Positions 1-64,000 of a stretch of 64,000 nucleotides of DNA are shown here, one piece after another (positions within the stretch are counted from its first letter, which is position 1; each line of letters begins with the position of its first letter). The stretch covers positions 981,246 to 1,045,245 of the forward strand of contig JBFLYH010000002.1 of the NCBI GenBank assembly GCA_040756875.1, read 5' to 3'. Position numbers and translations under genes: made by a program. The DNA is from a candidate division FCPU426 bacterium. Its GTDB lineage: Bacteria > Oederibacteriota > JAAXVQ01 > JAUVAV01. The notes beneath the pieces were generated by a model. That model did no database searches. It was not told where the DNA came from and was given only the letters and a program-made list of their open reading frames with translations.

Positions 1-480
1 CCGCCGGCCAAGGGCGCCACCCAGCTTTCCCGCATCCTGCGCGACATCCTCTACACCGAACCCGGGCAGCCGGGAACGGACTTCAATCCCGCCCTGGAAT
101 ACCTCAACGAAATCATGAAGCGCAAGAGCATCGTGTTCCTCCTGTCGGATTTCCACGCGCCGGACCATGGCCGCGCCCTGGGCGCGACCAACCGCCGCCA
201 CGACGTGATCGCCGTGGAGATCCGCGATCCCGGCGAGGCTGCCCTGCCCGCGGTGCCTTACCTTGCCCTGCAGGATCTGGAGCAGGGCACGAGCCGCCTG
301 GTGCCCGCCGGTTCGGCCGCTTTCCGGCGCGCCTACGAGGAACACCGGCGGCTGCAGGATGAAGCCCGGCGTTCCACCTGGAAGCGCCTGGGCGTGGACC
401 ACATCGAGGTGAGGACCGACCGCTCCTATGTGGAGCCCTTGATCAACTTTTTCCGTATGCGCGCCCGGCGGTTCCACTGA
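1..480 (+). CDS. DUF58-family protein (vWA-like fold), 5'-truncated at window edge
   Basis: Frame 1 is open from nt 1 to stop at 480; C-terminal sequence ...SIVFLLSDFHAP... typical of DUF58 proteins that follow MoxR ATPases in bat operons. Confidence 0.65.
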   Translation, partial: PPAKGATQLSRILRDILYTEPGQPGTDFNPALEYLNEIMKRKSIVFLLSDFHAPDHGRALGATNRRHDVIAVEIRDPGEAALPAVPYLALQDLEQGTSRLVPAGSAAFRRAYEEHRRLQDEARRSTWKRLGVDHIEVRTDRSYVEPLINFFRMRARRFH

Positions 481-502
481 GCCGGCGCGAAGGCAAGGAC
501 CA

Positions 503-1510
503 ATGACGCGAGCCGCCGTTTTTCACATTTGCCTTCTGGGCCTGGCGCTGGCTTTCAGCCGGCCGGGGCTGGCTTTGGACGTTCGTTTCGGCGATCCGGC
601 GGGCACCACGCCCGCGGCCAGCAGCGCCCTGCTGCCGCCGCTGACCTGCAAACTGCAGACACTGACGCCCAAACCGCGCCAGGGAGAGCCGGTTCAATTC
701 AGCCTCACTTTGCAGCTCCAGCCCGGCGTGGTGGCGGACTCGGGCACGACCCTGACCAGCCTGGGCGAGTGGGAAGTGCTGGGCGTGGAGCGCGGGCCGG
801 CGCAGGACCAGGAAGAAAAGCGCGTGCGCCAGGACCGGCTGACCCTGGTCACCTTTGCCAGCGGCAAAGTGGAAGTTCCGGCCTGGATCCAGACCTTCCG
901 GCTGGCCGACGGCCAGCCCGGCGAATTCCGGACCGCGCCCTTGACCGTGAACGTGGAGCCCGTGCCGCACCACTCCGGAGACCGGCCGGGTGAAATCCGC
1001 GGCTTGAAGCCGCAGCGCGGCCTGTTTGTCGCCTGGCCGTGGCTGTTGGCCGCCGCGCTCGCCTCGCTGGCCGTGGCGGCCGGATGGTGGTGGAGCCAGC
1101 GGCAAAAACCCGGCGCGCTGCCGTTCGCTGCGCCCAGCCGTCCGCCGGCCGAAGTCGCGCGGGAGCAGTTGGAGCGTCTGCGGCAGGCGGATTGGCCCGG
1201 CCAGGGTAACTTTAAAGCTTACTACGTCGAATTGTCGGCCATCTTGCGCTTGTATGTGGAAGGATGCTTTCAAGTGCCGGCGCTCGATCAAACCACGCCC
1301 GAGCTGCTCAAGGCTCTGAAACACGCGCGCGCCAAACTGCCGGACATCAATGCCAGCCGCGAGGTGTTGAACCGCAGCGACCTTGTGAAATTCGCCAAGT
1401 GGCTGCCCACGGCCGCCGAAGCCCAGGCGGACTGGCAGGCGGTCTGGGATATGGTTGAGCGCACGGAACCCAAGCCCGAGCCGGCGGAGGAACCCCATGC
1501 AGCTGGCTAA
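503..1510 (+). CDS. Bat-operon membrane protein: signal peptide, BatD-like N-terminal region, one TM helix, DUF4381-like C-terminal region
   Basis: 335-aa ORF; hydrophobic N-terminus, central TM (WPWLLAAALASLAVAAGWWW); sits between DUF58 and BatA genes. Confidence 0.5.
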   Translation: MTRAAVFHICLLGLALAFSRPGLALDVRFGDPAGTTPAASSALLPPLTCKLQTLTPKPRQGEPVQFSLTLQLQPGVVADSGTTLTSLGEWEVLGVERGPAQDQEEKRVRQDRLTLVTFASGKVEVPAWIQTFRLADGQPGEFRTAPLTVNVEPVPHHSGDRPGEIRGLKPQRGLFVAWPWLLAAALASLAVAAGWWWSQRQKPGALPFAAPSRPPAEVAREQLERLRQADWPGQGNFKAYYVELSAILRLYVEGCFQVPALDQTTPELLKALKHARAKLPDINASREVLNRSDLVKFAKWLPTAAEAQADWQAVWDMVERTEPKPEPAEEPHAAG

Positions 1511-2486
1511 TCCGTGGTGGCTGCTCCTGCTTCTGCCCGTGGCCGGACTAGCCTGGCTGCTGTGGCTGCGCAGCCGGCGGCCCGAGGGCTTCAAGTACGC
1601 GGAGCTGTCCTCCTGGCGAAAACTGGGCCCAGCGCAGGCCTTCGGCCCCGATGAGGCGATCTTCGCGCTTTTTATTCTCGGTTTGTGCCTGCTGGTCATG
1701 GCCCTGGCCAGGCCCCAAGCCGGCGTGAAAACCGAGGAAGTCACGGGCCGGGGCGTGGACATCATGCTTTGCCTGGACACCTCGGGCTCCATGCGGGCCG
1801 TGGATTTCCAGCCGCAGAACCGGCTGGGTGCGGCCAAGGAAACGGCCATCCAGTTCATCCAGGCCCGGCCGCGCGACCGCCTGGGTCTGGTGGTGTTCGG
1901 CGGCGCAGCCCAGACTGTCTGCCCGCTGACCGCGGACAAAAAGGCGCTGCTGGATTTCATGCGGCAGGTGCGGATCGACATGACCGGCGTGGACGGCACG
2001 GCGCTCGGATCGGCCGTGGCCCTGGCTGCGGACCGGCTGCGTTCCTCGAAAGCGGCCAGCAAGGTGATATTGCTTTTGACCGACGGCCGCAACAACACAG
2101 GGTCGGTTTCGCCGCTGACTGCAGCTAAAGCCGCGGCTGCGCTGGGGATCAAGATTTATGCGGTCGGCGCCGGGTCGCCCGGCGGCGGGCTGATTCCGGT
2201 CCAGGACCCGGTTTTCGGCACGCGCTACGCCCGCATGGAGCAGGACTTGGATGAGGACACATTGCGCGCCCTGGCCGCGGAAACCGGAGGCAGTTATTTC
2301 CGGGCCAAGGACAGCGAGGGACTCAAACGGATTTTCGAGCGCATCAATCACATGGAAAAAAGCGATTACCAGATCAAGGCCTTCACCCATTACCGGGACT
2401 TGTATTTCAACTGGCTGGCCGCTGGCTGGTTGCTGCTGGCCGCGGCCCTGGGTCTGCGTTACGCGGTTTTCAGGCGGTTGCCGTAG
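1497..2486 (+). CDS. batA: BatA-like von Willebrand factor A domain membrane protein
   Basis: Start moved to in-frame ATG at 1497 (MQLANPWWLLLL...); N-terminal TM pair then vWA domain with MIDAS-like DTSGSM. Confidence 0.8.
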   Translation: MQLANPWWLLLLLPVAGLAWLLWLRSRRPEGFKYAELSSWRKLGPAQAFGPDEAIFALFILGLCLLVMALARPQAGVKTEEVTGRGVDIMLCLDTSGSMRAVDFQPQNRLGAAKETAIQFIQARPRDRLGLVVFGGAAQTVCPLTADKKALLDFMRQVRIDMTGVDGTALGSAVALAADRLRSSKAASKVILLLTDGRNNTGSVSPLTAAKAAAALGIKIYAVGAGSPGGGLIPVQDPVFGTRYARMEQDLDEDTLRALAAETGGSYFRAKDSEGLKRIFERINHMEKSDYQIKAFTHYRDLYFNWLAAGWLLLAAALGLRYAVFRRLP

Positions 2487-2488
2487 AG

Positions 2489-2615
2489 AAGGGGGGATGG
2501 CGGCCTTTCACCCGCGGGACGGCGGCCATTGGGTAGGCCGCCTCGGCTTGCGAAAAACGATGCCTACCAGTGTTTTTCGCAAACGCCCGCTGGCGAAAGG
2601 CCGCCATCCCCATGA
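2489..2615. repeat. Palindromic intergenic element E1: 17-bp perfect outer inverted repeat enclosing two internal hairpins
   Basis: Arms GGGGATGGCGGCCTTTC (2493-2509) and GAAAGGCCGCCATCCCC (2595-2611); inner hairpins GGCGGCC/GGCCGCC and GCGAAAAAC/GTTTTTCGC; homologous to the element at 23945-24070. Confidence 0.7.
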
Positions 2616-2642
2616 AGATAAGTTGTAAAACACACTAAGGGA

Positions 2643-4436
<1,794 letters not shown>

Positions 4437-4449
4437 GCAAGAGGACAGC

Positions 4450-6330
4450 ATGAGAAGAGGGATAGCCAGACTGGGGTTGGCGGCAGTGGTTTTGGCCCTG
4501 CCGCATGCCGCCCTGGCCCAGGACATTACCATTCAGGCGGATGTGAATCCCAAGCAGGCGGCGGTCGGTCAGCCGCTGCGCTTGGTGGTCTCCATTTCAG
4601 GCCAAGCCAACCTGCAGGGAGGGCCCCAGCTGCCGGATCTTTCGGATTTTCAGGTCTACAACGGCGGGCAGTCCACCAATTTTTCCTGGGTCAATGGCCA
4701 GGTGTCTTCTTCCCTGAATTATACCTATGTGCTGGTTCCAAAACACTCCGGCCAGTTCACCATCGGTCCGGTGCAAATTACGCATGCAGGCCAGACCTAT
4801 GCCACCCAGCCCATGACTGTGAGCGTGGGAGCGGCAGCCAGTGCGCCGCCTGCGGCCAGCGCACCCCCGGCCGGCGCGCCGCAGGCGGCCAATGCGCCCC
4901 AGGCCAGCGCGCCGCCCATCCAGACCGAGCGCAACCGCGGCGCGGCCTTCGTGACCACCAGCGTGGACCGCAAGCACGTTTATGTCAACGAGCCGGTGAT
5001 CCTTTCCTTCCGCTTCTACACCCGCGTGCCGATTTTATCGCAGCCCCAATACCAGCCGGCGGATACCAACGGCTTCTGGGCCGAGGACCTTCCGCCCCAG
5101 CGCCAATACACTCAGATCGTCAATGGCAACGACTACCGGGTCATTGAAATCCGCACCTTGCTGTTTCCGACCACAGCCGGGTCTCTGACCATCGGCCCGG
5201 CCAAATTGATCGTACAGATGGAAAACTTTCAGCGCCGCATGGCCGATCCCTTTGCCGATGATTTTTTCCGCAACTTTTTCTCCCGCGGACAGACCGCGGA
5301 ACTGCAATCCGAGCCGATTACCGTTCAGGTCAAATCCATCCCCCAGGAGGGGCGGCCGTCCAATTTTACGGGTGCGGTCGGGAAGTGGTCCCTGTCCGCC
5401 AAACTGGACCGCAGGGAAGCCAAAGTCAACGACGCCGTGACCCTGGAGGTGCGCATTTTCGGAGAAGGCAACGTCAAGTCCGTGGGCAAGCTCGAGCTCC
5501 CGCCCCTGACCGGATTCAAGGTGTACGAAACCATTTCATCCTCGGAGGTGCAGAAACAGGGAGACCAGGTGCGCGGCGTCAAGATCTACCGAACCCTGCT
5601 GCGGCCTGAAGTCACGGGCGTGCTCGCGATCCCTGAACTCGCCTACAGCTATTTCGATCCCCAGTCCGGCACGTTCGAGCAAATCCGGGTGCCGAGCCTG
5701 AGCCTCAAGGTGCTGCCCGGCGAGCCGGCGGCGGCCGGGCAGGCCGCAGCCGTGTTCGCGCCCGGCGCGTCGGCTGCGCCGGCGGAAGGCGTGAAGCTGA
5801 TGGCGCAGGACATCCGTTATCTGAAAACCAGCCTGCCGCTCGCGCCCCGGGCCCAGCCCCTGGCCGGGTGGTTCTGGCTGCTTGGCTTCGGGCTTCCGCC
5901 CCTGATGCTGGCCGGCTTATGGAGCTGGCATCGCTGGCAGGACCGGCTGGCGGCTGATCCCCGGTTTGCGCGGCGCCTGAGCGCCGACAAAAGCGCGCGC
6001 CAGGCCCTGCGCCAGGCGCATCGCTCGCGCCAGCGCCGCGACGCCAAGACGTTCTATGCGCAGCTTATTCAGGCGGTCAACGGGTATTTGGCCGACCATC
6101 TCGGCCTCTCCCGCGCGGGCGTCACGCAGCGCGAATTGCTGCAGCTCCTGCGCCAGCGCCGGGCCCAGGAAGCGCTTCTGTCCGGACTGACCCGTTTGTG
6201 GGAGGAATGCGATTACGCCCGCTTTGCACCCGGCGCCTCTGACCCTGCCGCCATGGAAGCGCACGAGCGCCAGGCCGAATCCCTGCTGGCACAATTGGGA
6301 CGGATTCTTTCCCGGGAGACAAAAGCATGA
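4450..6330 (+). CDS. batD: BatD-like oxygen-tolerance protein
   Basis: 626-aa ORF with signal peptide, Ala/Pro-rich linker, C-terminal TM segment and TPR-like tail; position after BatB. Confidence 0.7.
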   Translation: MRRGIARLGLAAVVLALPHAALAQDITIQADVNPKQAAVGQPLRLVVSISGQANLQGGPQLPDLSDFQVYNGGQSTNFSWVNGQVSSSLNYTYVLVPKHSGQFTIGPVQITHAGQTYATQPMTVSVGAAASAPPAASAPPAGAPQAANAPQASAPPIQTERNRGAAFVTTSVDRKHVYVNEPVILSFRFYTRVPILSQPQYQPADTNGFWAEDLPPQRQYTQIVNGNDYRVIEIRTLLFPTTAGSLTIGPAKLIVQMENFQRRMADPFADDFFRNFFSRGQTAELQSEPITVQVKSIPQEGRPSNFTGAVGKWSLSAKLDRREAKVNDAVTLEVRIFGEGNVKSVGKLELPPLTGFKVYETISSSEVQKQGDQVRGVKIYRTLLRPEVTGVLAIPELAYSYFDPQSGTFEQIRVPSLSLKVLPGEPAAAGQAAAVFAPGASAAPAEGVKLMAQDIRYLKTSLPLAPRAQPLAGWFWLLGFGLPPLMLAGLWSWHRWQDRLAADPRFARRLSADKSARQALRQAHRSRQRRDAKTFYAQLIQAVNGYLADHLGLSRAGVTQRELLQLLRQRRAQEALLSGLTRLWEECDYARFAPGASDPAAMEAHERQAESLLAQLGRILSRETKA

Positions 6331-7079
6331 AACCCAGCGCCCTGATCTGTTTGTTGTGGCTGGCGCCGGGCCTGGTTTGGGCCGCGGCTGCGACCGATCC
6401 CGCGGCCGCAGCGCGCGCGGCTTATGACGCCGGCAATTACGTTCAGGCGGCGGAAGAATACCGGGCGCTGGAAGGGCGTGGTTTCGGGAGTGCGGCCCTG
6501 TATTACGACTGGGGCAACGCCGAATACAAGGCCGGGCATCTGGGCCGCGCCATTGCCCTTTACCGCCGGGCCGAGAAGCTTGGGCCGTGGGACGAGGATG
6601 TGCGCTTCAATCTGGATTACGCCCGCAAGCAGGTCAAGCGGCCCGAGGATCCCAACGGCCCGCTCACCCGCTGGTTGTTGTCCGTTTACCGGAGTCTGCC
6701 CGGCCCGACCCTGCTGGCCGCAGCCTGGGCCATCTACCTGCTGTTGTCGGCCCTGGCGGCGGTCTTGATCGTGCGCCGCGGCCAGGGCGCGCTCTGGCGC
6801 TGGCTGGCCCTGGCTGCCACTGGTTTATTCCTGATCGCCGCCGGCTGGGCCTCCCTGCGGCTGCTCGATGAGAAACAGGCTGCCATTGGGGTGATTGTCA
6901 CCAACCAGGCCGAGGCCCGCAACGGCCCGGCCGCGGACTTCGACGTGGGCTTCAAGATTCCCGAAGGCCGTGAAGTGCGCGTCTTGGGGCACGAGGCCGG
7001 CTGGGTGGCCGTGGGCCTGGCGCCCGAGGGGTATAAGGGCTGGGTCAAATCCGAAGATATTTGGGAAGACGGGGAATGA
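6327..7079 (+). CDS. batE: BatE-like TPR/SH3b-domain protein
   Basis: ATGA overlap with batD stop; signal peptide, TPR-like repeats (AAYDAGNYVQAAEEY..), TM, C-terminal SH3b-like segment (GWVAVG..GYKGWVKSEDI). Confidence 0.6.
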   Translation: MKPSALICLLWLAPGLVWAAAATDPAAAARAAYDAGNYVQAAEEYRALEGRGFGSAALYYDWGNAEYKAGHLGRAIALYRRAEKLGPWDEDVRFNLDYARKQVKRPEDPNGPLTRWLLSVYRSLPGPTLLAAAWAIYLLLSALAAVLIVRRGQGALWRWLALAATGLFLIAAGWASLRLLDEKQAAIGVIVTNQAEARNGPAADFDVGFKIPEGREVRVLGHEAGWVAVGLAPEGYKGWVKSEDIWEDGE

Positions 7080-7633
7080 ACCGACCAGACTGGCCGAACC
7101 CTTATCGGTTGCTCGCGCATCCTGCTTTCATCCTGGCTTCGGCCGCGCTGATGGTCATTGCTTACAGTTGCATGACCCACGGCTTCGCCCGCCATGCCCT
7201 GGATCACATCCTGGCCTTTCAGCTCTCCTTCACCCCCGCCCGGGCGCTGCGGGCGATTGCGGAGTGGGGCCTGCCGGGCGTCCAGGCGTATATGGCCAGC
7301 ATGTGGCTGGATTTTATTTTTCCGCTGGGCTACGGGCTGTTCATTTCGGGCCTGTTGGCCAGGACGCTGATCCGCGGCGGCGAACAAGCGAATGCCCGCA
7401 CCCTGCGGCTGGCGGCGCTGCCCTGGACGGCCGTGGGCTGCGATTACCTGGAAAACGTGCTGCACCTGTGGATGCTTTCCCGCGGCTGGCCCAGCGAGTG
7501 GCTGCCCCTGCTCGCGGCTTCCATAGCCGCGGCCATCAAGTGGGGGATCATGGCTTTCGTGATCCTGGCCCTGCTCGCCACCTGGGGCCGGCGGCTGATT
7601 GAGCGTTTTTTCCCTATGGCCTCCCGTCCCTGA
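7076..7633 (+). CDS. hypothetical integral membrane protein
   Basis: ATGA-coupled to batE; 185 aa with several hydrophobic helices. Confidence 0.5.
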   Translation: MNRPDWPNPYRLLAHPAFILASAALMVIAYSCMTHGFARHALDHILAFQLSFTPARALRAIAEWGLPGVQAYMASMWLDFIFPLGYGLFISGLLARTLIRGGEQANARTLRLAALPWTAVGCDYLENVLHLWMLSRGWPSEWLPLLAASIAAAIKWGIMAFVILALLATWGRRLIERFFPMASRP

Positions 7634-7750
7634 TTTTTTCCTGGTTATTTCGTTGTTCGTCTGTCCCGGTTGTCCTTGACAGCTCCCCAGCCGCTGCTAT
7701 AATCTGGGCCAACGCGGTTTTCTCATCAAGGGTCCAAAGGAGTCCTGGCC

Positions 7751-7918
7751 ATGAAAGGCAATTCTGCTTGCGGTGGGTGGTACTTCATCGCCATGATCGG
7801 CGCGGCGGTTTATTTCGTCCAGCAATCCGCCACGTTCTGGGGCGGCGTGCTTGGCGTGTTGAAAGCCCTGGTCTGGCCCGCGTTCCTGATTTATCGCCTA
7901 CTGGTCTACCTCGCGTAA
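7751..7918 (+). CDS. hypothetical small hydrophobic protein (55 aa)
   Basis: ATG at 7751 to TAA at 7916-7918, below the ORF-track length cut-off; two predicted TM helices; intergenic location. Confidence 0.3.
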   Translation: MKGNSACGGWYFIAMIGAAVYFVQQSATFWGGVLGVLKALVWPAFLIYRLLVYLA

Positions 7919-7998
7919 CCGGCTGTCTTCCTATTATATAGCGGAAGCCTCCGAACCCCGCGGGCCGGCGTTTTGGCTGGAAACGCGGCTTTCCTTGA

Positions 7999-8027
7999 TT
8001 GACTTTCCCTGGCGCCTTGCGTATATT
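7999..8027 (+). promoter_or_regulatory. sigma70-like promoter TTGACT-17-TATATT upstream of the TCA cluster
   Basis: -35 at 7999-8004, 17-nt spacer, -10 at 8022-8027; about 70 nt upstream of the RBS (GGAGG ~8085) and ATG 8098. Confidence 0.45.
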
Positions 8028-8097
8028 TAACCCCCAAAGCCAGCCGAGTTCTGGTTTGTTTGTCCGGCTGGTATTTGGGAAGAAGGAGGCGCCTGTC

Positions 8098-9489
8098 ATG
8101 ATCAAATACGACCACCACCATCACACTCTCAAGCGGGATGAATTCCGCTATCAGCTGCAGGAAGTCAAGGAACCCAATCTGTACCGCGACATCTATACCT
8201 ATGAAATGCCGCCCCTGCTGTGCTTCAACCACCGCATATCGCCTCTGATGCCGGCCGAGGATATTTGGATCACAGACACGACTTTCCGCGACGGGCAGCA
8301 GGCGCTGCCGCCCTTTACGCCGGACCAGATCGTCCACCTCTACGACCTGCTGCACAAACTGTCCGGGCCGCGGGGCCTGATCCGCCAATCCGAGTTCTTT
8401 TTGTATACCGACAAGGACAAGGAAGCAGTGCGGCGCTGTCTGGAGCGCGGCTACGAGTTTCCCGAAGTCACGGGCTGGATCCGCGCCAAGAAGGAAGACC
8501 TCAGCCTGGTCAAGGAAATCGGCATCAAGGAAACGGGCATTTTGACCTCGGCCTCTGACTATCATATTTTCAACAAACTGAAAATGACCCGGCGCCAGGC
8601 CCTGGACAGCTACCTGGAGATCGTACGCGCCGCGCTGGAGATGGGCGTGATTCCGCGCTGCCACTTGGAGGACATCACCCGGGCGGATTTCTACGGCTTC
8701 GTCATCCCCTTTGCCCAGGAGCTCATGAAGCTTTCGCGGGAAGCCGGCGTGCCGGTCAAGATCCGGGCCTGCGACACCCTGGGGTACGGCGTGAGCATTC
8801 CGGGCGTCATGCTGCCGCGCAACGTGAACGGCATCATCTACGGCCTCAAAGAATATGCCGGCGTGCCTTCGGAGCTGATGGAGTGGCACGGCCACAACGA
8901 TTTCTACCGCGCGCTGAGCAATTCCGTGGCCGCCTGGCTGTACGGCTGCTCGGCTGCGAACGGCACCCTGCTCGGCATCGGCGAACGCACGGGCAACACG
9001 GCCATCGAGGCCCTGATCATCGAATACATCGGCCTGCGCGGGGAATTGGCGGGCGTGGATACGTCCGTGATCACCGAGGTGGCCGAGTACTTCGAAAAGG
9101 AACTCAAATACGTCATACCGCACAACCAGCCGCTGGTGGGCAAGAACTTCAACGTCACCCGGGCCGGGATCCATGCGGACGGGCTGATGAAGGACCAGGA
9201 AATCTATAATATCTTCGACACGGAAAAACTGTTAAAGCGGCCGGTGGACATCGGCATCACGGACAAATCCGGCGCGGCCGGCATCGCCTACTGGCTCAAC
9301 GCGCGCCTCAAGATCCCCGAGGCGCACAAAGTGCAAAAGAACGATCCGGGCGTCATAGCCATCAAGGATTGGGTGGACCTGGAATATAAAAACGGGCGCA
9401 TTACCGGCATTTCCGACGAGGAAATGTGGGAACAGGCCCGCATCCACTTTTCCGAGTGGGTGGGTTACGCCCAGAATGACAGGCGGTAG
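8098..9489 (+). CDS. Re-citrate synthase-like enzyme (homocitrate synthase / 2-isopropylmalate synthase family, DRE-TIM metallolyase)
   Basis: Start moved to ATG 8098 (good RBS); motifs ITDTTFRDGQQ and EWHGHNDF; lies directly upstream of icd and aconitase. Confidence 0.6.
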   Translation: MIKYDHHHHTLKRDEFRYQLQEVKEPNLYRDIYTYEMPPLLCFNHRISPLMPAEDIWITDTTFRDGQQALPPFTPDQIVHLYDLLHKLSGPRGLIRQSEFFLYTDKDKEAVRRCLERGYEFPEVTGWIRAKKEDLSLVKEIGIKETGILTSASDYHIFNKLKMTRRQALDSYLEIVRAALEMGVIPRCHLEDITRADFYGFVIPFAQELMKLSREAGVPVKIRACDTLGYGVSIPGVMLPRNVNGIIYGLKEYAGVPSELMEWHGHNDFYRALSNSVAAWLYGCSAANGTLLGIGERTGNTAIEALIIEYIGLRGELAGVDTSVITEVAEYFEKELKYVIPHNQPLVGKNFNVTRAGIHADGLMKDQEIYNIFDTEKLLKRPVDIGITDKSGAAGIAYWLNARLKIPEAHKVQKNDPGVIAIKDWVDLEYKNGRITGISDEEMWEQARIHFSEWVGYAQNDRR

Positions 9490-9495
9490 CGTCCC

Positions 9496-10743
9496 ATGTC
9501 CAAGCTGACGTACACCCCGCCTGCCTCCGGCGAAACGATCGCCTGGCAGGACGGGCGCCTGCAGGTGCCGGACCGGCCCATCGTCGCTTTCGTCGAGGGC
9601 GACGGCATCGGCCCGGACATCTGGCGCGCCAGCCGGCAGGTGCTGGACGCGGCCGTGGAAGCCGTATACCAGGGCCGGCGGCGGATCCACTGGCTGGAAG
9701 TACTGTGCGGCGAGAAAGCCGTGGCCGCCGGCCATTCCGCGCTGCCCGAGGAAACCCTGGAAGCCATCCGCCGCTACCGCGTGGCCATCAAGGGGCCGCT
9801 GACCACTCCGGTCGGAGGCGGGTTCCGTTCCCTCAACGTCAGCCTGCGCCAGCTGCTCGACCTCTACGCCTGCGTGCGGCCGGTGCGTTACTACGCCGGC
9901 ACCCCGGCGCCGGTGAAACAGCCCGAAAAACTCGACGTGGTGATCTTCCGCGAGAACACCGAGGACGTGTACGCCGGCCTCGAATGGCCCAGCAACAGCC
10001 CCGAGGCGCGCAAGCTCGCGGCCTTTGTCACCGCTGAGCTCAAGCAGCCCGTGGCCGGGGACGCGGGCCTGGGCTTGAAGCCCATGACCCGCGCCAACAC
10101 CCAGCGCCTGGTGCGGGCCGCGATACAATTCGCCCTGGACCACGGCCGGCCTTCGGTCACCCTGGTGCACAAGGGCAACATCATGAAATACACCGAAGGC
10201 GCGTTCCGCGACTGGGGCTACGAAGTGGCGGCCGCGGAATTCGCCGGCCGCGCGGTGACGGAAAAAGACCTGGCCGAAAAACACGGCGGCAAAGCCCCGG
10301 CCGGCTGCGTGGTGATCAAGGACCGGATCGCGGACGCCATGTTCCAGCAGGTGCTGCTGCGGCCGGACGAATACTCGGTGCTCGCCACGCCCAACCTCAA
10401 CGGCGATTACCTCTCCGACGCCTGCGCCGCCCAGGTGGGCGGCCTGGGCATGGCCCCGGGCGCGAATCTCGGCGACGGCCTGGCCGTGTTCGAAGCCACG
10501 CACGGCACGGCGCCCAAGTACGCGGGCCAGGACAAAGTCAACCCCGGTTCGCTGATCCTTTCCGGCGTCATGCTGTTGGAGCATTTGGGGTGGGTGGAGG
10601 CGGCCCGCGCGATTCAACAGGCGCTGGAGCGCACGATCCTCTCGGGCGTGGTAACCTATGATCTGGCCCGGCAGATGCCCAAAAGCCGCGAGGTCAAGTG
10701 CAGCGCCTTTGCGGCCGAGATCGTTTCCCATTTGTCCGCCTGA
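9496..10743 (+). CDS. icd: isocitrate dehydrogenase (NADP-dependent)
   Basis: 415-aa ORF with typical IDH N-terminus and conserved blocks (NLNGDYLSD). Confidence 0.85.
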
Positions 10744-10848
10744 CCACCGCCCCCTCCCCGTTCCGGGAAAAACAGCAAAACCATCCTCCCTTCGCCCCGT
10801 TGGATACCGGCGGAAGACGTCCTTACCAGCCTATCCGTAAAAAGGTTT

Positions 10849-10882
10849 GTTCGGATTCGGATTTGCCCTTCCGAATCCGAAC
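10849..10882. repeat. 13-bp perfect inverted repeat (hairpin) in the icd-mdh intergenic region
   Basis: GTTCGGATTCGGA (10849-10861), 8-nt loop, TCCGAATCCGAAC (10870-10882); flanked by an imperfect outer IR (10801-10813 / 10921-10935). Confidence 0.6.
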
Positions 10883-11023
10883 ATGGAATGCCAGAGGCCT
10901 TAAGGCGGATTCCGACGGTATCCTGCGGAGCGGTGAATGGGCTTTGTTGTTCGAATCTGGTTTTTTTTAGAAAGTATGTTAAGATAGCCCCGGAATTTAT
11001 TCGTTCCTCCGAAGGAGCTCCTT

Positions 11024-11977
11024 ATGGCACGTCGAAAAATCACGGTCATCGGCGCGGGCAACGTGGGCGCGAGCGTGGCGCAGCAGGTGCTGGCCCAGCA
11101 CCTGGGGGACGTGGTGCTGGTGGACGTGCAGGAAGACCTGGCCCAGGGTAAAGCCCTGGATTTGTCGCAGGCCGGCGCGATCCTGGGATATACCGGCAGC
11201 TGCGTGGGCACGGGCAAATACGAAGAGACCATCGATTCCGACGTCATCGTCGTGACCTCGGGTTCGCCGCGCAAGCCGGGCATGAGCCGCGACGACCTGC
11301 TGAAAATCAACTGCGAAATTGTGCACACCGTGGTCGGCCACGCGGCCGCCGCCTCGCCGGACGCCGTGCTGGTGGTGGTGACCAATCCGCTCGACGCCAT
11401 GACCTATGCCGCCCTGAAGGCTTCGGGGTTTCCGGCGCGGCGCGTAACCGGCATGGCCGGGATTCTGGACACGGCCCGCTACCGTTTTTTCCTGTCCCTG
11501 GCGCTGGGCGTGTCGCCGGAGAACGTGGAGGCCATGGTCCTGGGCGGGCACGGCGATGAAATGGTGCCGTGCGTGCCCCTGACCCGCGTGGGCGGTTCGC
11601 CGGTCGCGGACTGGCTGCCTGCCGAGGAGCTGGAGCGGCTGGTGGCCCGGACCCGCGCCGGCGGCGCTGAAATCGTCCAGTTGCTGAAAAGCGGCAGCGC
11701 CTATTACGCGCCGGCCGCGGCCGCGGTGCGGATGGTGGGCGCGATCCTGCGCGACGAGCAGGCGCTCCTGCCCTGCGCCGCCTGGCTGGAGGGGGAATAC
11801 GGACTGCGCGACGTCATGGTGGGCGTGCCCGTGGTCCTGGGGCGCGCGGGCATCCTGAGAATTCCGGAACTCAAGCTCGCAGCCGAAGACCTGGCCGCGC
11901 TCCGGCGTTCCGCCGAGGCGGTGCGCGAGCTGATGCGCCAGGTGGATGAGTGGTGCCTGGGGAACCTGCCCAAATGA
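11024..11977 (+). CDS. mdh: malate dehydrogenase (LDH-like MDH family)
   Basis: N-terminal Rossmann motif ITVIGAGNVGAS; 317 aa. Confidence 0.85.
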   Translation: MARRKITVIGAGNVGASVAQQVLAQHLGDVVLVDVQEDLAQGKALDLSQAGAILGYTGSCVGTGKYEETIDSDVIVVTSGSPRKPGMSRDDLLKINCEIVHTVVGHAAAASPDAVLVVVTNPLDAMTYAALKASGFPARRVTGMAGILDTARYRFFLSLALGVSPENVEAMVLGGHGDEMVPCVPLTRVGGSPVADWLPAEELERLVARTRAGGAEIVQLLKSGSAYYAPAAAAVRMVGAILRDEQALLPCAAWLEGEYGLRDVMVGVPVVLGRAGILRIPELKLAAEDLAALRRSAEAVRELMRQVDEWCLGNLPK

Positions 11978-12081
11978 CGCGGGAGCGGGCGGGCGAAAGC
12001 GGAAAATAGGGAACAGACCGCCGTTCGGGTTGCCGGAGGGTCCGGCGCCGGTTCCGGAGTGGCCAAGAGAGGGGTGGGCGC

Positions 12082-12924
12082 ATGCGGGAAATCACCGTTG
12101 AATCCGTGCAGAAGGCCGTGGTCACGGCCTTGAAAGAGCTCCATTACCAGTTGCGGCCCGATTTACGGACGCGCATCCAATCCGCGATCGAACAGGAAGC
12201 GTCGCCCCTGGGACGTCAGTCCCTGGAGCTGCTTCTGGACAACGCCAAAATGGCTTCGGCCGGCGTGCAGCCCTTGTGCCAGGACACGGGGCTGACCACG
12301 ATCTTCGTGGAACTGGGGCAGGAAGTGCAAATCACCGGGGGCTCCCTCGAAGCCGCGCTGCAGGAAGGCGTGCGCCAGGGGTCCGCGGAACTGCGCCTGC
12401 GGCACTCCGTGGCCGGGCATCCCCTGAAGCGCGTCAACACCGGTGACAACACGCCGGCGTTTATTCATTACGAGATCGTGCCGGGCAAAGGCTGCAAGCT
12501 GCGGGTGCTGGCCAAGGGCGGCGGCAGCGAGAATATGAGCGCCCTGGCCATGCTGCTGCCTTCGGCCGGCATGGAAGGCGTCACGGATTTCGTGCTCAAC
12601 CATGTCCGCCTGCACGGCGCCATGGCCTGCCCGCCCCTGATTGTCGGCGTGGGCGTGGGCGGCAGCTTCGAGACCGCGCCGCTGCTGGCCAAAAAAGCGC
12701 TGCTGCGCCCGGTGGGCCAGCCCTCGTCCGATCCGGAGACCGCGGCGTGGGAGGATAAGTTGCTCGGCTGGATCAACCGCCTGGGCATTGGCCCGCAGGG
12801 GTGGGGCGGCACGACCACCGCCCTGGCCGTGGCCATCGAGACCGCGCCCTGCCACATCGCGTCCCTGCCCGCGGCCGTGAACATCGAATGCCACAGCCAC
12901 CGCATGGCGGAGGTGATGCTATGA
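12082..12924 (+). CDS. fumarate hydratase class I (Fe-S hydro-lyase), alpha/N-terminal catalytic subunit
   Basis: 280-aa ORF with cysteine motifs typical of the two-subunit class I fumarase/tartrate dehydratase family. Confidence 0.75.
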   Translation: MREITVESVQKAVVTALKELHYQLRPDLRTRIQSAIEQEASPLGRQSLELLLDNAKMASAGVQPLCQDTGLTTIFVELGQEVQITGGSLEAALQEGVRQGSAELRLRHSVAGHPLKRVNTGDNTPAFIHYEIVPGKGCKLRVLAKGGGSENMSALAMLLPSAGMEGVTDFVLNHVRLHGAMACPPLIVGVGVGGSFETAPLLAKKALLRPVGQPSSDPETAAWEDKLLGWINRLGIGPQGWGGTTTALAVAIETAPCHIASLPAAVNIECHSHRMAEVML

Positions 12925-13481
12925 GCGGCAAATGGTTGCAGTTGCCCCTGGATCCCAAGGCGGTGGAAGAGCTGGCCGTGGGCCAGTGGGTGAATTTGTC
13001 CGGGCCGCTCATCACGGCGCGCGACGCGGCCTTGAAGCGCATCTATAACCTGCTGCTGGAATACAAAAAGCCGCCGGTGGACCTGCAAAACCAGCTGGTG
13101 TATTTCGTCGGCCCCACGCCCGCGGCGCCGGGCGAGCAGATCGGTTCCGCCGGGCCCACCACCAGCCGCCGCATGGAGCCGTACCTTCCCTCCCTGTTGT
13201 CGGCCGGCGTCAAAGCCGTCATGGGGAAGGGTCCGCTGTCCGAGGGCATGGTCGCCGAGTTCCACCGGCGCGGCGCGATCTATCTGGCCGCGGCCGGCGG
13301 CGCGGGCGCGTACTACGGCTCCAAAGTGCGCGGCGCCATGGTCATGGCCTACGAAGAACTGGGGCCCGAAGCCGTCTACAGCCTGATGGTGGACAATTTT
13401 CCGGCGGTCGTGGCCATTGACCTCAAGGGCGGCAATCTGTTCGAGCAGGGGCCGAAAGCCTATTTCAGGGAGCAAGCATGA
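12921..13481 (+). CDS. fumarate hydratase class I, beta subunit
   Basis: ATGA-coupled to the alpha subunit; 186 aa beginning MSGKWLQLPL. Confidence 0.75.
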   Translation: MSGKWLQLPLDPKAVEELAVGQWVNLSGPLITARDAALKRIYNLLLEYKKPPVDLQNQLVYFVGPTPAAPGEQIGSAGPTTSRRMEPYLPSLLSAGVKAVMGKGPLSEGMVAEFHRRGAIYLAAAGGAGAYYGSKVRGAMVMAYEELGPEAVYSLMVDNFPAVVAIDLKGGNLFEQGPKAYFREQA

Positions 13482-15436
13482 AGCGAAAGACCGTCTCCAG
13501 CCGCGCGCCGCTGACCGCGGCTGAAAAAATCCTGGCCGCCCACGGCATGGCCGCGGGGAGCCGGCCCGGCGATGAAATCGCCCTGCGCATTGACCAGACC
13601 CTGACCCAGGACGCGACCGGTACCCTGGCCTGGCTGCAGTTCGAGGCGCTGGGCCTGCCGCGGGTCAAGACCCGCCTGTCGGTTTCCTACGTGGACCACA
13701 ATACCCTGCAAACCGGATTCGAGAACGCCGACGACCACGCCTATCTGCAGAGCGCCGCCCGAAAATTCGGCGCGGTGTTTTCGCGGCCCGGCAACGGCAT
13801 CTGCCACCAGGTGCACCTGGAACGGTTCGGCAAGCCCTGGGCCACGCTGCTCGGCTCGGATTCCCACACGCCCACGGCCGGCGGCCTGGGCTCGCTTGCC
13901 ATCGGCGCGGGCGGGCTGGATGTGGCCGCGGCCATGGCCGGCGCGCCGTTCTACCTGCTCCATCCGAAGATCCTCAACGTGCTGCTCACCGGCCGGCTGG
14001 CCAGGCGCGTTTCGGCCAAGGACGTGATATTGGAAGTGCTGCGCCGGATTTCCGTCAAGGGCGGGGTGGGCAAGATCCTCGAATACTCCGGTCCGGGCGC
14101 GGCCTCGCTCTCCGTGCCCGAACGGGCCACGATCACGAACATGGGCGCCGAGACCGGCGCCACCACCAGCCTGTTTCCCGCGGACGCCACCACCCGCGCT
14201 TTTCTGGCTTACCAGGGCCGGGCCAGGGAGTACCGGCCTTTGGCCGCGGACCCGGGCGCGGTTTATTCCGGCGGCGAGCTGGCGATCGACCTGTCGCGCC
14301 TGGAGCCGCTGGCCGCCAAACCCCACTCGCCGGACGCGGTCGTGCCGGTCCGCGAGCTGGCCGGGCTCAAACCCCAGCAGGTGGTCATCGGCTCCTGCAC
14401 CAACTCCTCCCTGGCCGACCTGGCGACCGTGGCCGGGCTGCTGGCCGGCCGGCGCGTCCACCCCGACGTGTCGCTGGTGATCACGCCCGGCTCCCAGCAG
14501 GTGCTCAACGCCCTGGCGGAGAACGGCGCGCTCGCGGCCCTGATCACGGCCGGCGCGCGGGTCATGGAGCCCGCCTGCGGCGCCTGCATCGGCATGGGCC
14601 AGGCGCCGGCCACGGGCGCGGTGACCCTGCGCACCTTCAATCGCAATTTCAAGGGCCGGTCCGGCACGCCGGACGCCCAGGTGTACCTGGTTTCAGCCGA
14701 GACCGCGGCCGCGGCCGCGGTCATGGGATCGGTCGTGGATCCGCGCCGCTTTCAGGCCGCCAAGACCTTCCGCCTGCCGAAACGCGCCGAGGCCTCGGAC
14801 AGCCTGCTCATCCGCCCCGCGGCCCGGAAGCAGGCGGTTGAGATCGTGCGGGGGCCCAACATCAAGCCCCTGCCGCAGTTCGCGCCGCTCGCGGACGCGG
14901 ACCAGGGCCAGGTCCTGGCCAAGTTCGGGGACCACGTGACCACGGACGACATCATGCCCGCGGGCGCCAAGCTTCTGCCCCTGCGCTCCAACATCCCGGC
15001 CCTGGCGCAGCACGTCTTCTCGCGTCTGGACGCGGACTTCAGCCGACGCAGCCAGGAGCAGGGGGGCGGCTACGTGGTGGGTGGCGACAACTACGGCCAG
15101 GGCTCCTCGCGGGAGCACGCGGCCCTGGCGCCGCGCTACCTCGGCGTGCGCGCCGTGCTGGTCAAGTCCTTCGCGCGCATCCACCTGGCCAACCTCATCA
15201 ATTTCGGCATCGTGCCCCTGACCTTCCGCGATCCGGCGGATTACGGCCGGGTGGAGGCCGGGCACACGCTGAGCCTGCCGGACCTCAAGGCCGACCTCGC
15301 GGCCGGCCGGGCCGTGCGCGTGAAAAACCTCACCACGGGCGCGGCCTGGGAGATGGAGTGCACCCTGACGCCCCGCCAGCGCGAGCTGGTGCTGGCGGGC
15401 GGGACGCTCAATTATCTGAAACGGCATTTTGCCTGA
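13478..15436 (+). CDS. aconitate hydratase (aconitase family)
   Basis: ATGA-coupled; 652 aa with aconitase blocks (GSDSHT, GSCTNSS, swivel domain). Confidence 0.8.
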   Translation: MKRKTVSSRAPLTAAEKILAAHGMAAGSRPGDEIALRIDQTLTQDATGTLAWLQFEALGLPRVKTRLSVSYVDHNTLQTGFENADDHAYLQSAARKFGAVFSRPGNGICHQVHLERFGKPWATLLGSDSHTPTAGGLGSLAIGAGGLDVAAAMAGAPFYLLHPKILNVLLTGRLARRVSAKDVILEVLRRISVKGGVGKILEYSGPGAASLSVPERATITNMGAETGATTSLFPADATTRAFLAYQGRAREYRPLAADPGAVYSGGELAIDLSRLEPLAAKPHSPDAVVPVRELAGLKPQQVVIGSCTNSSLADLATVAGLLAGRRVHPDVSLVITPGSQQVLNALAENGALAALITAGARVMEPACGACIGMGQAPATGAVTLRTFNRNFKGRSGTPDAQVYLVSAETAAAAAVMGSVVDPRRFQAAKTFRLPKRAEASDSLLIRPAARKQAVEIVRGPNIKPLPQFAPLADADQGQVLAKFGDHVTTDDIMPAGAKLLPLRSNIPALAQHVFSRLDADFSRRSQEQGGGYVVGGDNYGQGSSREHAALAPRYLGVRAVLVKSFARIHLANLINFGIVPLTFRDPADYGRVEAGHTLSLPDLKADLAAGRAVRVKNLTTGAAWEMECTLTPRQRELVLAGGTLNYLKRHFA

Positions 15437-15458
15437 TTCCACCAAGGAGGTTAGGATC

Positions 15459-15998
15459 ATGCGCCAATGGATCGTCCTGGGCACGGCGGCGCTGCTGCTG
15501 GCCGGCGGCTGCGCCAGCGTGCCCGAAATCAAAGGAAAGGAAGCGAAGACCGAAACCATGACCGAAAGCACACCTGCCACCGAAGCTGTTATTCAGACCA
15601 ACAAAGGCGAGATCGTGTTCAAGTTCTACCCTGAAGACGCACCCAAGACCGTGGAGAATTTCGTCAAGCTGGCGCGCAAGGGCTTTTACGACGGGCTGAC
15701 TTTCCACCGCGTGGTGCCGAACTTCGTCATCCAGGGCGGAGATCCCAAGGGCGACGGCACCGGCGGGCCCGGTTACACCGTTCCCGCGGAATTCAACAGC
15801 CGCTCGCACCTGACGGGCACGGTGGCCATGGCGCGGGCCTTGGATCCCAACTCCGCGGGCAGCCAGTTCTACATCTGCCTCGCCCGTCAGCCCGGCCTCG
15901 ACGGACAGTACACGGTCTTCGGCCAGGTCACCTCGGGCATGGACGTGGTGCAATCGATCCGCGTGGGCGACAAAATGCTCAAGGTCACGGTGCGCTGA
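15459..15998 (+). CDS. peptidyl-prolyl cis-trans isomerase, cyclophilin type (probable lipoprotein)
   Basis: Start at ATG 15459 after RBS AGGAGG; signal peptide with lipobox-like LAGGC; cyclophilin motifs FHRVVPNFVIQGGD. Confidence 0.8.
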   Translation: MRQWIVLGTAALLLAGGCASVPEIKGKEAKTETMTESTPATEAVIQTNKGEIVFKFYPEDAPKTVENFVKLARKGFYDGLTFHRVVPNFVIQGGDPKGDGTGGPGYTVPAEFNSRSHLTGTVAMARALDPNSAGSQFYICLARQPGLDGQYTVFGQVTSGMDVVQSIRVGDKMLKVTVR

Positions 15999-16055
15999 AG
16001 CGGATAAAAAAATTTGCGGAACGCAAGAAAACATTTCTCCTTTGACGCGCGAATG

Positions 16056-16064
16056 TGCTATAAA
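16056..16064 (+). promoter_or_regulatory. extended -10-like element TGcTATAAA upstream of the micro-ORF
   Basis: TG at 16056-16057 then TATAAA 16059-16064; no convincing -35. Confidence 0.3.
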
Positions 16065-16102
16065 AGAATTAACACATGCACGTCGAAAAAGGAGGTGACA
16101 GC

Positions 16103-16153
16103 ATGGCGGTGAAGAAGGCGAAGAAAAAGGCCACGAAGAAGAAAAAGAAATAA
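16103..16153 (+). CDS. 16-codon lysine-rich micro-ORF (MAVKKAKKKATKKKKK)
   Basis: Strong SD AAAGGAGGTGA 5-8 nt upstream of ATG 16103; stop TAA 16151-16153; followed by an intrinsic terminator. Confidence 0.3.
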   Translation: MAVKKAKKKATKKKKK

Positions 16154-16194
16154 GTTGATTCGATTTCGTGTGCATTGATACGCTTTGGTTTGCG

Positions 16195-16229
16195 AACCGG
16201 AGGGGGCCCTGCTCCCTCCGGTTTTTTAT
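16195..16229 (+). terminator. Rho-independent terminator (GC stem + T6)
   Basis: CCGGAGGGGG / CCCTCCGG stem then TTTTTTATT at 16221-16229. Confidence 0.7.
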
Positions 16230-16279
16230 TCATCTCCTTTAATCTCCCGCGTCGGCGTTTTTAGCGGCGTCCTTAACGC

Positions 16280-16308
16280 TTGACATTCATGCGGGTCAGG
16301 CGTATCTT
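16280..16308 (+). promoter_or_regulatory. sigma70-like promoter TTGACA-17-TATCTT of the pyr operon
   Basis: -35 at 16280-16285, 17-nt spacer, -10 at 16303-16308. Confidence 0.55.
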
Positions 16309-16344
16309 CTTAAACGGTCGCAATCCTTTAAACTGGTTCCGTGA

Positions 16345-17930
<1,586 letters not shown>

Positions 17931-17947
<17 letters not shown>

Positions 17948-19244
17948 AGGCGGACGCTTGCTCGACCCGGCCAGCCGGCACGACGCGCCGGCGGACCTAT
18001 GGCTGGAAAACGGACGCGTGGCGGAGGTCACTCCGCCGGGCGCCCGCAAACCCCAGGCGCAGGACGAGGTCTGGGAGGCCGGCGGCCTGGCCGTGGCGCC
18101 CGGGCTGGTGGACGCGCACGTGCACCTGCGCGAGCCGGGCGCGGAATACAAGGAAACCATCGCCTCGGGCACGCGCGCAGCCGCCGCGGGCGGCGTGACG
18201 AGCCTAGCCTGCATGCCCAACACCACCCCGCCCATCGACAATCTGGCCATGGTGGAGCTGGTGCTGTCCAAAGCCAAAAGCCAGGGCGCGGTGAACGTCT
18301 TTCCCGTGGCCTGCATCACCCAGCGCCGGGAAGGGAAGCAGCTCACCGAAATGGGCGAACTCAAGGCCGCGGGCGTGGTGGCCGTGTCCGACGACGGCGA
18401 GCCCGTGGAATCGCCGACGCTCATGCGCAGCGCCCTGCAGTACGCCGGCATGCTCGACCTGCTGGTCATCAACCACGCGGAAGACAAGTCCCTCGCCGGC
18501 AAGGGCGTGGCCCACGCCGGGTTCATGGCCTGCAAGCTGGGCCTGGCGGGCGTGCCCCGCTCGGCCCTGGAGGTCATGATCAGCCGCGACCTGCTTCTGG
18601 CCGAGGAGACGGGCAGCCGCATCCACATCCCGCACGTGTCCACGGCCGGGGCCGTGCGCCTGATCCGCGAAGCCAAGGCGCGCGGCGTGCGCGTGACGGC
18701 CGAGACCGCTCCCCACTACCTCGCGCTCACGGACGAGTGCCTCGCGGGCTACGACACCAACGTGCGCGTCAACCCGCCGATCGCCGAGGCCGCGGACCAG
18801 GCGGCGCTTATCGACGGGCTGGTCGACGGCACCCTGGACGCGATCGCCACGGACCATGCCCCGCACTCGCGCCGCGAAAAGGAAATGGAGTTCGCCCTGG
18901 CCGCGCCGGGCATCTGCGGCCTGGAAACTTCGCTCTCCCTCTGTCTCACGGTCCTCGTGGCCTCGGGCCGGATGCCGCTGCTCGAATTGATCGACCGCAT
19001 GTCGCTGCGGCCGGCCCGCCTGCTGGGCGTGCCCAAGGGCACGCTCGCGGCCGGAGCGGACGCGGACCTGGTGCTGTTCGACCCGGACGCGGACCGCACG
19101 GTCCAGGCGTCGGAGTTCCACAGCCAGTCGGACAACACGCCCTTCGACCAGTGGCGCGTGAAAGGCCGCGTGGCCGCCACCTTCGTGGCCGGAGAACCGG
19201 TGTATATCGCTCCTCAAGACCAAGCCAGGCGGAAGCCATCGTGA
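17931..19244 (+). CDS. pyrC: dihydroorotase
   Basis: Start at ATG 17931 (RBS AGGAGG); metal ligands [10 protein letters not shown] and DHAPH. Confidence 0.85.
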
Positions 19245-20005
19245 ACTGCCGCGTGCTGCGCGTCCGGCGGGCGGGTTCCTATGCCCGCCTTTGGCTGGAG
19301 GCGCCGGACATCGCCCGCCGGGCCCGGCCCGGGCAGTTCGTCATGGTCCGGCCCCGGGGCGCGGACGCGCCGTTTTGGCGCCGGCCGTTTTCCCTGTGCT
19401 CGGCCGACGGCCGGCGCAGCGTGGAACTGCTGATCAAAGCCGTGGGTCCGGGCTCCCGCCTGCTCGCCGCCTCGCGTCCGGGGGACCTCCTCGACGTCAC
19501 GGGCCCCTTGGGCACGGGGTTCAGCCTGGACGTCACGGGGCCTGTGCTCCTGGTGGGCGGAGGCTTCGGCATCGCGCCTCTGCGATTTTTAGCCGAGTGC
19601 CTGCGCCGCCGCCGCATTCCCTGCGAGGTGTTCCTGGGCGGTCGATGCCGCGAAGATCTGCTGCTGCAAAGCGAGCTTAAACTCGCGGCCGCGGGCGTGG
19701 CCTGCACCACCGAAGACGGCAGTTTTGGCCGGCGCGGCCGCGTGACCTTGCTTCTGGCCGAGCGCCTGGCCGGCAGCCGGAAACCGGCGCGCATCGCGGC
19801 CGCCGGGCCCGAAGCCATGCTCGCGGTCGTGGCGGACCTGGCGGAAAAGCACGGCGTGGCAGCCGAAGTTTCGCTGGAGACGGTCATGGCCTGCGGCCTG
19901 GGCGTGTGCAACGGCTGCGTGCGCCGCGTCAACGGGCAATACCAGCGCGTGTGCGCCGACGGCCCGGTCTTCGACGCCGCGGCCGTGGATTGGAGCCAAG
20001 CATGA
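19241..20005 (+). CDS. pyrK: dihydroorotate dehydrogenase electron-transfer subunit
   Basis: GTG start overlapping pyrC stop (GTGA); FAD/NAD-binding fold and C-terminal Cys cluster CGLGVCNGC. Confidence 0.75.
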   Translation: MNCRVLRVRRAGSYARLWLEAPDIARRARPGQFVMVRPRGADAPFWRRPFSLCSADGRRSVELLIKAVGPGSRLLAASRPGDLLDVTGPLGTGFSLDVTGPVLLVGGGFGIAPLRFLAECLRRRRIPCEVFLGGRCREDLLLQSELKLAAAGVACTTEDGSFGRRGRVTLLLAERLAGSRKPARIAAAGPEAMLAVVADLAEKHGVAAEVSLETVMACGLGVCNGCVRRVNGQYQRVCADGPVFDAAAVDWSQA

Positions 20006-20931
20006 GCCCGCGTGCCGCAGCACCTTCCCTGTCCTGCACGGTGGGCCGCGTGCGCCTGGCCGCGCCGGTCCTGCTCGCTTCTGGCACCTGCGGCTACGGC
20101 CTGGAGCTGGCCGGGCACGTGGATTTCCCGGCTCTGGGCGGCGTGGTCCTGAAAAGCCTGACCCAGGAGCCGCGCGCTGGCAATCCCATGCCCCGCGTGG
20201 CCGAATGCAGCCAGGGCATGCTCAATGCGATCGGCCTGGCCAATGTGGGCGTGGAGGCGTTTTGCCGCGAGAAGTGGCCCAAGGTCAAAGCGTTGCCTTG
20301 CGCCGTGCTGGCCAACGTGGCTGGCGCTTCGCAGGCCGAGTACGTGGCCGTGGCGCGGCGCCTGGACCGGCTGGACGGGCTCGCGGGCCTGGAGCTGAAC
20401 GTGTCCTGCCCCAATGTCAGCCACGGCGGGATGGAATTCGGCCGCGAGCCCCGCGTGCTGGAACGGCTGGTGGCCGCGGTGCGCAAAGCGACGAAGCGTC
20501 CGCTGTGGGTGAAGCTCACGCCCAACGTGGCGGACATCGCGCCCCTGGCCCGGGCGGCCGAAGCCGCAGGCGCGGACGCAATCACGGTCATCAACACCCT
20601 GCGCGGCCTGCGCATGGACCTCAAGCAACAGCGGCCTGTGCTGGGCAATGTGACGGGCGGGCTCTCGGGCCCGGCCATCATGCCCGTGGCCCTTTTTCAC
20701 GTCTACCGCGCGGCCGGAGCGGTGAAGATCCCCGTGGTGGGCTGCGGCGGCATCGAGACCGCGGAGGACGCGCTCGAATTCATCCTGGCCGGCGCCAGCG
20801 CGGTGCAGGTCGGGACCGCGACCTTCCGCCGGCCGCGGGCCGCGGAGCTGATCGCGGCCGGGCTGCGGCGCCAGCTGCAGGCCCGGGGCCTGCGCAGCCT
20901 CAAGCCCCTGATCGGAGCCGGAAGGATATGA
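20002..20931 (+). CDS. pyrD: dihydroorotate dehydrogenase catalytic subunit (class 1B)
   Basis: ATGA-coupled; TIM-barrel DHODH motifs (NAIGLANVG, LELNVSCPN, GGI). Confidence 0.85.
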   Translation: MSPRAAAPSLSCTVGRVRLAAPVLLASGTCGYGLELAGHVDFPALGGVVLKSLTQEPRAGNPMPRVAECSQGMLNAIGLANVGVEAFCREKWPKVKALPCAVLANVAGASQAEYVAVARRLDRLDGLAGLELNVSCPNVSHGGMEFGREPRVLERLVAAVRKATKRPLWVKLTPNVADIAPLARAAEAAGADAITVINTLRGLRMDLKQQRPVLGNVTGGLSGPAIMPVALFHVYRAAGAVKIPVVGCGGIETAEDALEFILAGASAVQVGTATFRRPRAAELIAAGLRRQLQARGLRSLKPLIGAGRI

Positions 20932-21527
20932 ACTGGCAGGCAGCGGTGATCCAGGCGGTGTCGTGGGACGCGGCCGGGCTCCGCCTGATCAACCAGGGCG
21001 CCTATTGGCGTCCGCTCGCGGATCTGACTTACTGGGTGGCGCGCGACCAGGTCATTCTGGGCGTGCTCGGCGGCGCGGTCGCGGCCTACATCCTGTACGC
21101 GGGCCTGCGCCGCGCGTTGTGGGTGTCCGCCTGGAGCGCCGCGGCCGTAATGCTCACGCAATTGATCCACAACAGCTGGTTCAAGCTTTTTTTCAACCGC
21201 CCCCGGCCGTTTCTCCGCCAGGAGGGCGTGCGGCTGTGCGTGGCTTTGAACGATTTATCGCAGGTTTCGCTGTCCTTCCCGTCCACTCATTCGGCCAGCG
21301 CCGCGGCCCTGGCCGTGGTAATCGCCGGTTTGGATCCGGCGCTCAAGTGGCCGGCCATCGGGTTCGCCCTGCTGATCGGCCTGGGCACCGTGTATTCCGG
21401 CGGGCATTATCCGGCGGACGTGCTCGCGGGGTATGCGGCCGGTGGCGGCGTGGGCTGGCTGTTGCTGCGTCTACGGCCGTTCCTGTCCTGGGCGGACCCT
21501 TGCAGCGCAGGCCAGGGCAGGCCATGA
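20928..21527 (+). CDS. PAP2-family phosphatase (membrane)
   Basis: ATGA-coupled to pyrD; PAP2 motifs SFPSTHS and SGGHYPADV; multiple TM helices. Confidence 0.7.
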   Translation: MNWQAAVIQAVSWDAAGLRLINQGAYWRPLADLTYWVARDQVILGVLGGAVAAYILYAGLRRALWVSAWSAAAVMLTQLIHNSWFKLFFNRPRPFLRQEGVRLCVALNDLSQVSLSFPSTHSASAAALAVVIAGLDPALKWPAIGFALLIGLGTVYSGGHYPADVLAGYAAGGGVGWLLLRLRPFLSWADPCSAGQGRP

Positions 21528-22624
21528 GCAGGGGAGCGGGCATCCGGATGCTGCTGGCCGCGGCCGCGTTTCTGGCCGCAGGCCCGGCGGCAAGGGCGCA
21601 GGACGGGAACACTCTGTCCGCGGCCTCCATACCCGTGCTGTGCTATCATCGCTTCGGCGGGCACAACGCCCAGGACGCTTATTCGGTCACGCCCGAGGAA
21701 TTCGCGGCGCAACTGGAAATGATCCAGGCCGAAGGCATGACCCCCGTTTCCCTGAGCAGCCTGGCCGCAGGGCTCAAGGGCGCGAGCCGACTGCCGGCCA
21801 AACCCGTGGTGATCACGGTGGACGACGGGTACCGGGACTTCAACAAACACGCCCGGCCCCTGCTCGCGGCCAAGGGCTATGCGGCCGCCTTGTTCGTCTA
21901 CCCCGCGTTCGTGGGCACCAAGCACGGCTTTTCGCGGCAGGACCTGGCCGAGCTGCAGGCCGCGGGCTTCGAGATCGGCTCGCACTCCGCGACGCACGCC
22001 TATCTGACGCGCCGTCCCGCGGGAGAAACGCCGGAAGCCCGGCAGGCGCGCCTGCAGGCCGAACTGGCGGGTTCGCGGGAAAAACTCAGGGAGTGGTCAG
22101 GCGGCGAAGTGCTGGCCCTGTCCTATCCCTACGGCCTGTGGGACCAGGAAACGGCGGAGGCGGCGCAGGCCGCGGGGCATGAGTTGATGTTCACCGTGGA
22201 TCCCGGGCCGAACGACGCGGCGACGCCCCGCTATGCCTTGAAGCGCACCATGATCCTGCGCGGCCTCACGCCCGGCATTTTCCTCAGCATCCTGCGGGAG
22301 GCGCCCCTGCGCGTCGGCGGCTGGGAGCCGGCGCTCGGCGCGCGGGTGGCCGGGCCGCTCCTCAGGCTGACCTTCAGCCTGGACCCGGAGCAGAGCCAAC
22401 GCCTTAAGCCGAACACCCTGGCCGTGACGCGCCAGAACCAGGCGCTGCCCCTGCGCTTCGACGCAGCGCGCGGCCGCTACGAAATCACGCTGCCCAAACC
22501 GTGGCAGCGCGGCACGGATTTGCTGATCCTGACCGCGCGGGACCAAGGCAACCGCCGCCTGCGCGACAGCCGCCTGGTCATCGTGGACCCGGCAATGGAA
22601 GCGAAAGGACTCACAACCCCATGA
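21524..22624 (+). CDS. polysaccharide deacetylase family protein (NodB-homology domain), secreted
   Basis: ATGA-coupled; signal peptide; NodB motifs ITVDDGYRD and GSHSATHAYL. Confidence 0.7.
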   Translation: MSRGAGIRMLLAAAAFLAAGPAARAQDGNTLSAASIPVLCYHRFGGHNAQDAYSVTPEEFAAQLEMIQAEGMTPVSLSSLAAGLKGASRLPAKPVVITVDDGYRDFNKHARPLLAAKGYAAALFVYPAFVGTKHGFSRQDLAELQAAGFEIGSHSATHAYLTRRPAGETPEARQARLQAELAGSREKLREWSGGEVLALSYPYGLWDQETAEAAQAAGHELMFTVDPGPNDAATPRYALKRTMILRGLTPGIFLSILREAPLRVGGWEPALGARVAGPLLRLTFSLDPEQSQRLKPNTLAVTRQNQALPLRFDAARGRYEITLPKPWQRGTDLLILTARDQGNRRLRDSRLVIVDPAMEAKGLTTP

Positions 22625-23352
22625 CCGTCAAACCCAAAGACCGCCTGTTCATCGCCCTGGATGTGGATGATTTGAAGGCCGCGGACCATCTTATGAGCCG
22701 CATGCAGGGCGTGGTGTCACAGTACAAGCTGGGCGCGCAGCTGCTCACGGCCGCCGGACCGGAGGCCGTGATGCACGTGCGCCGCCGCGGCTTCGGCGTC
22801 TTTTACGACGCCAAGTTCCACGACATCCCGCGCACGGTCGGCGCGTCCGTGGCCGCGGCCTGCCGCATCGGCGCCACCATCGTCAACGTGCACGCCGGCG
22901 GCGGCAAGGACATGATGGCCGCCGCAGCCCAGGCGGCCCGCGACGTGGCGCACAAACTGCGCCAGCCCCGCACCCTGGTGCTGGGCGTGACCGTGCTGAC
23001 GTCGCTCACCCAGGCCAACCTGACCCGGGAGCTGGGCGTGCGGCGCCGCCTGCAGTCGCAGGTGGTGCAGCTCGCGCGCCTGGCGAAAGCCTCGGGATTG
23101 GACGGCGTGGTCGCCAGCCCGCAGGAGATCGCGGCCGTGCGCCGGGCCTGCGGCCGGGATTTCGTGATCCTCACACCGGGCATCCGGCCGGCCGGGGCCA
23201 GCCTCAATGACCAGAAACGCACCCTGACCCCGGGCCAGGCCATGGCCGCGGGCGCCGATTACCTGGTGGTCGGCCGTCCGGTGTACGAGGCGCGCGACCC
23301 GCTGGCCGTGGTGCGGTCCATTTTCAGCGAAATGGAGGAGTTCATGCGATGA
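22621..23352 (+). CDS. pyrF: orotidine-5'-phosphate decarboxylase
   Basis: ATGA-coupled; FIALDVDD and DAKFHDIP motifs. Confidence 0.85.
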   Translation: MTVKPKDRLFIALDVDDLKAADHLMSRMQGVVSQYKLGAQLLTAAGPEAVMHVRRRGFGVFYDAKFHDIPRTVGASVAAACRIGATIVNVHAGGGKDMMAAAAQAARDVAHKLRQPRTLVLGVTVLTSLTQANLTRELGVRRRLQSQVVQLARLAKASGLDGVVASPQEIAAVRRACGRDFVILTPGIRPAGASLNDQKRTLTPGQAMAAGADYLVVGRPVYEARDPLAVVRSIFSEMEEFMR

Positions 23353-23942
23353 CACCCGCGCAAGTGCAAACCCTGTTCGAAGAGTCCGGCGCCCTGCTCA
23401 GCGGGCACTTCCAGCTGACCTCGGGCAACCATTCCAACCGCTACCTGCAGTGCGCCCTGGTCACCCAGCATCCGGGGCATGCCGCGAGCCTGGCCGACGC
23501 CCTGGCCGGACGGTTCAAGGACCAGGACGTGGACGTGGTCCTGGGCCCGGCCGTGGGCGGCATCGTGCTGGCCCAGGAAGTGGCGCAAGCCCTGTACCGC
23601 CAGGGTCGCCGGCAGGTGCGCGCCATTTTTTGCGAACGCGTGGACGGCCGCATGGCCCTGCGCCGCGGGTTTTCGCTCTCGTCCGGGGAACGGGTGCTGG
23701 CCGTGGAGGACGTGGTGACCACCGGCGGTTCGGTGCAGGAAGCCGTGGCCCTGGCCCAGGCCGCGGGCTGCACGGTGGTCGGCGTGGGCTGCCTGGTGGA
23801 CCGCAGCTCCGCGCCGCCGCAACTCGGCGCGCCCCTGGTCTCGCTGCTCAAGGTGAACGCCGATTTGTTTCCGCCGGACAACTGCCCCTTGTGCCGACAG
23901 GGCCTGCCGGCCATCAAGCCCGGCAGCCGGGGATTAAAATGA
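23349..23942 (+). CDS. pyrE: orotate phosphoribosyltransferase
   Basis: ATGA-coupled; PRPP-binding motif VLAVEDVVTTGGS. Confidence 0.85.
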   Translation: MTPAQVQTLFEESGALLSGHFQLTSGNHSNRYLQCALVTQHPGHAASLADALAGRFKDQDVDVVLGPAVGGIVLAQEVAQALYRQGRRQVRAIFCERVDGRMALRRGFSLSSGERVLAVEDVVTTGGSVQEAVALAQAAGCTVVGVGCLVDRSSAPPQLGAPLVSLLKVNADLFPPDNCPLCRQGLPAIKPGSRGLK

Positions 23943-23944
23943 AA

Positions 23945-24070
23945 GGGATGGGTCGAAGATTCACCCTAGGGCGGACGGCGGTTTGCTCTGCAAACCGCCT
24001 CGGATCGAAAAATCCCCTTGCCAATGCGGTTTTTCTCAACGCCGCCTGCGGGTGAATCTTCGACCCGTGT
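23945..24070. repeat. Palindromic intergenic element E2, homologous to E1
   Basis: 17-bp perfect IR GGGTCGAAGATTCACCC (23950-23966) / GGGTGAATCTTCGACCC (24050-24066); inner hairpin GGCGGTTTG/CAAACCGCC (23977-23999); shares blocks GGGATGG, TTCACCC, GACGGCGG, CCGCCTCGG, CGAAAAA, GTTTTTC, CAACGCC with E1. Confidence 0.7.
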
Positions 24071-24116
24071 TGGGTGTGATGAGAAGGATGTTACACAAAC
24101 CGCAAGGAGCAATGAC

Positions 24117-25034
24117 ATGCCTTCCCGCATGAAGAGCGCGCTCTGGTACCTGGCGCTCACGTTCATCCTCAGCTGGAGCTTGGTGGGCGTTGCGTTCTAC
24201 GGGCTCAAACTCCACCTCAACCAAGGCGCCGGGCTGGCGGTCGCGGTCCTTTATATGTTCATGCCCCTGTGCGCGGTTGTCCTCGTGCGCAAATTCATCC
24301 TGCGCCAGCCTGTCCGGGAAGCGCTGGGCCTGTCCTTCAAGCTCAATGCCTGGTGGCTTGTGGCCTGGCTGCTGCCGCTGGTTTTAAGCGTGGGCGCCTT
24401 GTTCGCTTCACTCCTGGTCCCGGGCGTGGAATGGTCCTGGTCCATGGAGGGGATGATCCAGCGCTTTGGCAGCCAGTTGACGCCGGCCCAGATCGAAGCT
24501 ATGCGCCAGCAAACCGCGGCTTTGCCCTTGCATCCCTTGTGGCTGGGGATGATCCAGGGGCTCCTGGCCGGCGTAACGGTCAATGCCGTGGCCGGGTTCG
24601 GCGAGGAAGCCGGGTGGCGGGGCCTCCTGCAGCGCGACCTGCAATTCTTGGGATTCTGGCGCTCATCCATCTTCATCGGGCTGGTTTGGGGCATCTGGCA
24701 CGTGCCGATCATTCTGCTGGGCCACAATTATCCCCAGCATCCTCGCGAAGGCGCTTTTTACATGGCGTATTTCACCATTTTAATGGCCCCCTTGTTCGCT
24801 TATATCCGCGCCCGCACCCGCTCCGTGGTGGCCGCGGCCGTCATGCACGGCACGCTCAATGCCGTGGCAGGCATTTCCTTCATGACCCTGGCGGGCGGGA
24901 GCGATTTGTCCGTGGGCCTGACCGGCCTGGCCGGCCTGGCGGTGCTGGCCGGCGCCAACGGCCTGCTGTGGGTGTACGACCGGTGGTTGAGCAAAGACCC
25001 GCTGATTCCGAATTACAGAACCTGGGTTTTCTAG
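24117..25034 (+). CDS. CPBP-family intramembrane metalloprotease (CAAX protease-like)
   Basis: Start at ATG 24117 (RBS AAGGAG); motifs EEAGWRG, FxxxH (WGIWHVP), HxxxN (MHGTLNA). Confidence 0.7.
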   Translation: MPSRMKSALWYLALTFILSWSLVGVAFYGLKLHLNQGAGLAVAVLYMFMPLCAVVLVRKFILRQPVREALGLSFKLNAWWLVAWLLPLVLSVGALFASLLVPGVEWSWSMEGMIQRFGSQLTPAQIEAMRQQTAALPLHPLWLGMIQGLLAGVTVNAVAGFGEEAGWRGLLQRDLQFLGFWRSSIFIGLVWGIWHVPIILLGHNYPQHPREGAFYMAYFTILMAPLFAYIRARTRSVVAAAVMHGTLNAVAGISFMTLAGGSDLSVGLTGLAGLAVLAGANGLLWVYDRWLSKDPLIPNYRTWVF

Positions 25035-25042
25035 GGGAGAAA

Positions 25043-25564
25043 ATGGAACCTTGGTTGTACGCTGCTTTGTTGGCTGTGCACAATCTCGTGCTGGTGATTT
25101 TCGGCGGCGGGATGTTCAGCGTCTGGCTCTTGAACCGGAAGCGTTCGGATTACGACCGGACGTCCCTGCACCCGGGCGACCATTTGCTCGAAGCATCAAT
25201 GATCGCCCATCCGGACGGCTACTTGCGTGGCCTGATCATGCTCGCGCTCACGGGCGGCGGCATGCCCCTGGTCCACTTTCTTTATCACGGCCACATCAAG
25301 CCGCAGACCGCGGTCTCCTGGTCCGCTTTCGGGTTTAAAGGCGTGCTGGTGACCGTGCTTTTTGTCGTGCTGATCCGGTGGCTGAAGCAGGTCGAACTCC
25401 CGCTGGGCCGGGCTTACGCCGAAGCCAAGGCTGCGCCCACGCCCGCGAACTGCCAGCGCTACTTCGAGCTCTCGGCCCGGCGCACGCGCTGGTGCCTATG
25501 GGGCTGGGTGGTGGCCCTGCTGGTGCTGCTGGTCACGCCGCTGGTGACTTTTTTCCAGGGCTGA
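25043..25564 (+). CDS. hypothetical membrane protein
   Basis: 173-aa hydrophobic ORF (4 predicted TM helices), ATG 25043. Confidence 0.45.
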   Translation: MEPWLYAALLAVHNLVLVIFGGGMFSVWLLNRKRSDYDRTSLHPGDHLLEASMIAHPDGYLRGLIMLALTGGGMPLVHFLYHGHIKPQTAVSWSAFGFKGVLVTVLFVVLIRWLKQVELPLGRAYAEAKAAPTPANCQRYFELSARRTRWCLWGWVVALLVLLVTPLVTFFQG

Positions 25565-25587
25565 GCGTGACGGCAATCTATAAATGA

Positions 25588-25616
25588 TTGAGTTTGGCCC
25601 GGACCCGGTGTAAAAT
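25588..25616 (+). promoter_or_regulatory. sigma70-like promoter TTGAGT-17-TAAAAT
   Basis: -35 at 25588-25593, -10 at 25611-25616, ~30 nt upstream of ATG 25647. Confidence 0.35.
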
Positions 25617-25646
25617 AAGCTCAACTTCACGACGCCGGGGGGACTT

Positions 25647-26054
25647 ATGCGACGCTATCTCAACATTCTGGAAGAGAAAAACGATCCCCGCCACATCGAG
25701 GAATACCTCGGCGCCTTCAGCGAGAGCCTCAAACTCATCCTGCAGCAAAATCCGGTGGAGCGCATGGGGCACGCCGTGCTCCTGGCCGCGAAAACCGCCA
25801 TGCGGCTCAAGGCCGCGGAACCCCGCTTGCGCGAACATGAAATCGCCAACCGCCTGCAGTTCATCGCCCGCAACATCCGCCTGACCACTATTCTCAAGGA
25901 CCTGACTCCCGAGGAGAAACGCATTCTCAAGCTGCATCCGAGCAATCACAACGCTCCGGTCTCCAAACCGCGGCGCAAGCCGGCGGCTTCCTCCGGTGTG
26001 ATTCCCCGCGGCGTCCGCAAGAGATCACAAAGGAGTAAGCCGCGGGGACGCTGA
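25647..26054 (+). CDS. hypothetical protein with highly basic C-terminal tail
   Basis: 135-aa ORF; C-terminus rich in R/K (RRKPAASSGVIPRGVRKRSQRSKPRGR). Confidence 0.45.
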   Translation: MRRYLNILEEKNDPRHIEEYLGAFSESLKLILQQNPVERMGHAVLLAAKTAMRLKAAEPRLREHEIANRLQFIARNIRLTTILKDLTPEEKRILKLHPSNHNAPVSKPRRKPAASSGVIPRGVRKRSQRSKPRGR

Positions 26055-26130
26055 ATGTCACACCCCGAACCTGTCATCCTCCCTCCGAATCCCCGATGCA
26101 TACTGCGAGGCGCTGGTGAAGGGGTGAAAC

Positions 26131-27456
26131 GTGCCTGAATCTTTCTCCGCCAGACAATTAATCGGTTGCGCCCTGGCTATCGGGCTGCTGCTTACAGGCT
26201 GCCGCGGCGCCACCCAGGCCCCGGCCTGGTCCCAGCGCTCCCTGATCGCCGGCCCTGAAATCCTCGTCCGTCTCTGGCGCAAAACCCCCTTCACGCAAGT
26301 GCAGCTCTCCTGGGACGGCACGCCGCTGCTGGCGGTGGATGCCAACGGAGAAATCATCCCCCTGCCGCAGGTCAACCGGCTCTATTTCTACCAGCGCGGC
26401 GAGCAGGTGGCCCTGGCATTCAAAGCCGGCCGCAAGGCGGCCCGCGAAGCCCAGGCGTACTCCTCGCTGGTGCTGCGGGTCCCGGGATCCGAGGTCAAGG
26501 CGTTCACGGTGTTGATCCCGGAATACGGCCGGCGGCGCAACTACGGCGCCCAAGCCGTGAGCCTGTCCGTGAAATACGGGCACTTGGCGCTGATCAACCA
26601 TCTGCCGCTGGAAATGTACCTGGCGCGCGTGCTGCCCGAGGAAATGGATCCGGAGCATTTCACGCTGGAGGCGCTCAAAGCCCAGGCCGTGGTGGCGCGC
26701 ACCTGGTCCCTGACCAATCTCAACCGGCACGCCCGCTATGGGTATCATTTTTGCGACGGGCCCCACTGCCAGGCCTACCGCGGCCGCAAGCGGGTGTCCG
26801 GCCGGGCCGAGGACGCGGTGAAGATGACCCTGGGCGAAGTGGTGCTCTCCGGCGGCGAGCCGGCCGAGGCGTTTTACCACAGCACCTGCGGGGGCAACAC
26901 GGCGTTCGTGGAAGACGTATGGCCCGGGGCCCGGCTTCCGTATCTGAGGCGCGTCGAGGACCGCTTCCGCCCCGGTCAGCGCGCCTACTGCGCCCATTCC
27001 CCCTATTCACGCTGGACGCTGTGGACTTCGCTCCGGCACGTGGAGCGGGTATTGAAACGCCGCCAGGCGATCGCCGCCGAAACCAATCTGCTGGACGTCA
27101 AAGTGGACGCGGTCAACCGTTCCGGCCGCGTGCTCAGGATTTGGCTGGCCACAGACCGCGGCGAATTGACACTGGGCGGGGAGTCCTTTCGCGCGTGGCT
27201 GAACGAGGAGTTCGGGCGAAAGCTCCTGAGCACGTTTTATTCCATCAGGGTGGAGGACGGGCAGTTTAAGCTGGAGGGGAAAGGCCTGGGACACGGGGTC
27301 GGCATGTGCCAATGGGGCGCCCGGGGCATGGCCCAGCTCGGTTTTTCCTACCAGGACATCCTACAGCATTACTTTCCGGGGACCACGATCGGCCGGTTCG
27401 AGGGGGCGGCCGTGGAACCCGGGGCGACCACGGTGAATTCGCACGCCGGGAAGTAG
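26131..27456 (+). CDS. SpoIID/LytB-domain protein (putative peptidoglycan-acting lipoprotein)
   Basis: GTG start at 26131; lipobox LLTGC; SpoIID/LytB blocks HSTCGGNTAFVEDVW and GHGVGMCQWGARGMA. Confidence 0.7.
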   Translation: MPESFSARQLIGCALAIGLLLTGCRGATQAPAWSQRSLIAGPEILVRLWRKTPFTQVQLSWDGTPLLAVDANGEIIPLPQVNRLYFYQRGEQVALAFKAGRKAAREAQAYSSLVLRVPGSEVKAFTVLIPEYGRRRNYGAQAVSLSVKYGHLALINHLPLEMYLARVLPEEMDPEHFTLEALKAQAVVARTWSLTNLNRHARYGYHFCDGPHCQAYRGRKRVSGRAEDAVKMTLGEVVLSGGEPAEAFYHSTCGGNTAFVEDVWPGARLPYLRRVEDRFRPGQRAYCAHSPYSRWTLWTSLRHVERVLKRRQAIAAETNLLDVKVDAVNRSGRVLRIWLATDRGELTLGGESFRAWLNEEFGRKLLSTFYSIRVEDGQFKLEGKGLGHGVGMCQWGARGMAQLGFSYQDILQHYFPGTTIGRFEGAAVEPGATTVNSHAGK

Positions 27457-29621
27457 CGGGGCGTGCGGGTTACCTGCAGGGGCGAACGCGAACGGCGGGC
27501 CGATCCCATGGGCGCCACTTTCAGGTTCACCTGATACCGGCCGGCCGGAAGGCCCGGCGGCACTGCCAGCTGATAAATTTCCTCCAGATTGCCGGGCGCG
27601 TAGGCCCACGAGGGCGGGGGCCAGTAACCCAGGCGCCGGACCGCTTTCCAGGGCCGGCGCAGGGTTCCGGAAACGGACGGCTGGATCCAAAAATACACCA
27701 CCCATTGTTCGCCGTTGGGCGCGGGCAGAAATTGCCAGCGCAAGGAAACAGTCAGCACGGAATCCAAACCCTCCGAAGCGGCCGGCGGCTGCACGCCGGC
27801 TGCCACCAGGCGCATGGGTCCTGCCGTCTCCAGCGGAGACGGGGTTTTGGCCGGGCCCAGGCCTGATTCGCCCCAGACCGGGCCGCGGGCCACGGGAAAC
27901 GGTTCAACGTGATAGGCTGAAAACCGCCGGTTGGTTCCGTCCGGGCCGTTCACTAAATAGCCTCCATCCTCCATTGCCAATAATCTGAAGCTTTGCAGAA
28001 AGTATTCCCAAGCCGGAGAGGACAGTTTGGGCCTGGCCAAGACCACCACCGGTTTTCCCGCCGACACCTGTTGGCCGAGTTCCCGGTTCCAGGCGGCCCA
28101 TTTGCGCCAGGCCTTGCCTTTTTCCGCAGCGCGGGCGCCGGCGGCAGCCGGCCAGGGTTTGGACAGAGGTTGCAGCAGCAAATCCGGACGCACGCCTTTG
28201 CGGGTTTGCAGCAACAAAGGCAGCAGCCCCTGCTGCATGTCCGGAAAAACCACGATGGCGGATTCGGGCAGGCTTTTCATCCCGCGGCCGACTTCGTCCA
28301 CGTCGGAAATCCGGGGGCCGGATGCCGCTTCCGGCCATCCCTGCAGCAACATCAGCACCGGGGCCAGGGCCACCAGGCTCATGCCGATCCAGGTGGGCTT
28401 GAGACGCATGCCCAGGCTCAAGCGGTGGTCGCCCTGCCCCAGCACGGTCAGGACATACTGCAGGGCTTCCAAACCCAGCCAGGGGCCGGCCATGGCCAGC
28501 CCCAGCATCACGTCCTCGCTTTGCCGCAGGGGCAGCAGCAGCAAACCCGCCAGGGAACAGACGATCAGAAGCGCCAGGAACTGGCGTCCCGGCAGGTTGA
28601 TTTCCTCGGTTACGCGCAGCGGGGTTTTGAGAAACAACCGGCGCAGGTTGGCGGCCAGCCCCAGGCCGGCCAAGGCCCAGGAAAAAACGGGAAAATGCCG
28701 CAGCCAGACGGACCAGACCGTCGACCAAGGTCCCTGCGGGGCAGCAGGGGGGGACCCGTGCGACTGGAGCTGGGTCAGGAAGCCCTGCCAGGCGTGAAGG
28801 TTCAGGGCCGGGCCGAGCGGCTGGAAATGATCCGTGTTGATGAAGACGTGATCCGCAGTCAAGCGCAGGGGCAGGTACAGATAGGGCAGCAAGGCGCCAA
28901 CCAGGGCCGCGGCCACGGCCTGGCCGTACATCCAGGCCTGCACGCGTTGGCGGGGGAGCCCCAGCACCAACCCCAGGAGCAGGGCCGAGGCTGCCCAAGG
29001 AAGCAAGCCCAGGGATTGGGAAGCCGTGGCGCCCAATAAAGCGGCCCAGGCCGTGAGGCGCCAGACGGACACCGGGTGACGGCCGGGCGTGAGCAGACCC
29101 AGCGTTAAGTACACGCCAACAGCCAACAGCCAAAGGTGGAAGGACATCGGGCCGATGCGCAAGCCGGCCTGCCAGACCGGAAAAAACCAAAAACAGGACA
29201 AAGCCGTGGCCAGGGAGACGAAGGGCGGAAACAACAGGCGGCGCGCGATCAAATAAACGAACAGGCAGGTTCCGGAGCCGAACAGCAGGCTGAGCAGGCG
29301 GTACCGCCACAGCTCTTCGCCCAAGGGCAGCACGACGGACAGGAACTTGGCGCTGAGCAGATACAACGGATAGCCCGGAAAACGGACCACGCCCAGCGTG
29401 CTCGCGCCCAGCACCCATTCGGCCTGGCCGCCGGCCCACGAGCTTGTGGCCAGCCAGGGCCAGGAAGTCAGCAAGGGCAGGAAAAAAGCCAGCAGGCCGA
29501 ACCAGCCGTCGGGTTTAAGGAAGAAAATCGTCTGATCCACCCGTTCCGGGCGAGAGGGTGCGTACACGAGCAGCAAGCCTCCGCGGAGCCTGAGCCGGTG
29601 ACGGCGTACGCTCCAGAGCAT
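27369..29621 (-). CDS. DUF2723-like polytopic membrane protein (GT-C-fold glycosyltransferase-like)
   Basis: Only supported minus-strand gene; 750 aa, N-terminal half strongly hydrophobic with LGVVRFPGYPL motif; start uncertain (alternative GTG at 29567 with GGAGG SD). Confidence 0.6.
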   Translation of the reverse strand: MLWSVRRHRLRLRGGLLLVYAPSRPERVDQTIFFLKPDGWFGLLAFFLPLLTSWPWLATSSWAGGQAEWVLGASTLGVVRFPGYPLYLLSAKFLSVVLPLGEELWRYRLLSLLFGSGTCLFVYLIARRLLFPPFVSLATALSCFWFFPVWQAGLRIGPMSFHLWLLAVGVYLTLGLLTPGRHPVSVWRLTAWAALLGATASQSLGLLPWAASALLLGLVLGLPRQRVQAWMYGQAVAAALVGALLPYLYLPLRLTADHVFINTDHFQPLGPALNLHAWQGFLTQLQSHGSPPAAPQGPWSTVWSVWLRHFPVFSWALAGLGLAANLRRLFLKTPLRVTEEINLPGRQFLALLIVCSLAGLLLLPLRQSEDVMLGLAMAGPWLGLEALQYVLTVLGQGDHRLSLGMRLKPTWIGMSLVALAPVLMLLQGWPEAASGPRISDVDEVGRGMKSLPESAIVVFPDMQQGLLPLLLQTRKGVRPDLLLQPLSKPWPAAAGARAAEKGKAWRKWAAWNRELGQQVSAGKPVVVLARPKLSSPAWEYFLQSFRLLAMEDGGYLVNGPDGTNRRFSAYHVEPFPVARGPVWGESGLGPAKTPSPLETAGPMRLVAAGVQPPAASEGLDSVLTVSLRWQFLPAPNGEQWVVYFWIQPSVSGTLRRPWKAVRRLGYWPPPSWAYAPGNLEEIYQLAVPPGLPAGRYQVNLKVAPMGSARRSRSPLQVTRTPRYFPACEFTVVAPGSTAAPSNRPIVVPGK

Positions 29622-29645
29622 TTAAAGCAGACAGGGTGATTCGAG

Positions 29646-29702
29646 AGCAGACAGCAGCAAGGTGAAAGGGCAGCCACTGCGTTCACCTTGCTGCTGTCTG
29701 CT
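29646..29702. repeat. 21-bp perfect inverted repeat with 15-nt loop
   Basis: AGCAGACAGCAGCAAGGTGAA (29646-29666) / TTCACCTTGCTGCTGTCTGCT (29682-29702); direct repeat AGCAGACAG also at 29625. Confidence 0.8.
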
Positions 29703-29904
29703 TATATTGTATCTGATTCACTGTCCGAGTGCCGGATGGCGCTCAGTCCGATTATACCCGCCCGGCGCCTTGAGCCAAGCATTAAGTTGCTGGACGCCCA
29801 TTTTTCTTCTCTATCTCGCCGCAAGCCGGAGGCAGGGCAGGGACGGGAGCCGGGTCTGACGAAAATCATTCATTTAAGCTGGTCGGCGTCAAAGGCTTTA
29901 AAAG

Positions 29905-29933
29905 TTGACAAGGCCATGACCCCCGACTATAAT
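29905..29933 (+). promoter_or_regulatory. consensus sigma70-type promoter TTGACA-17-TATAAT
   Basis: Perfect -35 (29905-29910), 17-nt spacer, perfect -10 (29928-29933); about 280 nt upstream of the YYY gene. Confidence 0.55.
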
Positions 29934-30212
29934 TGCACCAATTGTATTAAATTTTAGGCTTTTTCTGACCCTCGGTCTGTTCCGCCCTACCCGAACGAAC
30001 GGGTTCCCGCAAGTTATCCCGCAACGCCGAAGACCTTGGGTATGCCAGGGTATAAAGGCGTCATCAAGCGTTGCGGGATGTCGCCTGCCACTTGGCCGAC
30101 GACGCGAGGATGTTTAGTTATACCCCGGGCTTCGCCCGGGGGCTCTATATATATAATGTAGGCGTGGGCTTGGCACGGGAATGGCTTTGACACAGGAAGG
30201 GGATTCGCGCTG

Positions 30213-32618
30213 GTGACCGGTATTTTCGTGTGGTGGTTGTTGATCACAATCATGGGGCTGGCTGTTGTCCCGATCGCGTTCCGGGTTTTTCCGTTTCTTC
30301 CTGACCGGGGATATGCGTTTTCCAAACCCTTGGGGCTGGTGCTGGTCGGGCTGCTGACCTGGTGGATCGGGCAGGTGCATTTTTCAGTCCTTACCATTCT
30401 CCTGGCATTCGGGCTGATCGCCGGCCTGTCGTATTGGCTGTGGGTCCGCTCGGCCGCGGAGTTCCGTTCCCTGCTGTCCGAGCGGCTCGGGTTGATCGTG
30501 GCGGTGGAACTGTTTTTCGCGGTTCTCTTCCTCCTTTTCTGCTGGTTCCGCATGTACAACCCGGACATCATCGGCACCGAAAAATTCATGGACCTGGCGT
30601 TTCTCAATTCGCTCTCCCGCGCCACGTCGTTTCCGCCGCCGGACCCGTGGATGGCCGGCTCGAAATTTTTCATCAGCTACTATTATTTCGGCTACCTGCT
30701 CATGGCCATTCTGCTCCGCCTGTCGGCCGTGGCGCCGGCCGTGGGCTTCAATCTTTCCCTGGGCATGCTGTTCGCGCTCGCCGGGATCAGCACGTTCGGC
30801 GTGCTGTACAACCTCACGCGGCGCCTGAGCGCGGGCTTTGGCGGCTGGGCGCTGATCTACCTGATCGGCAATCTCGACGGGTTCAGGCAGGTGCTCGCCA
30901 CCAAAAGCATCGCCAGCTTCAACTGGTGGACGCCGTCGCGCGTCATCCCCGACACCATCAACGAGTTTCCGTTTTTCTCCTTTCTCCTCGGGGACATGCA
31001 TCCGCACATGCTGTCCATCCCCGTGGTCATGCTGACCCTGGGGTTCACGCTGAACCAGCTCAAATCCATGAACCGCGAGCCGAACTTCCGCGAGCCGGAG
31101 CAGCTTGCGACTACGCTGCTCTGGGGCCTGCTGATCGGGGCGCTGGGGTTCGCCAACAGCTGGGACCTGCCCACCACCTTCGGGCTGGCAGGGGCGGCGT
31201 TTCTGCTGCAGCAGTTGCGTTTCAAGCCGCGCCTGGCTGACCTGCCCTGGCGGCAGTGGGGGCTGGGCCTGGCGCTGATGCTGGGCGCCATGTTCGTGCC
31301 GTACCTGCCCTTTTATTTCCACTTCCACAGCCAGGCCAAAGGCCTTGCCTGGACCACGCAGAACACCCGGTTGGGGGATTTTCTGCTCCTCTTCGGCGTG
31401 TTCGCCTATCTCGGCCTGACCTTTCTCCTGGCCCGATACCATGCCTGGTTTTTGGCCGTGCTGTCCCGTCCGCAGGCCGCCTCCGGGGAAGGCAAGGCCG
31501 CCAAAGCCAAAGCCAGCCGTTTCTGCCCGCAGTGCGGGCATACGCTGCGCGAAGGCAAGCGCATTTGCGGCCAATGCGGGTACCAGACGGCGGGCGGAGG
31601 GTCTGAACAGGAATCTTCGCTCCTGTTGCGGCCCGTGGAAGAAACGCCGGAATGGCTGCGCGGGCTGTTCCTGTTCCTGCTGCAGCCCGTGGCGCGCTGG
31701 CGCCAGGGCCGGGGCGCGGCCCTGATCACAGCCGGCGTGCTCGCGGCGGCGGTCGGCGGCGCGCTGGTGAAAGGCCTCTTTTTCTCCACGCCGGGCAATC
31801 CCGCGCCCGTGTTCCTCGGCATCATGATTTTCGCGCTGGCGGCCGCCACCCTGCTGCTGTTCGCCCGCGTGGACAAGCCGGAGACAGTGTTCGCCCTGCT
31901 GCTGCTGGCCACGGCCCTGGCGCTGTTCATGGGCTGTGAAGTGCTGCATATCAACGACACCTTCAATCCGCCGCTGGACAGGATGAACACGGTTTTCAAG
32001 TTTTACTACCAGGCCTGGTTCCTGCTGGGCATCGCCGGCGTCTACGGCGTTTTCTGGACCTGGAAGTATTCGCTGCGCCACGCGAACCTCAAGGTGGTCT
32101 GGCTGTCGGGCCTGGCCCTGCTGCTGGCCGCGAGCCTGGTTTATCCTTACGCGGCCGCGGGCGTCAAGACCAACCGGTTTGCCACCCTCCCGACCCTGGA
32201 CGGCTCGGCATACCTGAATCAGGCGTACCCGGCCGACCGCGCGGGCATCGAATGGCTGCGCCGTTCGGTGGCCGGCAATCCCGTGGTGCTGGAAGCCACG
32301 GGCGGCGAATATACGGATTTTGCCCGCGTGTCCACGTTCACGGGCCTGCCCACGGTCCTGGGCTGGGCCGGCCACGAACTGCAGTGGCGCGGGAACTACG
32401 ACGAACCCGGCCGGCGGATTCCGGACATCGACACGCTCTACGGCTCTTCGGACGTGGCGGCCACTCAGGCCCTGCTGGACAAATACCAGATTACTTACGT
32501 TTTTGTCGGCACCCTGGAGCGGCAAAAATACCCGGAAGAAGCGCTGGCGAAATTCACCCAGTTGATGGACGTGGCGTTCGAACACCCCGGCGGCGTGCGG
32601 ATCTACCGCCGGCGGTGA
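30213..32618 (+). CDS. YYY-motif polytopic membrane protein (DUF2298 / TIGR03662-like) with inserted zinc ribbon
   Basis: GTG start; 801 aa; FISYYYFGYLL motif; CPQCG...CGQCG insertion; many TM helices. Confidence 0.65.
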   Translation: MTGIFVWWLLITIMGLAVVPIAFRVFPFLPDRGYAFSKPLGLVLVGLLTWWIGQVHFSVLTILLAFGLIAGLSYWLWVRSAAEFRSLLSERLGLIVAVELFFAVLFLLFCWFRMYNPDIIGTEKFMDLAFLNSLSRATSFPPPDPWMAGSKFFISYYYFGYLLMAILLRLSAVAPAVGFNLSLGMLFALAGISTFGVLYNLTRRLSAGFGGWALIYLIGNLDGFRQVLATKSIASFNWWTPSRVIPDTINEFPFFSFLLGDMHPHMLSIPVVMLTLGFTLNQLKSMNREPNFREPEQLATTLLWGLLIGALGFANSWDLPTTFGLAGAAFLLQQLRFKPRLADLPWRQWGLGLALMLGAMFVPYLPFYFHFHSQAKGLAWTTQNTRLGDFLLLFGVFAYLGLTFLLARYHAWFLAVLSRPQAASGEGKAAKAKASRFCPQCGHTLREGKRICGQCGYQTAGGGSEQESSLLLRPVEETPEWLRGLFLFLLQPVARWRQGRGAALITAGVLAAAVGGALVKGLFFSTPGNPAPVFLGIMIFALAAATLLLFARVDKPETVFALLLLATALALFMGCEVLHINDTFNPPLDRMNTVFKFYYQAWFLLGIAGVYGVFWTWKYSLRHANLKVVWLSGLALLLAASLVYPYAAAGVKTNRFATLPTLDGSAYLNQAYPADRAGIEWLRRSVAGNPVVLEATGGEYTDFARVSTFTGLPTVLGWAGHELQWRGNYDEPGRRIPDIDTLYGSSDVAATQALLDKYQITYVFVGTLERQKYPEEALAKFTQLMDVAFEHPGGVRIYRRR

Positions 32619-32702
32619 TCGCTGTGTATTGCCCCGGTGAGGAGCTCTCCGGGGTGACGTTGCCGGAACGACAAATTGAGTGAATATCGAAGGAGGCTCG
32701 GC

Positions 32703-34691
32703 GTGAACTGCCCGAACTGCGGCGCGGAAAACCCCGCCACCAACCTGTTCTGCGACTCGTGCGGGACCAAGCTGGTCAAACGAGACGCAGAAAAGCAGAA
32801 GAAAAAGCACATTCCCGAAGGGAGGGGCGTTCAGGTGAACACCCCTGCTCAAACCAAATCCTACCTGCCGGCCGAACCCGTAAAGCCGGCGTTGTCCCTG
32901 ACCGCCGTTCCGCTCGAAACCCTGGCCTGGGCCGTGGTCTTCGCGGTGGGCGCCTGGCTGCTGTTTTTCCAACTGGGCATGAAGCCCCTCCACCACGACG
33001 AGAGCCTGCACGCCTATTACGCCTGGGAGCTGTTCAAGGGCATGGGCTACAAGTACAACCCCATGATGCACGGCCCCTTCCTGTTCCACGCCAATGCCCT
33101 CATGTATTTCCTGTTCGGCGCCTCGGATTACACCTGCCGCATCATGCCCGCGCTCGCGGGCCTGACGGTGCTGGTGGTCACGTACTTCCTGCGCCCCTAT
33201 CTGGGCCGGACCGGCGCCCTGTTCACGGCGGCCATCATCGCCCTGTCGCCGTCCTTTACGTACTTCGGCCGGTTCATCCGCAACGACATTTACATTGCCG
33301 CGGATTCCATGCTCATGATTTACGGTTTTTTCCGCTATCTGGACACGCGCAAGCCCCGCTTTCTCTACCTGGCCGCCGTCGGCCTGGGCCTGGCGTTTTG
33401 CACCAAGGAAGTCACCTACATCAACGGCGCGATTTTCGTGACGTTCATGTTTTTCCGCTGGCTGTGGGAGTACACCATGCGCCCCGGCGCGGGCGAGAGC
33501 CGCTTCCTGCCGGCGCTGCAGGACCTGCTTAAACAGAGGAAGCCGCTGTGGGTTTCAGCCGGCATATTCTTCGGCCTGGTGCTCGTGCTCTACACCACCG
33601 TGTTCACCAACCCCAAGGGCTTCCTGGACGCGTTCACCGCTTCGCTGACCTATTGGCTGGGGCAGCACGAGGTGCAGCGCGGCAGCCAGCCGGTCTACTT
33701 CTACGCCGGGTTGATCCCCCTGTACGAAACCCTGACCACCCTGGGCGCGATCGGCGCCCTGGTTTACTACAGCTTCCTCAAGGACCGGGCCCACCGCGTC
33801 TGGCGCCTGTCCGCCTACCTGATCCTGGCCGCGGCCTGGTGGCTGTTCGCCTCGCAGGGCAACGAGACCTTCGGCCTGATATTCTCGCTGCTGCTCGTCA
33901 CGCTGGGCGTGGGTATGCTGGCGTATTTTTCGTTCGCCGAGGGCAATACGTTCGTCACGTTCCTGCAGTTGTGGACCCTGGCGGCTTTTTCGGATTATTC
34001 CTTCGCGGGCGAGCGCATGCCCTGGCTGATCCTCCACCCCCTGCTGCCCATGACGCTTTTGACCGGGTTTTGGCTGGGGGAACTGTGGAACCGCTTCCAG
34101 CGCCAGCGGGCCTGGCTGCTCGCCGTCTTTACCGCGGGCGCCGTGCTCATGCTGCACAACGCCAGCCTGGTGAACTTCTACGGCGGCGGGGCGAACCCCG
34201 CGGAGCTCCTGGTGTACGTGCAGTCCTCGACCGACGTCAAGCAGGTGGTGCGGCAGCTCACCAATATGTCCAAGCGCCTGACCGGCGGGCTGGAGATGAA
34301 GATCACCTGCGAGGATTACTGCTCCTGGCCTTTCGCCTGGTACCTGCGCGATTTCAAGTTCGTGGGGTATCCCAAGTTTACGGCCACCCAGTCGCCGGGC
34401 TCGATCGAGGAAAACCCCGTGATCATCACCGGCGTGGAAATGGCCGCGCCCGGGCACGATGACCGCGTGGCCGAGCTCCTGGCGGAGAAGTACGTGGCCC
34501 AGCGCTACAAATTGCGCGTGTGGTGGGCCCCGGACAGCCGCGCGTTTTTTGACGACACCTTCGGCGGAAAACTGAAGAAGATCTGGAAATTGGTGGTGTA
34601 CAAGGAGCCGTGGAGCGGGCTCGGGTCCTACGACATGATCGTGTACGTGCGCAAGGACCTGGCCCATTTGTACTGGAGCCACGCGGAGTAA
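32703..34691 (+). CDS. TIGR03663-like membrane protein (PMT/ArnT-like GT-C N-terminus) with N-terminal zinc ribbon
   Basis: Start moved to GTG 32703 (AGGAGG SD 6 nt upstream); CPNCG...CDSCG; DE dipeptide (HHDESLH) and HGP tripeptide (MMHGPFLFH). Confidence 0.6.
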   Translation: MNCPNCGAENPATNLFCDSCGTKLVKRDAEKQKKKHIPEGRGVQVNTPAQTKSYLPAEPVKPALSLTAVPLETLAWAVVFAVGAWLLFFQLGMKPLHHDESLHAYYAWELFKGMGYKYNPMMHGPFLFHANALMYFLFGASDYTCRIMPALAGLTVLVVTYFLRPYLGRTGALFTAAIIALSPSFTYFGRFIRNDIYIAADSMLMIYGFFRYLDTRKPRFLYLAAVGLGLAFCTKEVTYINGAIFVTFMFFRWLWEYTMRPGAGESRFLPALQDLLKQRKPLWVSAGIFFGLVLVLYTTVFTNPKGFLDAFTASLTYWLGQHEVQRGSQPVYFYAGLIPLYETLTTLGAIGALVYYSFLKDRAHRVWRLSAYLILAAAWWLFASQGNETFGLIFSLLLVTLGVGMLAYFSFAEGNTFVTFLQLWTLAAFSDYSFAGERMPWLILHPLLPMTLLTGFWLGELWNRFQRQRAWLLAVFTAGAVLMLHNASLVNFYGGGANPAELLVYVQSSTDVKQVVRQLTNMSKRLTGGLEMKITCEDYCSWPFAWYLRDFKFVGYPKFTATQSPGSIEENPVIITGVEMAAPGHDDRVAELLAEKYVAQRYKLRVWWAPDSRAFFDDTFGGKLKKIWKLVVYKEPWSGLGSYDMIVYVRKDLAHLYWSHAE

Positions 34692-34698
34692 AACGACA

Positions 34699-34722
34699 CC
34701 CTCCCCTTTGAGGGGGAGGGGG
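34699..34722. repeat. CCCTCCCC/GGGGAGGG palindrome
   Basis: CCCTCCCC-TTTGA-GGGGGAGGGGG directly after the stop at 34691. Confidence 0.6.
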
Positions 34723-34747
34723 AAAAATAAAGACGGAGGAAAGAAAC

Positions 34748-35704
34748 ATGCGTCAGCAGGAAAAAGTTGCGGCGATTGTGTTGGGTGCCAGCGTCGTGGT
34801 TTTGGCGGTCGCCATTTTCTTCGGTTTGCAGCGCGGCCGCGACGGCAACGCCAAACCCGGCGGCCAGGCCAACCCCATGGCCGGCGGCGACCGGGGCAAG
34901 GCGTCCGGGCAGTTGTGGGACCCGCGCGGTGTGGCCGTGGACGCCAAGGGCTTCGTGTACGTGGTGGATTCGAGCAACCACCGCATCCAGAAGTTCGACG
35001 CCGAAGGCAAGTTCGTGGCCAAGTGGGGGCAGGAAGGGCAGGGCGACGGCGAGTTCAAGACGCCGGGCGGCATCGACGTGGGGCCGGACGGGAACGTGTA
35101 CGTGGCGGACACCTGGAACCACCGGATACAAAAGTTCGACAACCGGGGCAAGTTCCTCAAGCAGTGGCCGGGCGAGGGCGGGTTCTGGGGGCCGCGTGAC
35201 GTAGCCGTGGATTCCAAAGGCTTCGTGTACGTGACGGACACGGGCAACCGCCGCATCCAGAAGTTCACCGGCGACGGCCAGTTCGTCAAGATGTGGGGGC
35301 AGAAAGGCTCGGGCCCCAACGACTACGACGAGCCCTTCGGCATTAAAGCCGACGACAAGGATTTGCTGTATATCTGCGACCGCCTCAATTTCCGCATTCA
35401 GGTCTGCGACACCGAGGGGCGCCTGGTCCGTTCCTGGCCCGTGGACGGCTGGCAGAAGGAACAGTTCTTCATGGAGCCCTACCTCTCCATCGACAACCGC
35501 CGCGACCGGGTGTACGTGACCGACCCGACCAAGCACCGCGTGCTGGTGTACGACCGCCAGGGCGGATTCAAGCAGCACCTGCTGCAGGACCCGGCCACCC
35601 AGCAGGCGTTTTCCACGCCCCTGGGCGTGGCGGTGAACGAGGAAACCGGCATGATTTATATCACGGATATGACGGCCAACCGGCTGTATAAAATCCAGCC
35701 TTAG
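34748..35704 (+). CDS. NHL-repeat beta-propeller protein, N-terminal membrane anchor
   Basis: Repeated blocks GVAVDxxGxVYVxDxxNHRIQKF; N-terminal TM helix. Confidence 0.75.
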   Translation: MRQQEKVAAIVLGASVVVLAVAIFFGLQRGRDGNAKPGGQANPMAGGDRGKASGQLWDPRGVAVDAKGFVYVVDSSNHRIQKFDAEGKFVAKWGQEGQGDGEFKTPGGIDVGPDGNVYVADTWNHRIQKFDNRGKFLKQWPGEGGFWGPRDVAVDSKGFVYVTDTGNRRIQKFTGDGQFVKMWGQKGSGPNDYDEPFGIKADDKDLLYICDRLNFRIQVCDTEGRLVRSWPVDGWQKEQFFMEPYLSIDNRRDRVYVTDPTKHRVLVYDRQGGFKQHLLQDPATQQAFSTPLGVAVNEETGMIYITDMTANRLYKIQP

Positions 35705-35715
35705 GAGGGATGAAC

Positions 35716-36828
35716 ATGGCCACCAAACGCAAACCAAGCCGGACGCAAACCAAGCCGGCGGCGCGCAAATCCGCGGCGGCGCGCAAGCCTGCTGGCGCCG
35801 CACTCAAAACCAGCGCGGCCAAAGCCGCCGCCGGACGCAAACCCGCCCACCGCGAAAGCCATAAAACCGCCTCCGGCGGCAACCGCGGCCTGGTGTTTTT
35901 CGGCGCGATCGCCGTGCTGGTCGTGGCCATGGCCGTGGTCGCAAAACTCAGGCAGGGGCCGCCGGTGAAGCTCCTGCCCGCGGAGGTGCTGGGCACTTAC
36001 ACCGCGGCGGACAACGCCGCCGGCGCCCTGTCGTCGCCGCGCGGGATCGCCGTGACGCGTGAAGGGGAAGTGGTGGTGGCTGATCTGGGCAACCACCGGA
36101 TCGTGGCTTTTGCGCCGGACGGCAGCGTGGCCGACACCTGGGGCCGCAAGGGCACGGCCGCCGGCGAGTTCAACGAGCCGTCGGGCGTGGCCGTGGACAG
36201 CCGAGGCGACTTCTACGTGGCCGACACCTGGAACGGACGCATCCAAAAATTCTCCCCCCGCGGCGAGTACTTCGGCGAAATCACCTCGAAAACCGGGAAC
36301 TTCTATTCGCCGCGCAACGTGGCCGTGGACAGCCATGGGTTCGTGTACGTGGCGGACACGGGCAATTCCTGCGTGAAGAAATTCGACACGGACGCCAACC
36401 TGGTGAAACGCTGGGGCGAATACGGCTCCGGGCACGACCGGTTCCAGGAAACCTTCGGCCTGGCCGTGGACGCGGCCGGCCAGGTGTACGTGGGCGACGC
36501 GGGCAACCGCCGCATCAAAATTTACACCAGCGACGGCAAGTTCCTGCGCGACCTGCGGGTCAAGGGCTGGCAGAGCGGGGTGGGCTGGCCCATGCTGGCG
36601 CTGGACGCGCAGGGCCGGGTTTACGCCACGGACGTGCAGCACAACATGGTATGGATTTACAGCCGCGAGGGCAAGTACCTGGGGAGCTTCGGCAACCAGC
36701 CGGGCAAGGAGCTGTTCTCCTCGCCGCTGGGGATCGCCATCGGGCCGGACGGCAGCGTGTACGTGTCGAACATGAACCGCGGCGAGATTCTGAAACTCAA
36801 AGGCTTGGCCCCGGAGCCGCCGAAATAG
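35716..36828 (+). CDS. NHL-repeat beta-propeller protein, basic N-terminus and membrane anchor
   Basis: Start at ATG 35716 (SD spacing); NHL blocks (GIAVTREGEVVVADLGNHRIVAF...). Confidence 0.75.
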   Translation: MATKRKPSRTQTKPAARKSAAARKPAGAALKTSAAKAAAGRKPAHRESHKTASGGNRGLVFFGAIAVLVVAMAVVAKLRQGPPVKLLPAEVLGTYTAADNAAGALSSPRGIAVTREGEVVVADLGNHRIVAFAPDGSVADTWGRKGTAAGEFNEPSGVAVDSRGDFYVADTWNGRIQKFSPRGEYFGEITSKTGNFYSPRNVAVDSHGFVYVADTGNSCVKKFDTDANLVKRWGEYGSGHDRFQETFGLAVDAAGQVYVGDAGNRRIKIYTSDGKFLRDLRVKGWQSGVGWPMLALDAQGRVYATDVQHNMVWIYSREGKYLGSFGNQPGKELFSSPLGIAIGPDGSVYVSNMNRGEILKLKGLAPEPPK

Positions 36829-36876
36829 GGCGCGCCCGGGCATCGTGGTCATCCCCGAGGGATGAGGAGGGACGGC

Positions 36877-37923
36877 ATGGCAACAGCAAGCGACAAACGG
36901 AAGCCGAAAAAGACAGCGGCCCAGGGAAGCAAAGCGGCCACCCGGGCCAGACAGGCCAAAAGCCAGGCGGCGATTCCCGCCCCGGTTGCGGCCTCCGCGC
37001 CCGCGGCGCCGCCCCGGGCTGCCAAACCGGGCTTGCCGCACGGAATCATTCTGGGCGTTTTGCTGGCCCTGGTGGTTTTGGTCAGCGTGGAGGTCGTGAT
37101 CCTCATGAAGGACAAGGCGGACCGGAAGCGCATTCTGCGCGTGGTGGAAGTGGTGCCGGAACGCGGCGGGCCGCCGGACATGCCGGGCAAGTTCTGGGGG
37201 CCGTACCAGGTCAAGGTCAACGAACAGGCGGGCCGCTTGGCCCTGGTCGACCACGCGTTCAACAAGGTCGTGCTGTGGGACCTGGCCACCAAGAAGCACG
37301 TGGTCGACGTCAACGCCGCCTTGCTGGGACGGGAGCAGTTCGTTCCAAAGGACGTCGATGTGGCCGATGACGGCGACTATTACATCCTCGACCACTCTGA
37401 CATGACGGTCAAACGGTTCTCGGCCCAGAACCAGCTGGTCCAGCAGTGGAAGATTCCGGAGAGCGTCAGCCTGACGGCCGGCAAGGACCGCGATGTGTAC
37501 GTGCTGGACGGCAGGGCCCAGGAGATCGTCCATTATCAAAACGACGGCACCGAACTCGGGCGTTTCGGCAAGGGTAAGTTGAAAAACGGCCTGTTGATGG
37601 ACACGGATGAGGCCGGCAACATCTACGTGGTGGATTCCGGCTACAACGGCATGGTGGTTTTCTCGAAGGCGGGCAAGCACCTGTATTCCTGGCCGATCAA
37701 GGAAGTGAAGCCCTTGCAGATGTCGCGCATGGCGGCGGTCAACAACCAAGTGTATTTCTACGACCTGGTCAACAACAACGGGATCATCAGAGTGTACACC
37801 CCCAAAGGCCGCCTGGCGTGGGATATCGGCCCGCAGCGCACAGAATCATTTGACGTCGGCCGCTCGGGGACGGTGTACATGTCCGGCAACGACGGCATCG
37901 TCATTCAGCAAATCGAGAAGTGA
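36877..37923 (+). CDS. membrane-anchored beta-propeller-like protein (divergent NHL-like paralog)
   Basis: Start at ATG 36877 (RBS GAGGAGGGA); N-terminal basic region and TM; repeated YVLD/YVVD blocks. Confidence 0.5.
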   Translation: MATASDKRKPKKTAAQGSKAATRARQAKSQAAIPAPVAASAPAAPPRAAKPGLPHGIILGVLLALVVLVSVEVVILMKDKADRKRILRVVEVVPERGGPPDMPGKFWGPYQVKVNEQAGRLALVDHAFNKVVLWDLATKKHVVDVNAALLGREQFVPKDVDVADDGDYYILDHSDMTVKRFSAQNQLVQQWKIPESVSLTAGKDRDVYVLDGRAQEIVHYQNDGTELGRFGKGKLKNGLLMDTDEAGNIYVVDSGYNGMVVFSKAGKHLYSWPIKEVKPLQMSRMAAVNNQVYFYDLVNNNGIIRVYTPKGRLAWDIGPQRTESFDVGRSGTVYMSGNDGIVIQQIEK

Positions 37924-37937
37924 GGCCCAGGTAGCCA

Positions 37938-40900
37938 GTGGCGGATAAAATCAAAGCGGCCTTCGAGGCCTTGAAAAAAAGCGGAATCAATGTTTCTTTG
38001 CGGTTCGTGTGGCTGGCGCTGGCCGTCGGGCTGATTGGCCTGGGCCAGGTCAATTTCTTCTCGCGCAATCTGGCCGCGGGCATGGGTCTGACCCTGCTGG
38101 GCGCCGTCGTGCTCCTGCTGGCGGCGGGCGAGAGCGGCAAACAGGCCGCCCTCCTGCAGCGGGCGGGGAAGTGGTTTGGCCGGGCGGCTGAGCGCTTTTC
38201 CGCGTTCGCCCGCGCGCGCCAAAAGGCCGAGGATCTCGCCACCGGAACCGCCGGCCAGCCGGCCGCCAAGACGAATTGGAAACCGCTGAAAACCCAGTTC
38301 GAGGAAACCCGGCGCTCCTGGCTGGCCTTTGCCGAGGAAACCACGTTCACGGCGCCGAAGAACCTGGTCATGATCCTCGGCATTCTCTTGATTCTGGCCG
38401 GCCAGCCCTTCCTCGTCGCCGAGAAGTTCGTCCTGGCCCTGATCCTCATCATTCCCGGCTTGTACCTGCTGGTCAACGTCATTTTCGCCCCCCAGGAACG
38501 GTACGTCATCGGCCGGCTCGACCACATCATCCGGACCGTTTTATTCCTGATTCCGGGCGTGGGCTTGATCATCCTGGGATGCATGATTCATTTCCAGGCG
38601 GTCAGCCTGAGCCTCCCCCGCGAAGCCCTGGGCTTGGGGCTGAACGCGCTCGGCATTTTCATCATCTTCTCCCTGTTTCCGAGGATCATCCCCGATTCGT
38701 TCCCTGAGTCAGGCGATCCGGTGGATCAGGTGACCGGCCGGGCCGCGAACCGGACGCAGGTATTCATGAAAATCGGACTGGTGGCCCTGGCCCTGGTGTT
38801 TTTCCTGGCTTCCAAGCATTATGCCAACCCGGCTACCCTGAACCTTTCCGCGCTGATGGCCCTTCTGTTTCTCACGGCGATGAGCCTGTCTTTTCCCTGG
38901 AGCGCCGAACCTCGCGACCAAACCAGCGGCGAAAACATCGTCCTGAAATGGCTGGTGAAATACCTGCGCCTGGCGGCTTTCGGCCTGGGCCTGTATTGGG
39001 CCTACCGCGGGCAGGTGCTGATCTCGCACGAACAGCTTTATCCGGGGCTGTACCGGTTCCTGGCCGCGGCCATCGCCATGTGGATCGCCCTGCGCGAACC
39101 GGACCCCAAGTACGTGGATGAATTGAAGGAAAAGCCCCTGGCCTGGTACTGGGAGGCGCTGGCCCTGGTGGCCATCCTGTCGGCCGCCACCTGGGTCCGT
39201 GTCCATCTCCTGAAGGACATACCTTACGGGATCGAGTGCGACGAGGCGGGCGCCGGCGCGCACGCCGTCGATGTTTTGCAGAACCACTTCAGTTCGCTGA
39301 CGATCCATCCCAGCGGACGCCCGCTGTTCATGCTGCTGGACAAAGTGGTCACCATCCGCTTCTTCGGCATCGACAACATCGGGATGAAGCTGGGCGCAGC
39401 CATCTGGGGGACCGCGGGCGTTTTCTGCGTTTATCTCATGACCCGGTTTTTGTTCGGCACGCGCGCGGCCCTGGCCACGGCAGCCCTGATGGCCTGCTCG
39501 CGCTGGCACATCCATTTTTCGCGCTACGGCTGGGCGAACACCCTGATGCTGGTGCTCCAGATCACGGGATTCTATTTCATCGCCAAGGGCATCCAGACGC
39601 GGAACAAATGGTTCTTTTTTCTCGCGGGCGTGGGCCTGACCCTGTCCATCCACACCGAGACCGCGGCGCGCATGGTGCCCTTCATGTGCCTGGGCCTGCT
39701 GGTGTACTTCGTCCTGTTTTACAAGCGGTTTTTCCGGCGCAATTGGCAGACCCTGCTGGTGTTCCTGCTCGGGGTGTGGCTGGCCGGCGCCAGCCTGTTC
39801 CTGTTTTGGGTGAAGCAGCCGCGCTACCTGTTCAACCGCGTGTACGAAGTGTCGGTGTTTTCCGGCGACGCCAACGCGCCTCGGAACCTGGTCAAGGGGC
39901 TGGTCGAAAGCACCAAGCTCAGCCTCACGCAGATGAACTGGCACGGGGACACCCGGACCCGCCACAACGGCGGCCTTTCGGGCGAGCCGGTGCTCGATTT
40001 CTGGTCGGCCATCCTCTTCGCCCTGGGGTTCGGCTTTTCGCTGTATTACTGGAGGCGGTTCCGATACACCATACTGCTAATGTGGTTTTTCGGGTCCATG
40101 GCCGCCTCGATCTTCGCCCTGGAGGCGCCGCAATCCCACCGGGCCTTTGGCGCGCTTCCGCCGATTTTCATGCTGATGGGCGCGTTCATCGACCGCTCCC
40201 GCAGGCTGCTGCGGGAGACGCTGGGCAAGCCCGGCACCCTGGCCGGCGGCCTGGTGCTCCTGCTGCTCCTGGTTCCCATCGCCAAGATCAATTACAAAAA
40301 ATACTTCGACGCGTATCCGGGGTTCGACACGGCCTGCACGGCCGCGGCCAAGTACATGGGGCGCGTCTGGCCGAAGGCGGAGCAGGTCATCATGTCCGCT
40401 TATTTGTGGATCGGCCATCCGCCCTTCGAGCTGTACGCCCGCGGGATATCCGGCCACTTTTACTTTGCGGCCTCCGAAGCGGTTCCGTTCCGCCAGCAGA
40501 CCGACCGGGATGTGAATTACACCCTGATCCTGGAATATCCGGAGATCATGCCGACCATCCAATGGTACTATCCGGAAGGCGAATATTCCGAGGAGACGCA
40601 CGTCCGCTACGGGCTGCAGTACCGCGGCTGGGGCGTGAAACACGAGATCATCCAAAAATACCGCGGCCTGAACGCTTCGTACTGGTCGAATCCCTATTGG
40701 GCCGGGGAGCCGAAACTGCGGCGCAAGGACGCGGATTTGAACCTGACCTTCGACCAGACCACCTGGCCCTGGAACGGCCCGGGGTCGGTGAAATGGGAAG
40801 GGACCGTGTTCATCCCCCGCGAAGGGAAGTACGTTTTCTACCTGTACGGCACCAATGAGGTCGAAGTCAAGGTCGGCTCCCAGGTGCACCTCCGCGCCGG

Positions 40901-41537
40901 CAACAAGCAGGAACAAACCTACGAAACGTATATGGCCGGCGGCTTGCACCGGCTGGACGCCCGGGCGGTTCACAGCGCCCCGGGCGAAAGGATCCTGTTC
41001 GCCTGGAGCTGCAGCCAGGATGTGCCGTACTACCTCTATGACGAAGCGCACCAGAACCGGTTTGCCAAGGAGCCTGTCCCGAACACGCACCTGTTCACCT
41101 ACCCCGAACCCAAAGGGCTCCTGGCCACTTTTTATTACAAACCGGACTGGACCGGCGGGATCGCCCGGCAAGTGGTGGAACCCGCCCTGTTCTACTTGTG
41201 GATGGGGCCGCCGTACGGCCTTAACATGCCCTTCTCAGCGGATTGGAAAGGCTGGATCGACATCGAAAAACCCGGCACGTACCAGTTCGGCGTGGACTGC
41301 AGCGGGTACTCGGATGTCACGATCGACGGCATCCCGGTCGTCGTCCAGGGCGAGCCGCCTTTTTCCGGCGTTCCCCGCCTGCAGGGCCGCAATTCAGTCC
41401 AGCTGGCGGCCGGGCGCCATCCGGTGACTGTCCGCTGGTCGCAGCAGTACGGGCTGTTGTTCAGGTTCTGGTGGGTTCCGCCCGGCCAAAAGAAGGAAAT
41501 CGTTCCCGTTTGGGTTCTGACGCCTCAGGACAAGTAA
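37938..41537 (+). CDS. large GT-C-like membrane protein with two C-terminal PA14-like domains
   Basis: 1199 aa; polytopic N-terminal two-thirds with acidic loop motif GIECDEAG; C-terminal PA14-like beta-sandwich patterns. Confidence 0.55.
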   Translation: MADKIKAAFEALKKSGINVSLRFVWLALAVGLIGLGQVNFFSRNLAAGMGLTLLGAVVLLLAAGESGKQAALLQRAGKWFGRAAERFSAFARARQKAEDLATGTAGQPAAKTNWKPLKTQFEETRRSWLAFAEETTFTAPKNLVMILGILLILAGQPFLVAEKFVLALILIIPGLYLLVNVIFAPQERYVIGRLDHIIRTVLFLIPGVGLIILGCMIHFQAVSLSLPREALGLGLNALGIFIIFSLFPRIIPDSFPESGDPVDQVTGRAANRTQVFMKIGLVALALVFFLASKHYANPATLNLSALMALLFLTAMSLSFPWSAEPRDQTSGENIVLKWLVKYLRLAAFGLGLYWAYRGQVLISHEQLYPGLYRFLAAAIAMWIALREPDPKYVDELKEKPLAWYWEALALVAILSAATWVRVHLLKDIPYGIECDEAGAGAHAVDVLQNHFSSLTIHPSGRPLFMLLDKVVTIRFFGIDNIGMKLGAAIWGTAGVFCVYLMTRFLFGTRAALATAALMACSRWHIHFSRYGWANTLMLVLQITGFYFIAKGIQTRNKWFFFLAGVGLTLSIHTETAARMVPFMCLGLLVYFVLFYKRFFRRNWQTLLVFLLGVWLAGASLFLFWVKQPRYLFNRVYEVSVFSGDANAPRNLVKGLVESTKLSLTQMNWHGDTRTRHNGGLSGEPVLDFWSAILFALGFGFSLYYWRRFRYTILLMWFFGSMAASIFALEAPQSHRAFGALPPIFMLMGAFIDRSRRLLRETLGKPGTLAGGLVLLLLLVPIAKINYKKYFDAYPGFDTACTAAAKYMGRVWPKAEQVIMSAYLWIGHPPFELYARGISGHFYFAASEAVPFRQQTDRDVNYTLILEYPEIMPTIQWYYPEGEYSEETHVRYGLQYRGWGVKHEIIQKYRGLNASYWSNPYWAGEPKLRRKDADLNLTFDQTTWPWNGPGSVKWEGTVFIPREGKYVFYLYGTNEVEVKVGSQVHLRAGNKQEQTYETYMAGGLHRLDARAVHSAPGERILFAWSCSQDVPYYLYDEAHQNRFAKEPVPNTHLFTYPEPKGLLATFYYKPDWTGGIARQVVEPALFYLWMGPPYGLNMPFSADWKGWIDIEKPGTYQFGVDCSGYSDVTIDGIPVVVQGEPPFSGVPRLQGRNSVQLAAGRHPVTVRWSQQYGLLFRFWWVPPGQKKEIVPVWVLTPQDK

Positions 41538-41539
41538 GC

Positions 41540-42817
41540 ATGGCCGCGGAACGGAAGGAAGGCTTGGTCGGCGTCTCCCTGCTGCTGTTCCTGCTGACCA
41601 TGGGGAACAGCGTCTGCGGCTTTGCGCTCCACGCCGTGGCCAGCCGCGTGCTGGGCCCGGAGGACTATGGCGCCTTCGTAAGCCTGCTGGCCCTGCTGAT
41701 GATCCTGGCCGTGCCCAGCCAGGCGGTGCAAATGATCGTCGCCAAACAGATCACGCTCGAGTTGATCCAGAACCAGCTGCGCCGCGCCGTCGTCCTGACC
41801 TGGCAGGCGGTGCGCTGGTCGGCGGCCGCCGGAATGCTGTTGTGGCTGGCCGTGACGCTCGCCCTGCCGGTCCTGAAATCCTTCCTGCACCTGCCTTCCG
41901 CGTCCCCCCTCCTGGCGGTCGGCGCCGCGATCGTCCTGACGCTGATCACCCCGGTGCTGCGCGGTTTTCTGCAAGGCACTCAGCGTTTCCAGGCTTTGGG
42001 CTGGAACTTCTTTTTAGAGGGCGTGGGGCGTCTGGCCTGGGGCGCACTGTTTCTGCTGGTGGGGTGGGGCGTCCTGGGCGCGGTCCTGGCCAGCGCCGCC
42101 GGCGCCTTGACGGCCGCGCTGATCGCCGTCTGGCTGCTGGGCGCCGCAGCCAAGGGCCTGGACCGGAACGGCCCGGAGCAGCCGGCCGCCCGGACGTCGC
42201 TGGGGCTGCAGGATTACGGCTGGCTGGTGCTGGTCACCATGGCCGCGTTTTTCGCCCTGTCCAACCTGGACGTGCTGATCGTCAAACACCTCTTTCCGCA
42301 GGCCGACGCCGGATATTATTCGGCCGGTTCTCTGATCGGCAAGGCGTTTCTGTTCCTGCCCTACACCTTTGCCCAGGTCCTGTTTCCGAAAGCCAGCCGC
42401 CACCATGCCCTGGGCGAGAGCACCCTCTCCCTGTTGAACCGCAGCCTGCTGTACACGGCCGCGGCCCTGCTGCTGGGGATGATTGCGGTCTACGCGCTGG
42501 CGCCGGTCCTGCTGTCGGTGCTGTTCGGGCCGGAATACAACAATCCCACCACCCTGCGCATGATCCGCTATTTCGGCGCGGCCATGACGCCGCTGGCCCT
42601 GGTATACGTGATGATGCAGTACAGCCTGGCGCTTAAAAACGCCGAGTTGTCCCTGCTGATGCTGGCGGATCTTCCGGTCTTCATTATCCTGCTCATGACT
42701 CTGCCCCGCAGCCTGGAAGGCGTACTCCTGGCCATGGGCTTGAATTTCCTGATCCTGGCGGCGGCCGGCTACGCGGCCATCCGGGCCAAGGCGCAGCCCC
42801 TGGCCGCGAAAGCCTAG
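41540..42817 (+). CDS. polysaccharide/oligosaccharide flippase-like membrane protein (Wzx/MOP-like)
   Basis: ATG 41540, 3 nt after the previous stop; 425 aa, ~12 predicted TM helices. Confidence 0.5.
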   Translation: MAAERKEGLVGVSLLLFLLTMGNSVCGFALHAVASRVLGPEDYGAFVSLLALLMILAVPSQAVQMIVAKQITLELIQNQLRRAVVLTWQAVRWSAAAGMLLWLAVTLALPVLKSFLHLPSASPLLAVGAAIVLTLITPVLRGFLQGTQRFQALGWNFFLEGVGRLAWGALFLLVGWGVLGAVLASAAGALTAALIAVWLLGAAAKGLDRNGPEQPAARTSLGLQDYGWLVLVTMAAFFALSNLDVLIVKHLFPQADAGYYSAGSLIGKAFLFLPYTFAQVLFPKASRHHALGESTLSLLNRSLLYTAAALLLGMIAVYALAPVLLSVLFGPEYNNPTTLRMIRYFGAAMTPLALVYVMMQYSLALKNAELSLLMLADLPVFIILLMTLPRSLEGVLLAMGLNFLILAAAGYAAIRAKAQPLAAKA

Positions 42818-42830
42818 AGGGAGGCGGCGC

Positions 42831-43685
42831 ATGGACCCCCTTCGCCCGCAGGATGCCGGCGTGGACGTCACCCTGGTCATTCCGGCTTATAATGTGGAAA
42901 CCCGCATCGTGCCCCTGCTCCAGTCGGCCCGGGACCAGCAGGGAGCGAAGGTTGAGACCCTGGTGGTCGACGATGCGTCGACCGACCGCACGGCCGAGGT
43001 GGCCGAGCACTGGGGCGCGCGGGTCGTGCGCAACGAGGTCAACCTGGACCGCTCGGAGGCCCGCAACGTGGGGGCCCGGGCGGCGCGGGGCAAATACATC
43101 TGGTTCATCGATTCGGACATGGAACTGACCCCGGGCATCGCGCAGGCGGCTTGGGAGGCCTGCGAACGCGAACAGCTGGACGGGCTGGTCATTCCGGAGC
43201 GCATCCGGCCGGCGAACCTGTGGGCCAAGAGCCGCAACCTGGAATTTATCATCAACGACAGCGACGAGGAGCGCTTTGTCCTGCGCTTCGTCCGCCGGGA
43301 CTTCTTCCTGCAAACCAAGGGGTTCGACGCCAGCCTGATCGCGGCCGAGGATTACGACTACCACCGCCGCATGCTGGACCATGGCGCCCGTTACCGGCTG
43401 CTGACAGGCTGGCACGTCTGGCACCACGAGCTGACCTCCATGCGGCGGGTGCTGAAAAAGTACTATTACTACGGGCTGACCATGTCGCTGTACATCCGGC
43501 GGCACAAGCAGCTGGCCGTGCGGCAGTTCTCGTTTCCCCGGCGCGGCTACCTTAAGCGGCTGGACCTGCTGCTGGGCCATCCCTGGCTGACGGCGAGCCT
43601 TTTTTTCTTCAAGACCCTCCAGTACGCGGCCGGCTTGGCGGGCATTGTGATGGCCTGGCTGGGATGGGACCGGGCGAAAAAATGA
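42831..43685 (+). CDS. glycosyltransferase family 2
   Basis: VTLVIPAYNVE...LVVDDASTDRT...DSD motifs. Confidence 0.75.
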   Translation: MDPLRPQDAGVDVTLVIPAYNVETRIVPLLQSARDQQGAKVETLVVDDASTDRTAEVAEHWGARVVRNEVNLDRSEARNVGARAARGKYIWFIDSDMELTPGIAQAAWEACEREQLDGLVIPERIRPANLWAKSRNLEFIINDSDEERFVLRFVRRDFFLQTKGFDASLIAAEDYDYHRRMLDHGARYRLLTGWHVWHHELTSMRRVLKKYYYYGLTMSLYIRRHKQLAVRQFSFPRRGYLKRLDLLLGHPWLTASLFFFKTLQYAAGLAGIVMAWLGWDRAKK

Positions 43686-44827
43686 GGCCCGCGCCCGCGT
43701 ATTTCATCGCCTGCCATATCGGAGACGACTACGGACCGCAGTTCGCCCTGCGCAACCACCTGGTCAAGCGGCGGGCGTCGTTCGTGTTTGTCACCTGCCC
43801 GTTCGATTTCGCCCGGGTTCCGGCCGCGCGGCTCGAACGGTACGAACAGGGGCAGTGCGTGGAAACCGTCGTCGGGCACGCCAACCGGAGCAAAGGGGTG
43901 GTCAGCTGGGTCAAGGACGTGCTGTTCGTGCTGGCCGCGGGCTTGCGCTGGTGCGGGCGCCGGACCCAGTTCATCGGCATCAACAACCTGCACGCCTCGG
44001 TGGGGGTGTTGCTCCGCTGGCTGAAGCGCTGCCAAAGCGTGGTGTACTACATCGTGGACTACACGCCGCGGCGCTTTCCCTCGCGGGTGCTGAACCTGGT
44101 CTACCAGCGGCTGGCCCGGTTCGCGGGCCGGCACGCGGATTGCCTGTGGGCCGTGTCGGAGCGGATCAAGCGGGTCTATACGGCCTGGGGGGCCGCGGAG
44201 CCGGCCAGCCTGGTGGTTCCCATCGGCCTGGACCCCGAGGACATCAGCGTGGCCGAACCCGGCCAGGTGGAGCGCAACACGCTGGTGGTCGTCAGCACGC
44301 TCTTCGAGAACAAGGGGGTCCAGCTGGCCATCGAGGCGCTGCCGGCCCTGCCCGGGGCGCGGCTGAAAATCATCGGCGTGGGCCCGTACGCCGACGCCCT
44401 GCGCGGCCTGGCCCGGTCCCGGGAAGTGGAAGACCGGGTGGCGTTCCTCGGGCATCTGGACCGCAAGGCGCTGTTCGCGGAGGTGGCGCGCAGCCGTATC
44501 GCCCTGGCGACGTACGTGGCCGACGCGGCCAACTATTCCTACTACGCGGATTCAGCCAAGCCGAAGGAGTATCTGGCCTGCGGCGTGCCGACGGTCATTA
44601 CCCGGGTGCCCTGGATCGCCGAACTTATTGCGGAAAAACCCATGGGTCTTGCGATAGAATATCGGGTCGAGGAACTGGTCGCGGCCTGCCGCCGCCTGTT
44701 CGAGGACGACGCCTTGTGGCGGACCTGCCGCGAGAACGCCCTGCGTTTCTCGCAGGGGCAGACCTGGGAGGCCATTTACGACGCGGCCCTGTCCCGGACC
44801 GGGGCCGGGCGCGGGAGGACGGCATGA
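43682..44827 (+). CDS. glycosyltransferase family 4 (GT-B fold)
   Basis: ATGA-coupled; C-terminal GT4 donor-binding block with EYLACGVPTVITRV. Confidence 0.65.
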   Translation: MRPAPAYFIACHIGDDYGPQFALRNHLVKRRASFVFVTCPFDFARVPAARLERYEQGQCVETVVGHANRSKGVVSWVKDVLFVLAAGLRWCGRRTQFIGINNLHASVGVLLRWLKRCQSVVYYIVDYTPRRFPSRVLNLVYQRLARFAGRHADCLWAVSERIKRVYTAWGAAEPASLVVPIGLDPEDISVAEPGQVERNTLVVVSTLFENKGVQLAIEALPALPGARLKIIGVGPYADALRGLARSREVEDRVAFLGHLDRKALFAEVARSRIALATYVADAANYSYYADSAKPKEYLACGVPTVITRVPWIAELIAEKPMGLAIEYRVEELVAACRRLFEDDALWRTCRENALRFSQGQTWEAIYDAALSRTGAGRGRTA

Positions 44828-45597
44828 ACCCGTTTAAACGGCTGCTCAAATGGTACGCGCCCATGGCCTTCGGCGACGGGTTGAACCGCTGCAATCAGCT
44901 GGCCCTGCGGCTGGCGCGGCGGGAGCCGTGGCAGCGGCTGCTGGATGTCGGCTGCGGTGACGGGGAACTGACCGCGAAATTCCTCGCGGGCGCGTCCGGC
45001 CGCCGGGCGGACGGCATCGAATACGTCGCCGCGCTGCACGAGGCGGCCGGACGGCGGGGGATCGCCTGCCGCAGCCTGGACGTCAACCTGCCGTGGACCG
45101 GCGTCGGCGATTCGGCCTACGACCTGGTGCTGTCCAGCCAGAACATCGAGCACGTGCACAACACGCGCCTGTACCTGGAGGAGTGCCGCCGCTGCCTGAA
45201 ACCCGGGGGGAGGCTGCTGGTGCTGACCGAAAACCTGGCCTCCTGGATCAACATCGGCGCGCTGCTGTTCGGGTGGCAGCCCTTCTCGACCACCAACATC
45301 GACGGCTGGAGCGTCGGCAATCCCTGCGTGTGGCACGCCGACGAGCCGAAGGACATGGCTTTCGTCGAGGAGCAGAAAAAGCACGGCGTGACCGGGACCA
45401 CCGGCCACATCCGGGTGTGGACCCGCGCCGGCCTGGCGGATCTCCTGAAACGCGTGGGCTTTGAGGATGTCCGGCTCTACGGACGGGGGTATTTGCCGTT
45501 TTGGGGCTGGCTGTCGGACTGCCTGAGCGCGCTGGACGGCCGGCACAGCCATTTTCTCGTCGCCAGCGCCCGGAAGCCGGGCGGAGCGCCGGCCTAA
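44824..45597 (+). CDS. class I SAM-dependent methyltransferase
   Basis: ATGA-coupled; SAM motif I LLDVGCGDGELT. Confidence 0.7.
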   Translation: MNPFKRLLKWYAPMAFGDGLNRCNQLALRLARREPWQRLLDVGCGDGELTAKFLAGASGRRADGIEYVAALHEAAGRRGIACRSLDVNLPWTGVGDSAYDLVLSSQNIEHVHNTRLYLEECRRCLKPGGRLLVLTENLASWINIGALLFGWQPFSTTNIDGWSVGNPCVWHADEPKDMAFVEEQKKHGVTGTTGHIRVWTRAGLADLLKRVGFEDVRLYGRGYLPFWGWLSDCLSALDGRHSHFLVASARKPGGAPA

Positions 45598-45654
45598 GGC
45601 GGCCGGAAAGGCTCCGCAGCACGTCCATTCTGAAGCAAAGGGGGATGAACCCGC

Positions 45655-46623
45655 ATGCCTTCCCAGCCCCGCTCCGGAACGGCCAAACCCCGCTTGGTGG
45701 TGGTGGCGCCGTTCTACAATGAGCAGGAAGTGCTTCCCGAAACCGCCAAGCGTCTGACGGCGGTGCTTGACCAGTTGAAGCGGAAGGGGCGGATATCGCC
45801 CCAGAGCCACCTGCTGTTCGTGGACGACGGCAGCGAGGACGGCACCTGGAACCGGCTGAAAGAGCTGAAGAAGCGCCAGCCGTCCCTGGCCGCGCTGCGC
45901 CTATCGCGGAACTGCGGGCATCAGAACGCCTTGATGGCCGGATTGATGGCCGCGCGCACGCAAGCGGACTGCGTCATTTCCATCGACGGGGACCTGCAGC
46001 AGGACGAAAACGCGATCCCGGCGTTCGTGGAGAAGTACCGCGAGGGCTATGACCTCGTGTACGGCGTGCGCAAGAACCGGAGCACGGACTCGTTTTTCAA
46101 ACGGGCGACCGCGGAGATATTCTACCGGTTCATGCACATGCTGGGCGTGCGGGTGATCCGCAACCACGCGGATTACCGGCTGGCCAGCCGGCGGGCGCTC
46201 GACGCCCTGGCCGAGCACGGCGAGACCATGCTGTTCCTGCGGGGGATTTTCACCACCCTGGGGTTTAAAAGCACGGTCGTCTACCACGACGTGCGCGAAC
46301 GGTACGCCGGCGCCTCGAAGTACTCGGTGCGCAAAATGATGTCCTTCGCGCTGAACGGCATCACCTCGTTCACGTTCAGCCCCATCCGCTTCGTGAGTTT
46401 TCTGGGGCTGGGAGTGGTCGCGGCCAGCATCGTGGTGGGCATCCTGACCTGGCTGCTGACCAAGCCCGGCCAGGTCATTGATTTTAAAATCATCCTGTTT
46501 TTCGCGATCTACTTCCTGGGCGGCGTGCAGCTGGTCTGCCTGGGCGTGATCGGCGAATACGTGGGCAAGGTGTACGTGGAAGTGAAGAAGCGCCCCAAAT
46601 ACATCGTCGCCGAGGAGTTCTGA
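45655..46623 (+). CDS. polyprenyl-phosphate glycosyltransferase (GT2; DPM1/GtrB/ArnC-like)
   Basis: VVVAPFYNE...FVDDGSEDGT...IDGDLQQD motifs plus two C-terminal TM helices. Confidence 0.75.
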   Translation: MPSQPRSGTAKPRLVVVAPFYNEQEVLPETAKRLTAVLDQLKRKGRISPQSHLLFVDDGSEDGTWNRLKELKKRQPSLAALRLSRNCGHQNALMAGLMAARTQADCVISIDGDLQQDENAIPAFVEKYREGYDLVYGVRKNRSTDSFFKRATAEIFYRFMHMLGVRVIRNHADYRLASRRALDALAEHGETMLFLRGIFTTLGFKSTVVYHDVRERYAGASKYSVRKMMSFALNGITSFTFSPIRFVSFLGLGVVAASIVVGILTWLLTKPGQVIDFKIILFFAIYFLGGVQLVCLGVIGEYVGKVYVEVKKRPKYIVAEEF

Positions 46624-46626
46624 TCC

Positions 46627-47265
46627 GTGCGTCCCATGGAGCGGTTGTACCTGGACCGGCTTTTCCGCCGGGTGGAGGGCTTGCTGGCGGCCGGCGGCCT
46701 GAGGCCGGGCGCCTCGGTGCTGGATATGGGCTGCGGCGTCGGCCTCGACGCGGAATATCTGCTGGAGCGCGGTTTTCAGGTCACGGGCCTGGATGTGGAG
46801 CGGCACGACGGCGACTGGAAGGCCCTGGCCGGCCGCGGCATCCGTTTTGAATGCGCTTCAGCCGAGGACCTGCCGTATCCGGACGACAGTTTCGACGCCG
46901 TGTGGATCAAGGACGCGCTGCACCACATGCAACAGCCGGAACGGGCGCTGGCCGAAGCGCGCCGCGTGGCCAAGCCGGGCGGGCCGGTCATCGTGATCGA
47001 AGCCAACCGGTACAACCCGGTTTTTTACTTCCACCTGACGCTGTTCGGCGGGCACCAGCACTTCTCGCGGCGCCGGTTCAGGCAATTGCTGGGCACGGCT
47101 GCGGGCGACTACGCCCTGGCCCGGGCCGAGAGCCGCTGCCTGCCCTGGGACGCCGCCTGGCTGCGGGCCCTGCTGGGCTGGTTCGAGGACCGGGTGGAAG
47201 GCTGTCCGCTCCTCGCGCCGTGGCTCACGTATCAGATCGCAGTAATAAAAGGCGGGGCAGCATGA
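46627..47265 (+). CDS. class I SAM-dependent methyltransferase
   Basis: GTG start (alternative ATG at 46636); SAM motif VLDMGCGVGLD. Confidence 0.65.
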   Translation: MRPMERLYLDRLFRRVEGLLAAGGLRPGASVLDMGCGVGLDAEYLLERGFQVTGLDVERHDGDWKALAGRGIRFECASAEDLPYPDDSFDAVWIKDALHHMQQPERALAEARRVAKPGGPVIVIEANRYNPVFYFHLTLFGGHQHFSRRRFRQLLGTAAGDYALARAESRCLPWDAAWLRALLGWFEDRVEGCPLLAPWLTYQIAVIKGGAA

Positions 47266-48059
47266 AACATCGATGGCTGCGCGGGCTCTACCATTGGGCC
47301 TACCAGTTTGGCTGGGACGGTTTGCGCTGGCTGCAGGCCTGGCGGGGCCTGCCGGCGTTCCTGCGCAACCGGGCGCGCTTCAAGCGCCAGTGGAAACGAA
47401 CTCCGTCTCCCTTTGCCTGGGGCAAGCTGAGGCCCTGCCCGGCCGACCGCTTTGCCGACGCCGGCCAGGCCCGCGGGCATTACTTCCACCAGGACCTGTG
47501 GGCAGCCCAGCGCCTCTTTGCCAACCAGCCGGACCAGCACGTGGACGCCGGCTCGCGCGTGGACGGCTTCGTGGCGCACGTGGCCTCGTTCCGCGAACTC
47601 GAGGTCTGGGATCTGCGGCCCCAGCCCGGGCCCCTGCCGCGCAATCTCCGTTTCCGGCGGCAGGATCTGACCCAGCGGCCCTGGCCTTTGAACGGATACT
47701 GCGGCTCGCTCTCCTGCCTGAGCGTGCTCGAACACCTGGGGCTGGGGCGCTACGGCGATGCCGTGGACCCGGAGGCTTATCTGGCCGGCTGGGAGAACCT
47801 GCACGCCGCGCTGAAACCTGGGGGGCGGCTGTATTTCTCCGTGCCCATCGGGCCGGGCCGCATCGAGTTCGACGCGCACCGCGTGTTTGATTTGAGTTAT
47901 TTGCTGCCGCTGATCGAGGAAAAATACCTCGTCGAAGCCCTGGCGTATGTGAACGACGAGGGCGATTTGGTGGAGCCGGCGGGCCGGGACCAAGGGGCGG
48001 AACGCGCCAGCTTCGGCTGCTGGTTCGGCTGCGGACTGTTTGTGTTGAAGAAAAAATAG
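47262..48059 (+). CDS. methyltransferase-fold protein, DUF268-like
   Basis: ATGA-coupled; 265 aa; family assignment from motif memory only. Confidence 0.45.
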   Translation: MKHRWLRGLYHWAYQFGWDGLRWLQAWRGLPAFLRNRARFKRQWKRTPSPFAWGKLRPCPADRFADAGQARGHYFHQDLWAAQRLFANQPDQHVDAGSRVDGFVAHVASFRELEVWDLRPQPGPLPRNLRFRRQDLTQRPWPLNGYCGSLSCLSVLEHLGLGRYGDAVDPEAYLAGWENLHAALKPGGRLYFSVPIGPGRIEFDAHRVFDLSYLLPLIEEKYLVEALAYVNDEGDLVEPAGRDQGAERASFGCWFGCGLFVLKKK

Positions 48060-48136
48060 GACTGCCAAGCTCAAGGTAGGGGCGTTCAATTGAACGCCCC
48101 TACAAAACGAAAACCCACCGAAAGGAAGAAACATCC

Positions 48137-50878
48137 ATGTCCCGCGTTTCCTGGGGCGCCCTTAGCCTGGGCGCCCTTTTCCTGATCGGCCAGGTGGTGA
48201 TACTGGCCGGAAATCCGCCGCTGGGAGGCGCTGCCAGCCTCCTGGCCGTGGCGCTCAGCCTCGGCTGGTGGCTGAAGCGTTCCGGCAAGCCCATTGCGCC
48301 CTGGGTCGCGGTGGCGGCCCTGGGCTGTGCGGCCTGGGCCCAGGCCCTGGTGAAAGCCGAGCCCAAGGACGCGCTGTGGCTGTTTATTTTGTCCGGCCTG
48401 CTGCTTTTTTTGGCCAAGCCCGCCGGGCTTGGCTGGAAAGAGGACGGCGCCGTGCCGTCCGGGCGAGCGCCCCTGGAAAAATGGGAACCCTGGTTTGTGC
48501 TGGGGTTGCTGGGGCTGGCAATAGTGACGCGCTTCGTACCGATCAACGGTTTTCCCTTTGGGTCCATCGCCGAGGAAGCCCAGCACGTGCCCGTGCTCGA
48601 GGGCGCCATGGCCAGCCAGGTTTACGTGCCGCATTTCACGCACGGCAATATGGGCACACCCACCCTGATGAGCTACCTCGGCGCGGCCGCGTCCCGCGTT
48701 TTTGGCCGGCACATCAACAGCTACCGCATGGGCGTGGAGTTGTTCAGCGTCTTTTCCATCCTGGCCTTCTATTTCACAGCCCGGCGGGCAAGTTCGCCTT
48801 TCACGGCCGCGGTCACCAGCATCCTCTATTCGGTCTCCCTCTTGCACCTCACGCTCTCGCGGCGTTTTTATCCCTACATCGTGATTTTTTTACCCGTGGT
48901 CCTGGGCTGGGGGCTGTGGCTGGAGGGGCTGGCGCGCAGGCGCTGGTACTGGTTTTTCCTGGCCGGCCTGGCCGCGGGATTCAGCCTGCACGGCTATGAA
49001 CCGGGCCGGGGTGTGTTTCTGATCTTTTTAGCCTGGGCTGCCTGGATGTGGCTGGCCCACCGCCCCCGCCGGATGGTGAAGGGACTCACCCCAGGGGACT
49101 CCCTGCAGCCGGCTTCGCCTGGCCCCGCCCTGCCCTCTGGCCGGGACTTCGCCCTGTTTTGGGTGGGGTTCCTCATAGTCGCCGGTCCGATTTTTTATCA
49201 TATGAGCGTGCATTGGGACAATTACTGGCACTATGTGGCCAGCAAGAACCCCAACCGCACGCAAACACTGGCTGCGTATGTCAAGCAGGTGTGGTCCTTG
49301 GTCGGCGTTTATGCGCACTTGTTCCAGGTTAAGAGCGACGGCAATTACACGATGTACACCACCTACCAGCCCCTGCTTGACCCAGTGACCAGCGCCCTGT
49401 TCGGGCTGAGCTTCTTTTTCGTGCTGGCCCGCGCCTGGCAGCCCATGCCTTCCTTTGTCCTGCTGTTCTTTTTCGCCGGCCTGGCGCCTGCGCTGATCGG
49501 CGGCGGGGAGGAGCATCCGACCGCCCGCCGCACCTGCCTGGCCACCCCGGCCATCTATCTCATCATAGCCTTGGGCCTGGAGCGCCTGCGGCTGCTTTTC
49601 CGTCAGGGCCTGCCGTCCTGGGGGCGCAGGATCTTGCTGGCCGCGGCTGTTTTCCTGACCGCGGGCGTGGCCGCCTATTCGCTGCATTACTACTTCTTCG
49701 TGTTCGGCGACTCGCCCGAGGCGCGGACCGGGTATTGCTGGCGCGGCTTGAAGATCGCCCAGGCCCTGGACGCCCATCCCAAGGCGTACAGCCGGCTGCA
49801 ACCCCTGTTGTATCACGAACAGATTTGGGTGCTGGCCAAGCACCCCGGACAACCCGGGCTAGTGCCCACCCAGGAGGACCTGCTGGTGCTGGCGCCTGAC
49901 CAGGACCAGCAGCTCTTTTTGGAAGGCTACATGGAGCCGACCCTGCCGTTTTGGCGCTCCCAATTTCCCAACGCGCAGGTCACCGTTTACCGGGAGAAAT
50001 ATCCGGACCGGCCCTTTTGCGAGACCTGGCCGTACTTCAAACTGGGCACGGATCCCAACAATCCGGCCACGTACTTGATCCAGATCAACATTCCCAGGCA
50101 GGACGTGGCGTTTTTCCAAATGCTGGTGGACGCCACCACCGGACAGCACCTGCCGGTCTGGAATCCCGAGTTCGGAGCCGGACTGGTTCCCGGCCAGCGC
50201 CTGCGCCTGGCCGGCGCGGTGGTCACCCATCCTGGAGCGGTTTATTCCTGGAAACTGGGCTGGCTTGGCTGGCAAATAACCGTGGACAAAAAACCCGCGG
50301 AGTGGAGCCAAGACATCCCTCTGGACCAGGGCGTGCACTATTTCGAAATTTCCGGGCCGGTTCCTGCCGGCTGCGAGGGTCCGCTGCCCCTGGTGGTGCT
50401 GGAAAACGGCCGCAATGTGCAGCGCCTGGGGAGCGTGGTGGGGTTGCCCGCCAGGCAGGGCATGCTGGCCGAATACCGCAACAGTCCCAGCCGCTGGGAC
50501 GGGCCGGCTGAGGTTACCAGCCAAAAGCTATTCGGCCAGGAGCGATTCTACAGCGTACCTCCGGGCTTTGGGCTGCCGTTGTCGGCGATTTACCGCTGCC
50601 GGCTGCAGGTGCCCGAGGACGGCGAGTATTCTTTCGAGACCAAGCATTTTTCGCGCTGCCGGCTGCTGCTCGACGGCCGCGAAGCTTTCAATAACTTCAA
50701 CAATGTACAGGCGCCCGTGATCACGCCCATGGCCCTCGCCGCCGGCAAGCCGGTTGCGCTTGAAGCCCAGTTCATCGTCGAGGGCGAAACCCTGACCATG
50801 ACTTTTCAGCTTTTTTACCGCCGTCCGGGCCAAAAACAGGCGCAATGGGTGCCCATGGAGTGGCTCCGGTTGCCTTGA
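48137..50878 (+). CDS. large GT-C-like membrane protein with C-terminal PA14-like domain
   Basis: 913 aa; polytopic; acidic loop motif SIAEEAQHV; C-terminal beta-sandwich-like region (YRCRLQVPEDGEYSFE...LLLDGREAF). Confidence 0.5.
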   Translation: MSRVSWGALSLGALFLIGQVVILAGNPPLGGAASLLAVALSLGWWLKRSGKPIAPWVAVAALGCAAWAQALVKAEPKDALWLFILSGLLLFLAKPAGLGWKEDGAVPSGRAPLEKWEPWFVLGLLGLAIVTRFVPINGFPFGSIAEEAQHVPVLEGAMASQVYVPHFTHGNMGTPTLMSYLGAAASRVFGRHINSYRMGVELFSVFSILAFYFTARRASSPFTAAVTSILYSVSLLHLTLSRRFYPYIVIFLPVVLGWGLWLEGLARRRWYWFFLAGLAAGFSLHGYEPGRGVFLIFLAWAAWMWLAHRPRRMVKGLTPGDSLQPASPGPALPSGRDFALFWVGFLIVAGPIFYHMSVHWDNYWHYVASKNPNRTQTLAAYVKQVWSLVGVYAHLFQVKSDGNYTMYTTYQPLLDPVTSALFGLSFFFVLARAWQPMPSFVLLFFFAGLAPALIGGGEEHPTARRTCLATPAIYLIIALGLERLRLLFRQGLPSWGRRILLAAAVFLTAGVAAYSLHYYFFVFGDSPEARTGYCWRGLKIAQALDAHPKAYSRLQPLLYHEQIWVLAKHPGQPGLVPTQEDLLVLAPDQDQQLFLEGYMEPTLPFWRSQFPNAQVTVYREKYPDRPFCETWPYFKLGTDPNNPATYLIQINIPRQDVAFFQMLVDATTGQHLPVWNPEFGAGLVPGQRLRLAGAVVTHPGAVYSWKLGWLGWQITVDKKPAEWSQDIPLDQGVHYFEISGPVPAGCEGPLPLVVLENGRNVQRLGSVVGLPARQGMLAEYRNSPSRWDGPAEVTSQKLFGQERFYSVPPGFGLPLSAIYRCRLQVPEDGEYSFETKHFSRCRLLLDGREAFNNFNNVQAPVITPMALAAGKPVALEAQFIVEGETLTMTFQLFYRRPGQKQAQWVPMEWLRLP

Positions 50879-51019
50879 CGATGAAAGACACCCCTCCCCA
50901 GGCATTATGGTGGGAGGGGTTAGAGGAGGAGAGTAACTGATGAAAATGGATATGCTCAAATTTAATTATGCATGGAAAATTTGGGCAACCCGGTCTAAAT
51001 AAGCAGGAAGATAATCATT

Positions 51020-51128
51020 CCCCCTCGCCCCGCGGGAGCGGGGAGAGGGTGGGGTGAGGGGTACAACTAATAAATCTGGGGATGACCCTCACCCTAGCCC
51101 TCTCCCTATTAGTAAGCAGGGAGAGGGG
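51020..51128. repeat. composite G/C palindromic element (CCCTCxCCC / GGGxGAGGG family)
   Basis: Hairpin CCCCGC-GGGA-GCGGGG; GGGAGAGGG (51040-51048) and GGGTGAGGG (51052-51060) mirrored by CCCTCACCC (51086-51094) and CCCTCTCCC (51098-51106); another GGGAGAGGGG at 51119-51128. Confidence 0.7.
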
Positions 51129-51156
51129 AAGCGTTGTCTAAGATCCGGGAGATGGC

Positions 51157-54100
51157 ATGGTACTGCGCAAGCGGCAAAGCTCCATAACCCTGTTGCTTTC
51201 CTTATTATTAGTCATACCGCCCGGTACGCTGCAAGCCAAGAGCCAGCCCGAACCAACCGAGCCTTCCACCCGCCCTGAGCGCCTGACTCCCGAAATCGTC
51301 GTCCTGGTGCCGGATGTGCTGGATTCGGCCAAGACCTTAGCCAATGCCAGGCAGCGGTTGATCAAACGCGGCTTGAAATCCCGGGACGTGGTCGTGACCG
51401 CTGAACAGCCGGGGTTCAGTCGTTCGGGCGGGTTGGACCAGCAGGCGCGGCAGCTGGAAAAAATCCTGATTGATCTGAAAATCCGTCAGCCAAGCGCACG
51501 GTTGCACGTGGTCGGCAAGGGCAGCGGCGGCTTGGTGGTCCGGCAGTACCTGGCGAGGCAGGCGGGCCTCGGGCCACAGGCAGTGACCGTGGAAAGCGCG
51601 GTCGGCTTGGGCGTGCCGCACCACGGCCGCTGGTGGGCGGGCGTGGCCAGCAGCCTGGGCGCCAAGTCGCAGGCCCTGGCTGACCTGGCGCCGGGTTCTG
51701 CGTTTTTAAACCAGCTTAACCAGCCCATTGAAGCGCGCCGGGCCGAGGTCAGGCGCGTGCAGGGTGTGCTGGCCAGCCTGCGCCAGCCGAACCTGCGGGC
51801 CCAGGTCCGGGGCAAACTGTCAGCCATTGAAAGCCAGCAGGCGGACATACGCGAATCCGTGGAGCGGGCTCTGCACTTTCCACAGCGCGCCGCTTTGAGT
51901 CCTGATGACCAGAAACGCCGCCAGGAAGCGGAACGGTTCAAGGCGAAACTCAACCGCCTTCCGGCCGCGGAAGCGCGGCACCAAGCCGCGTCCCTGGCCG
52001 CTGCCAGCCAGCGCCAGGTTCTGGCCGCGGAAAAATTCGCAGGACAATCCCTCCCTTGGCAGGCGCCGGCCCGGCAATCAACCCGTACGGCCGAAGAGGC
52101 CCTGGTTCGCGCCCAACAAACCCTGCTGGAAAAACTGTCCCAGCCCCAGGCCAAGTTGCCGGCCGGATTCCAGCCGCCGAAGACCCAAGCCCAGCCAGGG
52201 CAATGGCTTTCCGTTTTGCAGGCCCTGGAGCACAGCAGCCAGGCTGCGGCTGAAAAAGCCGCCAGCCAGGCTGGCGGCCTGCAAAAACAATTCGCGTCCC
52301 TGGATTTCGAAGGGCTCGAAGCCCGTTTAAAAAACGCCGGCACGGAGGCAGCGGGGCGCCTGCCTGCCGACTTGCTGCAACTCAAGCCCCAGCACATGGC
52401 CAGGGACCTGGAGCGCGCCGCGCGCAAATATGAAACCGCGGCTGCGTTGGAAGCTGCCTGGCGGCAGAGCCAGGCCGGCAAAGAGCAGTGGCTCGATCAA
52501 GTGGAGCGGTTGACCCAGGTCGCGGCCAAACAGCAACTGGCCCGGGACCTGGCGGCGTACGCCGCAAAGGCCGGACTTGCGCCGGCCCGGCTGCGCGCCG
52601 GGGCGGCTGAGGCAGGGGATTTGCCCGAGCGCGCCCAGGCCGCGTACCGCGCGTGGCGCCAGAAGGAAGCCGCCCTGGACCAGGCTTTTGCCGCGGCCAA
52701 GGAACAGGGGTTGGAAACAATCGTCAAACCCGAGTTTTGGAAACTGCGCGAGCGGACGGCCCAGGTGGCTGAGCGCACCCACCAGGCGATTGCGCGCGAC
52801 AGCCTAAAAGCCTGGGAAGGACTGGCAGCCCTGCGCCTGGGGCCCGCGGCCAAGGAACAGGCCATGTTCGCCCAGGCCACTGAGCACCGCCTTAACCGCG
52901 AACTGGCAGCCTGGAAGCAGGAACTGCTGAAGCCGGATTGGGAAGCGCGCTTTTCGCAGGCTGCCTCGGCCCTGAACCGCAGCCTGCCGGCGGCAGAACA
53001 GGCCGGAGCCTTGAAGCAGGCTTTAGTACAGCAGGCAGGCGCTTTGCAGTCGGCTTTGGCCGCTGTTCGTTCCGACCTGGCGGCGCGTGAGCGGCAAAGC
53101 GCCTGGGAGCGGTTGGCAGCTGACAGCCGACAGGCAGCTGCGCAGTTGCTGCAGCAACAAGCGGATCATGGCTTCGTGGCCGACGCCCTGGCTGCCGGCA
53201 ATTTCCTGGCCGCCGGCAGAAAACAGGAACAGCAACGCCTGCTGGACCTGGTCAGGCAGAATGATCCGGCTGCCAGCCGTCAGGTGGCGGTGCTGGCCCA
53301 ATTGGCGCTTCAGCGCCACGGGCTGCAGTCCAGGCTGCTGGAGACCGGCGGCCTGGATGCAGGGCCTGCCCCGCAGTTGCTGGAGCGGATCGCCGGGCAA
53401 GCCAAGGCCCTGGGGCTGAAGACCGCCCTGCCACCCAAAGCAATGGAGCACCTGGCCCAGGCCCAGGAGGAGCGGCAAAACCGCTGGAAACAACTGAACA
53501 CCAGCTGGAAGCGGCAGTGGTCGCAGGCTGTCCAGGAGGACCGCGAACGCAACCAGCCGGCCAAAGCCTGGTCAGCCTGCCAGGAGACAGTTGCCGTCAG
53601 CCGCAGCCTGGCTGTGCTGGAAGACTGCTCGGCCGCGCTTTCGCAAATGAAATCCTGGCGGGATATGGGAACCCAAGCCTCGGGCCAGCAAGGCCGCTGC
53701 CAGGTCCTGGAGCAGCAGTTGTCCGCTTGGCTGCAAACGTCCGGACTTGGCAGCCGGATCCCGGCCGTGCAATCAGCCGCAGCCGCGGCCCAGGAAAAAT
53801 TTGCGCCCGCGGCCTGGCAAGCCATTCTCAGCCAGTGCGGCCAGAAGCAGGAACAGGCAAGCGCCAGACTGCAAAACTTGAGGCGCGAACTGGCCAGGCA
53901 GCCTGAATGGATTTTGCCGCAAGTCGCCGGAGTGTCGGAACAGCTGGCTCAGGCAGCCCAGGACCCCAGCCGGATCAAGGGCTTGTTGCTCGAAATTTCC
54001 GGCTTGCGCGAGCAAACCCAAAAACACCTGACACAGGCGCGGGAACAAACCCTGGAGGCGCTCTGGCCCGGACAGGGCAAGGGGAAAGCTTCGGCCCTGG

Positions 54101-57100
54101 GCCAGGAGTTGAATCAAGTTTTATCCAGCCTGCAGGACTACCGCCAGTTGAGCCGGATGAATGCCCAGGCTGATACCCTGCAAGACCTGCTGTCAGCGAA
54201 AGCGCTGTTGTGGCAGCAACAGAATCTGCAAGCCCAAGGGCTCGGAGCGGTCAAGACCCTCGAATCCCTGCTCGCCCAAACAGCCGGAATCCCGGGCAAA
54301 CCCTCCGGGCAAGTCTTCAGCCAGATCACCGCCACCCTGAGCCTGATGCAAAAGCTGACTGCCAACCAGATGCAATCCGCGGGATTGCTGCCAGGCCTTA
54401 TGGATCGGGAGTGCGGGATGCCGGCCAAAGCCGCGCTCCAAAAAGAATGGAGAGCCTGGCTGGACGGGCAGTTTTCCGCCCAGCAAGGCTTGGATTGGGC
54501 CGGCGGGCAGCTTCAATTAAGCACAGTGCTGTCAAACCCAGGGGCAGGCTGGCGGCAACAGACCAACGCCCTGGCCACTGGCATGCTGGAGAATCTGGTG
54601 GACCAGGCGGCTGAGCGCCAGATCAGCCTGGGCCTGGCTGAAGTGCAGCGCTTGAGCAACGAGGCGCGGGAACTGCTTTCAGCGCCTGTGCGCCAATTGC
54701 GCGCCGAACTGGGGCAATTGGGGCTGTTGGACCCAAGGCAGGATCAGGGGCCGGGCCTGAGTATCGTGTCCTGGGCGCAGCATTTCGTGCAGCAGGGCGT
54801 GGCCCAGGGCGTGGCGCAGGCCCTGGCCAGCCTGGAGCGGACGCAGGCCCAGTTCAGCAACCGCCTGGAGCGGGGCCTGCTGGAACTCGCGCGCGCCCAG
54901 GCCACCATGGCGATCAATGCCCTGAGCGGCCAATACGCGGGCCTGGCCGTTGAGGTGAAGCGCCTGTGGGAGGGCGTTGGGCCTGAGGCCGGCGAAGCGT
55001 TGAACCTGCAGGGATTGCTGAACGTGGCCCAGGACCAGGAGTTTCTGCAAACCTGGCAGGAAGATATCTTCAGCAAACTGGTGGCGGAGAATCCCTTGCA
55101 GGCTGACCTGGGACGGCTGGGCCAGGTTGCCTCCTCGCTTCAGGCTTTGATCGACCAGCCGGCCAGCCAGCTCGGCGACTGGCTGGTGAGGAGCGGAGTG
55201 AACCTGGGCGTGGAGCGGCTGCAGTCCCTGCAGGCCGAAGCCCAGAAGCTGCTGCACGAGGCTATGACCACGGGCGCGGTCAACGAGCTGCGGACGCGCC
55301 TGAATGCCGTTCTGCTCAAGTTGGACCAGGAAGCAGGCCGCTTGAGCCGTTATCTGGACCAGACCCTGGCCAAGCTTCCGTCCGGAGTGGTTCCCGCGGG
55401 CTTGCGGGACGCGCTGCGGGAATTGCGCGACCTGCCCGGCACCCTGGCTGCCGGGATCGACGGCCTCATGCAGGACGTGGAGAGTTACCTTGCCAACCAG
55501 GTGCTGCAGTCCGGATTTGACCGCCTGAACGCCATGCTCAACCAGTACGGCGGACAGGCGTCCTTGTGGGCCGTGGGCGCCAGGCTGCAATTGTCGCTGA
55601 CCGAGATTTCCAGCCTGGGCCAAACCGCGGTGGCGCAGTTGGAAGTGTCCCTCGCGGATCTGGGGACCGGAAATCTGACCGGTTTGTGGGAAAACGTGGC
55701 AGCCGGGCTCTCGGATTTCGGCGGGAACCTTCTGAACCTGCTGCAGGATTTCGTGGCTAGCGCGAGCCCGGTGGATTTGGGCGGGTTTCTCAACATCACG
55801 GGCCTGGCTGATTCGCTGTGGGCCTCGGCCGGCGAAGTGCTGGGGCAATTCACGGGCCTGTTCGAGCTACAGGTGCCAATGGCCGGCGATTGGTGGCAGG
55901 CAGACGAGCTGTGGCAGCAGTTGTCCGGCATTTTCAATGCGGAGAACTGGCAGCTTGATTTCTATCAGGCTGCGGACGGGTTCCTGCGCAATATCAGCGA
56001 AAACCTGGAAAACCTGCTCAACTCGGGTCTGGCCTGGGTGAACGACCGCTGGACAGAATACATGAACCAGGCGCGGGAATACTGGGACATCCTGGCCGGC
56101 GGGCCTGGCCGGTGGTGGGATGAACTGGCCAGCGGCCGCTGGGACCAGAGCCTGGGCAACCTGATGACGCAATACCTGCCGCCTGAATACCAGCCTGCTG
56201 TGAGCGCCCTGCAGCAGGTGCGCCTGGCGTTCAACGCGGACTTTCAGCTGAGCGCGGAGTGGATTACGAACATTTTGGACAACTTAAGCGCCTACCTGAG
56301 CGAGGACGCGCGGGCCGTGTACCAGCAGGTGCGCGAGTTATATGATACGGGCAGCGAATATTATTCCGCTGGCAGCGACATCCTCAACGCCATTTCGAGC
56401 GGGGATGTCACCAGCGTGCTGACCAACATCAGCCGCCTGGGCAGGTTTCATTTCAACACCGGCGGACAGATGTACCAGTGGGGCAAAGGCCGGGCCAATA
56501 AAAAAGGGAAGTACGACGGCCAGGCCCTGTCGGCTGCCAGCGAGGAAGAAGTGCTGGCAGCGTACGTCAATGCCCTCCCAGCCAGCATGCGCGAACAGGC
56601 CCTGCGGATGCTGGAAAACGGAACCCTGCCCGGCAGTAATCCCGAACGCGAAATCGACGTCGCGGACTACGACCCGGACGTGGACGGCCAGCCAGCTGGC
56701 CCGGCAGCCTATGAAGCCGCCCAGGAAGCTGACGCGTCTGCCACTTTGCCAGATGTAGCAGCCGCATCCGCTTCGGATCGTCACCCCGGCGTGCCTGAAG
56801 CCGGGGTCCAGGAGCAAACTCCCCCCCGCAGGTCCCCCTCTTTGCCAAAGAGGGGGCGGGGGGAGTTGGATAGTGGCTTAGGCGGGAACGACAGTCAAGG
56901 CTCAACAACCGATGAGGGTGATGCTTCTGCTGCCGGCACCCAGCCAGGCGGTGAAGGCGAATCCGGCCCCCCAGACCTCGGCCCGCCGCGCATGTCCGGC
57001 GTGCCCACCCCGCCGCCTGTAAAGCAGAGCTTGTTGGATAAGATGAAAAATGTATACACCAACCTAAATCCAGTTGGATTATCCAAGAACGCCGCCCAGG

Positions 57101-64000: not shown

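Follow-up and report, generated by a model that had tools for sequence, protein, structure and literature searches.

The cluster occupies positions 27369-50878 of the 64-kb window (the whole stretch of DNA analyzed, from an uncultured FCPU426 bacterium) and comprises 14 co-directional genes (g5-g18) and one divergent gene (g4). All 14 of the co-directional genes lie on a single strand, separated by gaps of 2-77 nt or overlapping by 4-22 nt, and no strong terminator was found inside g5-g18. A putative divergent promoter region, not assigned to a strand, lies between g4 and g5 (29751..29933) and consists of consensus matches only: TTGACA-17-TATAAT (29905-29933, +), upstream of g5, matches the sigma-70 consensus at 12 of 12 positions, and TTGGCT-16-TATAAT (29778-29751, -) does so at 10 of 12. 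The single strand, tight spacing, promoter match, and an order kept in relatives show that the clustering of g5-g18 is not due to chance. A sequence-only reading had listed five large membrane proteins, a polyprenyl-phosphate sugar synthase, a Wzx-like protein, GT2 and GT4 enzymes, three methyltransferase-fold proteins, and three NHL proteins, and each of these was recovered where that reading had placed it. All family assignments given here exceed curated cut-offs, except equivalog-level names.

Gene Content of the Cluster

The g5 gene (30213-32618, +) encodes an 801-aa DUF2298/TIGR03662 "YYY" protein (DUF2298, 4.5e-109; TIGR03662, 569.6 bits with a cut-off of 300), with YYYFG at residues 156-160. 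It combines a GT-C membrane module with an AglB-like C-terminal globular domain and carries a cytoplasmic Zn ribbon within a loop. Foldseek comparison of the predicted structure places DUF2298 nearest to protein oligosaccharyltransferases, with a C-terminal domain of the AglB type, and the modeled fold resembles that of an oligosaccharyltransferase-like GT-C. No sequence-level link of DUF2298 to any solved GT-C or other solved structure was found, and g5 has neither a Pfam STT3 match nor the WWDYG motif, in place of which stands an invariant GWxGHExQWRG. The g6 product (32676-34691, +; 671 aa) is a TIGR03663/Agl23-family GT-C (TIGR03663, 297.6 bits with a cut-off of 126; also PMT_2) that contains an N-terminal Zn ribbon, DE at 108, and HGP at 132; its HHDESxH and HGP motifs are invariant. 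This protein is nearest to ArnT.

These genes are followed by three encoding single-pass, membrane-anchored propellers. The NHL beta-propeller g7 (34748..35704, +; 318 aa; NHL, 4.8e-43) has one N-terminal TM helix and aligns over residues 45-313 with the domain that forms the C-terminus of Chloroflexota TIGR03663-NHL fusions. The second, g8 (35710..36828, +; 372 aa; NHL, 7.3e-42), has a TM helix at 60-78 and a cytoplasmic tail rich in K/A/P, while g9 (36862..37923, +; 353 aa) is a divergent NHL-like propeller with a weak match (NHL, 1e-4, 22.6 bits with a cut-off of 20), whose orthologs in L001 and L005 cross-match g7 and g8.

The second half of the cluster begins with g10 (37938-41537, +), a GT-C of 1199 aa (PMT_2, 3.3e-9; PA14, 1.3e-12) with an N-terminal multi-TM extension of ~400 aa, DE at 435 directly past a TM helix, and two PA14 stretches at the C-terminus; orthologs occur in L001, L005, and L084. 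The g11 gene (41540..42817, +) encodes a Wzx-like MOP-family protein and candidate flippase with ~12 TM helices (Polysacc_synt, 2.1e-14, 54 bits with a cut-off of 28); its counterparts come after the NHL genes in L002, L005, L006, L010, and L016. Next are a soluble GT2 glycosyltransferase (g12, 42831..43685, +; Glycos_transf_2, 9.3e-27), a GT4 (GT-B) glycosyltransferase (g13, 43664..44827, +; Glycos_transf_1, 1.1e-17), and a SAM methyltransferase (g14, 44824..45597, +; Methyltransf_23, 7.3e-17), the frame of which was recovered using the GC3 profile and translation. A GtrB/YkoT/ArnC-type polyprenyl-phosphate sugar synthase (GT2) with two C-terminal TM helices is encoded by g15 (45655..46623, +); it matches the PgfS (2.6e-71) and ArnC (3.4e-45) models over their full length but under the equivalog cut-offs. 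Two further methyltransferase-type genes, g16 (SAM methyltransferase; 46627..47265, +; Methyltransf_11, 1.3e-24) and g17 (DUF268 methyltransferase-fold protein; 47262..48059, +; PF03269, 1.4e-10), precede g18 (48137-50878, +), a 913-aa GT-C (PMT_2, 8.9e-8) with a C-terminal PA14 domain (1.8e-5).

Downstream, g19 (51157..57936, +) encodes a secreted helical giant protein of 2259 aa with a signal peptide and zero Pfam matches, which shares 54% identity, across 1791 alignment columns, with the ORF that follows the g18-like gene of L082. It is a neighbor by synteny, which does not imply a functional tie to the cluster.

The divergent gene g4 (27369-29621, -) encodes a polytopic membrane protein of 750 aa that matches the Pfam TMEM260-like/DUF2723 model (PF11028, 29.3 bits with a cut-off of 24.2) in its N-terminal 64 residues only and solved human TMEM260 (9rql) with an E-value of 0.0057. 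For human TMEM260, O-mannosyltransferase activity is proven and structures have been solved (PMC10214176; bioRxiv 10.64898/2026.03.17.711096). The likeness lies in the N-terminal membrane region; the differences are that the essential TMEM260 residues D52 and H67 have no counterparts in g4 and that no TPR domain was detected in it. Orthologs share no more than 28-35% identity with g4 and adjoin the cluster only in the close relatives L001, L004, and L005. Judging from its residues, g4 may not be an active transferase, and its catalytic status is doubtful. Thus, the proposal that all five large membrane proteins are GT-C-like is solid for g5, g6, g10, and g18 and doubtful for g4.

Conservation and Gene Fusions

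Gene order is kept for both halves of the cluster in relatives, whose DUF2298 proteins are 38-63% identical to g5. L001, L002, L003, and L005 encode DUF2298, TIGR03663, and two to three NHL proteins, then Wzx and GT2; L082 and L084 retain the second half. A 904-aa PMT_2 protein occupies the g18 position in L082, and a g17-type gene adjoins a GtrB-like gene in L082, L083, and L084. A core made up of a small GT2 with DUF2298, TIGR03663, and NHL recurs in FCPU426, Goldbacteria, Firestonebacteria, Spirochaetia, and Chloroflexota. The lack of conserved co-localization that would have refuted the sequence-only reading was not seen; co-localization extends across several phyla. The small GT2s adjoining DUF2298 in relatives have as best matches ArnC, PgfS, AglJ, PpgS, and a haloarchaeal dolichyl-phosphate hexose transferase. 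Where a genome locus extends 6 kb or more downstream of DUF2298 (51 loci), a TIGR03663-like ORF occurs in 37 and NHL in 31, with no NHL within reach in the other 20.

Fusions join several of the same modules. In 24 Chloroflexota ORFs a full TIGR03663 module is followed by a C-terminal NHL propeller, as Pfam confirms both directly and by precomputed domains, and PMT_2 is fused to DUF2298 or, in a single Chloroflexota protein, to PA14 and NHL. The Agl23 gene and a GtrA-family gene overlap by 4 nt on Halogeometricum pHBOR02.

A Putative Envelope-Glycosylation System

We consider it probable that the region forms a single conserved locus for envelope glycosylation, of the multi-component transmembrane (polyprenyl-phosphate-sugar/GT-C) kind, a reading made in silico. 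The earlier proposal of a glycosylation cluster built on GT-C proteins is upheld gene for gene in its parts and partly in its interpretation, of which the central idea stands. The evolutionary core is DUF2298, with its oligosaccharyltransferase-like architecture, together with the ArnT-like TIGR03663 and the NHL propellers; from fusions and synteny we infer that g5, g6, and the NHL proteins would form one membrane complex. That proposal had also regarded the core families as having no assigned function, which holds for DUF2298/TIGR03662 but not for TIGR03663, with its reports of Agl23 as a flippase, or for DUF2723, which includes TMEM260. DUF2298 is a large, unstudied membrane-enzyme family at the heart of a conserved glycosylation cluster.

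At the cytoplasmic face, g15 would load polyprenyl phosphate with sugar, g12 and g13 may lengthen a glycan on the lipid, and methyl groups may be added to it by g14, g16, and g17. Lipid-linked sugars would be moved outward by g11 and/or the Agl23-like g6, and the GT-C enzymes would then transfer them to an extracytoplasmic acceptor; the NHL propellers and PA14 domains would face outward, binding acceptor or glycan. Candidate parts for lipid-linked assembly, flipping, and outside transfer are present, as had been proposed. However, the window lacks genes for an initiating phosphoglycosyltransferase, Wzy, a ligase, and nucleotide sugars, so the classical Und-PP/Wzx/Wzy pathway, with its initiating, polymerizing, and ligating genes, is unsupported as such, and the oligosaccharide route is conjecture. 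By analogy with Haloferax AglJ/G/I/E and AglP, glycan assembly may use a monophosphate carrier; that would account for the lack of a phosphoglycosyltransferase.

Our favored acceptor, with somewhat less than an even chance, is a protein of the envelope, on which the PA14-bearing enzymes would subsequently decorate the glycan. The acceptor could quite possibly be instead a cell-envelope polysaccharide or lipoglycan, which the GT-Cs would extend or branch outside the membrane like mycobacterial Emb/Aft, with PA14 and NHL as carbohydrate-binding modules and methylation as decoration or chain termination. The carbohydrate-binding type of the PA14 domains on g10 and g18 is consistent with this, as are AftA, AftB, AftD, and EmbA among the structural neighbors of g5 and g6, and a Pseudobutyrivibrio DUF2298 gene sits within a surface-polysaccharide locus that also encodes GT2s, sugar-modifying enzymes, and a member of the O-antigen-ligase family. 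In addition, g15 is nearest to YkoT/CsbB-type enzymes, whose characterized relatives glycosylate teichoic acids. Against a glycopolymer stand the protein oligosaccharyltransferases as nearest neighbors of DUF2298, the absence of polymerase, chain-length regulator, export, and ligase genes from the window, and the fact that NHL propellers are not established as glycan binders.

Other readings divide the labor differently. The current NCBIfam name of TIGR03663 is "flippase activity-associated protein Agl23", and experiments on the family report flipping, not glycosyl transfer: purified Haloarcula hispanica Agl23 moves lipid-linked M5GN2 across liposome membranes and rescues a yeast rft1 deletion (Chen et al. 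2024, PMC11182771). As the cluster also lacks a GtrA-type small flippase, g6 might act on polyprenyl-phosphate sugars as a flippase or scramblase rather than a transferase, leaving DUF2298 and PMT_2-PA14 as the sole transferases and NHL proteins as unrelated partners or substrates. We regard this as unlikely; for TIGR03663, the structural comparison and the fusions speak for a transferase role, unassigned in the Agl23 papers. Slightly less probable still are two or more independent adjacent systems, a DUF2298/TIGR03663/NHL module beside a PMT_2-PA14/Wzx/GT/methyltransferase module, even though many Chloroflexota loci have the core without the second half, the g10-like gene varies in position (upstream of DUF2298 in L005), and only close relatives have the methyltransferases, GT4, and PA14 enzymes. 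The uninterrupted single-strand layout of g5-g18 argues for one system, as do the Wzx and GT2 genes that come immediately after NHL in L002, L006, L010, and L016, which include Goldbacteria-like and other lineages, the Chloroflexota protein joining PMT_2, PA14, and NHL, and the interleaving of NHL and second-half genes in L084. It is very improbable that the large membrane proteins belong to transporters or to some other non-GT-C group, the outcome that would have refuted the sequence-only reading: DUF2298 indeed has no sequence-level match to a solved structure, but the GT-C folds contradict this alternative.

Comparison with Known Systems

The locus shares features with several characterized systems. 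As in GtrA/B/C, CsbB/GtcA/YfhO, and PgfS/PgfM (PMC8035078, PMC5836110, PMC11092751), a cytoplasmic lipid-P-sugar synthase would serve an extracytoplasmic GT-C, and g15 shares 50-55% identity with YkoT of Bacillus and Paenibacillus and is similar to PgfS/ArnC over its full length. However, the cluster has no GtrA/GtcA small flippase, encodes five GT-C-like proteins instead of one, draws its GT-Cs from DUF2298 and TIGR03663, and adds soluble GTs and methyltransferases. Relative to Haloarcula Agl22/Agl23, g6 is a bona fide member of the family named after Agl23 and is likewise encoded with a GT2 enzyme of the polyprenyl-phosphate hexose synthase type, but the locus is bacterial, with presumably undecaprenyl rather than dolichyl phosphate as carrier, and g6, which bears an N-terminal Zn ribbon, is linked to DUF2298 and NHL propellers.

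N-glycosylation in Haloferax volcanii (AglJ/G/I/E, AglP, AglR, AglD, AglS, AglB; PMC3871713) similarly combines GT2/GT4 enzymes building on a lipid phosphate, a methyltransferase, a Wzx-like protein (AglR), an OST-fold enzyme, and a GT-C that acts outside the membrane, adding a sugar from a lipid-P-monosaccharide. The cluster differs in having no sequence-level AglB/STT3, the likeness of DUF2298 being structural only. It also encodes NHL propellers, three methyltransferases, and two GT-Cs with PA14, and no S-layer glycoprotein was identified. Compared with AglB/STT3/PglB themselves, g5 is distinguished by its motifs, including YYY, and its internal Zn ribbon, and the likeness does not extend to support for sequon or peptide binding. 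Mycobacterial Emb/AftA-D belong to other families, and their arabinose or decaprenyl pathway genes are absent here, but they too are GT-Cs that use polyprenyl-P-sugars and carry appended extracytoplasmic carbohydrate-binding modules, of other types than the PA14 and NHL domains seen here.

Gene content and setting of the cluster

The cluster at 27369–50878 is a GT-C-centred glycosylation locus, a reading that was put forward from the sequence alone and that is borne out by protein families, predicted fold, conservation in other genomes, and gene fusions. Genes were called from codon-position GC followed by a translation check. The g5 product is 100% identical to an NCBI protein from a metagenome-assembled genome of FCPU426. 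In this window of ~64% G+C from FCPU426, a candidate phylum, 14 forward-strand genes (g5–g18) occupy 30213–50878, spaced by 2–77 nt or overlapping by 4–22 nt, and g4 (27369–29621) lies on the opposite strand beyond a 591-nt spacer. Within the spacer (29751–29933), a g5-facing TTGACA-17-TATAAT is a perfect 12/12 match to the sigma-70 consensus in a 64% G+C genome, and a g4-facing match on the other strand scores 10/12; these suggest divergent promoters. Housekeeping genes lie upstream, including a Bat operon and genes for the TCA cycle, pyrimidine synthesis, a polysaccharide deacetylase, an Rce1-like protease, and SpoIID. The Bat-type operon (1–7633) encodes DUF58, VWA/BatA, VWA-TPR, BatD, and TPR-SH3 proteins.

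Each element of the originally proposed parts list was recovered by HMM searches, transmembrane (TM) prediction, and motif checks. The first forward-strand gene, g5, encodes a DUF2298 protein (4.5e-109; TIGR03662, 569.6 bits versus a cut-off of 300.25) with a YYYFG motif at residues 156–160 that is invariant among homologs. It is followed by g6, which matches TIGR03663 (297.6 bits versus a cut-off of 126.25) and PMT_2 and contains DE at residue 108, HGP at residue 132, and an N-terminal zinc ribbon. Three single-pass NHL propellers (g7–g9, the match of g9 being weak) precede g10, which, like the last gene, g18, combines PMT_2 with a C-terminal PA14 domain (48.2 and 25.0 bits, respectively; cut-off 24). 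In g10, a DE pair directly follows a TM helix upstream of the PMT_2 match, and EE occupies the corresponding place in g18. Ahead of its GT-C module, g10 has an N-terminal extension of ~400 residues (37938–39140) that matches no family and adds ~8 TM helices.

The remaining genes encode a Wzx/MOP-type protein with ~12 hydrophobic segments (g11; Polysacc_synt, 54.1 bits versus 28.2), a GT2 and a GT4 enzyme (g12 and g13), three methyltransferase folds (g14, g16, and g17, the last being DUF268), and a GT2 protein with two C-terminal TM helices at residues 246–264 and 279–297 (g15; Glycos_transf_2, 4.7e-22). The latter matches the PgfS model over positions 3–304 of 308 (2.6e-71) and the ArnC model over positions 8–309 of 316 (3.4e-45), each below the equivalog cut-off, and is 50–55% identical to YkoT. 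By family and architecture, g15 is a GtrB/ArnC/DPM1-type polyprenyl-phosphate glycosyltransferase.

The divergent gene g4 is the weak member among these GT-C-like proteins. It exceeds the Pfam threshold for the TMEM260-like/DUF2723 family (29.3 bits versus 24.2) over 64 N-terminal residues only (67–130) and has no TPR Pfam match. TMEM260 is a proven O-mannosyltransferase in which D52 and H67 are essential (bioRxiv 10.64898/2026.03.17.711096). When g4 is aligned to human TMEM260 (9rql), D52 falls in a gap, where g4 reads GG-QAEW, and H67 is opposite an R; both positions are unconserved in four g4 orthologs.

A search through every called gene of the whole window turned up no phosphoglycosyltransferase, Wzy, ligase, chain-length regulator, or nucleotide-sugar gene. 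The locus does not qualify as a classical Wzx/Wzy-dependent pathway, since the window lacks an initiating phosphoglycosyltransferase, Wzy, and a ligase or chain-length regulator. Likewise, it was not assigned to the Gtr-type three-component systems because no GtrA/GtcA small flippase gene is present among the called genes of the window, where intra-operon gaps are at most 77 nt.

Downstream of the cluster, g19 (51157–57936) encodes a secreted, A/L/Q-rich helical giant of 2259 residues with an N-terminal alpha/beta-hydrolase-like GKGSGG stretch. Near 57000, within the last ~300 codons of g19, G+C falls abruptly from ~0.65 to ~0.43, and it stays at 0.37–0.47 from there to the end of the window (64000). 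The low-GC C-terminal part of g19 contains a lipase-like VVAHSQG, and small ORFs lacking Pfam matches come next, one of them with a weak match to a T9SS sorting domain. The arrangement is suggestive of a swapped C-terminal toxin module and a cassette; a repeat scan of the low-GC tail returned nothing.

Conservation and domain fusions in other genomes

We scanned 78 genome loci, searched with the proteins of the window; cultivable carriers among the loci are Pelolinea submarina MO-CFX1, Leptolinea sp. HRD-7, and Ktedonobacter racemifer. Co-localisation in related genomes, on which the sequence-only reading depended, holds for both halves of the cluster. In one locus (L001, DUF2298 55% identical), SpoIID, a g4-like gene, DUF2298, TIGR03663, three NHL genes, a 1200-aa PMT_2-PA14 protein, and Wzx occur in the same order as here. 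A second locus (L002, 41%) contains DUF2298, TIGR03663, two NHL genes, Wzx, and GT2s, and in a third (L003, 38%) a 1502-aa fusion of PMT_2 and DUF2298 is accompanied by a GT2, DUF2298, and three NHL-like genes. Where at least 6 kb downstream of DUF2298 is available, a TIGR03663-like ORF is present in 37 of 51 loci and NHL in 31 of 51, as separate genes in 10 and as fusions in 21. The other half of the cluster recurs in L082, which encodes a g10-like protein, Wzx, GT4, GT2, a GtrB-like protein, a methyltransferase, DUF268, and a 904-aa PMT_2 protein and ends in a giant protein 54% identical to g19; L084 resembles it, with extra NHL genes interleaved. Small GT2s adjacent to DUF2298 in relatives have as best matches ArnC, PgfS, AglJ, PpgS, and a haloarchaeal dolichyl-phosphate hexose transferase, so a lipid-phosphate-sugar synthase belongs to the conserved set.

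The partners are also joined within single proteins. Chloroflexota provide 24 ORFs in which an NHL propeller (matching g7 residues ~45–313) comes after a complete TIGR03663 module (corresponding to g6 residues ~60–668); in one such fusion, Pfam places PMT/PMT_2 at 52–248 and five NHL repeats from residue 739. Precomputed domains give PMT_2 plus NHL in many database proteins of 860–1014 aa named Agl23/TIGR03663. One Chloroflexota protein combines PMT_2 with two PA14 stretches and NHL, and another combines PMT_2 with DUF2298 (Pfam). In g7–g9, a basic N-terminal tail is followed by a single TM helix, so by the positive-inside rule the propellers should face outward, like the GT-C C-terminus. We read NHL and PA14 as accessory modules of these GT-C enzymes, facing outward.

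Other features of these genes and loci were also observed. Tails of ~55 residues rich in Lys, Ala, Pro, and Arg precede the anchors of g8 (35710–35890) and g9 (36862–37045); g7 has none. Chloroflexota loci (L064 at 7121–12418, L021, L023, L076, and others) usually encode, upstream of a single DUF2298, a second protein of 1,500–2,700 aa in which the DUF2298 module follows ~700–1,000 N-terminal residues; this N-terminal part is PMT_2 in L003 and has no Pfam match in L064. A g10-like PMT_2 gene and a methyltransferase similar to g16 often lie ahead of these loci.

Predicted architecture of the DUF2298 and TIGR03663 proteins

The core families had been described as lacking assigned functions. Two of the three now have one, TIGR03663 as Agl23 and DUF2723/TMEM260 as an O-mannosyltransferase, and the description stands for DUF2298, which is a very large family without experimentally assigned function. 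A profile search returned 7,842 representatives at 50% identity with E ≤1e-10, including double forms of 2,400–2,700 aa. No study of DUF2298 function was found in the literature searched, and searches on GT-C with NHL and on DUF2298 and TIGR03662/3 by name gave nothing relevant.

A structure model of g5 built with 42 homologs in the input (pLDDT 89.2, pTM 0.91) has the GT-C membrane fold and, after the last TM helix, a globular C-terminal domain of the AglB-core type. In Foldseek, AglB ranks first (E 2e-6, 785 alignment columns), and 9 of the 14 matches at E <2e-3 are AglB, STT3, or PglB. The predicted architecture of DUF2298 is oligosaccharyltransferase (OST)-like. PDB sequence searches with g5, g6, and g10 singly and with a g5 profile returned zinc-ribbon or noise matches only, so the fold assignment rests on AF2 models. 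Because g5 has no WWD in its sequence, no Pfam STT3 match, and no PDB sequence match, we file it as OST-like in architecture and not as a true OST. WWDYG is absent from g5, which has an invariant GWxGHExQWRG (GWxGHExQW at 717–725). In the homolog alignment, D31, which directly follows the first helix, shows at least 90% conservation, and E99, E123, D144, E251, D261, H263, H265, D318, R590, and K596 are invariant; both statements apply at the sequence level only.

The g6 protein is predicted to have a GT-C fold in which the first outer loop begins with an acidic motif, and no variation is seen at D108, E109, H132, G133, P134, R155, R199, or R202 across 46 sequences. In NCBIfam, TIGR03663 is now named "flippase activity-associated protein Agl23". 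Flippase activity in the family is known only from Haloarcula hispanica Agl23, which in purified form translocates lipid-linked M5GN2 and which rescues a yeast rft1 deletion (Chen et al., PMC11182771). The ArnT-like fold of the models, the invariant outer-face motif, and the fused outward propeller speak for a transferase role of TIGR03663 proteins, or at least for that of a subunit engaging the acceptor; scrambling of lipid-linked sugars may be a further activity. A Wzx-like protein (g11) is encoded in the window itself. A plasmid-collection search gave three matches only, two of them informative; on Halogeometricum borinquense pHBOR02 (L085, 12019–14390), an annotated Agl23 gene and a gene of the GtrA family overlap by 4 nt, so that in this single observation (n=1) Agl23 stands where "GtrC" would in a Gtr-type system. 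Two GH18 and two PKD-domain genes lie near this Agl23 gene.

Direct homology between DUF2298 and TIGR03663 is not claimed because the zinc ribbon is the only region common to the two profiles (hhalign, 84% probability). Ribbons of the same type occur in a loop of g5 (31521–31583, residues 437–457) and at the N-terminus of g6 (32709–32774, residues 12–33), on the presumed cytoplasmic side, and are kept in many homologs.

Proposed pathway and acceptor

Judging from its family and architecture, g15 would make a polyprenyl-phosphate sugar. A lipid-linked glycan might be extended by g12 and g13 and methylated by g14, g16, and g17, and lipid-linked sugars would be translocated by g11 and/or g6. Transfer of the sugars on the outer side of the membrane would then fall to DUF2298, TIGR03663, and the two PMT_2-PA14 enzymes. 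A glycan assembled on a monophosphate carrier is an attractive possibility by analogy with the Haloferax AglJ/G/I/E and AglP pathway, which builds on such a carrier (PMC3871713), and would explain the lack of a phosphoglycosyltransferase in the window.

In its OST-like architecture, DUF2298 points to a protein as acceptor, whereas the PA14 domains, together with a DUF2298 gene inside a Pseudobutyrivibrio surface-polysaccharide locus, point to a glycan; the two readings could be compatible if the glycan sits on a protein and is lengthened extracellularly. That the NHL propellers are themselves glycosylated is less likely, because their fusion to the enzyme C-terminus in the 24 ORFs fits an outward accessory module. 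The giant protein g19 was also considered as acceptor and set aside, as synteny in one relative is its sole link to the cluster.

A broader proposal, which we regard as rather unlikely, is that DUF2298, a family of at least 5,000 clusters at 50% identity, forms an unrecognised class of OST-like transferases acting in a hetero-complex with the TIGR03663 GT-C and NHL propellers to glycosylate envelope proteins in Chloroflexota, several candidate phyla, and Archaea (the last by TIGRFAM name and description). In that case, "Agl23" would chiefly serve as a transferase or acceptor-recognition subunit, its flippase activity a by-product of the lipid-binding groove. Archaeal DUF2298 matches here are limited to partial ones on haloarchaeal plasmids.

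The value of the locus lies in DUF2298, the fusion network, and the question over the Agl23 "flippase". The function of DUF2298 is made testable by its OST-like predicted structure, by the PMT_2-type GT-C encoded beside it and in some genomes fused to it, and by the NHL and PA14 modules fused to partner enzymes in other genomes. The locus also bears on the live debate over which proteins flip lipid-linked sugars, as the sole "flippase" label of the system sits on a protein with a complete predicted ArnT-like enzyme fold and an appended outward-facing propeller. Should the acceptor be a protein, Chloroflexota and several uncultured phyla would glycosylate proteins with unstudied machinery. Appended modules occur in GT-C enzymes elsewhere, namely MIR domains in PMTs, TPRs in TMEM260 and TMTC, and CBMs in Emb and AftD, and an accessory role for NHL and PA14 would parallel these.

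What the first reader, a model, noticed from the sequence alone, without database searches (positions are those of the whole stretch)
29622..29702. 21-bp perfect inverted repeat directly upstream of the minus-strand DUF2723 gene
AGCAGACAGCAGCAAGGTGAA and its exact reverse complement are separated by 15 nt, starting 25 nt from the annotated start codon at 29621, and the motif AGCAGACAG is also directly repeated at 29625. A stem of this length in the 5' region would strongly affect translation initiation or serve as a protein-binding operator. No clear Shine-Dalgarno precedes the annotated ATG, so the true start may be the downstream GTG at 29567.
Basis: seen in the sequence. Interest (0 to 1): 0.5.

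Follow-up and report, generated by a model that had tools for sequence, protein, structure and literature searches.

The report
Long stem-loop in an mRNA leader
The 21-bp perfect inverted repeat is real and forms the tip of a long hairpin in the untranslated leader of a membrane glycosyltransferase gene of an uncultured bacterium (candidate division FCPU426); related genomes carry an imperfect version at the same place, so it is an ordinary kind of leader element whose exact role (probably mRNA processing or stability) is still only inferred.

Summary
The repeat is confirmed: arms 29646-29666 and 29682-29702, 21 nt, 100% complementary, 15-nt loop. It is the longest perfect inverted repeat in the window (shuffles reach 10-14) and is also present in a second assembly. 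A GGAGG lies 10 nt upstream, all orthologues start there, and NCBI annotates 732 aa from it. A promoter conserved across seven lineages (TTGGCT-16-TATAAT, 29778-29751, minus strand) lies upstream of the hairpin. The hairpin therefore sits inside a leader of about 180 nt, 62 nt upstream of the SD, and does not cover the ribosome-binding site. Related FCPU426 genomes have a homologous hairpin (H1) in the same register: 11 invariant pairs, 4 compensatory pairs, and 3 mismatches that are paired in the window. A second hairpin (H2) abuts the SD. One strain has lost the whole leader. The nearby direct repeat is a partial tandem copy of the 3' arm, which points to in-situ arm homogenisation or duplication. 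No Rfam family, terminator tail or further copies were found. The best reading is a structure-conserved 5'-leader RNA stem-loop, probably an RNase III or stability element. That mechanism is inferred, not shown. Interest is modest.

The parts
29751..29778 (-). Predicted sigma-70-type promoter of the DUF2723 gene: -35 TTGGCT (29778-29773), 16-nt spacer, -10 TATAAT (29756-29751). The predicted TSS is about 29744.
   Evidence: Promoter scan. GCTTGG-N17-GTATAAT is conserved in six of seven lineages and the -10 in all seven (alignment A5; A2), while the distance to the start codon varies from 30 to 230 nt.
29682..29702 (-). 5' arm of hairpin H1 in the mRNA sense (AGCAGACAGCAGCAAGGTGAA).
29667..29681 (-). 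15-nt loop of H1 (CGCAGUGGCUGCCCU in the mRNA sense), with a possible 4-bp mini-stem.
   Evidence: The L003 homologue also has a 15-nt loop, beginning CCGC.
29646..29666 (-). 3' arm of H1 (TTCACCTTGCTGCTGTCTGCT).
29628..29727 (-). Extended H1 as predicted by RNAfold: an imperfect basal stem (29727-29712 with 29645-29628), an internal loop, then the 21-bp perfect apical stem.
   Evidence: MFE -54.6 kcal/mol for 111 nt; whole leader z = -5.1 to -5.4.
29625..29640 (-). Partial tandem copy of the 3' arm. ATCACC-CTGTCTGCT(T) equals TTCACC-[TTGCTG]-CTGTCTGCT without the 6 nt in brackets.
   Evidence: Read from the sequence and repeats D6 and I4. Relative to L003 the window carries about 20 extra nt here.
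29585..29614 (-). Hairpin H2 abutting the SD. It is degraded in the window (8 of 11 ancestral pairs) and intact in relatives.
   Evidence: Alignment A4 and pair counts; folds.
29578..29582 (-). Shine-Dalgarno GGAGG, 10 nt upstream of the GTG.
   Evidence: Sequence. AGGAGG is invariant in the close relatives.
29565..29567 (-). Probable true start codon GTG of the DUF2723/TMEM260-like gene.
   Evidence: (P0001 is 732 aa; orthologues start at the equivalent residue).
27369..29567 (-). DUF2723 / TMEM260-like (GT-C type) membrane glycosyltransferase gene, 732 aa from the GTG.
   Evidence: Pfam PF11028; homologues.
29905..29933 (+). Divergent promoter, a perfect TTGACA-17-TATAAT, for the DUF2298 gene (30213-32618). 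It is not part of the hairpin but defines the other half of the intergenic region.
   Evidence: 12 of 12 matches; conserved in all close relatives; Pfam PF10060.

Best explanation
The 21-bp perfect inverted repeat is the apical stem of a roughly 100-nt stem-loop (H1). H1 lies in the roughly 180-nt 5' leader of the mRNA for a DUF2723/TMEM260-like membrane glycosyltransferase of a candidate division FCPU426 bacterium. The leader starts at a conserved sigma-70-type promoter (29778-29751, minus strand). It contains H1, then a second short hairpin H2 directly before the SD (GGAGG, 29582-29578), and ends at the real start codon, the GTG at 29567. H1 is inherited, not inserted. Sister lineages have a hairpin of the same length, register and loop size at the same place, with different sequence, compensatory pair changes and a few mismatches. 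In the window's lineage the stem has been made perfect, probably by template switching or arm duplication during replication. A partial second copy of the 3' arm (29640-29625) is left over from that event. Inferred mechanism: H1 acts in the RNA. Two helical turns of uninterrupted duplex, extended by a basal stem, make a near-ideal substrate for a double-strand-specific endonuclease (RNase III). Cleavage in the leader, or the mere presence of the stable stem, would then set the half-life and so the output of the glycosyltransferase mRNA. H2 would form the structured 5' end of the processed message. H1 does not occlude the ribosome-binding site. What is shown: the existence, uniqueness, position and conservation of the structure, the promoter, and the start codon. 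What is inferred: that it is transcribed, that it works as RNA, and that RNase III or a stability effect is the mechanism.
For: The repeat is real and far beyond chance and is reproduced in a second assembly. The promoter upstream of it is conserved in seven lineages, whereas the distance from promoter to start varies, and no promoter-like site lies between hairpin and start. The start is the GTG at 29567 with a conserved AGGAGG. The leaders of the window, L003, L005 and L008 all fold into a long hairpin plus an SD-proximal hairpin, with z-scores of -5.4, -5.9, -4.7 and -8.8. L008 has a 26-bp perfect stem. A structure-blind MAFFT alignment of the window and L003 H1 puts both stems in the same register. 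It gives 24 pairs: 11 invariant, 4 changed on both sides, 2 changed on one side. 85% of cells are paired, against 41-52% when the partner is slid, and both loops are 15 nt. H2 shows 2 compensatory pairs between L003 and L005. Among strains of one species H1 has 0 differences in 62 nt, against 23 in the 180 nt upstream. There is no U-tract after the stem on either strand, so it is not a terminator. PMC5371410 states a minimum RNase III target of 22 nt of duplex, and that cleavage in 5' UTRs can either shorten (rnc, pnp) or lengthen (yajQ) mRNA half-life. PMC8794818 documents template switching as a source of perfect stems.
Against: No transcript data exist, so the TSS is only predicted. The sense and antisense strands fold equally well, so an RNA-level role cannot be separated from a DNA-level role. 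Only three or four independent lineages are available, so covariation is weak statistically (29 of 500 and 70 of 500 shuffles reach the observed score), and template switching can create compensatory-looking changes without selection. A strain with an identical protein (L002/L004) lacks the whole H1+H2 leader, and L006 and L007 have short leaders, so the element is dispensable. No RNase III gene could be checked, since there is none in the 64-kb window. The stem starts about 17-40 nt from the predicted 5' end, which does not fit a classical 5'-terminal stabiliser hairpin.
Confidence: 0.45

Rival explanations
1. A functionally neutral palindrome. The perfect stem would be only the footprint of a replication template switch or arm duplication in a hairpin-prone, fast-evolving leader, with no regulatory role of its own.
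For: The stem is flawless while orthologues carry mismatches, and a partial tandem copy of the 3' arm sits beside it. The leader is present or absent between strains whose flanks are 99.6-99.96% identical, and is absent in L006 and L007. H2 is decaying in the window. The DUF2298 leader of the same window also carries lineage-specific hairpin-forming extra sequence. Template switching is known to create perfect stems (PMC8794818).
Against: A long hairpin at the same place, in the same register and with the same loop size persists across species that share only about 60% protein identity, with 4 compensatory pairs. A comparable two-hairpin leader exists in the distant L008. H1 is invariant among strains while the neighbouring intergenic DNA varies.
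Confidence: 0.25
2. A DNA-level protein-binding site. A dimeric regulator would bind the inverted repeat downstream of the promoter and block elongation or loop the divergent promoter region.
For: Perfect dyad symmetry. The location is in a divergent regulatory region between two glycosyltransferase-type genes. Sense and antisense are equally stable, so nothing forces an RNA reading.
Against: Arms of 21 bp separated by 15 bp are far larger than usual operators. The arm sequence is only about 57% conserved with L003 and unrecognisable in L005 and L008, whereas the pairing is kept. L003 keeps pairing partly through G-U wobbles, which have no meaning in duplex DNA. The element lies at about +42 to +98, not over either promoter. 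No regulator gene is conserved in the neighbourhood.
Confidence: 0.12
3. A translational switch. The 5' arm would alternatively pair with the translation initiation region or with the orphan copy next to the ATG, so that H1 formation controls ribosome access.
For: AGCAGCAAG in the 5' arm is complementary to CUUGCUGCU in the SD-to-GTG spacer (I7). AAGCAGACAG can also pair with CUGUCUGCUU at 29634-29625 (I4).
Against: A 9-nt match is about what chance gives in this 800-nt region (8 such pairs). The 21-bp stem would out-compete either alternative by a wide margin. No equivalent complementarity exists in L003 or L005, read from their sequences. The SD itself is in no predicted stem.
Confidence: 0.08
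4. A copy of a small palindromic mobile or repeated element (REP, MITE or Correia-like) that landed in the leader.
For: Compact perfect terminal symmetry. L008 has a 110-nt unit with 26-bp perfect ends. There is presence/absence polymorphism of the leader, and an unrelated 257-nt structured insertion in L002.
Against: It is single-copy in 64 kb even at 3 mismatches and with a covariance model. No target-site duplication is visible. It is orthologous in position, register and partly in sequence to the L003 hairpin. A 19-mer of the arm has only 5 single chance hits in 185,579 species genomes, but the window's own genome is not in that collection, so genome-wide copy number is untested.
Confidence: 0.07
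5. An intrinsic terminator or attenuator, for the leader itself or for an antisense transcript.
For: A very stable stem. The plus strand has a moderately T-rich stretch after it (TATATTGTATCTGATT).
Against: There is no U-run after the stem on the sense strand (CUCGAAUCACCC). The terminator scan does not report it. The flanks of the homologous hairpins are not U-rich in a consistent way. No plus-strand gene or promoter lies upstream of it.
Confidence: 0.03

Closest known systems
RNase III-processed 5'-leader stem-loops of bacterial mRNAs (E. coli rnc and pnp leaders, yajQ, adhE; PMC5371410)
   Same: A long, nearly uninterrupted duplex of about two helical turns sits in the 5' UTR, upstream of and separate from the RBS. 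In the known cases such a duplex sets mRNA half-life after cleavage.
   Different: Cleavage is untested, and the organism is uncultured. The stem is perfect rather than interrupted by the internal loops typical of natural E. coli sites. The gene is a membrane glycosyltransferase rather than an RNA-metabolism gene. There is no sequence similarity to any known site and no Rfam family.
5'-UTR stabiliser hairpins (ompA 5' stem-loop, B. subtilis aprE/ermC-type leaders)
   Same: A stable stem-loop in a long leader of a gene for an envelope protein, which could protect against 5'-end-dependent decay.
   Different: Known stabilisers sit within a few nucleotides of the 5' end. Here about 17-40 nt precede the structure according to the predicted TSS.
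Perfect stems created by replication template switching or quasipalindrome correction (PMC8794818; PMC7202029)
   Same: An imperfect ancestral hairpin (as kept in L003) corresponds to a flawless one here, with multi-base changes on both arms and a leftover partial arm copy.
   Different: This describes the origin, not the function. The switch points cannot be reconstructed with only three lineages, and a simple tandem duplication of the 3' arm followed by a 6-nt deletion fits equally well.
Correia/NEMIS and other MITE-like palindromic elements inserted in leaders
   Same: A compact inverted-repeat unit in a 5' UTR that would form an RNase III-sensitive hairpin. The leader shows presence/absence polymorphism between strains.
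   Different: It is single-copy in the window, has no target duplication, and is positionally and partly sequence-homologous to hairpins of sister species.

Membership tests
RNase III-cleaved 5'-leader stem-loop | Lies inside the transcribed 5' UTR | tested here: met
   The conserved promoter is upstream (29778-29751), with no promoter-like site between stem and start. The TSS itself is predicted, not measured.
RNase III-cleaved 5'-leader stem-loop | About 20-22 bp or more of continuous duplex | tested here: met
   21 perfect pairs plus a basal extension. The minimum of 22 nt is quoted in PMC5371410.
RNase III-cleaved 5'-leader stem-loop | Staggered cleavage by RNase III and an effect on mRNA half-life | not testable with these tools
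   Needs an in-vitro cleavage assay, or RNA 5'-end mapping in wild type versus an rnc mutant.
RNase III-cleaved 5'-leader stem-loop | The organism encodes RNase III | tested here: inconclusive
   No RNase III signature in the six-frame translation of the 64-kb window. The rest of the genome could not be read.
Intrinsic terminator / attenuator | G+C-rich stem followed directly by a U-run | tested here: not met
   Not reported by the terminator scan. The sense-strand tail is CUCGAAUCACCC.
RBS-sequestering hairpin / RNA thermometer | SD or start codon is base-paired within the stem | tested here: not met
   The stem ends at 29646 and the SD is at 29582-29578, with H2 in between.
REP / MITE / Correia-like repeated palindromic element | Many dispersed copies in the genome | tested here: inconclusive
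   No other copy in 64 kb. The genome-contig scan gave only 5 chance hits in unrelated taxa and did not contain this genome.
REP / MITE / Correia-like repeated palindromic element | Insertion relative to empty orthologous sites, with target duplication | tested here: not met
   A homologous hairpin sits at the same site and in the same register in L003/L069/L070. No flanking duplication is visible.
Transcription-factor operator palindrome | Half-site sequence conserved across orthologous promoters and overlapping or adjacent to the promoter | tested here: not met
   The 5' arms are 12/21 identical to L003 and unrecognisable in L005 and L008, while pairing is kept. The position is about +42 to +98.
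Any described RNA family (Rfam 15) | Covariance-model score at or above the gathering threshold | tested here: not met
   No hit at gathering in the whole window. There are only sub-threshold generic miRNA-precursor hits on the hairpin (35 bits against 82).

The most novel reading that the evidence does not exclude
The two-hairpin leader (a long H1 of about 20-26 bp plus an SD-adjacent H2) could be a previously undescribed, lineage-specific cis-regulatory RNA of FCPU426-type bacteria. It would control a cell-envelope GT-C glycosyltransferase gene through a dedicated double-strand RNA-binding or RNA-cleaving factor, and would be kept perfect by recurrent template switching. On this reading it is old enough to be shared with the distant L008 lineage, where AGG-GATAGGC in the 5' arm resembles AGGCGATAGGC of L003.
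Probability: 0.2. Interest if true: 0.45.

Novelty: new member of a known kind. Interest (0 to 1): 0.27.

Why it matters
The finding corrects the gene model: the start is the GTG at 29567, not the ATG at 29621. It defines the promoter, leader and RBS of a conserved divergent glycosyltransferase locus in an uncultured candidate phylum for which no regulatory information exists. It also gives a clean natural example of an imperfect leader hairpin becoming a flawless 21-bp stem, with a leftover arm copy. That example is relevant to the debate on how long RNA stems arise and are maintained. If the stem is an RNase III or stability element, it would be a simple handle for predicting expression control of envelope glycosylation genes in these bacteria. 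None of this is surprising to a specialist, because long leader hairpins are common.

Tried and rejected
- Rfam at gathering on the whole window and at E<=10 on the intergenic region: only generic sub-threshold miRNA-precursor matches.
- Genome-contig scan with a 19-mer of the arm: 5 single chance hits in unrelated organisms.
- Metagenome-contig scan with the DUF2723 alignment: 54 loci, but only L014 is orthologous, and it equals the L007 species. The rest are distant paralogues.
- The DNA of the P0002 contig was not retrievable.
- More distant DUF2298 loci (L072-L075) do not have the divergent DUF2723 neighbour and added nothing.
- Covariance model of H1 built from the window and L003: only self hits. 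It does not detect the L005 or L008 hairpins.
- Sense versus antisense folding energy and G-U counts, to decide between RNA and DNA: no asymmetry, so inconclusive.
- RNase III signature search in the window: none, which is uninformative for the genome.
- Terminator reading: rejected, because there is no U-tract.
- Small ORFs overlapping the hairpin (29468-29686 minus, 29702-29869 minus): not called in either assembly. They overlap the conserved promoter or are out of frame in relatives, so they were rejected as genes without further testing.
- N-terminal extension from the ATG at 29621: rejected.

Full report
**1. Observation**

The plus strand of the window reads AGCAGACAGCAGCAAGGTGAA (29646-29666), then 15 nt, then TTCACCTTGCTGCTGTCTGCT (29682-29702). 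This is a 21-nt inverted repeat with 100% complementarity.
- The arm has no other match in the 64-kb window, even with three mismatches. None is expected in shuffles.
- It is the longest inverted repeat of the window.
- In 30 dinucleotide-preserving shuffles the longest perfect hairpin stem with a loop of at most 80 nt was 10-14 bp, against 21 bp in the real sequence.
- The identical 57-nt element is present in a separate Logan assembly of run SRR29635779 (L001), so an assembly artefact is unlikely.

**2. Genes and organism**

- The minus-strand ORF 27369-29621 matches Pfam PF11028 (TMEM260-like, formerly DUF2723).
- Its NCBI counterpart, P0001, is labelled 'candidate division FCPU426 bacterium' and is 732 aa long. 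That length corresponds to a start at the GTG at 29567. FCPU426 is an uncultured candidate phylum.
- A DUF2298 gene (30213-32618, plus strand) is transcribed divergently, followed by a zinc-ribbon/PMT_2 glycosyltransferase gene (32676-34691).
- This arrangement is conserved in the relatives retrieved.

**3. Start codon**

- The ATG at 29621 directly follows an in-frame TAA and has no SD.
- The three orthologues of about 60% identity all begin at the residue equivalent to the GTG ((M/V)YAP...).
- GGAGG lies at 29582-29578, 10 nt before the GTG. AGGAGG-N10/11-GTG is invariant in the close relatives.
- The position equivalent to the ATG is CTG in L003 and TTG in L005, and in L005 it is out of frame.

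The stem ends 79 nt upstream of the start codon and 62 nt upstream of the SD.

**4. Promoter and leader**

- A minus-strand promoter-like site, TTGGCT-16-TATAAT (29778-29751), lies upstream of the hairpin.
- The motif GCTTGG-N17-GTATAAT is conserved in six of seven lineages and the -10 in all seven. These lineages include ones whose DUF2723 protein is only 31-36% identical.
- The distance from the -10 to the start codon varies from 30 to 230 nt.
- No promoter-like site lies between the hairpin and the start.

The hairpin is therefore most probably inside a leader of about 180 nt, at roughly +42 to +98 of the transcript. This is a prediction. No transcript data exist.

**5. Comparative anatomy of the leader**

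Four lineages have long leaders that fold far better than shuffled sequence:

| Lineage | Leader z-score |
|---|---|
| window | -5.4 |
| L003 / L069 / L070 | -5.9 |
| L005 / L068 | -4.7 |
| L008 (distant) | -8.8 |

- Each long leader consists of a long hairpin H1 followed by a shorter hairpin H2 that abuts the SD.
- In L008, H1 is a 26-bp perfect stem around about 58 nt.
- Three lineages (L002/L004, L006, L007/L014) have short leaders without hairpins.

**6. Homology of H1**

A plain MAFFT alignment of the window's H1 with that of L003 is ungapped, apart from two loop positions. It places both stems in the same register, column i with column 64-i. Pair counts on that alignment:

| Measure | Value |
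|---|---|
| Pairs | 24 |
| Invariant | 11 |
| Changed on both sides (C-G/G-C twice, C-G/A-U, G-C/U-A) | 4 |
| Changed on one side (to G-U) | 2 |
| Cells paired, true register | 85% |
| Cells paired, partner slid by 1-3 columns | 41-52% |

- L003 has three single mismatches (C·C, U·U, C·C) at positions where the window has Watson-Crick pairs.
- Both loops are 15 nt and begin C(C)GC.
- The window's stem is thus a perfected version of an older imperfect hairpin, not a new insertion.
- With two sequences the shuffle control is weak: 29 of 500 shuffles reach the observed covariation.

**7. H2 and strain-level variation**

- H2 is GGAGCCTGAGC/GCTCAGGCTCC in L003 and GGCGGCTGA/TCAGCCGCC in L005, which gives two compensatory pairs.
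- In the window three of the eleven pairs are broken.
- Within the L003 species, H1 (62 nt) shows no difference between L003 and L069. The 180 nt upstream carry 23 differences and the first 300 nt of the gene carry 12.
- This fits constraint on H1. It could also reflect a recombination mosaic, because the promoter segment is only 92% identical between L002 and L003 while the flanks are 99.6-99.96% identical.

**8. The direct repeat**

- On the mRNA strand the 3' arm TTCACC-TTGCTG-CTGTCTGCT is followed, after CTCGA, by ATCACC-CTGTCTGCT-T (29640-29625). This is the same arm lacking six bases (read; repeats D6 and I4).
- Relative to L003 the window has about 20 extra nt here.
- The repeat is therefore a partial tandem copy of the 3' arm.
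- Together with the flawless stem, this points to in-situ rearrangement. One route is a replication template switch that copied the 5' arm. Such events are documented to create and repair perfect stems (PMC8794818). The other route is a duplication of the arm followed by a 6-nt deletion. The two cannot be distinguished with the present sampling.

**9. What it is not**

- **No known RNA family.** There is no hit at gathering threshold in the window. Only generic sub-threshold miRNA-precursor models match the hairpin.
- **Not an intrinsic terminator.** No U-run follows the stem on the sense strand, the scan does not report it, and the flanks in the relatives are not consistently U-rich.
- **Not an RBS-sequestering stem.** The SD is 62 nt away and unpaired. 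The 9-nt complementarity of the 5' arm to the SD-GTG spacer (I7) is at chance level for this region and is absent in relatives.
- **Not a detectable repeat family.** There is no second copy in 64 kb by pattern search or by a covariance model. The whole genome could not be searched, because the species-genome collection lacks it. The 19-mer scan returned five single chance hits in unrelated taxa.
- **An operator is unlikely.** Pairing rather than sequence is conserved, the dyad is very large, and it lies downstream of the promoter. It cannot be excluded, because the sense and antisense strands fold equally well.

**10. Mechanism (inferred)**

- A perfect 21-bp duplex extended by a basal stem (29727-29628) is what bacterial RNase III recognises. 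PMC5371410 quotes a minimum duplex of 22 nt. It lists 5'-UTR cleavages that destabilise (rnc, pnp, metY and others) or stabilise (yajQ) the downstream message.
- The most likely role is therefore control of the processing or half-life of the glycosyltransferase mRNA. H2 would form the structured 5' end after cleavage.
- The direction of the effect cannot be predicted.
- The loss of the whole leader in L002/L004, whose protein is identical to that of L003, shows that the element is dispensable. This keeps a neutral-palindrome reading alive.

**11. Verdict**

The location in the 5' region and the GTG start are right. A direct effect on translation initiation, or an operator role, is not supported.
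- The element is a new member of a known kind, a leader stem-loop, in an unstudied phylum. It has some interest as an example of stem perfection.
- Interest is about 0.27.

Noticed in passing
L002 3634-3890 (GCA_964630235.1): A 257-nt insertion upstream of the DUF2723 promoter that is absent from L003, L069 and L070, although the flanks are over 99.6% identical. It is highly structured (MFE -132 kcal/mol, z -6.6), its two ends pair with each other, and it has no ORF and no Rfam hit. It is a candidate small non-coding mobile element or RNA gene. The same genome has lost the 130-nt H1+H2 leader.
   Followed up: partly
window 29905-29933 (+): A perfect consensus promoter, TTGACA-17-TATAAT, for the DUF2298 gene, conserved in all close relatives. 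Its -10 is embedded in the palindrome TATAATTG-cac-CAATTRTA, which is also conserved and could be a regulator site.
   Followed up: partly
window 30000-30150 (+): The 270-nt DUF2298 leader carries about 150 nt that the relatives lack. This extra sequence includes a 12-bp perfect inverted repeat (30016-30027 / 30068-30079) and a CCCCGGGC-ttcg-GCCCGGGG hairpin (about 30124-30143). The leader as a whole is not significantly structured (z -1.4).
   Followed up: partly
L008 2735-2845 (JGI 3300033146): A 26-bp perfect inverted repeat (GGCTTCAGGGATAGGCTATTTTACCC) around about 58 nt, at the equivalent leader position of a DUF2723 orthologue of only 34% identity. It is followed by a 12-bp hairpin before AAGGAG. 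Its 5' arm shares AGG-GATAGGC with the L003 arm.
   Followed up: partly
window 27369-27456: The 3' ends of the convergent DUF2723 and SpoIID-domain genes overlap by 88 nt. A 61-88-nt overlap is called in every related locus.
   Followed up: no
window 29565-29621: Gene-model disagreement. The Logan gene call starts at the ATG at 29621 (750 aa), while the NCBI model starts at the GTG at 29567 (732 aa). Comparative evidence favours the GTG.
   Followed up: yes
window 10848-10883 and 48076-48103: Two other perfect inverted repeats in intergenic DNA: one of 14 bp with an 8-nt loop, and a 28-nt perfect palindrome GTAGGGGCGTTCAA/TTGAACGCCCCTAC directly after a stop codon.
   Followed up: no
L002 3891-3979 vs L003 2899-2987: The 89-nt promoter segment is only 92% identical between two strains whose flanking DNA is 99.6-99.96% identical. 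This suggests a recombination or mutation hot spot around the leader.
   Followed up: no

Follow-up and report, generated by a model that had tools for sequence, protein, structure and literature searches.

An exact consensus promoter and a leader with a lineage-specific insert ahead of a DUF2298 gene in candidate division FCPU426

Does the long stretch that separates an exact consensus promoter from a DUF2298 membrane protein gene in a candidate division FCPU426 bacterium act as a regulatory RNA, or is it an untranslated leader of no particular kind? The stretch lies at 29905-30212 of the window, by which we mean the whole 64,000-nucleotide piece of DNA that was analyzed. A first-pass annotation had taken it for a possible cis-regulatory or riboswitch-like leader of a glycosylation cluster, or else for an independent small RNA. 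The reading favored here, to which we give a probability of roughly 0.7 on the strength of sequence comparisons, is that an ordinary sigma-70-type promoter is followed by a fast-evolving 5' UTR that carries a lineage-specific insert and no ligand- or signal-sensing element.

The DUF2298 locus and its promoters

The DUF2298 ('YYY') gene was located at 30213..32618 on the plus strand, with a GTG start and a product of 801 aa that matched Pfam DUF2298 at E = 4.5e-109; alignment with orthologues began at the first residues of the protein. It was the first in a run of same-strand genes (from 30213), with domain matches to a PMT_2 glycosyltransferase, three NHL-repeat proteins and a PMT_2/PA14 protein on its 3' side, and the label 'glycosylation cluster' appears reasonable for this domain content. 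A TMEM260-like glycosyltransferase gene (27369-29621, minus strand) diverged from the DUF2298 gene, leaving an intergenic region at 29622-30212 between the two. The closest relatives kept the gene order SpoIID, TMEM260-like, DUF2298, PMT_2. In the literature, DUF2298 turned up in two papers, outside their titles and abstracts, and the ten best-ranked papers on FCPU426 were, judged by their titles, community or metagenome surveys.

The annotated promoter TTGACA-17-TATAAT at 29905-29933 was borne out letter for letter. Both hexamers, the -35 at 29905..29910 and the -10 at 29928..29933 (plus strand), matched the consensus at 6/6 positions across a 17-nt spacer, and this was the one site in the 64 kb with no more than one mismatch and such a spacer, against 0.03 expected. 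Transcription is predicted to start near A29940. The discriminator and AU-rich initial transcribed region (TGCACCAATTGTATT...GGCTTTTTCTG, 29934..29972, plus strand) formed a conserved block in alignment A1, and A+T made up 77% of the first 30 transcribed nucleotides, compared with 38% of the whole window. Counted from the end of the -10 hexamer to the GTG at 30213, the leader measured 279 nt, or about 273 nt from the predicted start, in keeping with the ~270 nt given for it earlier. A second promoter at the TATATATATAAT tract (-10 at 30152-30157) was considered and rejected, as the matching -35 read GCTTCG and the promoter scan did not call it.

Judged by every sequence criterion tested, 29905-29933 belongs to the sigma-70 class. 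Like consensus sigma-70 and engineered tac-type promoters, it has exact hexamers, the optimal 17-nt spacer and an A/T-rich start region. Unlike the engineered consensus promoters, it is natural and is exact over phylum-scale divergence for one gene.

The window held a single other exact TTGACA/TATAAT pair, at 7676-7703 on the plus strand, with a 16-nt spacer. It was situated about 50 nt upstream of a 55-aa ORF (7751-7918) that has an ATG start preceded by AAAGGAG and appears hydrophobic by eye.

The TMEM260-like gene was preceded by a divergent promoter of its own, TTGGCT-16-TATAAT (29751..29778, minus strand), with 10/12 consensus positions, and the alignment showed this promoter block to be kept in four relatives (L162, L163, L164, and L166). 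Between it (29778..29751) and the gene, the minus-strand leader (29622-29745) contained a 21-bp perfect inverted repeat at 29646-29702, which forms a hairpin on both strands with about -45 kcal/mol and a z-score of about -9. The orthologous positions in L162 and L163 also folded into long hairpins of different sequence (minus strand, z -4.0 and -6.1; plus strand, z -3.2 and -3.4). Judged by eye, the two arms vary together in A1, a hint that the structure is under selection. The called ATG of the TMEM260-like gene (29619-29621, minus strand) had no ribosome-binding site before it, and an in-frame GTG 18 codons downstream (~29565-29567, minus strand) was preceded at a good distance by GGAGG. The real start may be at this GTG, in which case the minus-strand leader would be about 55 nt longer.

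The promoter in orthologous loci

The first relatives, taken from species-representative genomes and JGI metagenomes, had at most 61% protein identity to the window's DUF2298 protein. Closer ones came from a large protein collection (87, 86, 69, 66, 64, and 63% identity), and their contigs were fetched. The nearest relatives compared were those at 86-87%, apart from L161, which is the same sequence in another assembly. The promoter census covered 23 distinct sequences, namely the orthologous loci of the clade for which upstream sequence was available; the bins concerned are labelled FCPU426, Goldiibacteriota, Firestonebacteria and, for some, 'Spirochaetia' or unclassified.

TTGACA-N17-TATAAT was exact in 23/23 distinct orthologous loci of this FCPU426/Goldbacteria/Firestonebacteria-like clade, over a range of 40-100% in protein identity to the window and of 31-65% in locus GC. 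The 12 hexamer positions and their spacing were constant, with spacer and flanks varying freely around them, and the first 30 transcribed nucleotides of the 23 loci averaged 72% A+T, compared with 51% for the loci. Elsewhere in about 232 kb of clade loci, the sole exact site was that at 7676 in the window, with six further sites at one mismatch. The promoter accompanied the gene even where the upstream neighbor was a different one (L168 and L171), and a strong ribosome-binding site with a GTG start was the rule among the orthologues. Outside the clade, the exact promoter was missing from all of the roughly 110 orthologous loci, which belong to Chloroflexota and other phyla; the best site there had one mismatch and a 16-nt spacer (L023), and at a 17-nt spacer the best had two mismatches.

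On these comparisons, the promoter is to be regarded as real, specific to the DUF2298 gene and strongly selected. Since it is exact and kept in all clade loci, it is very likely that the long untranslated leader before the DUF2298 gene is transcribed. As far as is known, hardly any natural promoter of E. coli agrees with the consensus at all 12 positions, and natural promoters exact at 12/12 are rare. The one unusual point of the locus is this letter-perfect, gene-specific conservation of a consensus promoter across candidate phyla. So extreme a conservation is counted against the favored reading, which does not account for it.

Six Chloroflexota (Anaerolineae-type) DUF2298 loci (L095, L039, L138, L151, L047, and L011) had in common an upstream motif of their own, ATGACAA-N..-GTGGTA(A/C/G)AAT. 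Its distance from the gene is about 140 nt in L011 and about 40 nt in the other five, and it may be a conserved promoter of these loci with an extended -10.

The leader, its insert and its hairpins

Measured from the -10 hexamer to the start codon, the leader ranged from about 55 to 330 nt across the orthologues. Most had about 55-90 nt, three had 138-143 nt (L171, L162, and L163), and the longest were those of L001 (236 nt), L167 (261 nt), the window (279 nt) and L081 (330 nt). Alignment with the 86-87% relatives revealed three shared parts: the discriminator with the ~35 nt, rich in AU, that open the leader; some 50 nt around a 5-bp hairpin; and the last ~60 nt (TATATAATGTAGGC...CAGGAAGGGGAT...GTG). 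This third part, 30148..30212 on the plus strand, was conserved in A1 and contains the ribosome-binding site GGAAGGGG (30195-30202). Missing from the same relatives, in A1 and in pairwise alignments, was a lineage-specific block of about 120 nt, whose boundaries at ~30028..30147 (plus strand) are approximate, and an extra block of about 17 nt around 30162-30178 was additional relative to L163. At greater distances, neither blastn nor nhmmer against the first 80 loci detected sequence homology of the intergenic region at or below 61% protein identity. As for a leader peptide, the only small ORFs were of 39-41 aa with TTG starts inside the non-conserved block, and this candidate was rejected.

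Three hairpins, beginning near +50, +76 and +184, stood out in the leader, and the structures that had been described for it were found again with one correction. The first, the CCCG-aacgaa-CGGG hairpin, was present at 29990-30003 and reaches 5 bp (ACCCG-AACGAA-CGGGU, 29989..30004, plus strand) when the pair A29989-U30004 is counted; it folds at a z-score of -1.55, which is not significant, and was absent from more distant orthologues. The second is closed by the 12-bp perfect inverted repeat ATCCCGCAACGC/GCGTTGCGGGAT, confirmed at 30016-30027 and 30068-30079. The hairpin as a whole (30015..30080, plus strand) has an MFE of -32.7 kcal/mol and a z-score of -4.64 (30012-30083), and includes an inner 7-bp hairpin (30033-30039 with 30045-30051, plus strand). 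The third is a stem of 8 bp, G-C pairs throughout, at 30123..30141 on the plus strand (30123-30130 with 30134-30141; MFE -18.5 kcal/mol, z -2.88); 2/200 shuffles folded equally well. The stem described at 30123-30142 thus stood, but not its UUCG-type loop, which in the MFE fold is a UUC triloop and not a cUUCGg tetraloop. Within the ~120-nt block fall the GC stem in full, the inner hairpin (30033-30051) and, of the inverted repeat, the right arm; its left arm aligned in L163 to leader sequence that is pre-existing and unrelated.

Inverted repeats were far more frequent in the window than chance predicts. Perfect inverted repeats of at least 12 bp with a loop of at most 60 nt occurred at seven places, and 12-mer inverted repeats numbered 18, compared with about 0.5 expected from Markov simulations. 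Perfect intergenic hairpins of 12-14 bp were found at 48076-48103 and 10848-10883; the latter has a U-run on the minus strand and resembles a canonical terminator for the gene at 10900-11400. A long tandem tract of CAA/CAG type, like glutamine codons, occupied 4054-4203 inside the ORF at 2643-4436.

One possible origin of the ~120-nt block is an element of the REP or MITE kind, small, palindromic and mobile or repetitive, that was inserted into the 5' UTR. The block is confined to this lineage, abounds in hairpins and is delimited by the 12-bp inverted repeat. It resembles REP/BIME- or MITE-like repeats in being a short, hairpin-forming, lineage-specific intergenic block. A clear case of such an enlargement was seen in the orthologous leader of L001, where a palindromic repeat of about 90 nt occurs twice in the same intergenic region (3825-3915 and 4092-4180), and the length of the L001 leader is accounted for by the presence of this repeat. 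Its arms (GTCATTCCGAGCGAAGCGAGGAATCTC...) are 91% complementary. One of the copies precedes the DUF2298 promoter, the other is within the leader, and a 29-nt inverted repeat (3780-3808 and 4185-4213) flanks the pair. Unlike REP/BIME- or MITE-like repeats, however, the block is single-copy within the 64 kb, and membership in such a family rests on genome-wide copy counts. A second copy was found neither in the window nor in the other fetched loci, the sole match being L161, which is the same sequence; the repeat's left arm is outside the insert, in leader sequence that L163 already has, and no target-site duplication was recognized. We consider this origin rather unlikely, and it is compatible with an absence of function and hence with the favored reading. 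The independent enlargement of the UTR in other lineages supports the view that the position tolerates insertions.

The GC stem also lends itself to a reading in which the insert is a lineage-specific attenuator. Most transcripts would then end at the stem as leader RNAs some 200 nt long, in effect a small RNA, and read-through into the DUF2298 gene would be regulated, perhaps by alternative pairing with the inverted-repeat hairpin. A strong promoter is indeed followed by this very stable stem, with the hairpin of z -4.64 upstream of it. Behind the stem comes GCUCUAUAUAUAUAAUG, in which the tail is GCUCUAUAUAUAUAAU, an alternation of A and U; the U-run that an intrinsic terminator has directly behind its stem is missing, which sets the stem apart from canonical intrinsic terminators, and the terminator scan made no call there. 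A U-run is likewise missing on both strands of the intergenic hairpin at 48076-48103; transcripts of this organism may thus end at hairpins that have no U-tail, and the U-tract may be dispensable. Against this, the element is missing in the nearest relatives, whose gene has the same promoter, and no alternative anti-terminator pairing stood out in the fold. An attenuator of this kind therefore seems unlikely. The proposal of an independent small RNA is not supported either: a promoter of its own is present, but the candidate terminator is non-canonical and absent in relatives, in which the same promoter leads straight to the gene after about 55-140 nt.

Regulatory readings of the leader and their biological meaning

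It is quite improbable, in our estimate, that with the block at 30028-30147 this lineage alone has recently gained a new kind of riboregulator (an attenuator or a sensor), with the exact promoter kept because the operon is controlled after initiation. What speaks against a plain UTR is that two of the hairpins (z -4.64 and -2.88), each taken singly, exceed shuffled sequence in stability. These two are thus not random sequence and could have a lineage-specific role.

A long-range helix was also considered, in which the U-rich 5' segment GGCUUUUUCUG (about +18 to +28) would pair with the ribosome-binding site CAGGAAGGG and repress translation, the variable insert lying between the two. The helix appeared in the MFE fold of 29940-30215, and both segments are conserved in close relatives. 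It was gone, however, once 21 nt of coding sequence were included, and pyrimidine and purine tracts of this kind pair promiscuously. The unpaired probability of the site in the window was 0.30, against 0.33 in shuffles, which gives no masking signal. Accessibility of the site was clearly below that of its shuffles in 0/11 orthologous leaders, and the first 50 nt had a predicted pairing with it of 0.00-0.07 in 7/11 leaders, the window included. Seen in one fold only and opposed by the ensemble accessibilities of the 11 leaders, the helix is very improbable and was rejected.

The original proposal, in which the leader would serve the glycosylation cluster as a riboswitch or other conserved cis-regulatory RNA, can hardly be upheld. 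The leader does resemble riboswitches and the cis-regulatory leaders of Rfam in that a long 5' UTR with locally stable hairpins separates a strong promoter from the start codon, and the counterparts of the hairpin at 29989-30004 in L162 and L163 show one compensatory change, from G-C to A-U. Unlike riboswitches, it lacks a conserved core, covariation and a match in Rfam, and its hairpins are lineage-specific; as to an expression platform, the GC stem has no U-tract and the ribosome-binding site was about as accessible as in shuffles. Of the three structures cited for it, two are missing in the 86-87% relatives, which lack the block with the GC stem and the inverted repeat's right arm, and over that part the leader is not shared by related genomes; most orthologous leaders have just about 55-90 nt. 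The level of compensation in the small hairpin was reached by 171/500 shuffles of the three sequences and is not significant. RNAalifold on four leaders gave 0 conserved pairs, whole-leader folding gave z-scores of -1.42 and -1.57, again not significant, and the z-scores of 11 orthologous leaders scattered around zero. Rfam models had no match at the gathering score in the whole window and 19 orthologous loci. In a search of 29500-30400 at E ≤10, the best match in the leader, to P11, was noise (13.6 bits, with a threshold of 70), and low E-values were obtained only for miRNA models on the unrelated hairpin at 29644-29704, far below the gathering score; these matches are spurious and are triggered by the minus-strand leader hairpin at 29646-29702. 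On this evidence, the leader falls outside the described families of riboswitches and leaders, and it lacks the conservation by which such elements are defined.

The ordinary promoter followed by a fast-evolving UTR is thus the reading to which we return. On this reading, 29905-29933 is the genuine housekeeping-sigma promoter of an operon that has the DUF2298 gene at its head and whose genes are presumably co-transcribed. The housekeeping sigma factor would bind this optimal promoter and transcription would probably start near A29940; with exact hexamers, a 17-nt spacer and an AU-rich transcript start, initiation should be very strong and expression probably high, favored further by the AU-rich 5' end and the strong ribosome-binding site. 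Throughout this group of candidate phyla, selection has kept the promoter design. From an ancestral length of probably about 55-90 nt, the leader has been enlarged independently in several lineages, here by the ~120-nt block and a smaller one, which brought in the right arm of the repeat and the GC stem. The hairpins are most likely neutral or of generic use, such as in mRNA stability, Rho resistance or the protection of a long untranslated stretch, and the insert probably has no specific regulatory role. They share with ompA-type 5' UTR stabilizers and with intrinsic terminators or attenuators the presence of stable GC-rich stem-loops in a leader; unlike those of the ompA type, they are not at the 5' terminus.

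For the riboswitch question the result is negative, and there is no need to follow the leader up as a new class of RNA. That an exact promoter has stayed unchanged at one uncharacterized DUF2298 gene suggests that the housekeeping sigma factor of these phyla reads signals like those of E. coli, and the pattern holds over uncultured phyla with genomes from 31% to 65% GC. It also offers a ready-made promoter, predicted to be strong, for work on these lineages. The promoter sequence further suggests that the DUF2298 gene and its putative glycosylation operon are among the most strongly transcribed in these organisms, and there is a hint that DUF2298 performs an envelope function in high demand.

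Follow-up and report, generated by a model that had tools for sequence, protein, structure and literature searches.

Co-occurring zinc ribbons on adjacent YYY and Agl23-like GT-C membrane proteins in a glycan gene cluster of a candidate division FCPU426 bacterium

The window (the whole stretch of DNA analyzed, 64,000 nucleotides from contig JBFLYH010000002.1 of a candidate division FCPU426 bacterium) contains two neighboring genes which encode a YYY (DUF2298, TIGR03662) membrane protein of 801 amino acids (positions 30213-32618) and an Agl23-like (TIGR03663, PMT_2) GT-C protein of 662 amino acids (32703-34691); these and all features below lie on the forward strand unless stated otherwise. Downstream follow three genes for membrane-anchored NHL beta-propellers (34748-35704, 35710-36828 and 36862-37923, forming a block at 34748-37923), which scored 143.5, 139.8 and 22.6 bits with the NHL Pfam model, and, immediately after these in the co-directional run, a PMT_2 + PA14 GT-C protein of 1199 amino acids (37938-41537). 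The remainder of the glycan cluster (41243-50878) comprises a Wzx-like Polysacc_synt gene, GT2, GT4 and GT2 genes, a methyltransferase gene and a second PMT_2 + PA14 GT-C gene. The PMT_2 + PA14 gene type is also present in the related clusters L083 and L087, where the NHL genes are followed by the same gene types as at 41243-50878. A TMEM260-like GT-C-type membrane protein of 750 amino acids (27369-29621, reverse strand; PF11028, 29.3 bits) is divergently transcribed, and the cluster holds five GT-C-type genes in total. The divergent intergenic stretch of 590 nt located 5' of the YYY gene holds a TTGACA-17-TATAAT sequence (29905-29933), which matches the consensus at 12 of 12 positions and, as identified by a scan alone, is a candidate promoter for an operon. 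The YYY and Agl23-like genes would stand first and second in a long operon of co-directional genes with a putative role in envelope glycosylation.

The original prediction had assigned the two proteins to TIGR03662 and TIGR03663 from their motifs, and profile searches placed both above the curated cutoffs, with 569.6 bits (cutoff 300.25) for the YYY protein and 297.6 bits (cutoff 126.25) for the Agl23-like protein. All of the predicted motifs were located where they had been placed. The YYY protein also matched the DUF2298 profile (366 bits), and its TIGR03662 match falls into two stretches, the best of which spans residues 3-413 and stops short of a loop insertion. A candidate division FCPU426 MAG encodes a protein with 100% identity to the YYY protein. 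The YYYxG signature (FISYYYFGYLL, residues 153-163, positions 30669-30701) contains Y156, Y157 and G160, which are invariant in 118 homologs. The AF2 model (pLDDT 92.7) shows a GT-C fold with a C-terminal globular domain; in Foldseek searches it matched DPY19 (1.1e-6), AftA and STT3, with a C-terminal domain resembling that of AglB. The loop insertion, approximately 80 Lys/Arg-rich residues between two transmembrane helices (residues 418-501, positions 31464-31715), is predicted to be cytoplasmic, and is missing or short (24-70 amino acids) in the Chloroflexota homologs. It carries a C4 zinc ribbon, CPQCGHTLREGKRICGQCG (residues 438-456, positions 31524-31580; C438, C441, C452 and C455), with the family signature C-P-x-C-G-x-x-h-R-E-G-K-x-[IF]-C-G-x-C-G. 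The ribbon scored 23.5 bits (E 4.6e-5) with PF13240 (Zn_Ribbon_1), slightly under the cutoff of 25, and is modeled with beta-bridges at pLDDT 62-76, the segments on either side being below 50.

The start of the Agl23-like gene is most likely GTG 32703 and not TTG 32676 of the mechanically called open reading frame, because GGAGG lies 6 nt upstream and the homologs begin with MNCPxCG; with this start the protein would enter its ribbon at residue 3. This N-terminal C4 zinc ribbon, CPNCGAENPATNLFCDSCG (32709-32765; pLDDT 87-89), has the signature C-P-K-C-G-x-x-N-P-x-x-N-x-F-C-[DE]-x-C-G-x-K-L and scored 29.4 bits with PF13240, so that the predicted zinc-ribbon match was obtained above the cutoff of 25 for this protein and narrowly missed for the YYY protein. 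A linker between ribbon and TM1 (residues 22-70, positions 32766-32912) is Lys-rich in its first part and predicted to be disordered at residues 28-56 (pLDDT below 50). The first external loop (32991-33089) holds a putative GT-C active site composed of an H-D-E-S-x-H (DE) motif (HHDESLH, 32991-33011) and an H-G-P motif (MMHGPFLFH, 33063-33089), in which H98, D99, E100, S101, H103, H123 and P125 are invariant among homologs. The protein also matched the PMT_2 profile (51.3 bits), and its AF2 model (pLDDT 90.4) matched ArnT, STT3, ALG9/12, Pmt4 and PglB. The expected GT-C-like nature is therefore borne out by the models of both proteins, and the fold and DE motif of the Agl23-like protein suggest transferase chemistry.

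Both ribbons share the pattern C-x2-C-x10-C-x2-C on flexible linkers, and a CxxC...CxxC arrangement occurs in only these two of the 38 candidate genes of the window; a search of the three other GT-C proteins of the cluster, including the TMEM260-like protein and both PMT_2 + PA14 proteins, found none. None of the four cysteines varies among 63 YYY homologs or among 92 Agl23-like homologs, the latter being those that keep the ribbon among the best 120. Regarding residues other than cysteine, R (95%), G (95%) and K (98%) are conserved in the YYY ribbon and N (99%), F (99%) and [DE] (99%) in the Agl23 ribbon. A scan of ten ribbon-bearing loci found ribbons nearly exclusively in the YYY and Agl23 families, with one exception (L004). 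A chance origin of the two ribbons is rejected on these sequence grounds, given the invariant cysteines and the restriction of the pattern to two of 38 genes. Ribbons of the PF13240 type are found on many unrelated bacterial membrane proteins, and we know of no function for them as decorations of membrane proteins.

The AF2 models place both ribbons between or outside helices, one in the YYY loop insertion and the other at the Agl23-like N-terminus as predicted, and neither cysteine motif lies in a transmembrane segment. The predicted inside loops of the YYY protein contain 21 Lys/Arg residues versus three in the predicted outside loops; 14 are found in the ribbon loop, which is separated from the AglB-like C-terminal domain by five helices, an odd number. 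The N-terminal segment 1-70 of the Agl23-like protein has 10 Lys/Arg residues, and its DE motif directly follows TM1, the position described for all GT-C enzymes, whose N-terminus is cytoplasmic (PMC6801728). Helix parity, the positive-inside rule and GT-C topology together indicate that both ribbons are probably cytoplasmic, as had been proposed, on the basis of AF2 secondary structure and charge counts which leave the orientation of the N-terminal third of the YYY protein ambiguous. Both C4 ribbons would be expected to bind zinc.

The comparative both-or-neither pattern of the ribbons is the new result of this analysis. Among 76 loci with both genes visible, both ribbons were present in 20, neither in 56, and no locus was discordant. 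Clustering of the YYY proteins at 90%, 70% and 50% identity gave 17/54, 12/52 and 5/39 ribbon/ribbonless clusters, respectively, and no mixed ones. The apparent exception P0128 was rejected, as its start codon is miscalled and the ribbon lies in frame upstream. Within the clade with FCEQC-type ribbons, the visible flank of three Agl23 genes (L146, L154 and L164) shows no YYY gene, which contig ends explain in most cases, though not fully for L154. The close YYY paralogs P0024, P0025 and P0027 (56%, 56% and 53% BLASTP identity to the window protein) have lost the ribbon or reduced it to decayed relics, and no Agl23 gene adjoins any of the three; a relic is kept as RPHCGSRLPDKECISENYG in P0025 and as CSRCESHVHDEKHISGKCG in a further paralog, P0018. 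This loss cannot single out a partner because the whole Agl23/NHL neighborhood was lost as well. The table of co-occurrence is strongly structured by phylogeny, and because it contains five ribbon clusters at 50% identity, possibly from a single gain, co-inheritance alone could yield most of it; the association is partly confounded by common ancestry. The pattern nevertheless suggests, by comparison of sequences, that the two modules work as a pair, and it is this pattern and the decay in Agl23-less paralogs that support the shared module of the original prediction.

The NHL genes differ with the ribbons. The NHL proteins have N-terminal transmembrane anchors and basic, histone-like tails. The first two share homology with the NHL domain that Chloroflexota carry fused to their Agl23-like proteins (P0188-P0238), scoring 259 and 212 bits with the NHL portion of the A2 profile. 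Free NHL genes were found at 17 of 20 ribbon loci versus none of 56 ribbonless loci, whereas NHL was fused to Agl23 at 40 of the 56 ribbonless loci and at none of the 20 others.

Because the ribbons move together and the NHL partners are separate from Agl23 where ribbons occur, we propose, with an even chance of being right, that the ribbons serve as cytoplasmic docking modules, inherited together, in an envelope-glycosylation complex. Each protein would carry one four-cysteine ribbon flexibly tethered at the cytoplasmic face, and the two would be gained, kept and lost jointly and cooperate within a multi-subunit machine. They may keep the YYY and Agl23-like proteins together in one complex, possibly along with the NHL proteins, which would be held by their basic cytoplasmic tails, or they may recruit a common cytoplasmic factor, e.g., a GT2 enzyme making the lipid-linked sugar. 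Physical contact would be made via the ribbons, and their candidate ligands are the other ribbon of the pair, the NHL anchors, or a factor from the cytoplasm.

It is possible, if doubtful, that the ribbons are instead independent generic modules, cytoplasmic plugs that fix orientation or stabilize the proteins, and that their co-occurrence reflects phylogenetic hitch-hiking in one clade. The generic DZR and DUF7577 models match the Agl23-like ribbon as PF13240 does, the ribbon clusters at 50% identity number just five, and neither monomer model shows the tethered ribbon in any confidently predicted contact. However, a topogenic or stabilizing need would persist in the Agl23-less YYY paralogs, where the ribbon is lost or decayed; the absence of discordant loci among 76, the strong conservation of non-cysteine surface residues (R-E-G-K; N-P-x-x-N-x-F) and the ribbon-free state of the other three GT-C proteins also speak against it.

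We consider it unlikely that the ribbons are regulatory sensors, e.g., of zinc or redox state, which switch both enzymes in parallel without binding each other. Four-cysteine sites are generally redox- and metal-sensitive, a ribbon on both enzymes would permit co-regulation, and a cytoplasmic position fits; but the cluster revealed neither a sensor-type signature nor a linked regulator gene, it is not obvious how a signal could pass along the long disordered linker of the Agl23-like protein to reach the membrane domain, and the anti-correlation with NHL fusion is left unexplained. Nucleic acids are frequent ligands of zinc ribbons, and the NHL anchors bear histone-like basic tails, so that binding of nucleic acid or the ribosome, which would link glycosylation to the translation or secretion of its substrate, was also weighed; it appears very improbable, as the weak matches of the YYY-profile ribbon region to eL37, a ribosomal protein with a zinc ribbon (E about 0.09), are non-significant, CxxC spacing alone would suffice to produce them, and nothing further argues for this reading. 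Least probable is an extracellular or intramembrane location with disulfides in place of a zinc site, given the 14 Lys/Arg residues of the ribbon loop, the 21 to 3 charge distribution, the non-hydrophobic ribbons between helices and the cytoplasmic GT-C N-terminus (PMC6801728).

The docking-module reading can be set beside several known systems. Like Agl23 of Haloarcula hispanica ('flippase activity-associated protein Agl23'), the window protein passes TIGR03663 and has invariant DE and HGP motifs, but it is bacterial, lies beside free NHL propeller genes and has an N-terminal ribbon and disordered linker missing in the archaeal and Chloroflexota members examined. Archaeal Agl23 has been reported to be a putative Dol-P-hexose flippase that, once purified, moved M5GN2-PP-Dol in liposomes (PMC11182771). 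The YYY protein resembles Chlor_Arch_YYY (TIGR03662/DUF2298) in its full-length match, YYYxG motif, single-copy form of about 800 amino acids and the family-typical TIGR03663 gene alongside (76 loci), and differs from the Chloroflexota and archaeal members by its predicted cytoplasmic insertion and R-E-G-K-type ribbon; the literature searched gave no published function for TIGR03662/DUF2298, mentioning DUF2298 in passing. Yeast Pmt1-Pmt2 and mycobacterial EmbA-EmbB-AcpM (6p25 and 7bvc, both among the fold matches) are likewise GT-C pairs acting as one complex, the latter with the cytoplasmic partner AcpM at its inner face, but they assemble through membrane and luminal domains and lack zinc ribbons; the window proteins were modeled as monomers. 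Cytoplasmic zinc-binding domains at the N-terminus of plant CesA mediate isoform dimerization, and the cytoplasmic zinc finger of Caulobacter ZitP binds PopZ; these belong to other zinc-finger classes, sit on unrelated membrane domains, are not related in sequence, and offer a mechanistic analogy only. Three-component extracytoplasmic glycosylation combines a GT2 polyprenyl-phosphate glycosyltransferase, a flippase and a GT-C enzyme (PMC11127046). No GtrA-like small flippase was identified in the window cluster, which resembles such systems in its GT2 genes, Wzx-like Polysacc_synt gene and several GT-C proteins, and differs from them in having five GT-C-type genes, NHL propellers and two GT-C proteins with ribbons.

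The gene of the YYY protein, ORF A, occupies positions 30213-32618 and encodes 801 aa; the gene of the Agl23-like protein, ORF B, follows in the same direction as a mechanical ORF at 32676-34691. The most likely start of ORF B, judged by its sequence, is GTG 32703, because GGAGG lies 6 nt upstream and homologs begin with MNCPxCG; the resulting protein has 662 aa and carries from residue 3 a ribbon, i.e., a small four-cysteine motif predicted to bind zinc. The motifs named in the original prediction were all located: the YYY signature of A at aa 153-163, a CxxC-x10-CxxC motif of A at aa 438-456 (nt 31524-31580), a second such motif on B at nt 32709-32765, and HHDESLH and MMHGPFLFH of B at nt 32991-33011 and nt 33063-33089, respectively. 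The proposed family assignments were borne out by model searches, in which A scored 569.6 bits with TIGR03662 (curated cutoff 300.25) and B 297.6 bits with TIGR03663 (curated cutoff 126.25). The latter match spans aa 85-560 and profile positions 4-430 of 435. DUF2298 (PF10060) matches A with 366 bits (cutoff 27.8), the PMT_2 model also matches B, and TIGR03663 currently bears the NCBI name 'flippase activity-associated protein Agl23'. By these matches the pair belongs to known families. A is also 100% identical to a protein of a candidate division FCPU426 MAG. The genes of the two families had been said to co-occur, and they do so here, being adjacent in the window and visible together in 76 of the homologous loci collected for comparison.

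The YYYxG motif of A is complete (Y156, Y157, Y158, F159, G160), with Y156, Y157 and G160 invariant among 118 homologs. Hallmarks of TIGR03663 are an invariant DE dipeptide, an HGP tripeptide and conserved arginine residues near the N-terminus. Regarding the 117 sequences of the B family, H98, D99, E100, S101, H103, H123 and P125 of the DE and HGP motifs are invariant, as are R146, R190 and R193, and G124 is nearly so.

Zinc ribbons had been predicted on both proteins. With PF13240 (Zn_Ribbon_1, cutoff 25), the ribbon of B was recognized (29.4 bits), whereas that of A remained just below the cutoff (23.5 bits, E 4.6e-5). The four cysteines are conserved in 100% of the ribbon-bearing homologs (63 YYY and 92 Agl23-like proteins), and both AlphaFold2 models show beta-bridges in the ribbon, in keeping with a hairpin of two CxxC knuckles. 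Each ribbon has a distinct and conserved non-cysteine signature, namely C-P-x-C-G-x-x-h-R(95%)-E-G(95%)-K(98%)-x-[IF]-C-G-x-C-G in YYY proteins and C-P-K-C-G-x-x-N(99%)-P-x-x-N(97%)-x-F(99%)-C-[DE]-x-C-G-x-K-L in Agl23-like proteins. A profile search of solved structures with A yielded only weak matches of its ribbon region to ribosomal protein eL37 (E about 0.09), which are not significant.

The AlphaFold2 models have pLDDT values of 92.7 (A) and 90.4 (B). Structural matches of the B model were ArnT 5ezm (1.4e-6), STT3, ALG9/ALG12, Pmt4 and PglB; those of the A model were the C-mannosyltransferase DPY19 7zlh (1.1e-6), AftA and STT3. The TM-scores of these GT-C matches are modest (0.3-0.5). 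On the basis of these matches, A and B are GT-C-fold proteins. In model comparison, the C-terminal domain of A resembles the globular domain that lies outside the cell in archaeal AglB. No relative of either family was found by sequence among solved structures. TM1 of B covers aa 71-88 and is followed by the DE motif at 99-100, which is the position of the acidic motif of GT-C enzymes; in A, D31, E123 and D144 are candidates for the equivalent residue.

GT-C enzymes have their N-terminus in the cytoplasm, and their acidic motif is found in the first external loop, soon after TM1 (PMC6801728). With the DE motif of B right after TM1, this topology would place its ribbon in the cytoplasm. The ribbon is modeled with a pLDDT of 87-89 and precedes a linker with predicted disorder at residues 28-56 (pLDDT <50). 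The ribbon of A lies inside a loop at aa 418-501, which has about 100 residues versus 24-70 in ribbonless homologs from Chloroflexota. Transmembrane segments were called from AlphaFold2 helices and charge counting, the fragmented Kyte-Doolittle window calls being discarded, and helix counting in A started at the AglB-like C-terminal domain, assumed to be extracellular, and ran towards the N-terminus. The predicted loops of A contain 21 Lys/Arg residues inside versus 3 outside, and the strongly conserved motifs (EFPFF...GDMHPH, NSWDxP and D...RMNTVFKFYYQAW) are all on the predicted outside. We infer that the ribbon loop of A probably faces the cytoplasm. The orientation of the first ~170 residues of A (helices 2-171) is ambiguous, the helix at 159-171 being either transmembrane or juxtamembrane, and does not affect the side of the ribbon loop. 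Cysteine motifs within transmembrane segments, which would have spoken against the original prediction, were not found; the ribbon of A is situated between helices and that of B is N-terminal.

Ribbon occurrence was compared across three sets of loci: 80 from genomes, centered on YYY homologs; 80 from metagenomes, centered on Agl23 homologs; and eight centered on selected proteins. They were scored by HMMs from alignments made in this analysis, and the count took in the 76 loci in which both genes could be seen and were complete at the positions of interest. Both ribbons are present in 20 of these loci, neither in 56 and only one in 0. When the YYY proteins were clustered, both ribbons were found in 17 clusters and neither in 54 at 90% identity, in 12 and 52 at 70% identity, and in 5 and 39 at 50% identity, with 0 mixed clusters at each level. 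The loci with ribbons come from FCPU426, Goldiibacteriota and unclassified bacteria, and among their ribbons there are three subtypes. One YYY ribbon subtype has x9 spacing (C-x2-C-G-x-x-G-x-G-[RK]-x-F-C-G-x-C), and its partners are Agl23-like proteins of the '...NNFCEQC' type encoded on the opposite strand (loci L071, L088, L156 and L158).

Two apparent exceptions were rejected. P0128, an Agl23-like protein seemingly lacking a ribbon beside a ribbon-bearing YYY protein, is a start-codon miscall, its upstream frame containing the ribbon (VNCLKCGAENPAGNIFCDTCG). The Agl23-like gene of locus L093 does have an intact ribbon, upstream at 18-130, but a frameshift or in-frame stop separates it from the membrane domain, which points to either an assembly error or a pseudogene. 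Locus L088 encodes tandem Agl23-like paralogs (7465-9867 and 10001-12403), both with N-terminal ribbons, opposite a GT2-NHL-NHL-YYY-giant YYY string, so that the YYY/Agl23-like pair need be neither adjacent nor co-directional. Giant YYY paralogs (1400-2100 aa), all ribbonless and some containing YYY twice or a PMT_2 region at the N-terminus, also occur in most Chloroflexota loci and in some ribbon loci, upstream of the gene for the YYY protein of ~830 aa (e.g., L003, L009, L010, L013, L055, L056, L067, L087 and L088). The window has no giant YYY gene beside the pair.

The original prediction had read the paired ribbons as a shared regulatory or partner-binding module. The strict co-occurrence favors a shared module. 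A role as sensors appears improbable, as does the binding of nucleic acid. According to the main rival explanation, each ribbon is a generic decoration independent of the other, and shared ancestry accounts for their co-occurrence; the data weaken this rival but leave it some probability. A further set of YYY proteins has lost the ribbon or retains it in decayed form. These paralogs show 53-58% BLASTP identity to A and are nearer to it than many ribbon-bearing YYY proteins. Three of the four ribbon cysteines are kept in P0018 (CSRCESHVHDEKHISGKCG) and two in P0025 (RPHCGSRLPDKECISENYG), and P0024 and P0027-29 have deletions at the ribbon. In the three readable contexts (P0024, P0025 and P0027) no Agl23-like or NHL gene follows; the neighborhoods consist of GT2, LPG_synthase_TM and an oxidase, or of YceG, DUF5693 and a pyruvyl-transferase. 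As the ribbon is lost or decayed in unpaired paralogs, it is dispensable for the YYY fold and kept only in the Agl23/NHL context. Of the arguments against a role of the ribbon in structure or topogenesis only, this one is the strongest.

Among the 38 candidate genes of the window, CxxC...CxxC patterns were found in A and B only. In the first ten ribbon-bearing loci identified, all such patterns but one belonged to YYY or Agl23-like proteins. The exception is an unrelated ORF with an N-terminal ribbon, which lies at a contig edge in L004; apart from this ORF, no third ribbon-bearing or ribbon-specific partner gene was found in these loci.

B is followed by three genes for NHL propellers (34748-37923, +) with gaps of 56, 5 and 33 nt, and a PMT_2+PA14 GT-C gene begins 14 nt further. 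In Chloroflexota the Agl23-like protein has no ribbon and is fused to a C-terminal NHL propeller, the fused domain matching NHL proteins 1 and 2 of the window with 259 and 212 bits. Free NHL genes are present in 17 of the 20 ribbon loci versus 0 of the 56 ribbonless loci, whereas the Agl23-NHL fusion is present in 40 of the 56 ribbonless loci versus 0 of the 20 ribbon loci. The free NHL proteins have an N-terminal membrane anchor (a single transmembrane helix). Two of the three in the window carry long histone-like N-terminal tails rich in Lys, Arg, Ala and Pro (35710-35900 and 36862-37040, +), which from their sequence are predicted to be cytoplasmic; basic tails also occur in the related clusters L083 (11034-11250 and 12219-12450), L087 (13644-13720) and L088 (14288-14170, -). 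The first NHL protein of the window has a short conserved MRQQEK tail instead.

Further downstream are a Wzx-like gene, GT2, GT4, GT2, a methyltransferase and a second PMT_2+PA14 GT-C gene; upstream, on the opposite strand, a TMEM260-like GT-C-type protein is encoded. These gene types recur in related loci and, from gene content, point to an envelope or protein glycosylation cluster. Within 27369-50878 (about 24 kb) there are five GT-C-type genes (TMEM260-like, YYY, Agl23-like and two PMT_2+PA14), and only the YYY and Agl23-like proteins, two of the five, bear ribbons.

A perfect 12/12 sigma-70 consensus (TTGACA-17-TATAAT) is located at 29905-29933 (+), some 280 nt ahead of the YYY start and in the divergent intergenic region; if used, this candidate promoter would give a long 5' leader. 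A SpoIID/LytB-domain gene (26131-27456, +) and the TMEM260-like gene (27369-29621, -) overlap by about 90 nt at the 3' end of the latter; for one of the two, the mechanical ORF may misplace the start or stop. Immediately downstream of the glycan cluster is a giant ORF of 2259 aa (51157-57936, +) with good coding GC3, for which no Pfam match was found at E<=0.001. Over the last 8 kb (56000-64000) the GC content drops from about 0.63-0.70 to 0.54, 0.47, 0.42 and 0.37; the ORFs at 58300-59364, 60149-60982 and 60992-62887 had no Pfam match, and this end of the window might belong to a foreign island or mark an assembly join.

On the best-supported reading of these sequence patterns, the ribbons would be docking modules that are inherited together and lie in the cytoplasm. 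Through them the YYY protein, the Agl23-like protein and perhaps also the anchored NHL proteins might be joined in one machine, or a common cytoplasmic factor might be recruited. A more specific proposal, which we regard as rather unlikely, is that the ribbons, possibly with the histone-like NHL tails, are the cytoplasmic 'glue' of an undescribed bacterial glycosylation machine of several subunits, made up of a YYY GT-C protein, an Agl23-like GT-C protein or flippase, and NHL propellers, and replace the Agl23-NHL fusion of Chloroflexota. If true, it would make these the first GT-C enzymes assembled through zinc ribbons. Should the docking model prove wrong, what remains is a variant in the domain architecture of known families.

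In the searchable literature no description was found of the ribbons of these families, nor of the strict ribbon pairing, the decay in unpaired paralogs or the mutual exclusivity with the NHL fusion, which are considered new. The pair occurs in many uncultured bacteria (FCPU426, Goldiibacteriota and relatives) within a conserved cluster with NHL, further GT-C, GT2 and GT4 genes. The paired ribbons provide an experimental handle on whether A and B form one complex and on their binding partners, and the alternation of ribbons plus free NHL proteins with ribbonless, fused NHL proteins is an evolutionary hint as to how the machine may hold together.

Each element of the docking model has a precedent: GT-C heterocomplexes are known (Pmt1-Pmt2 and EmbA-EmbB-AcpM), and cytoplasmic zinc modules mediate the assembly of other membrane proteins, i.e., CesA and ZitP. 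We know of no function for the YYY/DUF2298 family, and to our knowledge the Agl23 family has been studied in one haloarchaeon only, in which the protein may be a flippase or a transferase. The archaeal HhAgl23, the only Agl23 member assayed, translocates lipid-linked oligosaccharide in purified form (PMC11182771). Whereas flipping of lipid-linked oligosaccharide is the activity reported for archaeal Agl23, the invariant DE motif and predicted GT-C fold of B also suggest transferase chemistry.

Follow-up and report, generated by a model that had tools for sequence, protein, structure and literature searches.

Predicted triplex-motif palindromes between genes and within a putative toxin gene of a candidate division FCPU426 bacterium

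Introduction

BoxC/PIT elements have been recognized in bacteria since the 1990s, but to our knowledge no function and no way of spreading has been established for them. Work on them was reportedly published by Bachellier in 1999 and by Hoyne and Maher in 2000 and 2002. The TMECO copies of E. coli are described in the literature as always intergenic. TMECO is a G/C-rich class II intrastrand triplex motif (Holder et al. 2015, PMC4666352). CD and NMR established that it forms a triplex in vitro, and DMS footprinting detected no triplex in vivo. TMECO sites are more rearranged than control sites, and RNA does not form purine-motif triplexes (PMC4666352).

Other small repeats provide further points of comparison. 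In Actinobacillus pleuropneumoniae, a similar element was interpreted by its authors as a possible terminator or insertion-border repeat (PMC6008488). Rickettsia palindromic elements, like other small repeats, can be joined to genes without a break in the reading frame (Ogata 2000; reviewed in PMC2229807). Here we describe related palindromes in a 64,000-nucleotide stretch of DNA from a candidate division FCPU426 bacterium, called the window throughout, and compare them with orthologous loci and with the described systems.

Results

The window holds six CCCTC/GAGGG hairpins

A preliminary description of the window had pointed to related G/C palindromes at gene boundaries and inside a giant gene, at 34699-34722, 51020-51128 and 56834-56856. 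All three are present in the sequence as described, and two more, at 50890-50920 and 60058-60087, had been overlooked. Counted as individual hairpins with CCCTC in a C-rich first arm, the window contains six, starting at 34699, 50890, 51022, 51098, 56834 and 60058. The pyrimidine arm is the first arm in every case. A scan of the window allowing one mismatch returned the same six loci and no seventh. The arms differ among the six and share no common consensus, and scanning the whole window against Rfam at gathering thresholds gave no family. A separate GTAG-headed palindrome at 48076-48103 lies outside this set.

Chance was evaluated by shuffling. At five of the six loci the hairpin has a perfect stem of 8 bp or more with CCCTC in its 5' arm, and 60 block-wise dinucleotide shuffles gave a mean of 0.13 such loci and a maximum of 1. 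The pattern CCCTCYCC..GGRGAGGG, taken from the preliminary description, occurs twice in the window compared to 0.02 expected. Three-block triplex motifs gave four strand-specific matches at two sites versus 0.105 expected, and none of 200 shuffles gave four matches. The CCCTC/GAGGG palindromes are genuine, occur far above chance in the window, and do not form one REP family.

The window has a GC content of 62-70% up to about 57 kb, where the composition breaks inside one ORF. This setting is what lends some credence to the explanation that high GC content produced the palindromes by chance, or that faulty assembly at the break did so. The shuffle tests contradict the first part. The second is contradicted by an independent Logan contig that is 100% identical over 15.9 kb spanning the break, by the return of GC to 62% beyond the low-GC stretch, and by an ORF that runs on for 900 nt in low-GC sequence. 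The probability left for this explanation is negligible, and a chimeric assembly at the GC break is ruled out by the identical contig, the continuing ORF and the same break in the orthologous locus L002.

A TMECO-like pair precedes the giant gene

The class II rule requires a pyrimidine block, a Watson-Crick purine block and a mirror purine block in which G lies opposite G, and A or T opposite A. ITxF-type thresholds were applied (stems of at least 8, at most one mismatch, short loops). The rule holds at 51022-51056 and 51086-51128 upstream of the giant gene, and within the gene at 56833-56868 (+ strand, no mismatches) and 56819-56856 (- strand, one mismatch). Judged by their block structure, the two sites are three-block triplex motifs of the BoxC/PIT/TMECO class.

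The upstream site consists of two copies placed head-to-head on opposite strands with a 24-nt spacer between them. Copy 1 (51022-51061, + strand) reads CCCTCGCCCC gcgggagc GGGGAGAGGG t GGGGTGAGGGG, and its blocks are of TMECO type 'B mm'. Copy 2 (51086-51127, - strand) reads CCCTCTCCC tgcttactaata GGGAGAGGG cta GGGTGAGGG, with blocks that match TMECO type A. The pair (51022-51127) is intergenic; the preceding gene ends at 50878 and the next begins at 51157, so that copy 2 ends 30 nt 5' of the giant gene ATG. The three 9-nt TMECO blocks CCCTCNCCC, GGGNGAGGG and GGGNGAGGG occur in order on one strand in both copies, and the blocks are identical to those of E. coli TMECO copies #3 and #17 (Table 1 of PMC4666352). 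The loops differ. Loop 1 is 10 and 12 nt long, and loop 2 is shorter in copy 1 (2 nt) than in copy 2 (3 nt, CTA). The published TMECO pattern allows 3-6 nt for loop 1 and 3 nt for loop 2, and in this strict form it has no match in the window. DNA fold z-scores are -4.9, -4.75 and -6.0, the last belonging to the upstream pair. L002 has no counterpart of copy 1 or of the pair.

The wider family was sampled in 848 kb of sequence from 120 loci of many phyla, collected by a search that specified the hairpin of one variant only. Among the 234 pyrimidine-first hairpins in this sample, 81% have a perfect 9/9 mirror block beside them, and the value falls to 8% when the arm is swapped with that of another hairpin. 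The A position co-varies in all three blocks across seven sequence variants. Such tracking of the purine block by the third block would be expected if three strands fold together, and not for a hairpin. The family has no orientation bias relative to neighbouring genes (47 versus 39 at 3' ends, 38 versus 26 at 5' ends). The window palindromes belong to this known, poorly understood, bacteria-wide class of triplex-motif repeats.

G-quadruplex or i-motif formation was considered as a different structural basis for the elements, using the criterion of four runs of at least 3 G spaced 1-7 nt apart. Each upstream copy has four such runs with loops of 1-3 nt, for example GGGGAGAGGGTGGGGTGAGGGG, but the intragenic variant and most family variants have only two G-runs (AAAGAGGGG..GGGGAGATT). 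The feature kept among variants is the mirror symmetry of blocks 3 and 2 together with a complementary block 1, and the TMECO triplex itself was identified by CD and NMR (PMC4666352). A quadruplex or i-motif origin is highly improbable on this evidence.

A candidate triplex element lies in frame within the giant gene

The giant gene (51157-57936, + strand) encodes 2259 amino acids arranged as a high-GC trunk, a linker, and a low-GC lipase-like (AHSQG) C-terminal module. It is predicted to encode a polymorphic toxin with a swappable C-terminal module, because a representative search and the homologous locus of the close relative L127 showed module exchange. The conserved pre-toxin junction GACCTCGGCCCGCCGCGCATGTCCGGCGTGCCCACCCCGCCG (DLGPPRMSGVPTPP) is located at 56974-57015 (+ strand). 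Up to this point the window and L127 are 88% identical; beyond it they have no similarity, and the GC content of the window drops. In L127 the displaced lipase module survives as an orphan, with about 70 nt of the junction in front of it. L002 has the same C-terminal domain, junction and GC break without a triplex motif. The C-terminal domain has no match in PDB, Pfam or NCBIfam, and neither the junction motif DLGPPRMSGVPTPP nor the trunk belongs to a Pfam family. Judged from the sequences, the toxin domain may be read as also terminating proteins that resemble YD-repeat/Rhs proteins. A 21-nt long-range inverted repeat (51733-51753 / 56971-56991) is not conserved in L002 and is therefore treated as chance.

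The intragenic element is located in the poorly conserved, low-complexity pre-toxin linker. An AlphaFold2 model of the last 610 residues shows the linker as coil, at a mean pLDDT of 38 that is too low for a fold search. The core at 56834-56856, CCCCCTCTTT gcc AAAGAGGGGG, is part of a larger four-block palindrome (56819-56868), AACTCCCCCC gcaggt CCCCCTCTTT gcc AAAGAGGGGG c GGGGGGAGTT, that carries the triplex motif on both strands. It is a sister variant (CCCCCTCTT / AAGAGGGGG / GGGGGAGTT) found scattered over many phyla, and the ORF reads it as part of ...QTPPRRSPSLPKRGRGELDS.... The ORF is uninterrupted across the element in the window and in L127, which holds the same element in frame. The same variant is intergenic in the L002 genome (6436-6468 and 25594-25626) and in L112.

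Comparison with the 55%-identical L002 ortholog delimits an additional segment. Between CAGCAAAC and TGGATA, which are both conserved, the window has 47 nt (56820-56866) and L002 has 5 nt. The 42 additional nt leave the reading frame intact and amount to a net 14 extra codons that include SPSLPKRGRGEL. The element is nested in an older inverted pair of unrelated hairpins. The first half of this doublet, a + strand hairpin of the bacteria-wide cGTCA-arm-loop-arm-CCAG family (56779-56812), lies 8 nt 5' of the triplex palindrome and corresponds to 15339-15366 in L002 and to 54-78 in L127. The second half is decayed in the window (TGGATAGTGGCTTAGGCGGGAACGAC, 56867-56892, - strand, peptide LDSGLGGND) and intact in L002 (15390-15417, ctggATACCGGCttacGCCGGTATgacg). 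Alignment suggests that the 47-nt segment is a lineage-specific insertion into the spacer of the older doublet. A metagenome scan for further giant-gene orthologs returned none. The direction of the change is therefore read from three lineages, with which an insertion on the window/L127 branch and a deletion in L002 are not formally separable.

The element has coding counterparts elsewhere. A copy in PolX encodes a 22-aa insert between the polymerase and PHP parts when compared with the solved structure 3au2, and further coding copies occur in a Pol I linker and in other long ORFs. Elements of the triplex-motif class can sit in frame in coding DNA, well-known enzymes included.

The preliminary description had located the intragenic palindrome at the composition break and had offered recombination hotspots as one role for the family. 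The palindrome ends at 56868, and GC and GC3 drop only after about 57020. The break is caused by the swappable low-GC toxin module, and the L002 ortholog breaks without a palindrome. The hotspot proposal fits the published association with rearrangement (PMC4666352, PMC6008488) and the exchange junction, which begins about 105 nt 3' of the palindrome, but a recombination role of triplex elements is unproven. A stronger version would make the palindrome and its adjoining hairpins an adaptive fragile site that promotes switching of C-terminal toxin modules via homologous recombination. Several observations point this way beyond the nearby window/L127 module junction and the orphan lipase module. 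Two lineages with different toxins share 90% identity over the segment made up of the hairpin and the triplex motif, compared with 46% and 60% in the linker on its two sides. Of the six window members, five surround the toxin locus between 50.9 and 60.1 kb. In A. pleuropneumoniae, copies of the same motif border low-GC capsule loci and were proposed to recombine with each other (PMC6008488), and TMECO sites exceed controls in rearrangement (PMC4666352). Against these stand the L002 junction and GC break, which exist without the motif, and the element's peptide, which is found in none of about 150 other proteins with the same toxin domain. The case is also a single locus whose proximity and clustering were spotted after the fact. 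An adaptive fragile site is accordingly rated as quite unlikely.

Three simple hairpins follow stop codons

The remaining three hairpins start shortly after stop codons of same-strand genes. The two-block hairpin CCCTCCCC tttgag GGGGAGGG (34699-34720, unstranded) has neither a third block nor a T-run. It starts 8 nt past the stop of a TIGR03663-like gene (32676-34691) and ends 28 nt ahead of an NHL-repeat gene (34748). It is kept in the 87%-identical relative L123 as CCCTCCCC tcgc GGGAGGGG, and more distant orthologous TIGR03663-NHL spacers have unrelated palindromes at the equivalent position. No covariation can be extracted for this hairpin because L123, the sole relative having it, keeps the same stem. 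The hairpin ACCCCTCCC caggcattatggt GGGAGGGGT (50890-50920, unstranded) starts 12 nt past the stop of a PMT_2/PA14 gene (48137-50878). Its stem and loop are kept in L002 (9516-9544). L002 then has an imperfect third block, GGGGCGGG, in the place of the window's AGAGGAGGAGA. The hairpin ATTCCCCTCC tgtccagcag GGAGGGGAAT (60058-60087, + strand) lies in the low-GC island and starts 8 nt past the stop of the gene at 59457-60050. A weak third block, AAGGGAAG (one mismatch), follows 3' after a 9-nt loop and extends the feature to 60104.

The class II intrastrand rule fails at 34699 and 50890, and 60057-60104 conforms only if one mismatch and a loop 2 of 9 nt are allowed. The three hairpins may be partial or decayed relatives of the triplex motifs, a kinship suggested by no more than composition, pyrimidine-first asymmetry and two weak third blocks. 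They would have a 3' stem-loop role at most.

Terminators and mRNA stabilisers were the other roles named in the preliminary description. The corresponding explanation is that the hairpins are transcript signals, serving either as intrinsic terminators or attenuators that lack a T-run, or as 3' stem-loops shielding the upstream mRNA from exonucleases. Three hairpins do begin 8-12 nt past stops, five of five orthologous TIGR03663-NHL spacers have some stem-loop despite differing sequence, and the hairpin at 50890 has been kept together with its loop over a protein divergence of 55%. No T-run directly follows any hairpin (the following sequences are ggaaaaataaag, tagaggaggaga, gaagcgttgtct, cggggggagttg and gtagaagaaagg), however, and the window has ordinary T-run terminators at 16195-16223 and 16390-16419. 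A terminator scan of 48-64 kb listed no CCCTC hairpin. In other phyla TIGR03663 and NHL form one fused gene, which makes termination between them unlikely. Several of the hairpins have weak fold z-scores (-0.85 to -2.5), the family lacks orientation bias, and in E. coli PIT elements acted neither as terminators nor as promoters (cited in PMC4666352). The explanation also leaves the mirror block and the intragenic copy unaccounted for. The CCCTC hairpins are not classical terminators, and a role as transcript signals in the wider sense is unlikely.

The term "REP-like" in the preliminary description holds in the loose sense of repeat elements. It does not hold for true REPs, as the window elements have no GTAG head and no near-identical consensus, and no RAYT gene was found in the window, which covers 64 kb of a 1.13 Mb contig. 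The idea that they are REP/REPIN sequences moved by a RAYT draws on their being short GC-rich palindromes near gene ends, on the REPIN-like inverted doublet formed by another hairpin family in the same linker, and on a 332-aa Y1 transposase beside the orphan toxin module in L127. That protein matches the NCBIfam 'REP-associated tyrosine transposase' with 68 bits (E = 6e-19), under the curated cut-off of 80 bits. A tblastn search with it found no homolog, either in the window or in the related loci L001, L002, L112 and L123-L126 (about 130 kb). The six copies differ and lack a GTAG-type head, two sites have a mirror-image third block that is foreign to REPs, and the GTAG-headed palindrome at 48076-48103 or the GTCA..CCAG family would be better candidates if the L127 transposase has a substrate here. 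Mobilization of the CCCTC elements by a RAYT is consequently considered very unlikely.

Discussion

The most likely reading, which we favour with some reservation, is that the CCCTC elements are selfish, structure-forming DNA tolerated in spacers and disordered linkers. The elements would act on DNA and not on the transcript. In favour of this stand the lack of orientation bias in the family, the failure of RNA to form purine-motif triplexes and the inactivity of PIT elements as promoters or terminators (PMC4666352). The 90% identity of the element's DNA between the window and L127, above that of the linker beside it, also speaks for this reading. When the duplex is opened in replication, transcription or repair, a strand could fold into a hairpin or triplex, and the folded form may stall polymerases and raise local rearrangement. 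Copies would persist where harm is slight, in intergenic spacers and in disordered protein linkers. The step from structure to instability is one that we only infer, because the TMECO triplex was undetected in vivo by DMS footprinting. We know of no target-site duplication or transposase linked to triplex elements. Against the selfish reading, 90% conservation in a fast-evolving linker could reflect selection for function.

A more ambitious combination holds that triplex repeats are a bacteria-wide, self-propagating class that has entered protein linkers many times. A peptide of about 14 residues, ..PSLxKRGxGE[LF].., would then recur in unrelated proteins such as PolX, Pol I and the window toxin, and at this locus the conserved palindrome, nested in the older hairpin doublet, would make a fragile site that drives toxin-module switching. 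We give this combination a low probability. The in-frame copy, conserved at the DNA level in a fast-evolving linker and beside a proven toxin recombination junction, is a concrete test site for the promotion of recombination. For annotation, short peptides such as SPSLxKRGxGE or PPFxKGG, whether in proteins or in spurious ORFs, are to be regarded as repeat-derived.

The toxin context resembles the CdiA VENN and Rhs PxxxxDPxGL pre-toxin junctions. At 56974-57015, as in those systems, the same upstream sequence is joined to an unrelated toxin downstream and an orphan module keeps the junction. This likeness concerns the toxin context and not the palindromes, and the motif DLGPPRMSGVPTPP matches no Pfam family.

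REP, BIME and REPIN sequences are also short GC-rich palindromes near gene ends, inverted doublets occur in the same linker, and a RAYT-like gene is found in the L127 locus. The six copies differ from them in having neither a GTAG head nor a consensus, in the presence of the mirror block, and in the absence of a RAYT from the window.

Rickettsia palindromic elements are a close parallel for the in-frame copy. In both, a usually intergenic palindrome is found in frame in a gene as a short peptide in a tolerant region, and one repeat occurs in unrelated conserved genes, here PolX, Pol I and the giant toxin. The resemblance is one of behaviour and not homology; the segment is missing in the L002 ortholog, the frame is kept, and intergenic copies exist elsewhere. 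The present elements are 35-50 nt long compared to 105-170 nt, and the triplex repeat spans phyla instead of one genus. The window element lacks MITE-type terminal inverted repeats, and the mirror third block is its own.

The A. pleuropneumoniae element, CCCCTCTTT nnn AAAGAGGGG nn GGGGAGATT (PMC6008488), shares its architecture with the intragenic CCCCCTCTT / AAGAGGGGG / GGGGGAGTT and has almost identical blocks, and both are near the border of a low-GC, horizontally exchanged segment. The window copy differs in lying within a reading frame, in its predicted translation, and in having mirror blocks on both sides.

The upstream pair is much like the E. coli BoxC/PIT/TMECO elements. The copy 1 blocks CCCTCGCCCC/GGGGAGAGGG/GGGGTGAGGGG are identical to theirs, the same G mismatch included, and so are the copy 2 blocks CCCTCTCCC/GGGAGAGGG/GGGTGAGGG. 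The pair is intergenic and combines B-like and A-like copies head-to-head, as in five E. coli pairs. Unlike the E. coli elements, it has a longer loop 1, a 2-nt loop 2 in copy 1 and a low copy number, and its host belongs to candidate division FCPU426 and not to the Proteobacteria. Among what this locus adds is the presence of the E. coli blocks, without a change in sequence, in a candidate phylum that is uncultivated.

A family of pyrimidine-first hairpins

A whole-window scan allowing one mismatch located CCCTC-type hairpins at six loci and none besides: 34697-34722, 50889-50921, 51022-51049, 51097-51128, 56833-56857 and 60058-60087. The preliminary description had reported a family of CCCTC/GAGGG palindromes at 34699-34722, 51020-51128 and 56834-56856; the sequence at these three sites reads as claimed, and a perfect-hairpin scan adds two members of the same type (50890-50920 and 60058-60087). 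The C-rich arm comes first in all six loci, and since a perfect palindrome is identical on both strands, this order is a genuine asymmetry. Perfect stems of at least 8 bp with CCCTC in the 5′ arm occur at 5 loci versus a mean of 0.13 (maximum 1) in 60 dinucleotide shuffles of 2-kb blocks, and the pattern originally proposed has 2 matches versus 0.02 expected. The outcome named beforehand as speaking against a family was a frequency not exceeding the expectation from GC content; both counts are in excess. The sites are non-random repeat elements, six pyrimidine-first hairpins that include triplex motifs. No Rfam families were found in the window. Five of the six hairpins lie within 9.2 kb (50889-60087, 14% of the window) around the toxin locus, a clustering noticed post hoc. 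The longest inverted repeat in the window, a perfect 21 bp with a 15-nt spacer (29646-29702), sits between a minus-strand gene that ends at 29621 and a plus-strand gene that starts at 30213; it is a possible operator.

Triplex motifs upstream of and within the giant gene

A triplex motif consists of a pyrimidine block, its Watson-Crick purine block and a mirror-image purine block. A literature search with the block sequences led to the E. coli BoxC/PIT/'TMECO' pattern, CCCTCNCCC N3-6 GGGNGAGGG N3 GGGNGAGGG, whose third block can line up with the hairpin's purine strand to give a purine-motif triplex (Holder et al. 2015, PMC4666352). Two copies lie upstream of the giant gene (51157-57936, plus strand). 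Copy 1 (51022-51061, plus strand) reads CCCTCGCCCC..GGGGAGAGGG.GGGGTGAGGGG and copy 2 (51127-51086, minus strand) reads CCCTCTCCC..GGGAGAGGG CTA GGGTGAGGG. The intragenic palindrome (56819-56868), AACTCCCCCC gcaggt CCCCCTCTTT gcc AAAGAGGGGG c GGGGGGAGTT, contains the core first described; GGGGGAGTT mirrors AAGAGGGGG, with T opposite A, so the intragenic palindrome shares the three-block architecture. A three-block scan (stems of 8, at most 1 mismatch per interaction, loop 1 of 3-16 nt, loop 2 of 0-6 nt) returned 4 strand-specific motifs, all at the upstream pair and the intragenic site, versus 0.105 expected; 0 of 200 shuffles reached 4.

The upstream pair is absent from L002, the locus of the only full-length homolog of the giant protein (P0002, 55% identity), and the adjoining 50890 hairpin and another non-coding block are conserved there. 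The non-coding block at 50950-51003 (ATGnATGGAAAATnnGGnCAnnCCGGTCTAAA) precedes the giant gene and has a conserved counterpart at L002 about 9590-9640. Overlapping this block in the window is a 20-codon ORF (50940-51002) that has a good ribosome-binding site and is not conserved in L002.

Two-block hairpins after stop codons

The remaining hairpins follow stop codons: 34699 lies 8 nt 3′ of a TIGR03663-type gene, 50890 lies 12 nt 3′ of a PMT_2/PA14 gene, and 60058 lies 8 nt 3′ of a small gene inside the low-GC island. Hairpin 34699 is retained in a relative with 87% identity (L123); relatives at 67-70% identity have unrelated palindromes in its place, including a GTAG-headed, REP-like one. The stem and loop of hairpin 50890 are conserved in L002, where an imperfect third block, GGGGCGGG, follows; the window has AGAGGAGGAGA at that place. 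Hairpin 60058 has a weak third block beyond a 9-nt loop. Plain hairpins are a frequent decay product of paired motifs (Holder et al., PMC4666352), and on that basis we regard the three as partial or decayed relatives of triplex motifs. The fold z-scores of the simple hairpins are modest (-0.85 to -2.5). No T-run follows the hairpins at 34699, 50890 and 60058; ordinary T-run terminators occur at 16195-16223 and 16390-16419. The suggestion that the palindromes are REP-like elements acting as terminators, mRNA stabilisers or recombination hotspots is retained in part: they are neither REPs nor terminators, but a link to recombination is plausible. A 3′ stem-loop role for the three hairpins is possible.

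Other repeats accompany these genes. A GTAG-headed REP-like palindrome, GTAGGGGCGTTC aatt GAACGCCCCTAC (48076-48103), immediately precedes the PMT_2/PA14 gene; its conserved counterpart is at L002 6727-6750. A similar GTAGGGGCGCGA...TCGCGCTCCTAC fills the TIGR03663-NHL spacer of a further relative (L124, 11958-12004). Repeat-like intergenic sequences in L002 at 6490-6720 and 9660-9700 (GTCATTGCGAGG..., ...TCGCTCGCAATGAC) appear to resemble another widespread repeat. The TIGR03663-type (Agl23-like) gene and the NHL-repeat gene following it (32676-35704) are separate here and form one fused protein in Chloroflexi homologs, which suggests that their products cooperate.

An in-frame insertion nested in a second repeat

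P0002 aligns with the giant protein on both sides of the intragenic element. Where L002 has ATCGC, flanked by conserved CAGCAAAC and TGGATA, the window carries 47 nt (56820-56866), a net gain of 42 nt or 14 codons. The same motif variant occurs at three intergenic sites in the L002 genome, one of them in locus L112. A GTCA hairpin, tcGTCACCCCGGC gtgcctgaa GCCGGGGTCCAGga (56779-56812), lies 8 nt upstream of the triplex element and belongs to a second family, cGTCA-arm-loop-arm-CCAG, whose arms co-vary. Copies of this family are present in several phyla (Nitrospirae, Nitrospinota, Methylotuvimicrobium and Dehalococcoidia loci) and in L002 at 15339-15366, 15390-15417, 19745, 19831, 23651 and 23938, some in intergenic DNA. 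The L002 linker carries the ortholog of the GTCA hairpin and, 26 nt on, an intact second inverted copy; in the window this half of the doublet is decayed (56867-56892, peptide LDSGLGGND). The triplex element thus occupies the spacer of an older REPIN-like inverted doublet.

The composition break and the toxin module

A hypothetical protein of a 'candidate division FCPU426 bacterium' MAG has exactly the sequence of the giant protein, and an independent Logan contig (L001) agrees with the window at every base over 15.9 kb and runs past the window end. Past about 57020 in the window GC3 is 0.39, down from 0.77, and the corresponding position in L002 shows a drop from 0.83 to 0.31; in L001, GC is back at about 62% roughly 2 kb beyond the window end. 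The low GC3 (0.39 and 0.31) of the toxin module and the next two genes is kept in two genomes with 55% protein identity and a GC3 of about 0.8 elsewhere. The low-GC stretches span 57020-64000 of the window plus L001 to about 18000, and L002 15600-17000.

The C-terminal 330 residues, where AHSQG occurs within a strand-helix pattern, have 192 relatives in a representative library. The domain lies at the extreme C-terminus of most long matches (600-3500 residues) and is elsewhere stand-alone (about 300 residues); some of the long proteins appear, in our reading, to be YD-repeat/Rhs proteins. One stand-alone relative with 61% identity, P0123, begins with MSGVPTPP, equivalent to a start at the ATG at 56992. 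Along its contig (L127, 1-4265), the terminal part of a giant-gene homolog, which shares the GTCA hairpin and has the same triplex palindrome in frame (DRHPGMPEAGVQERTPPGSPSLPKRGRGELDS), leads into a C-terminal domain unlike that of the window; next come a small lipoprotein gene of immunity-like appearance, a 332-aa Y1 transposase and, behind about 70 nt of junction, an orphan lipase-like module. The transposase resembles REP-associated tyrosine transposases at 68 bits, below the 80-bit cut-off. Homologs of the lipoprotein occur just past the window end (L001 19512-19859) and at L002 19164-19550. Similarity between the window and L127 runs to GACCTCGGCCCGCC.CGCATG..CGGCGTGCCCACCCCGCCG (56974-57015) and the sequences are unrelated beyond; the giant gene is thus a polymorphic toxin, and the composition break is its module boundary. 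The intragenic palindrome had been placed at the break; it lies about 105 nt upstream of the junction.

Identity between the window and L127 is 46% over the 46 nt upstream of the repeats, 90% over the GTCA hairpin and triplex element, 60% from the element to the junction and 88% at the junction. The repeat DNA is thus far better kept than the surrounding peptide-coding linker in two lineages with differing toxins, compatible with selection on DNA, intrastrand correction of palindromes or recent spread. This 90% conservation is also the best support for a more adventurous reading, in which the triplex element would promote recombination at the toxin junction. However, both junction and break are present in L002, which lacks the element, and the element's peptide does not occur in any of about 150 other proteins carrying this toxin domain.

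Three-way covariation across phyla

A search of one genome per species, in which only the hairpin CCCCTCTTTNNNAAAGAGGGG was specified, gave at least 120 stretches totaling 848 kb. Among the matches listed are Acinetobacter, Pasteurellaceae, Methylococcaceae, Nitrospirota, Thermodesulfobacteriota, Patescibacteria, Elusimicrobia, Omnitrophota, Planctomycetales, Dehalococcoidia and others. Although the hairpin alone was queried, nearly all copies listed have GGGGAGATT(T) 2-4 nt downstream or its complement upstream. The listed 848 kb contain 234 pyrimidine-first 9-bp hairpins, and 81% have a flanking block that perfectly mirrors their own purine arm, versus 8% when the arm is swapped with that of another hairpin. 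The A position shifts together in all three blocks in seven variants among these matches: AAAGAGGGG with GGGGAGATT, AAAGGGGGA with AGGGGGATT, AAAGGGAGG with GGAGGGATT, AAGAGGGGG with GGGGGAGTT (the intragenic type of the window), AAAGGGGGG with GGGGGGATT, GGGAGAGGG with GGGTGAGGG, and AAAGGAGGG with GGGAGGATT. Such three-way covariation is what a triplex-type constraint would predict and what a plain hairpin, a terminator or a G-quadruplex would not. Orientation relative to the nearest gene is unbiased among the matches listed (47 versus 39 at 3′ ends, 38 versus 26 at 5′ ends), in line with the E. coli literature; this favours elements that are selfish or act at the DNA level.

About 10% of the copies listed are intragenic when judged by a crude ORF criterion. 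In a gammaproteobacterial PolX (L070, about 7100-7200), comparison with the Thermus structure 3au2 shows the encoded TTPPQSPSLSKRGKGELKPYEDPT to be inserted between the polymerase and PHP parts, and in a Patescibacteria Pol I (L101, about 1440-1520 and 3149) the elements fall in an unaligned linker after the 5′-nuclease domain. More copies lie deep in long ORFs of Saccharibacteria, Planctomycetales, Elusimicrobia and Nitrospirae. In-frame triplex-motif repeats in long ORFs are found at L070, L101, L115 (six sites), L061, L052 and L118, all loci of other phyla, and the recurrent peptides include SPSLxKRGxGE[LF] and PPFxKGGxGG.

Comparison with known repeats

Copy 1 has the blocks of E. coli copy #3, including its characteristic G mismatch, and the blocks of copy 2 match type A. 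The two copies face each other over 24 nt, as do five inverted A+B pairs of E. coli K-12. They differ in loop 1, which is 10 and 12 nt, so the published pattern fails to match; with the loops relaxed it matches the two upstream copies and nothing else in the window. E. coli TMECO elements are always intergenic (Holder et al., PMC4666352). Small repeats such as Rickettsia RPE and ERIC are known to be fused in frame to genes (PMC2229807), and for the triplex-motif class this is not described in the literature examined. The elements fall in a known class and the core finding is not new. New here are the host phylum and the form of the variant, a copy that is in frame, conserved as DNA and nested in another repeat of a pre-toxin linker, and the cross-phylum evidence of three-way covariation and coding insertions.
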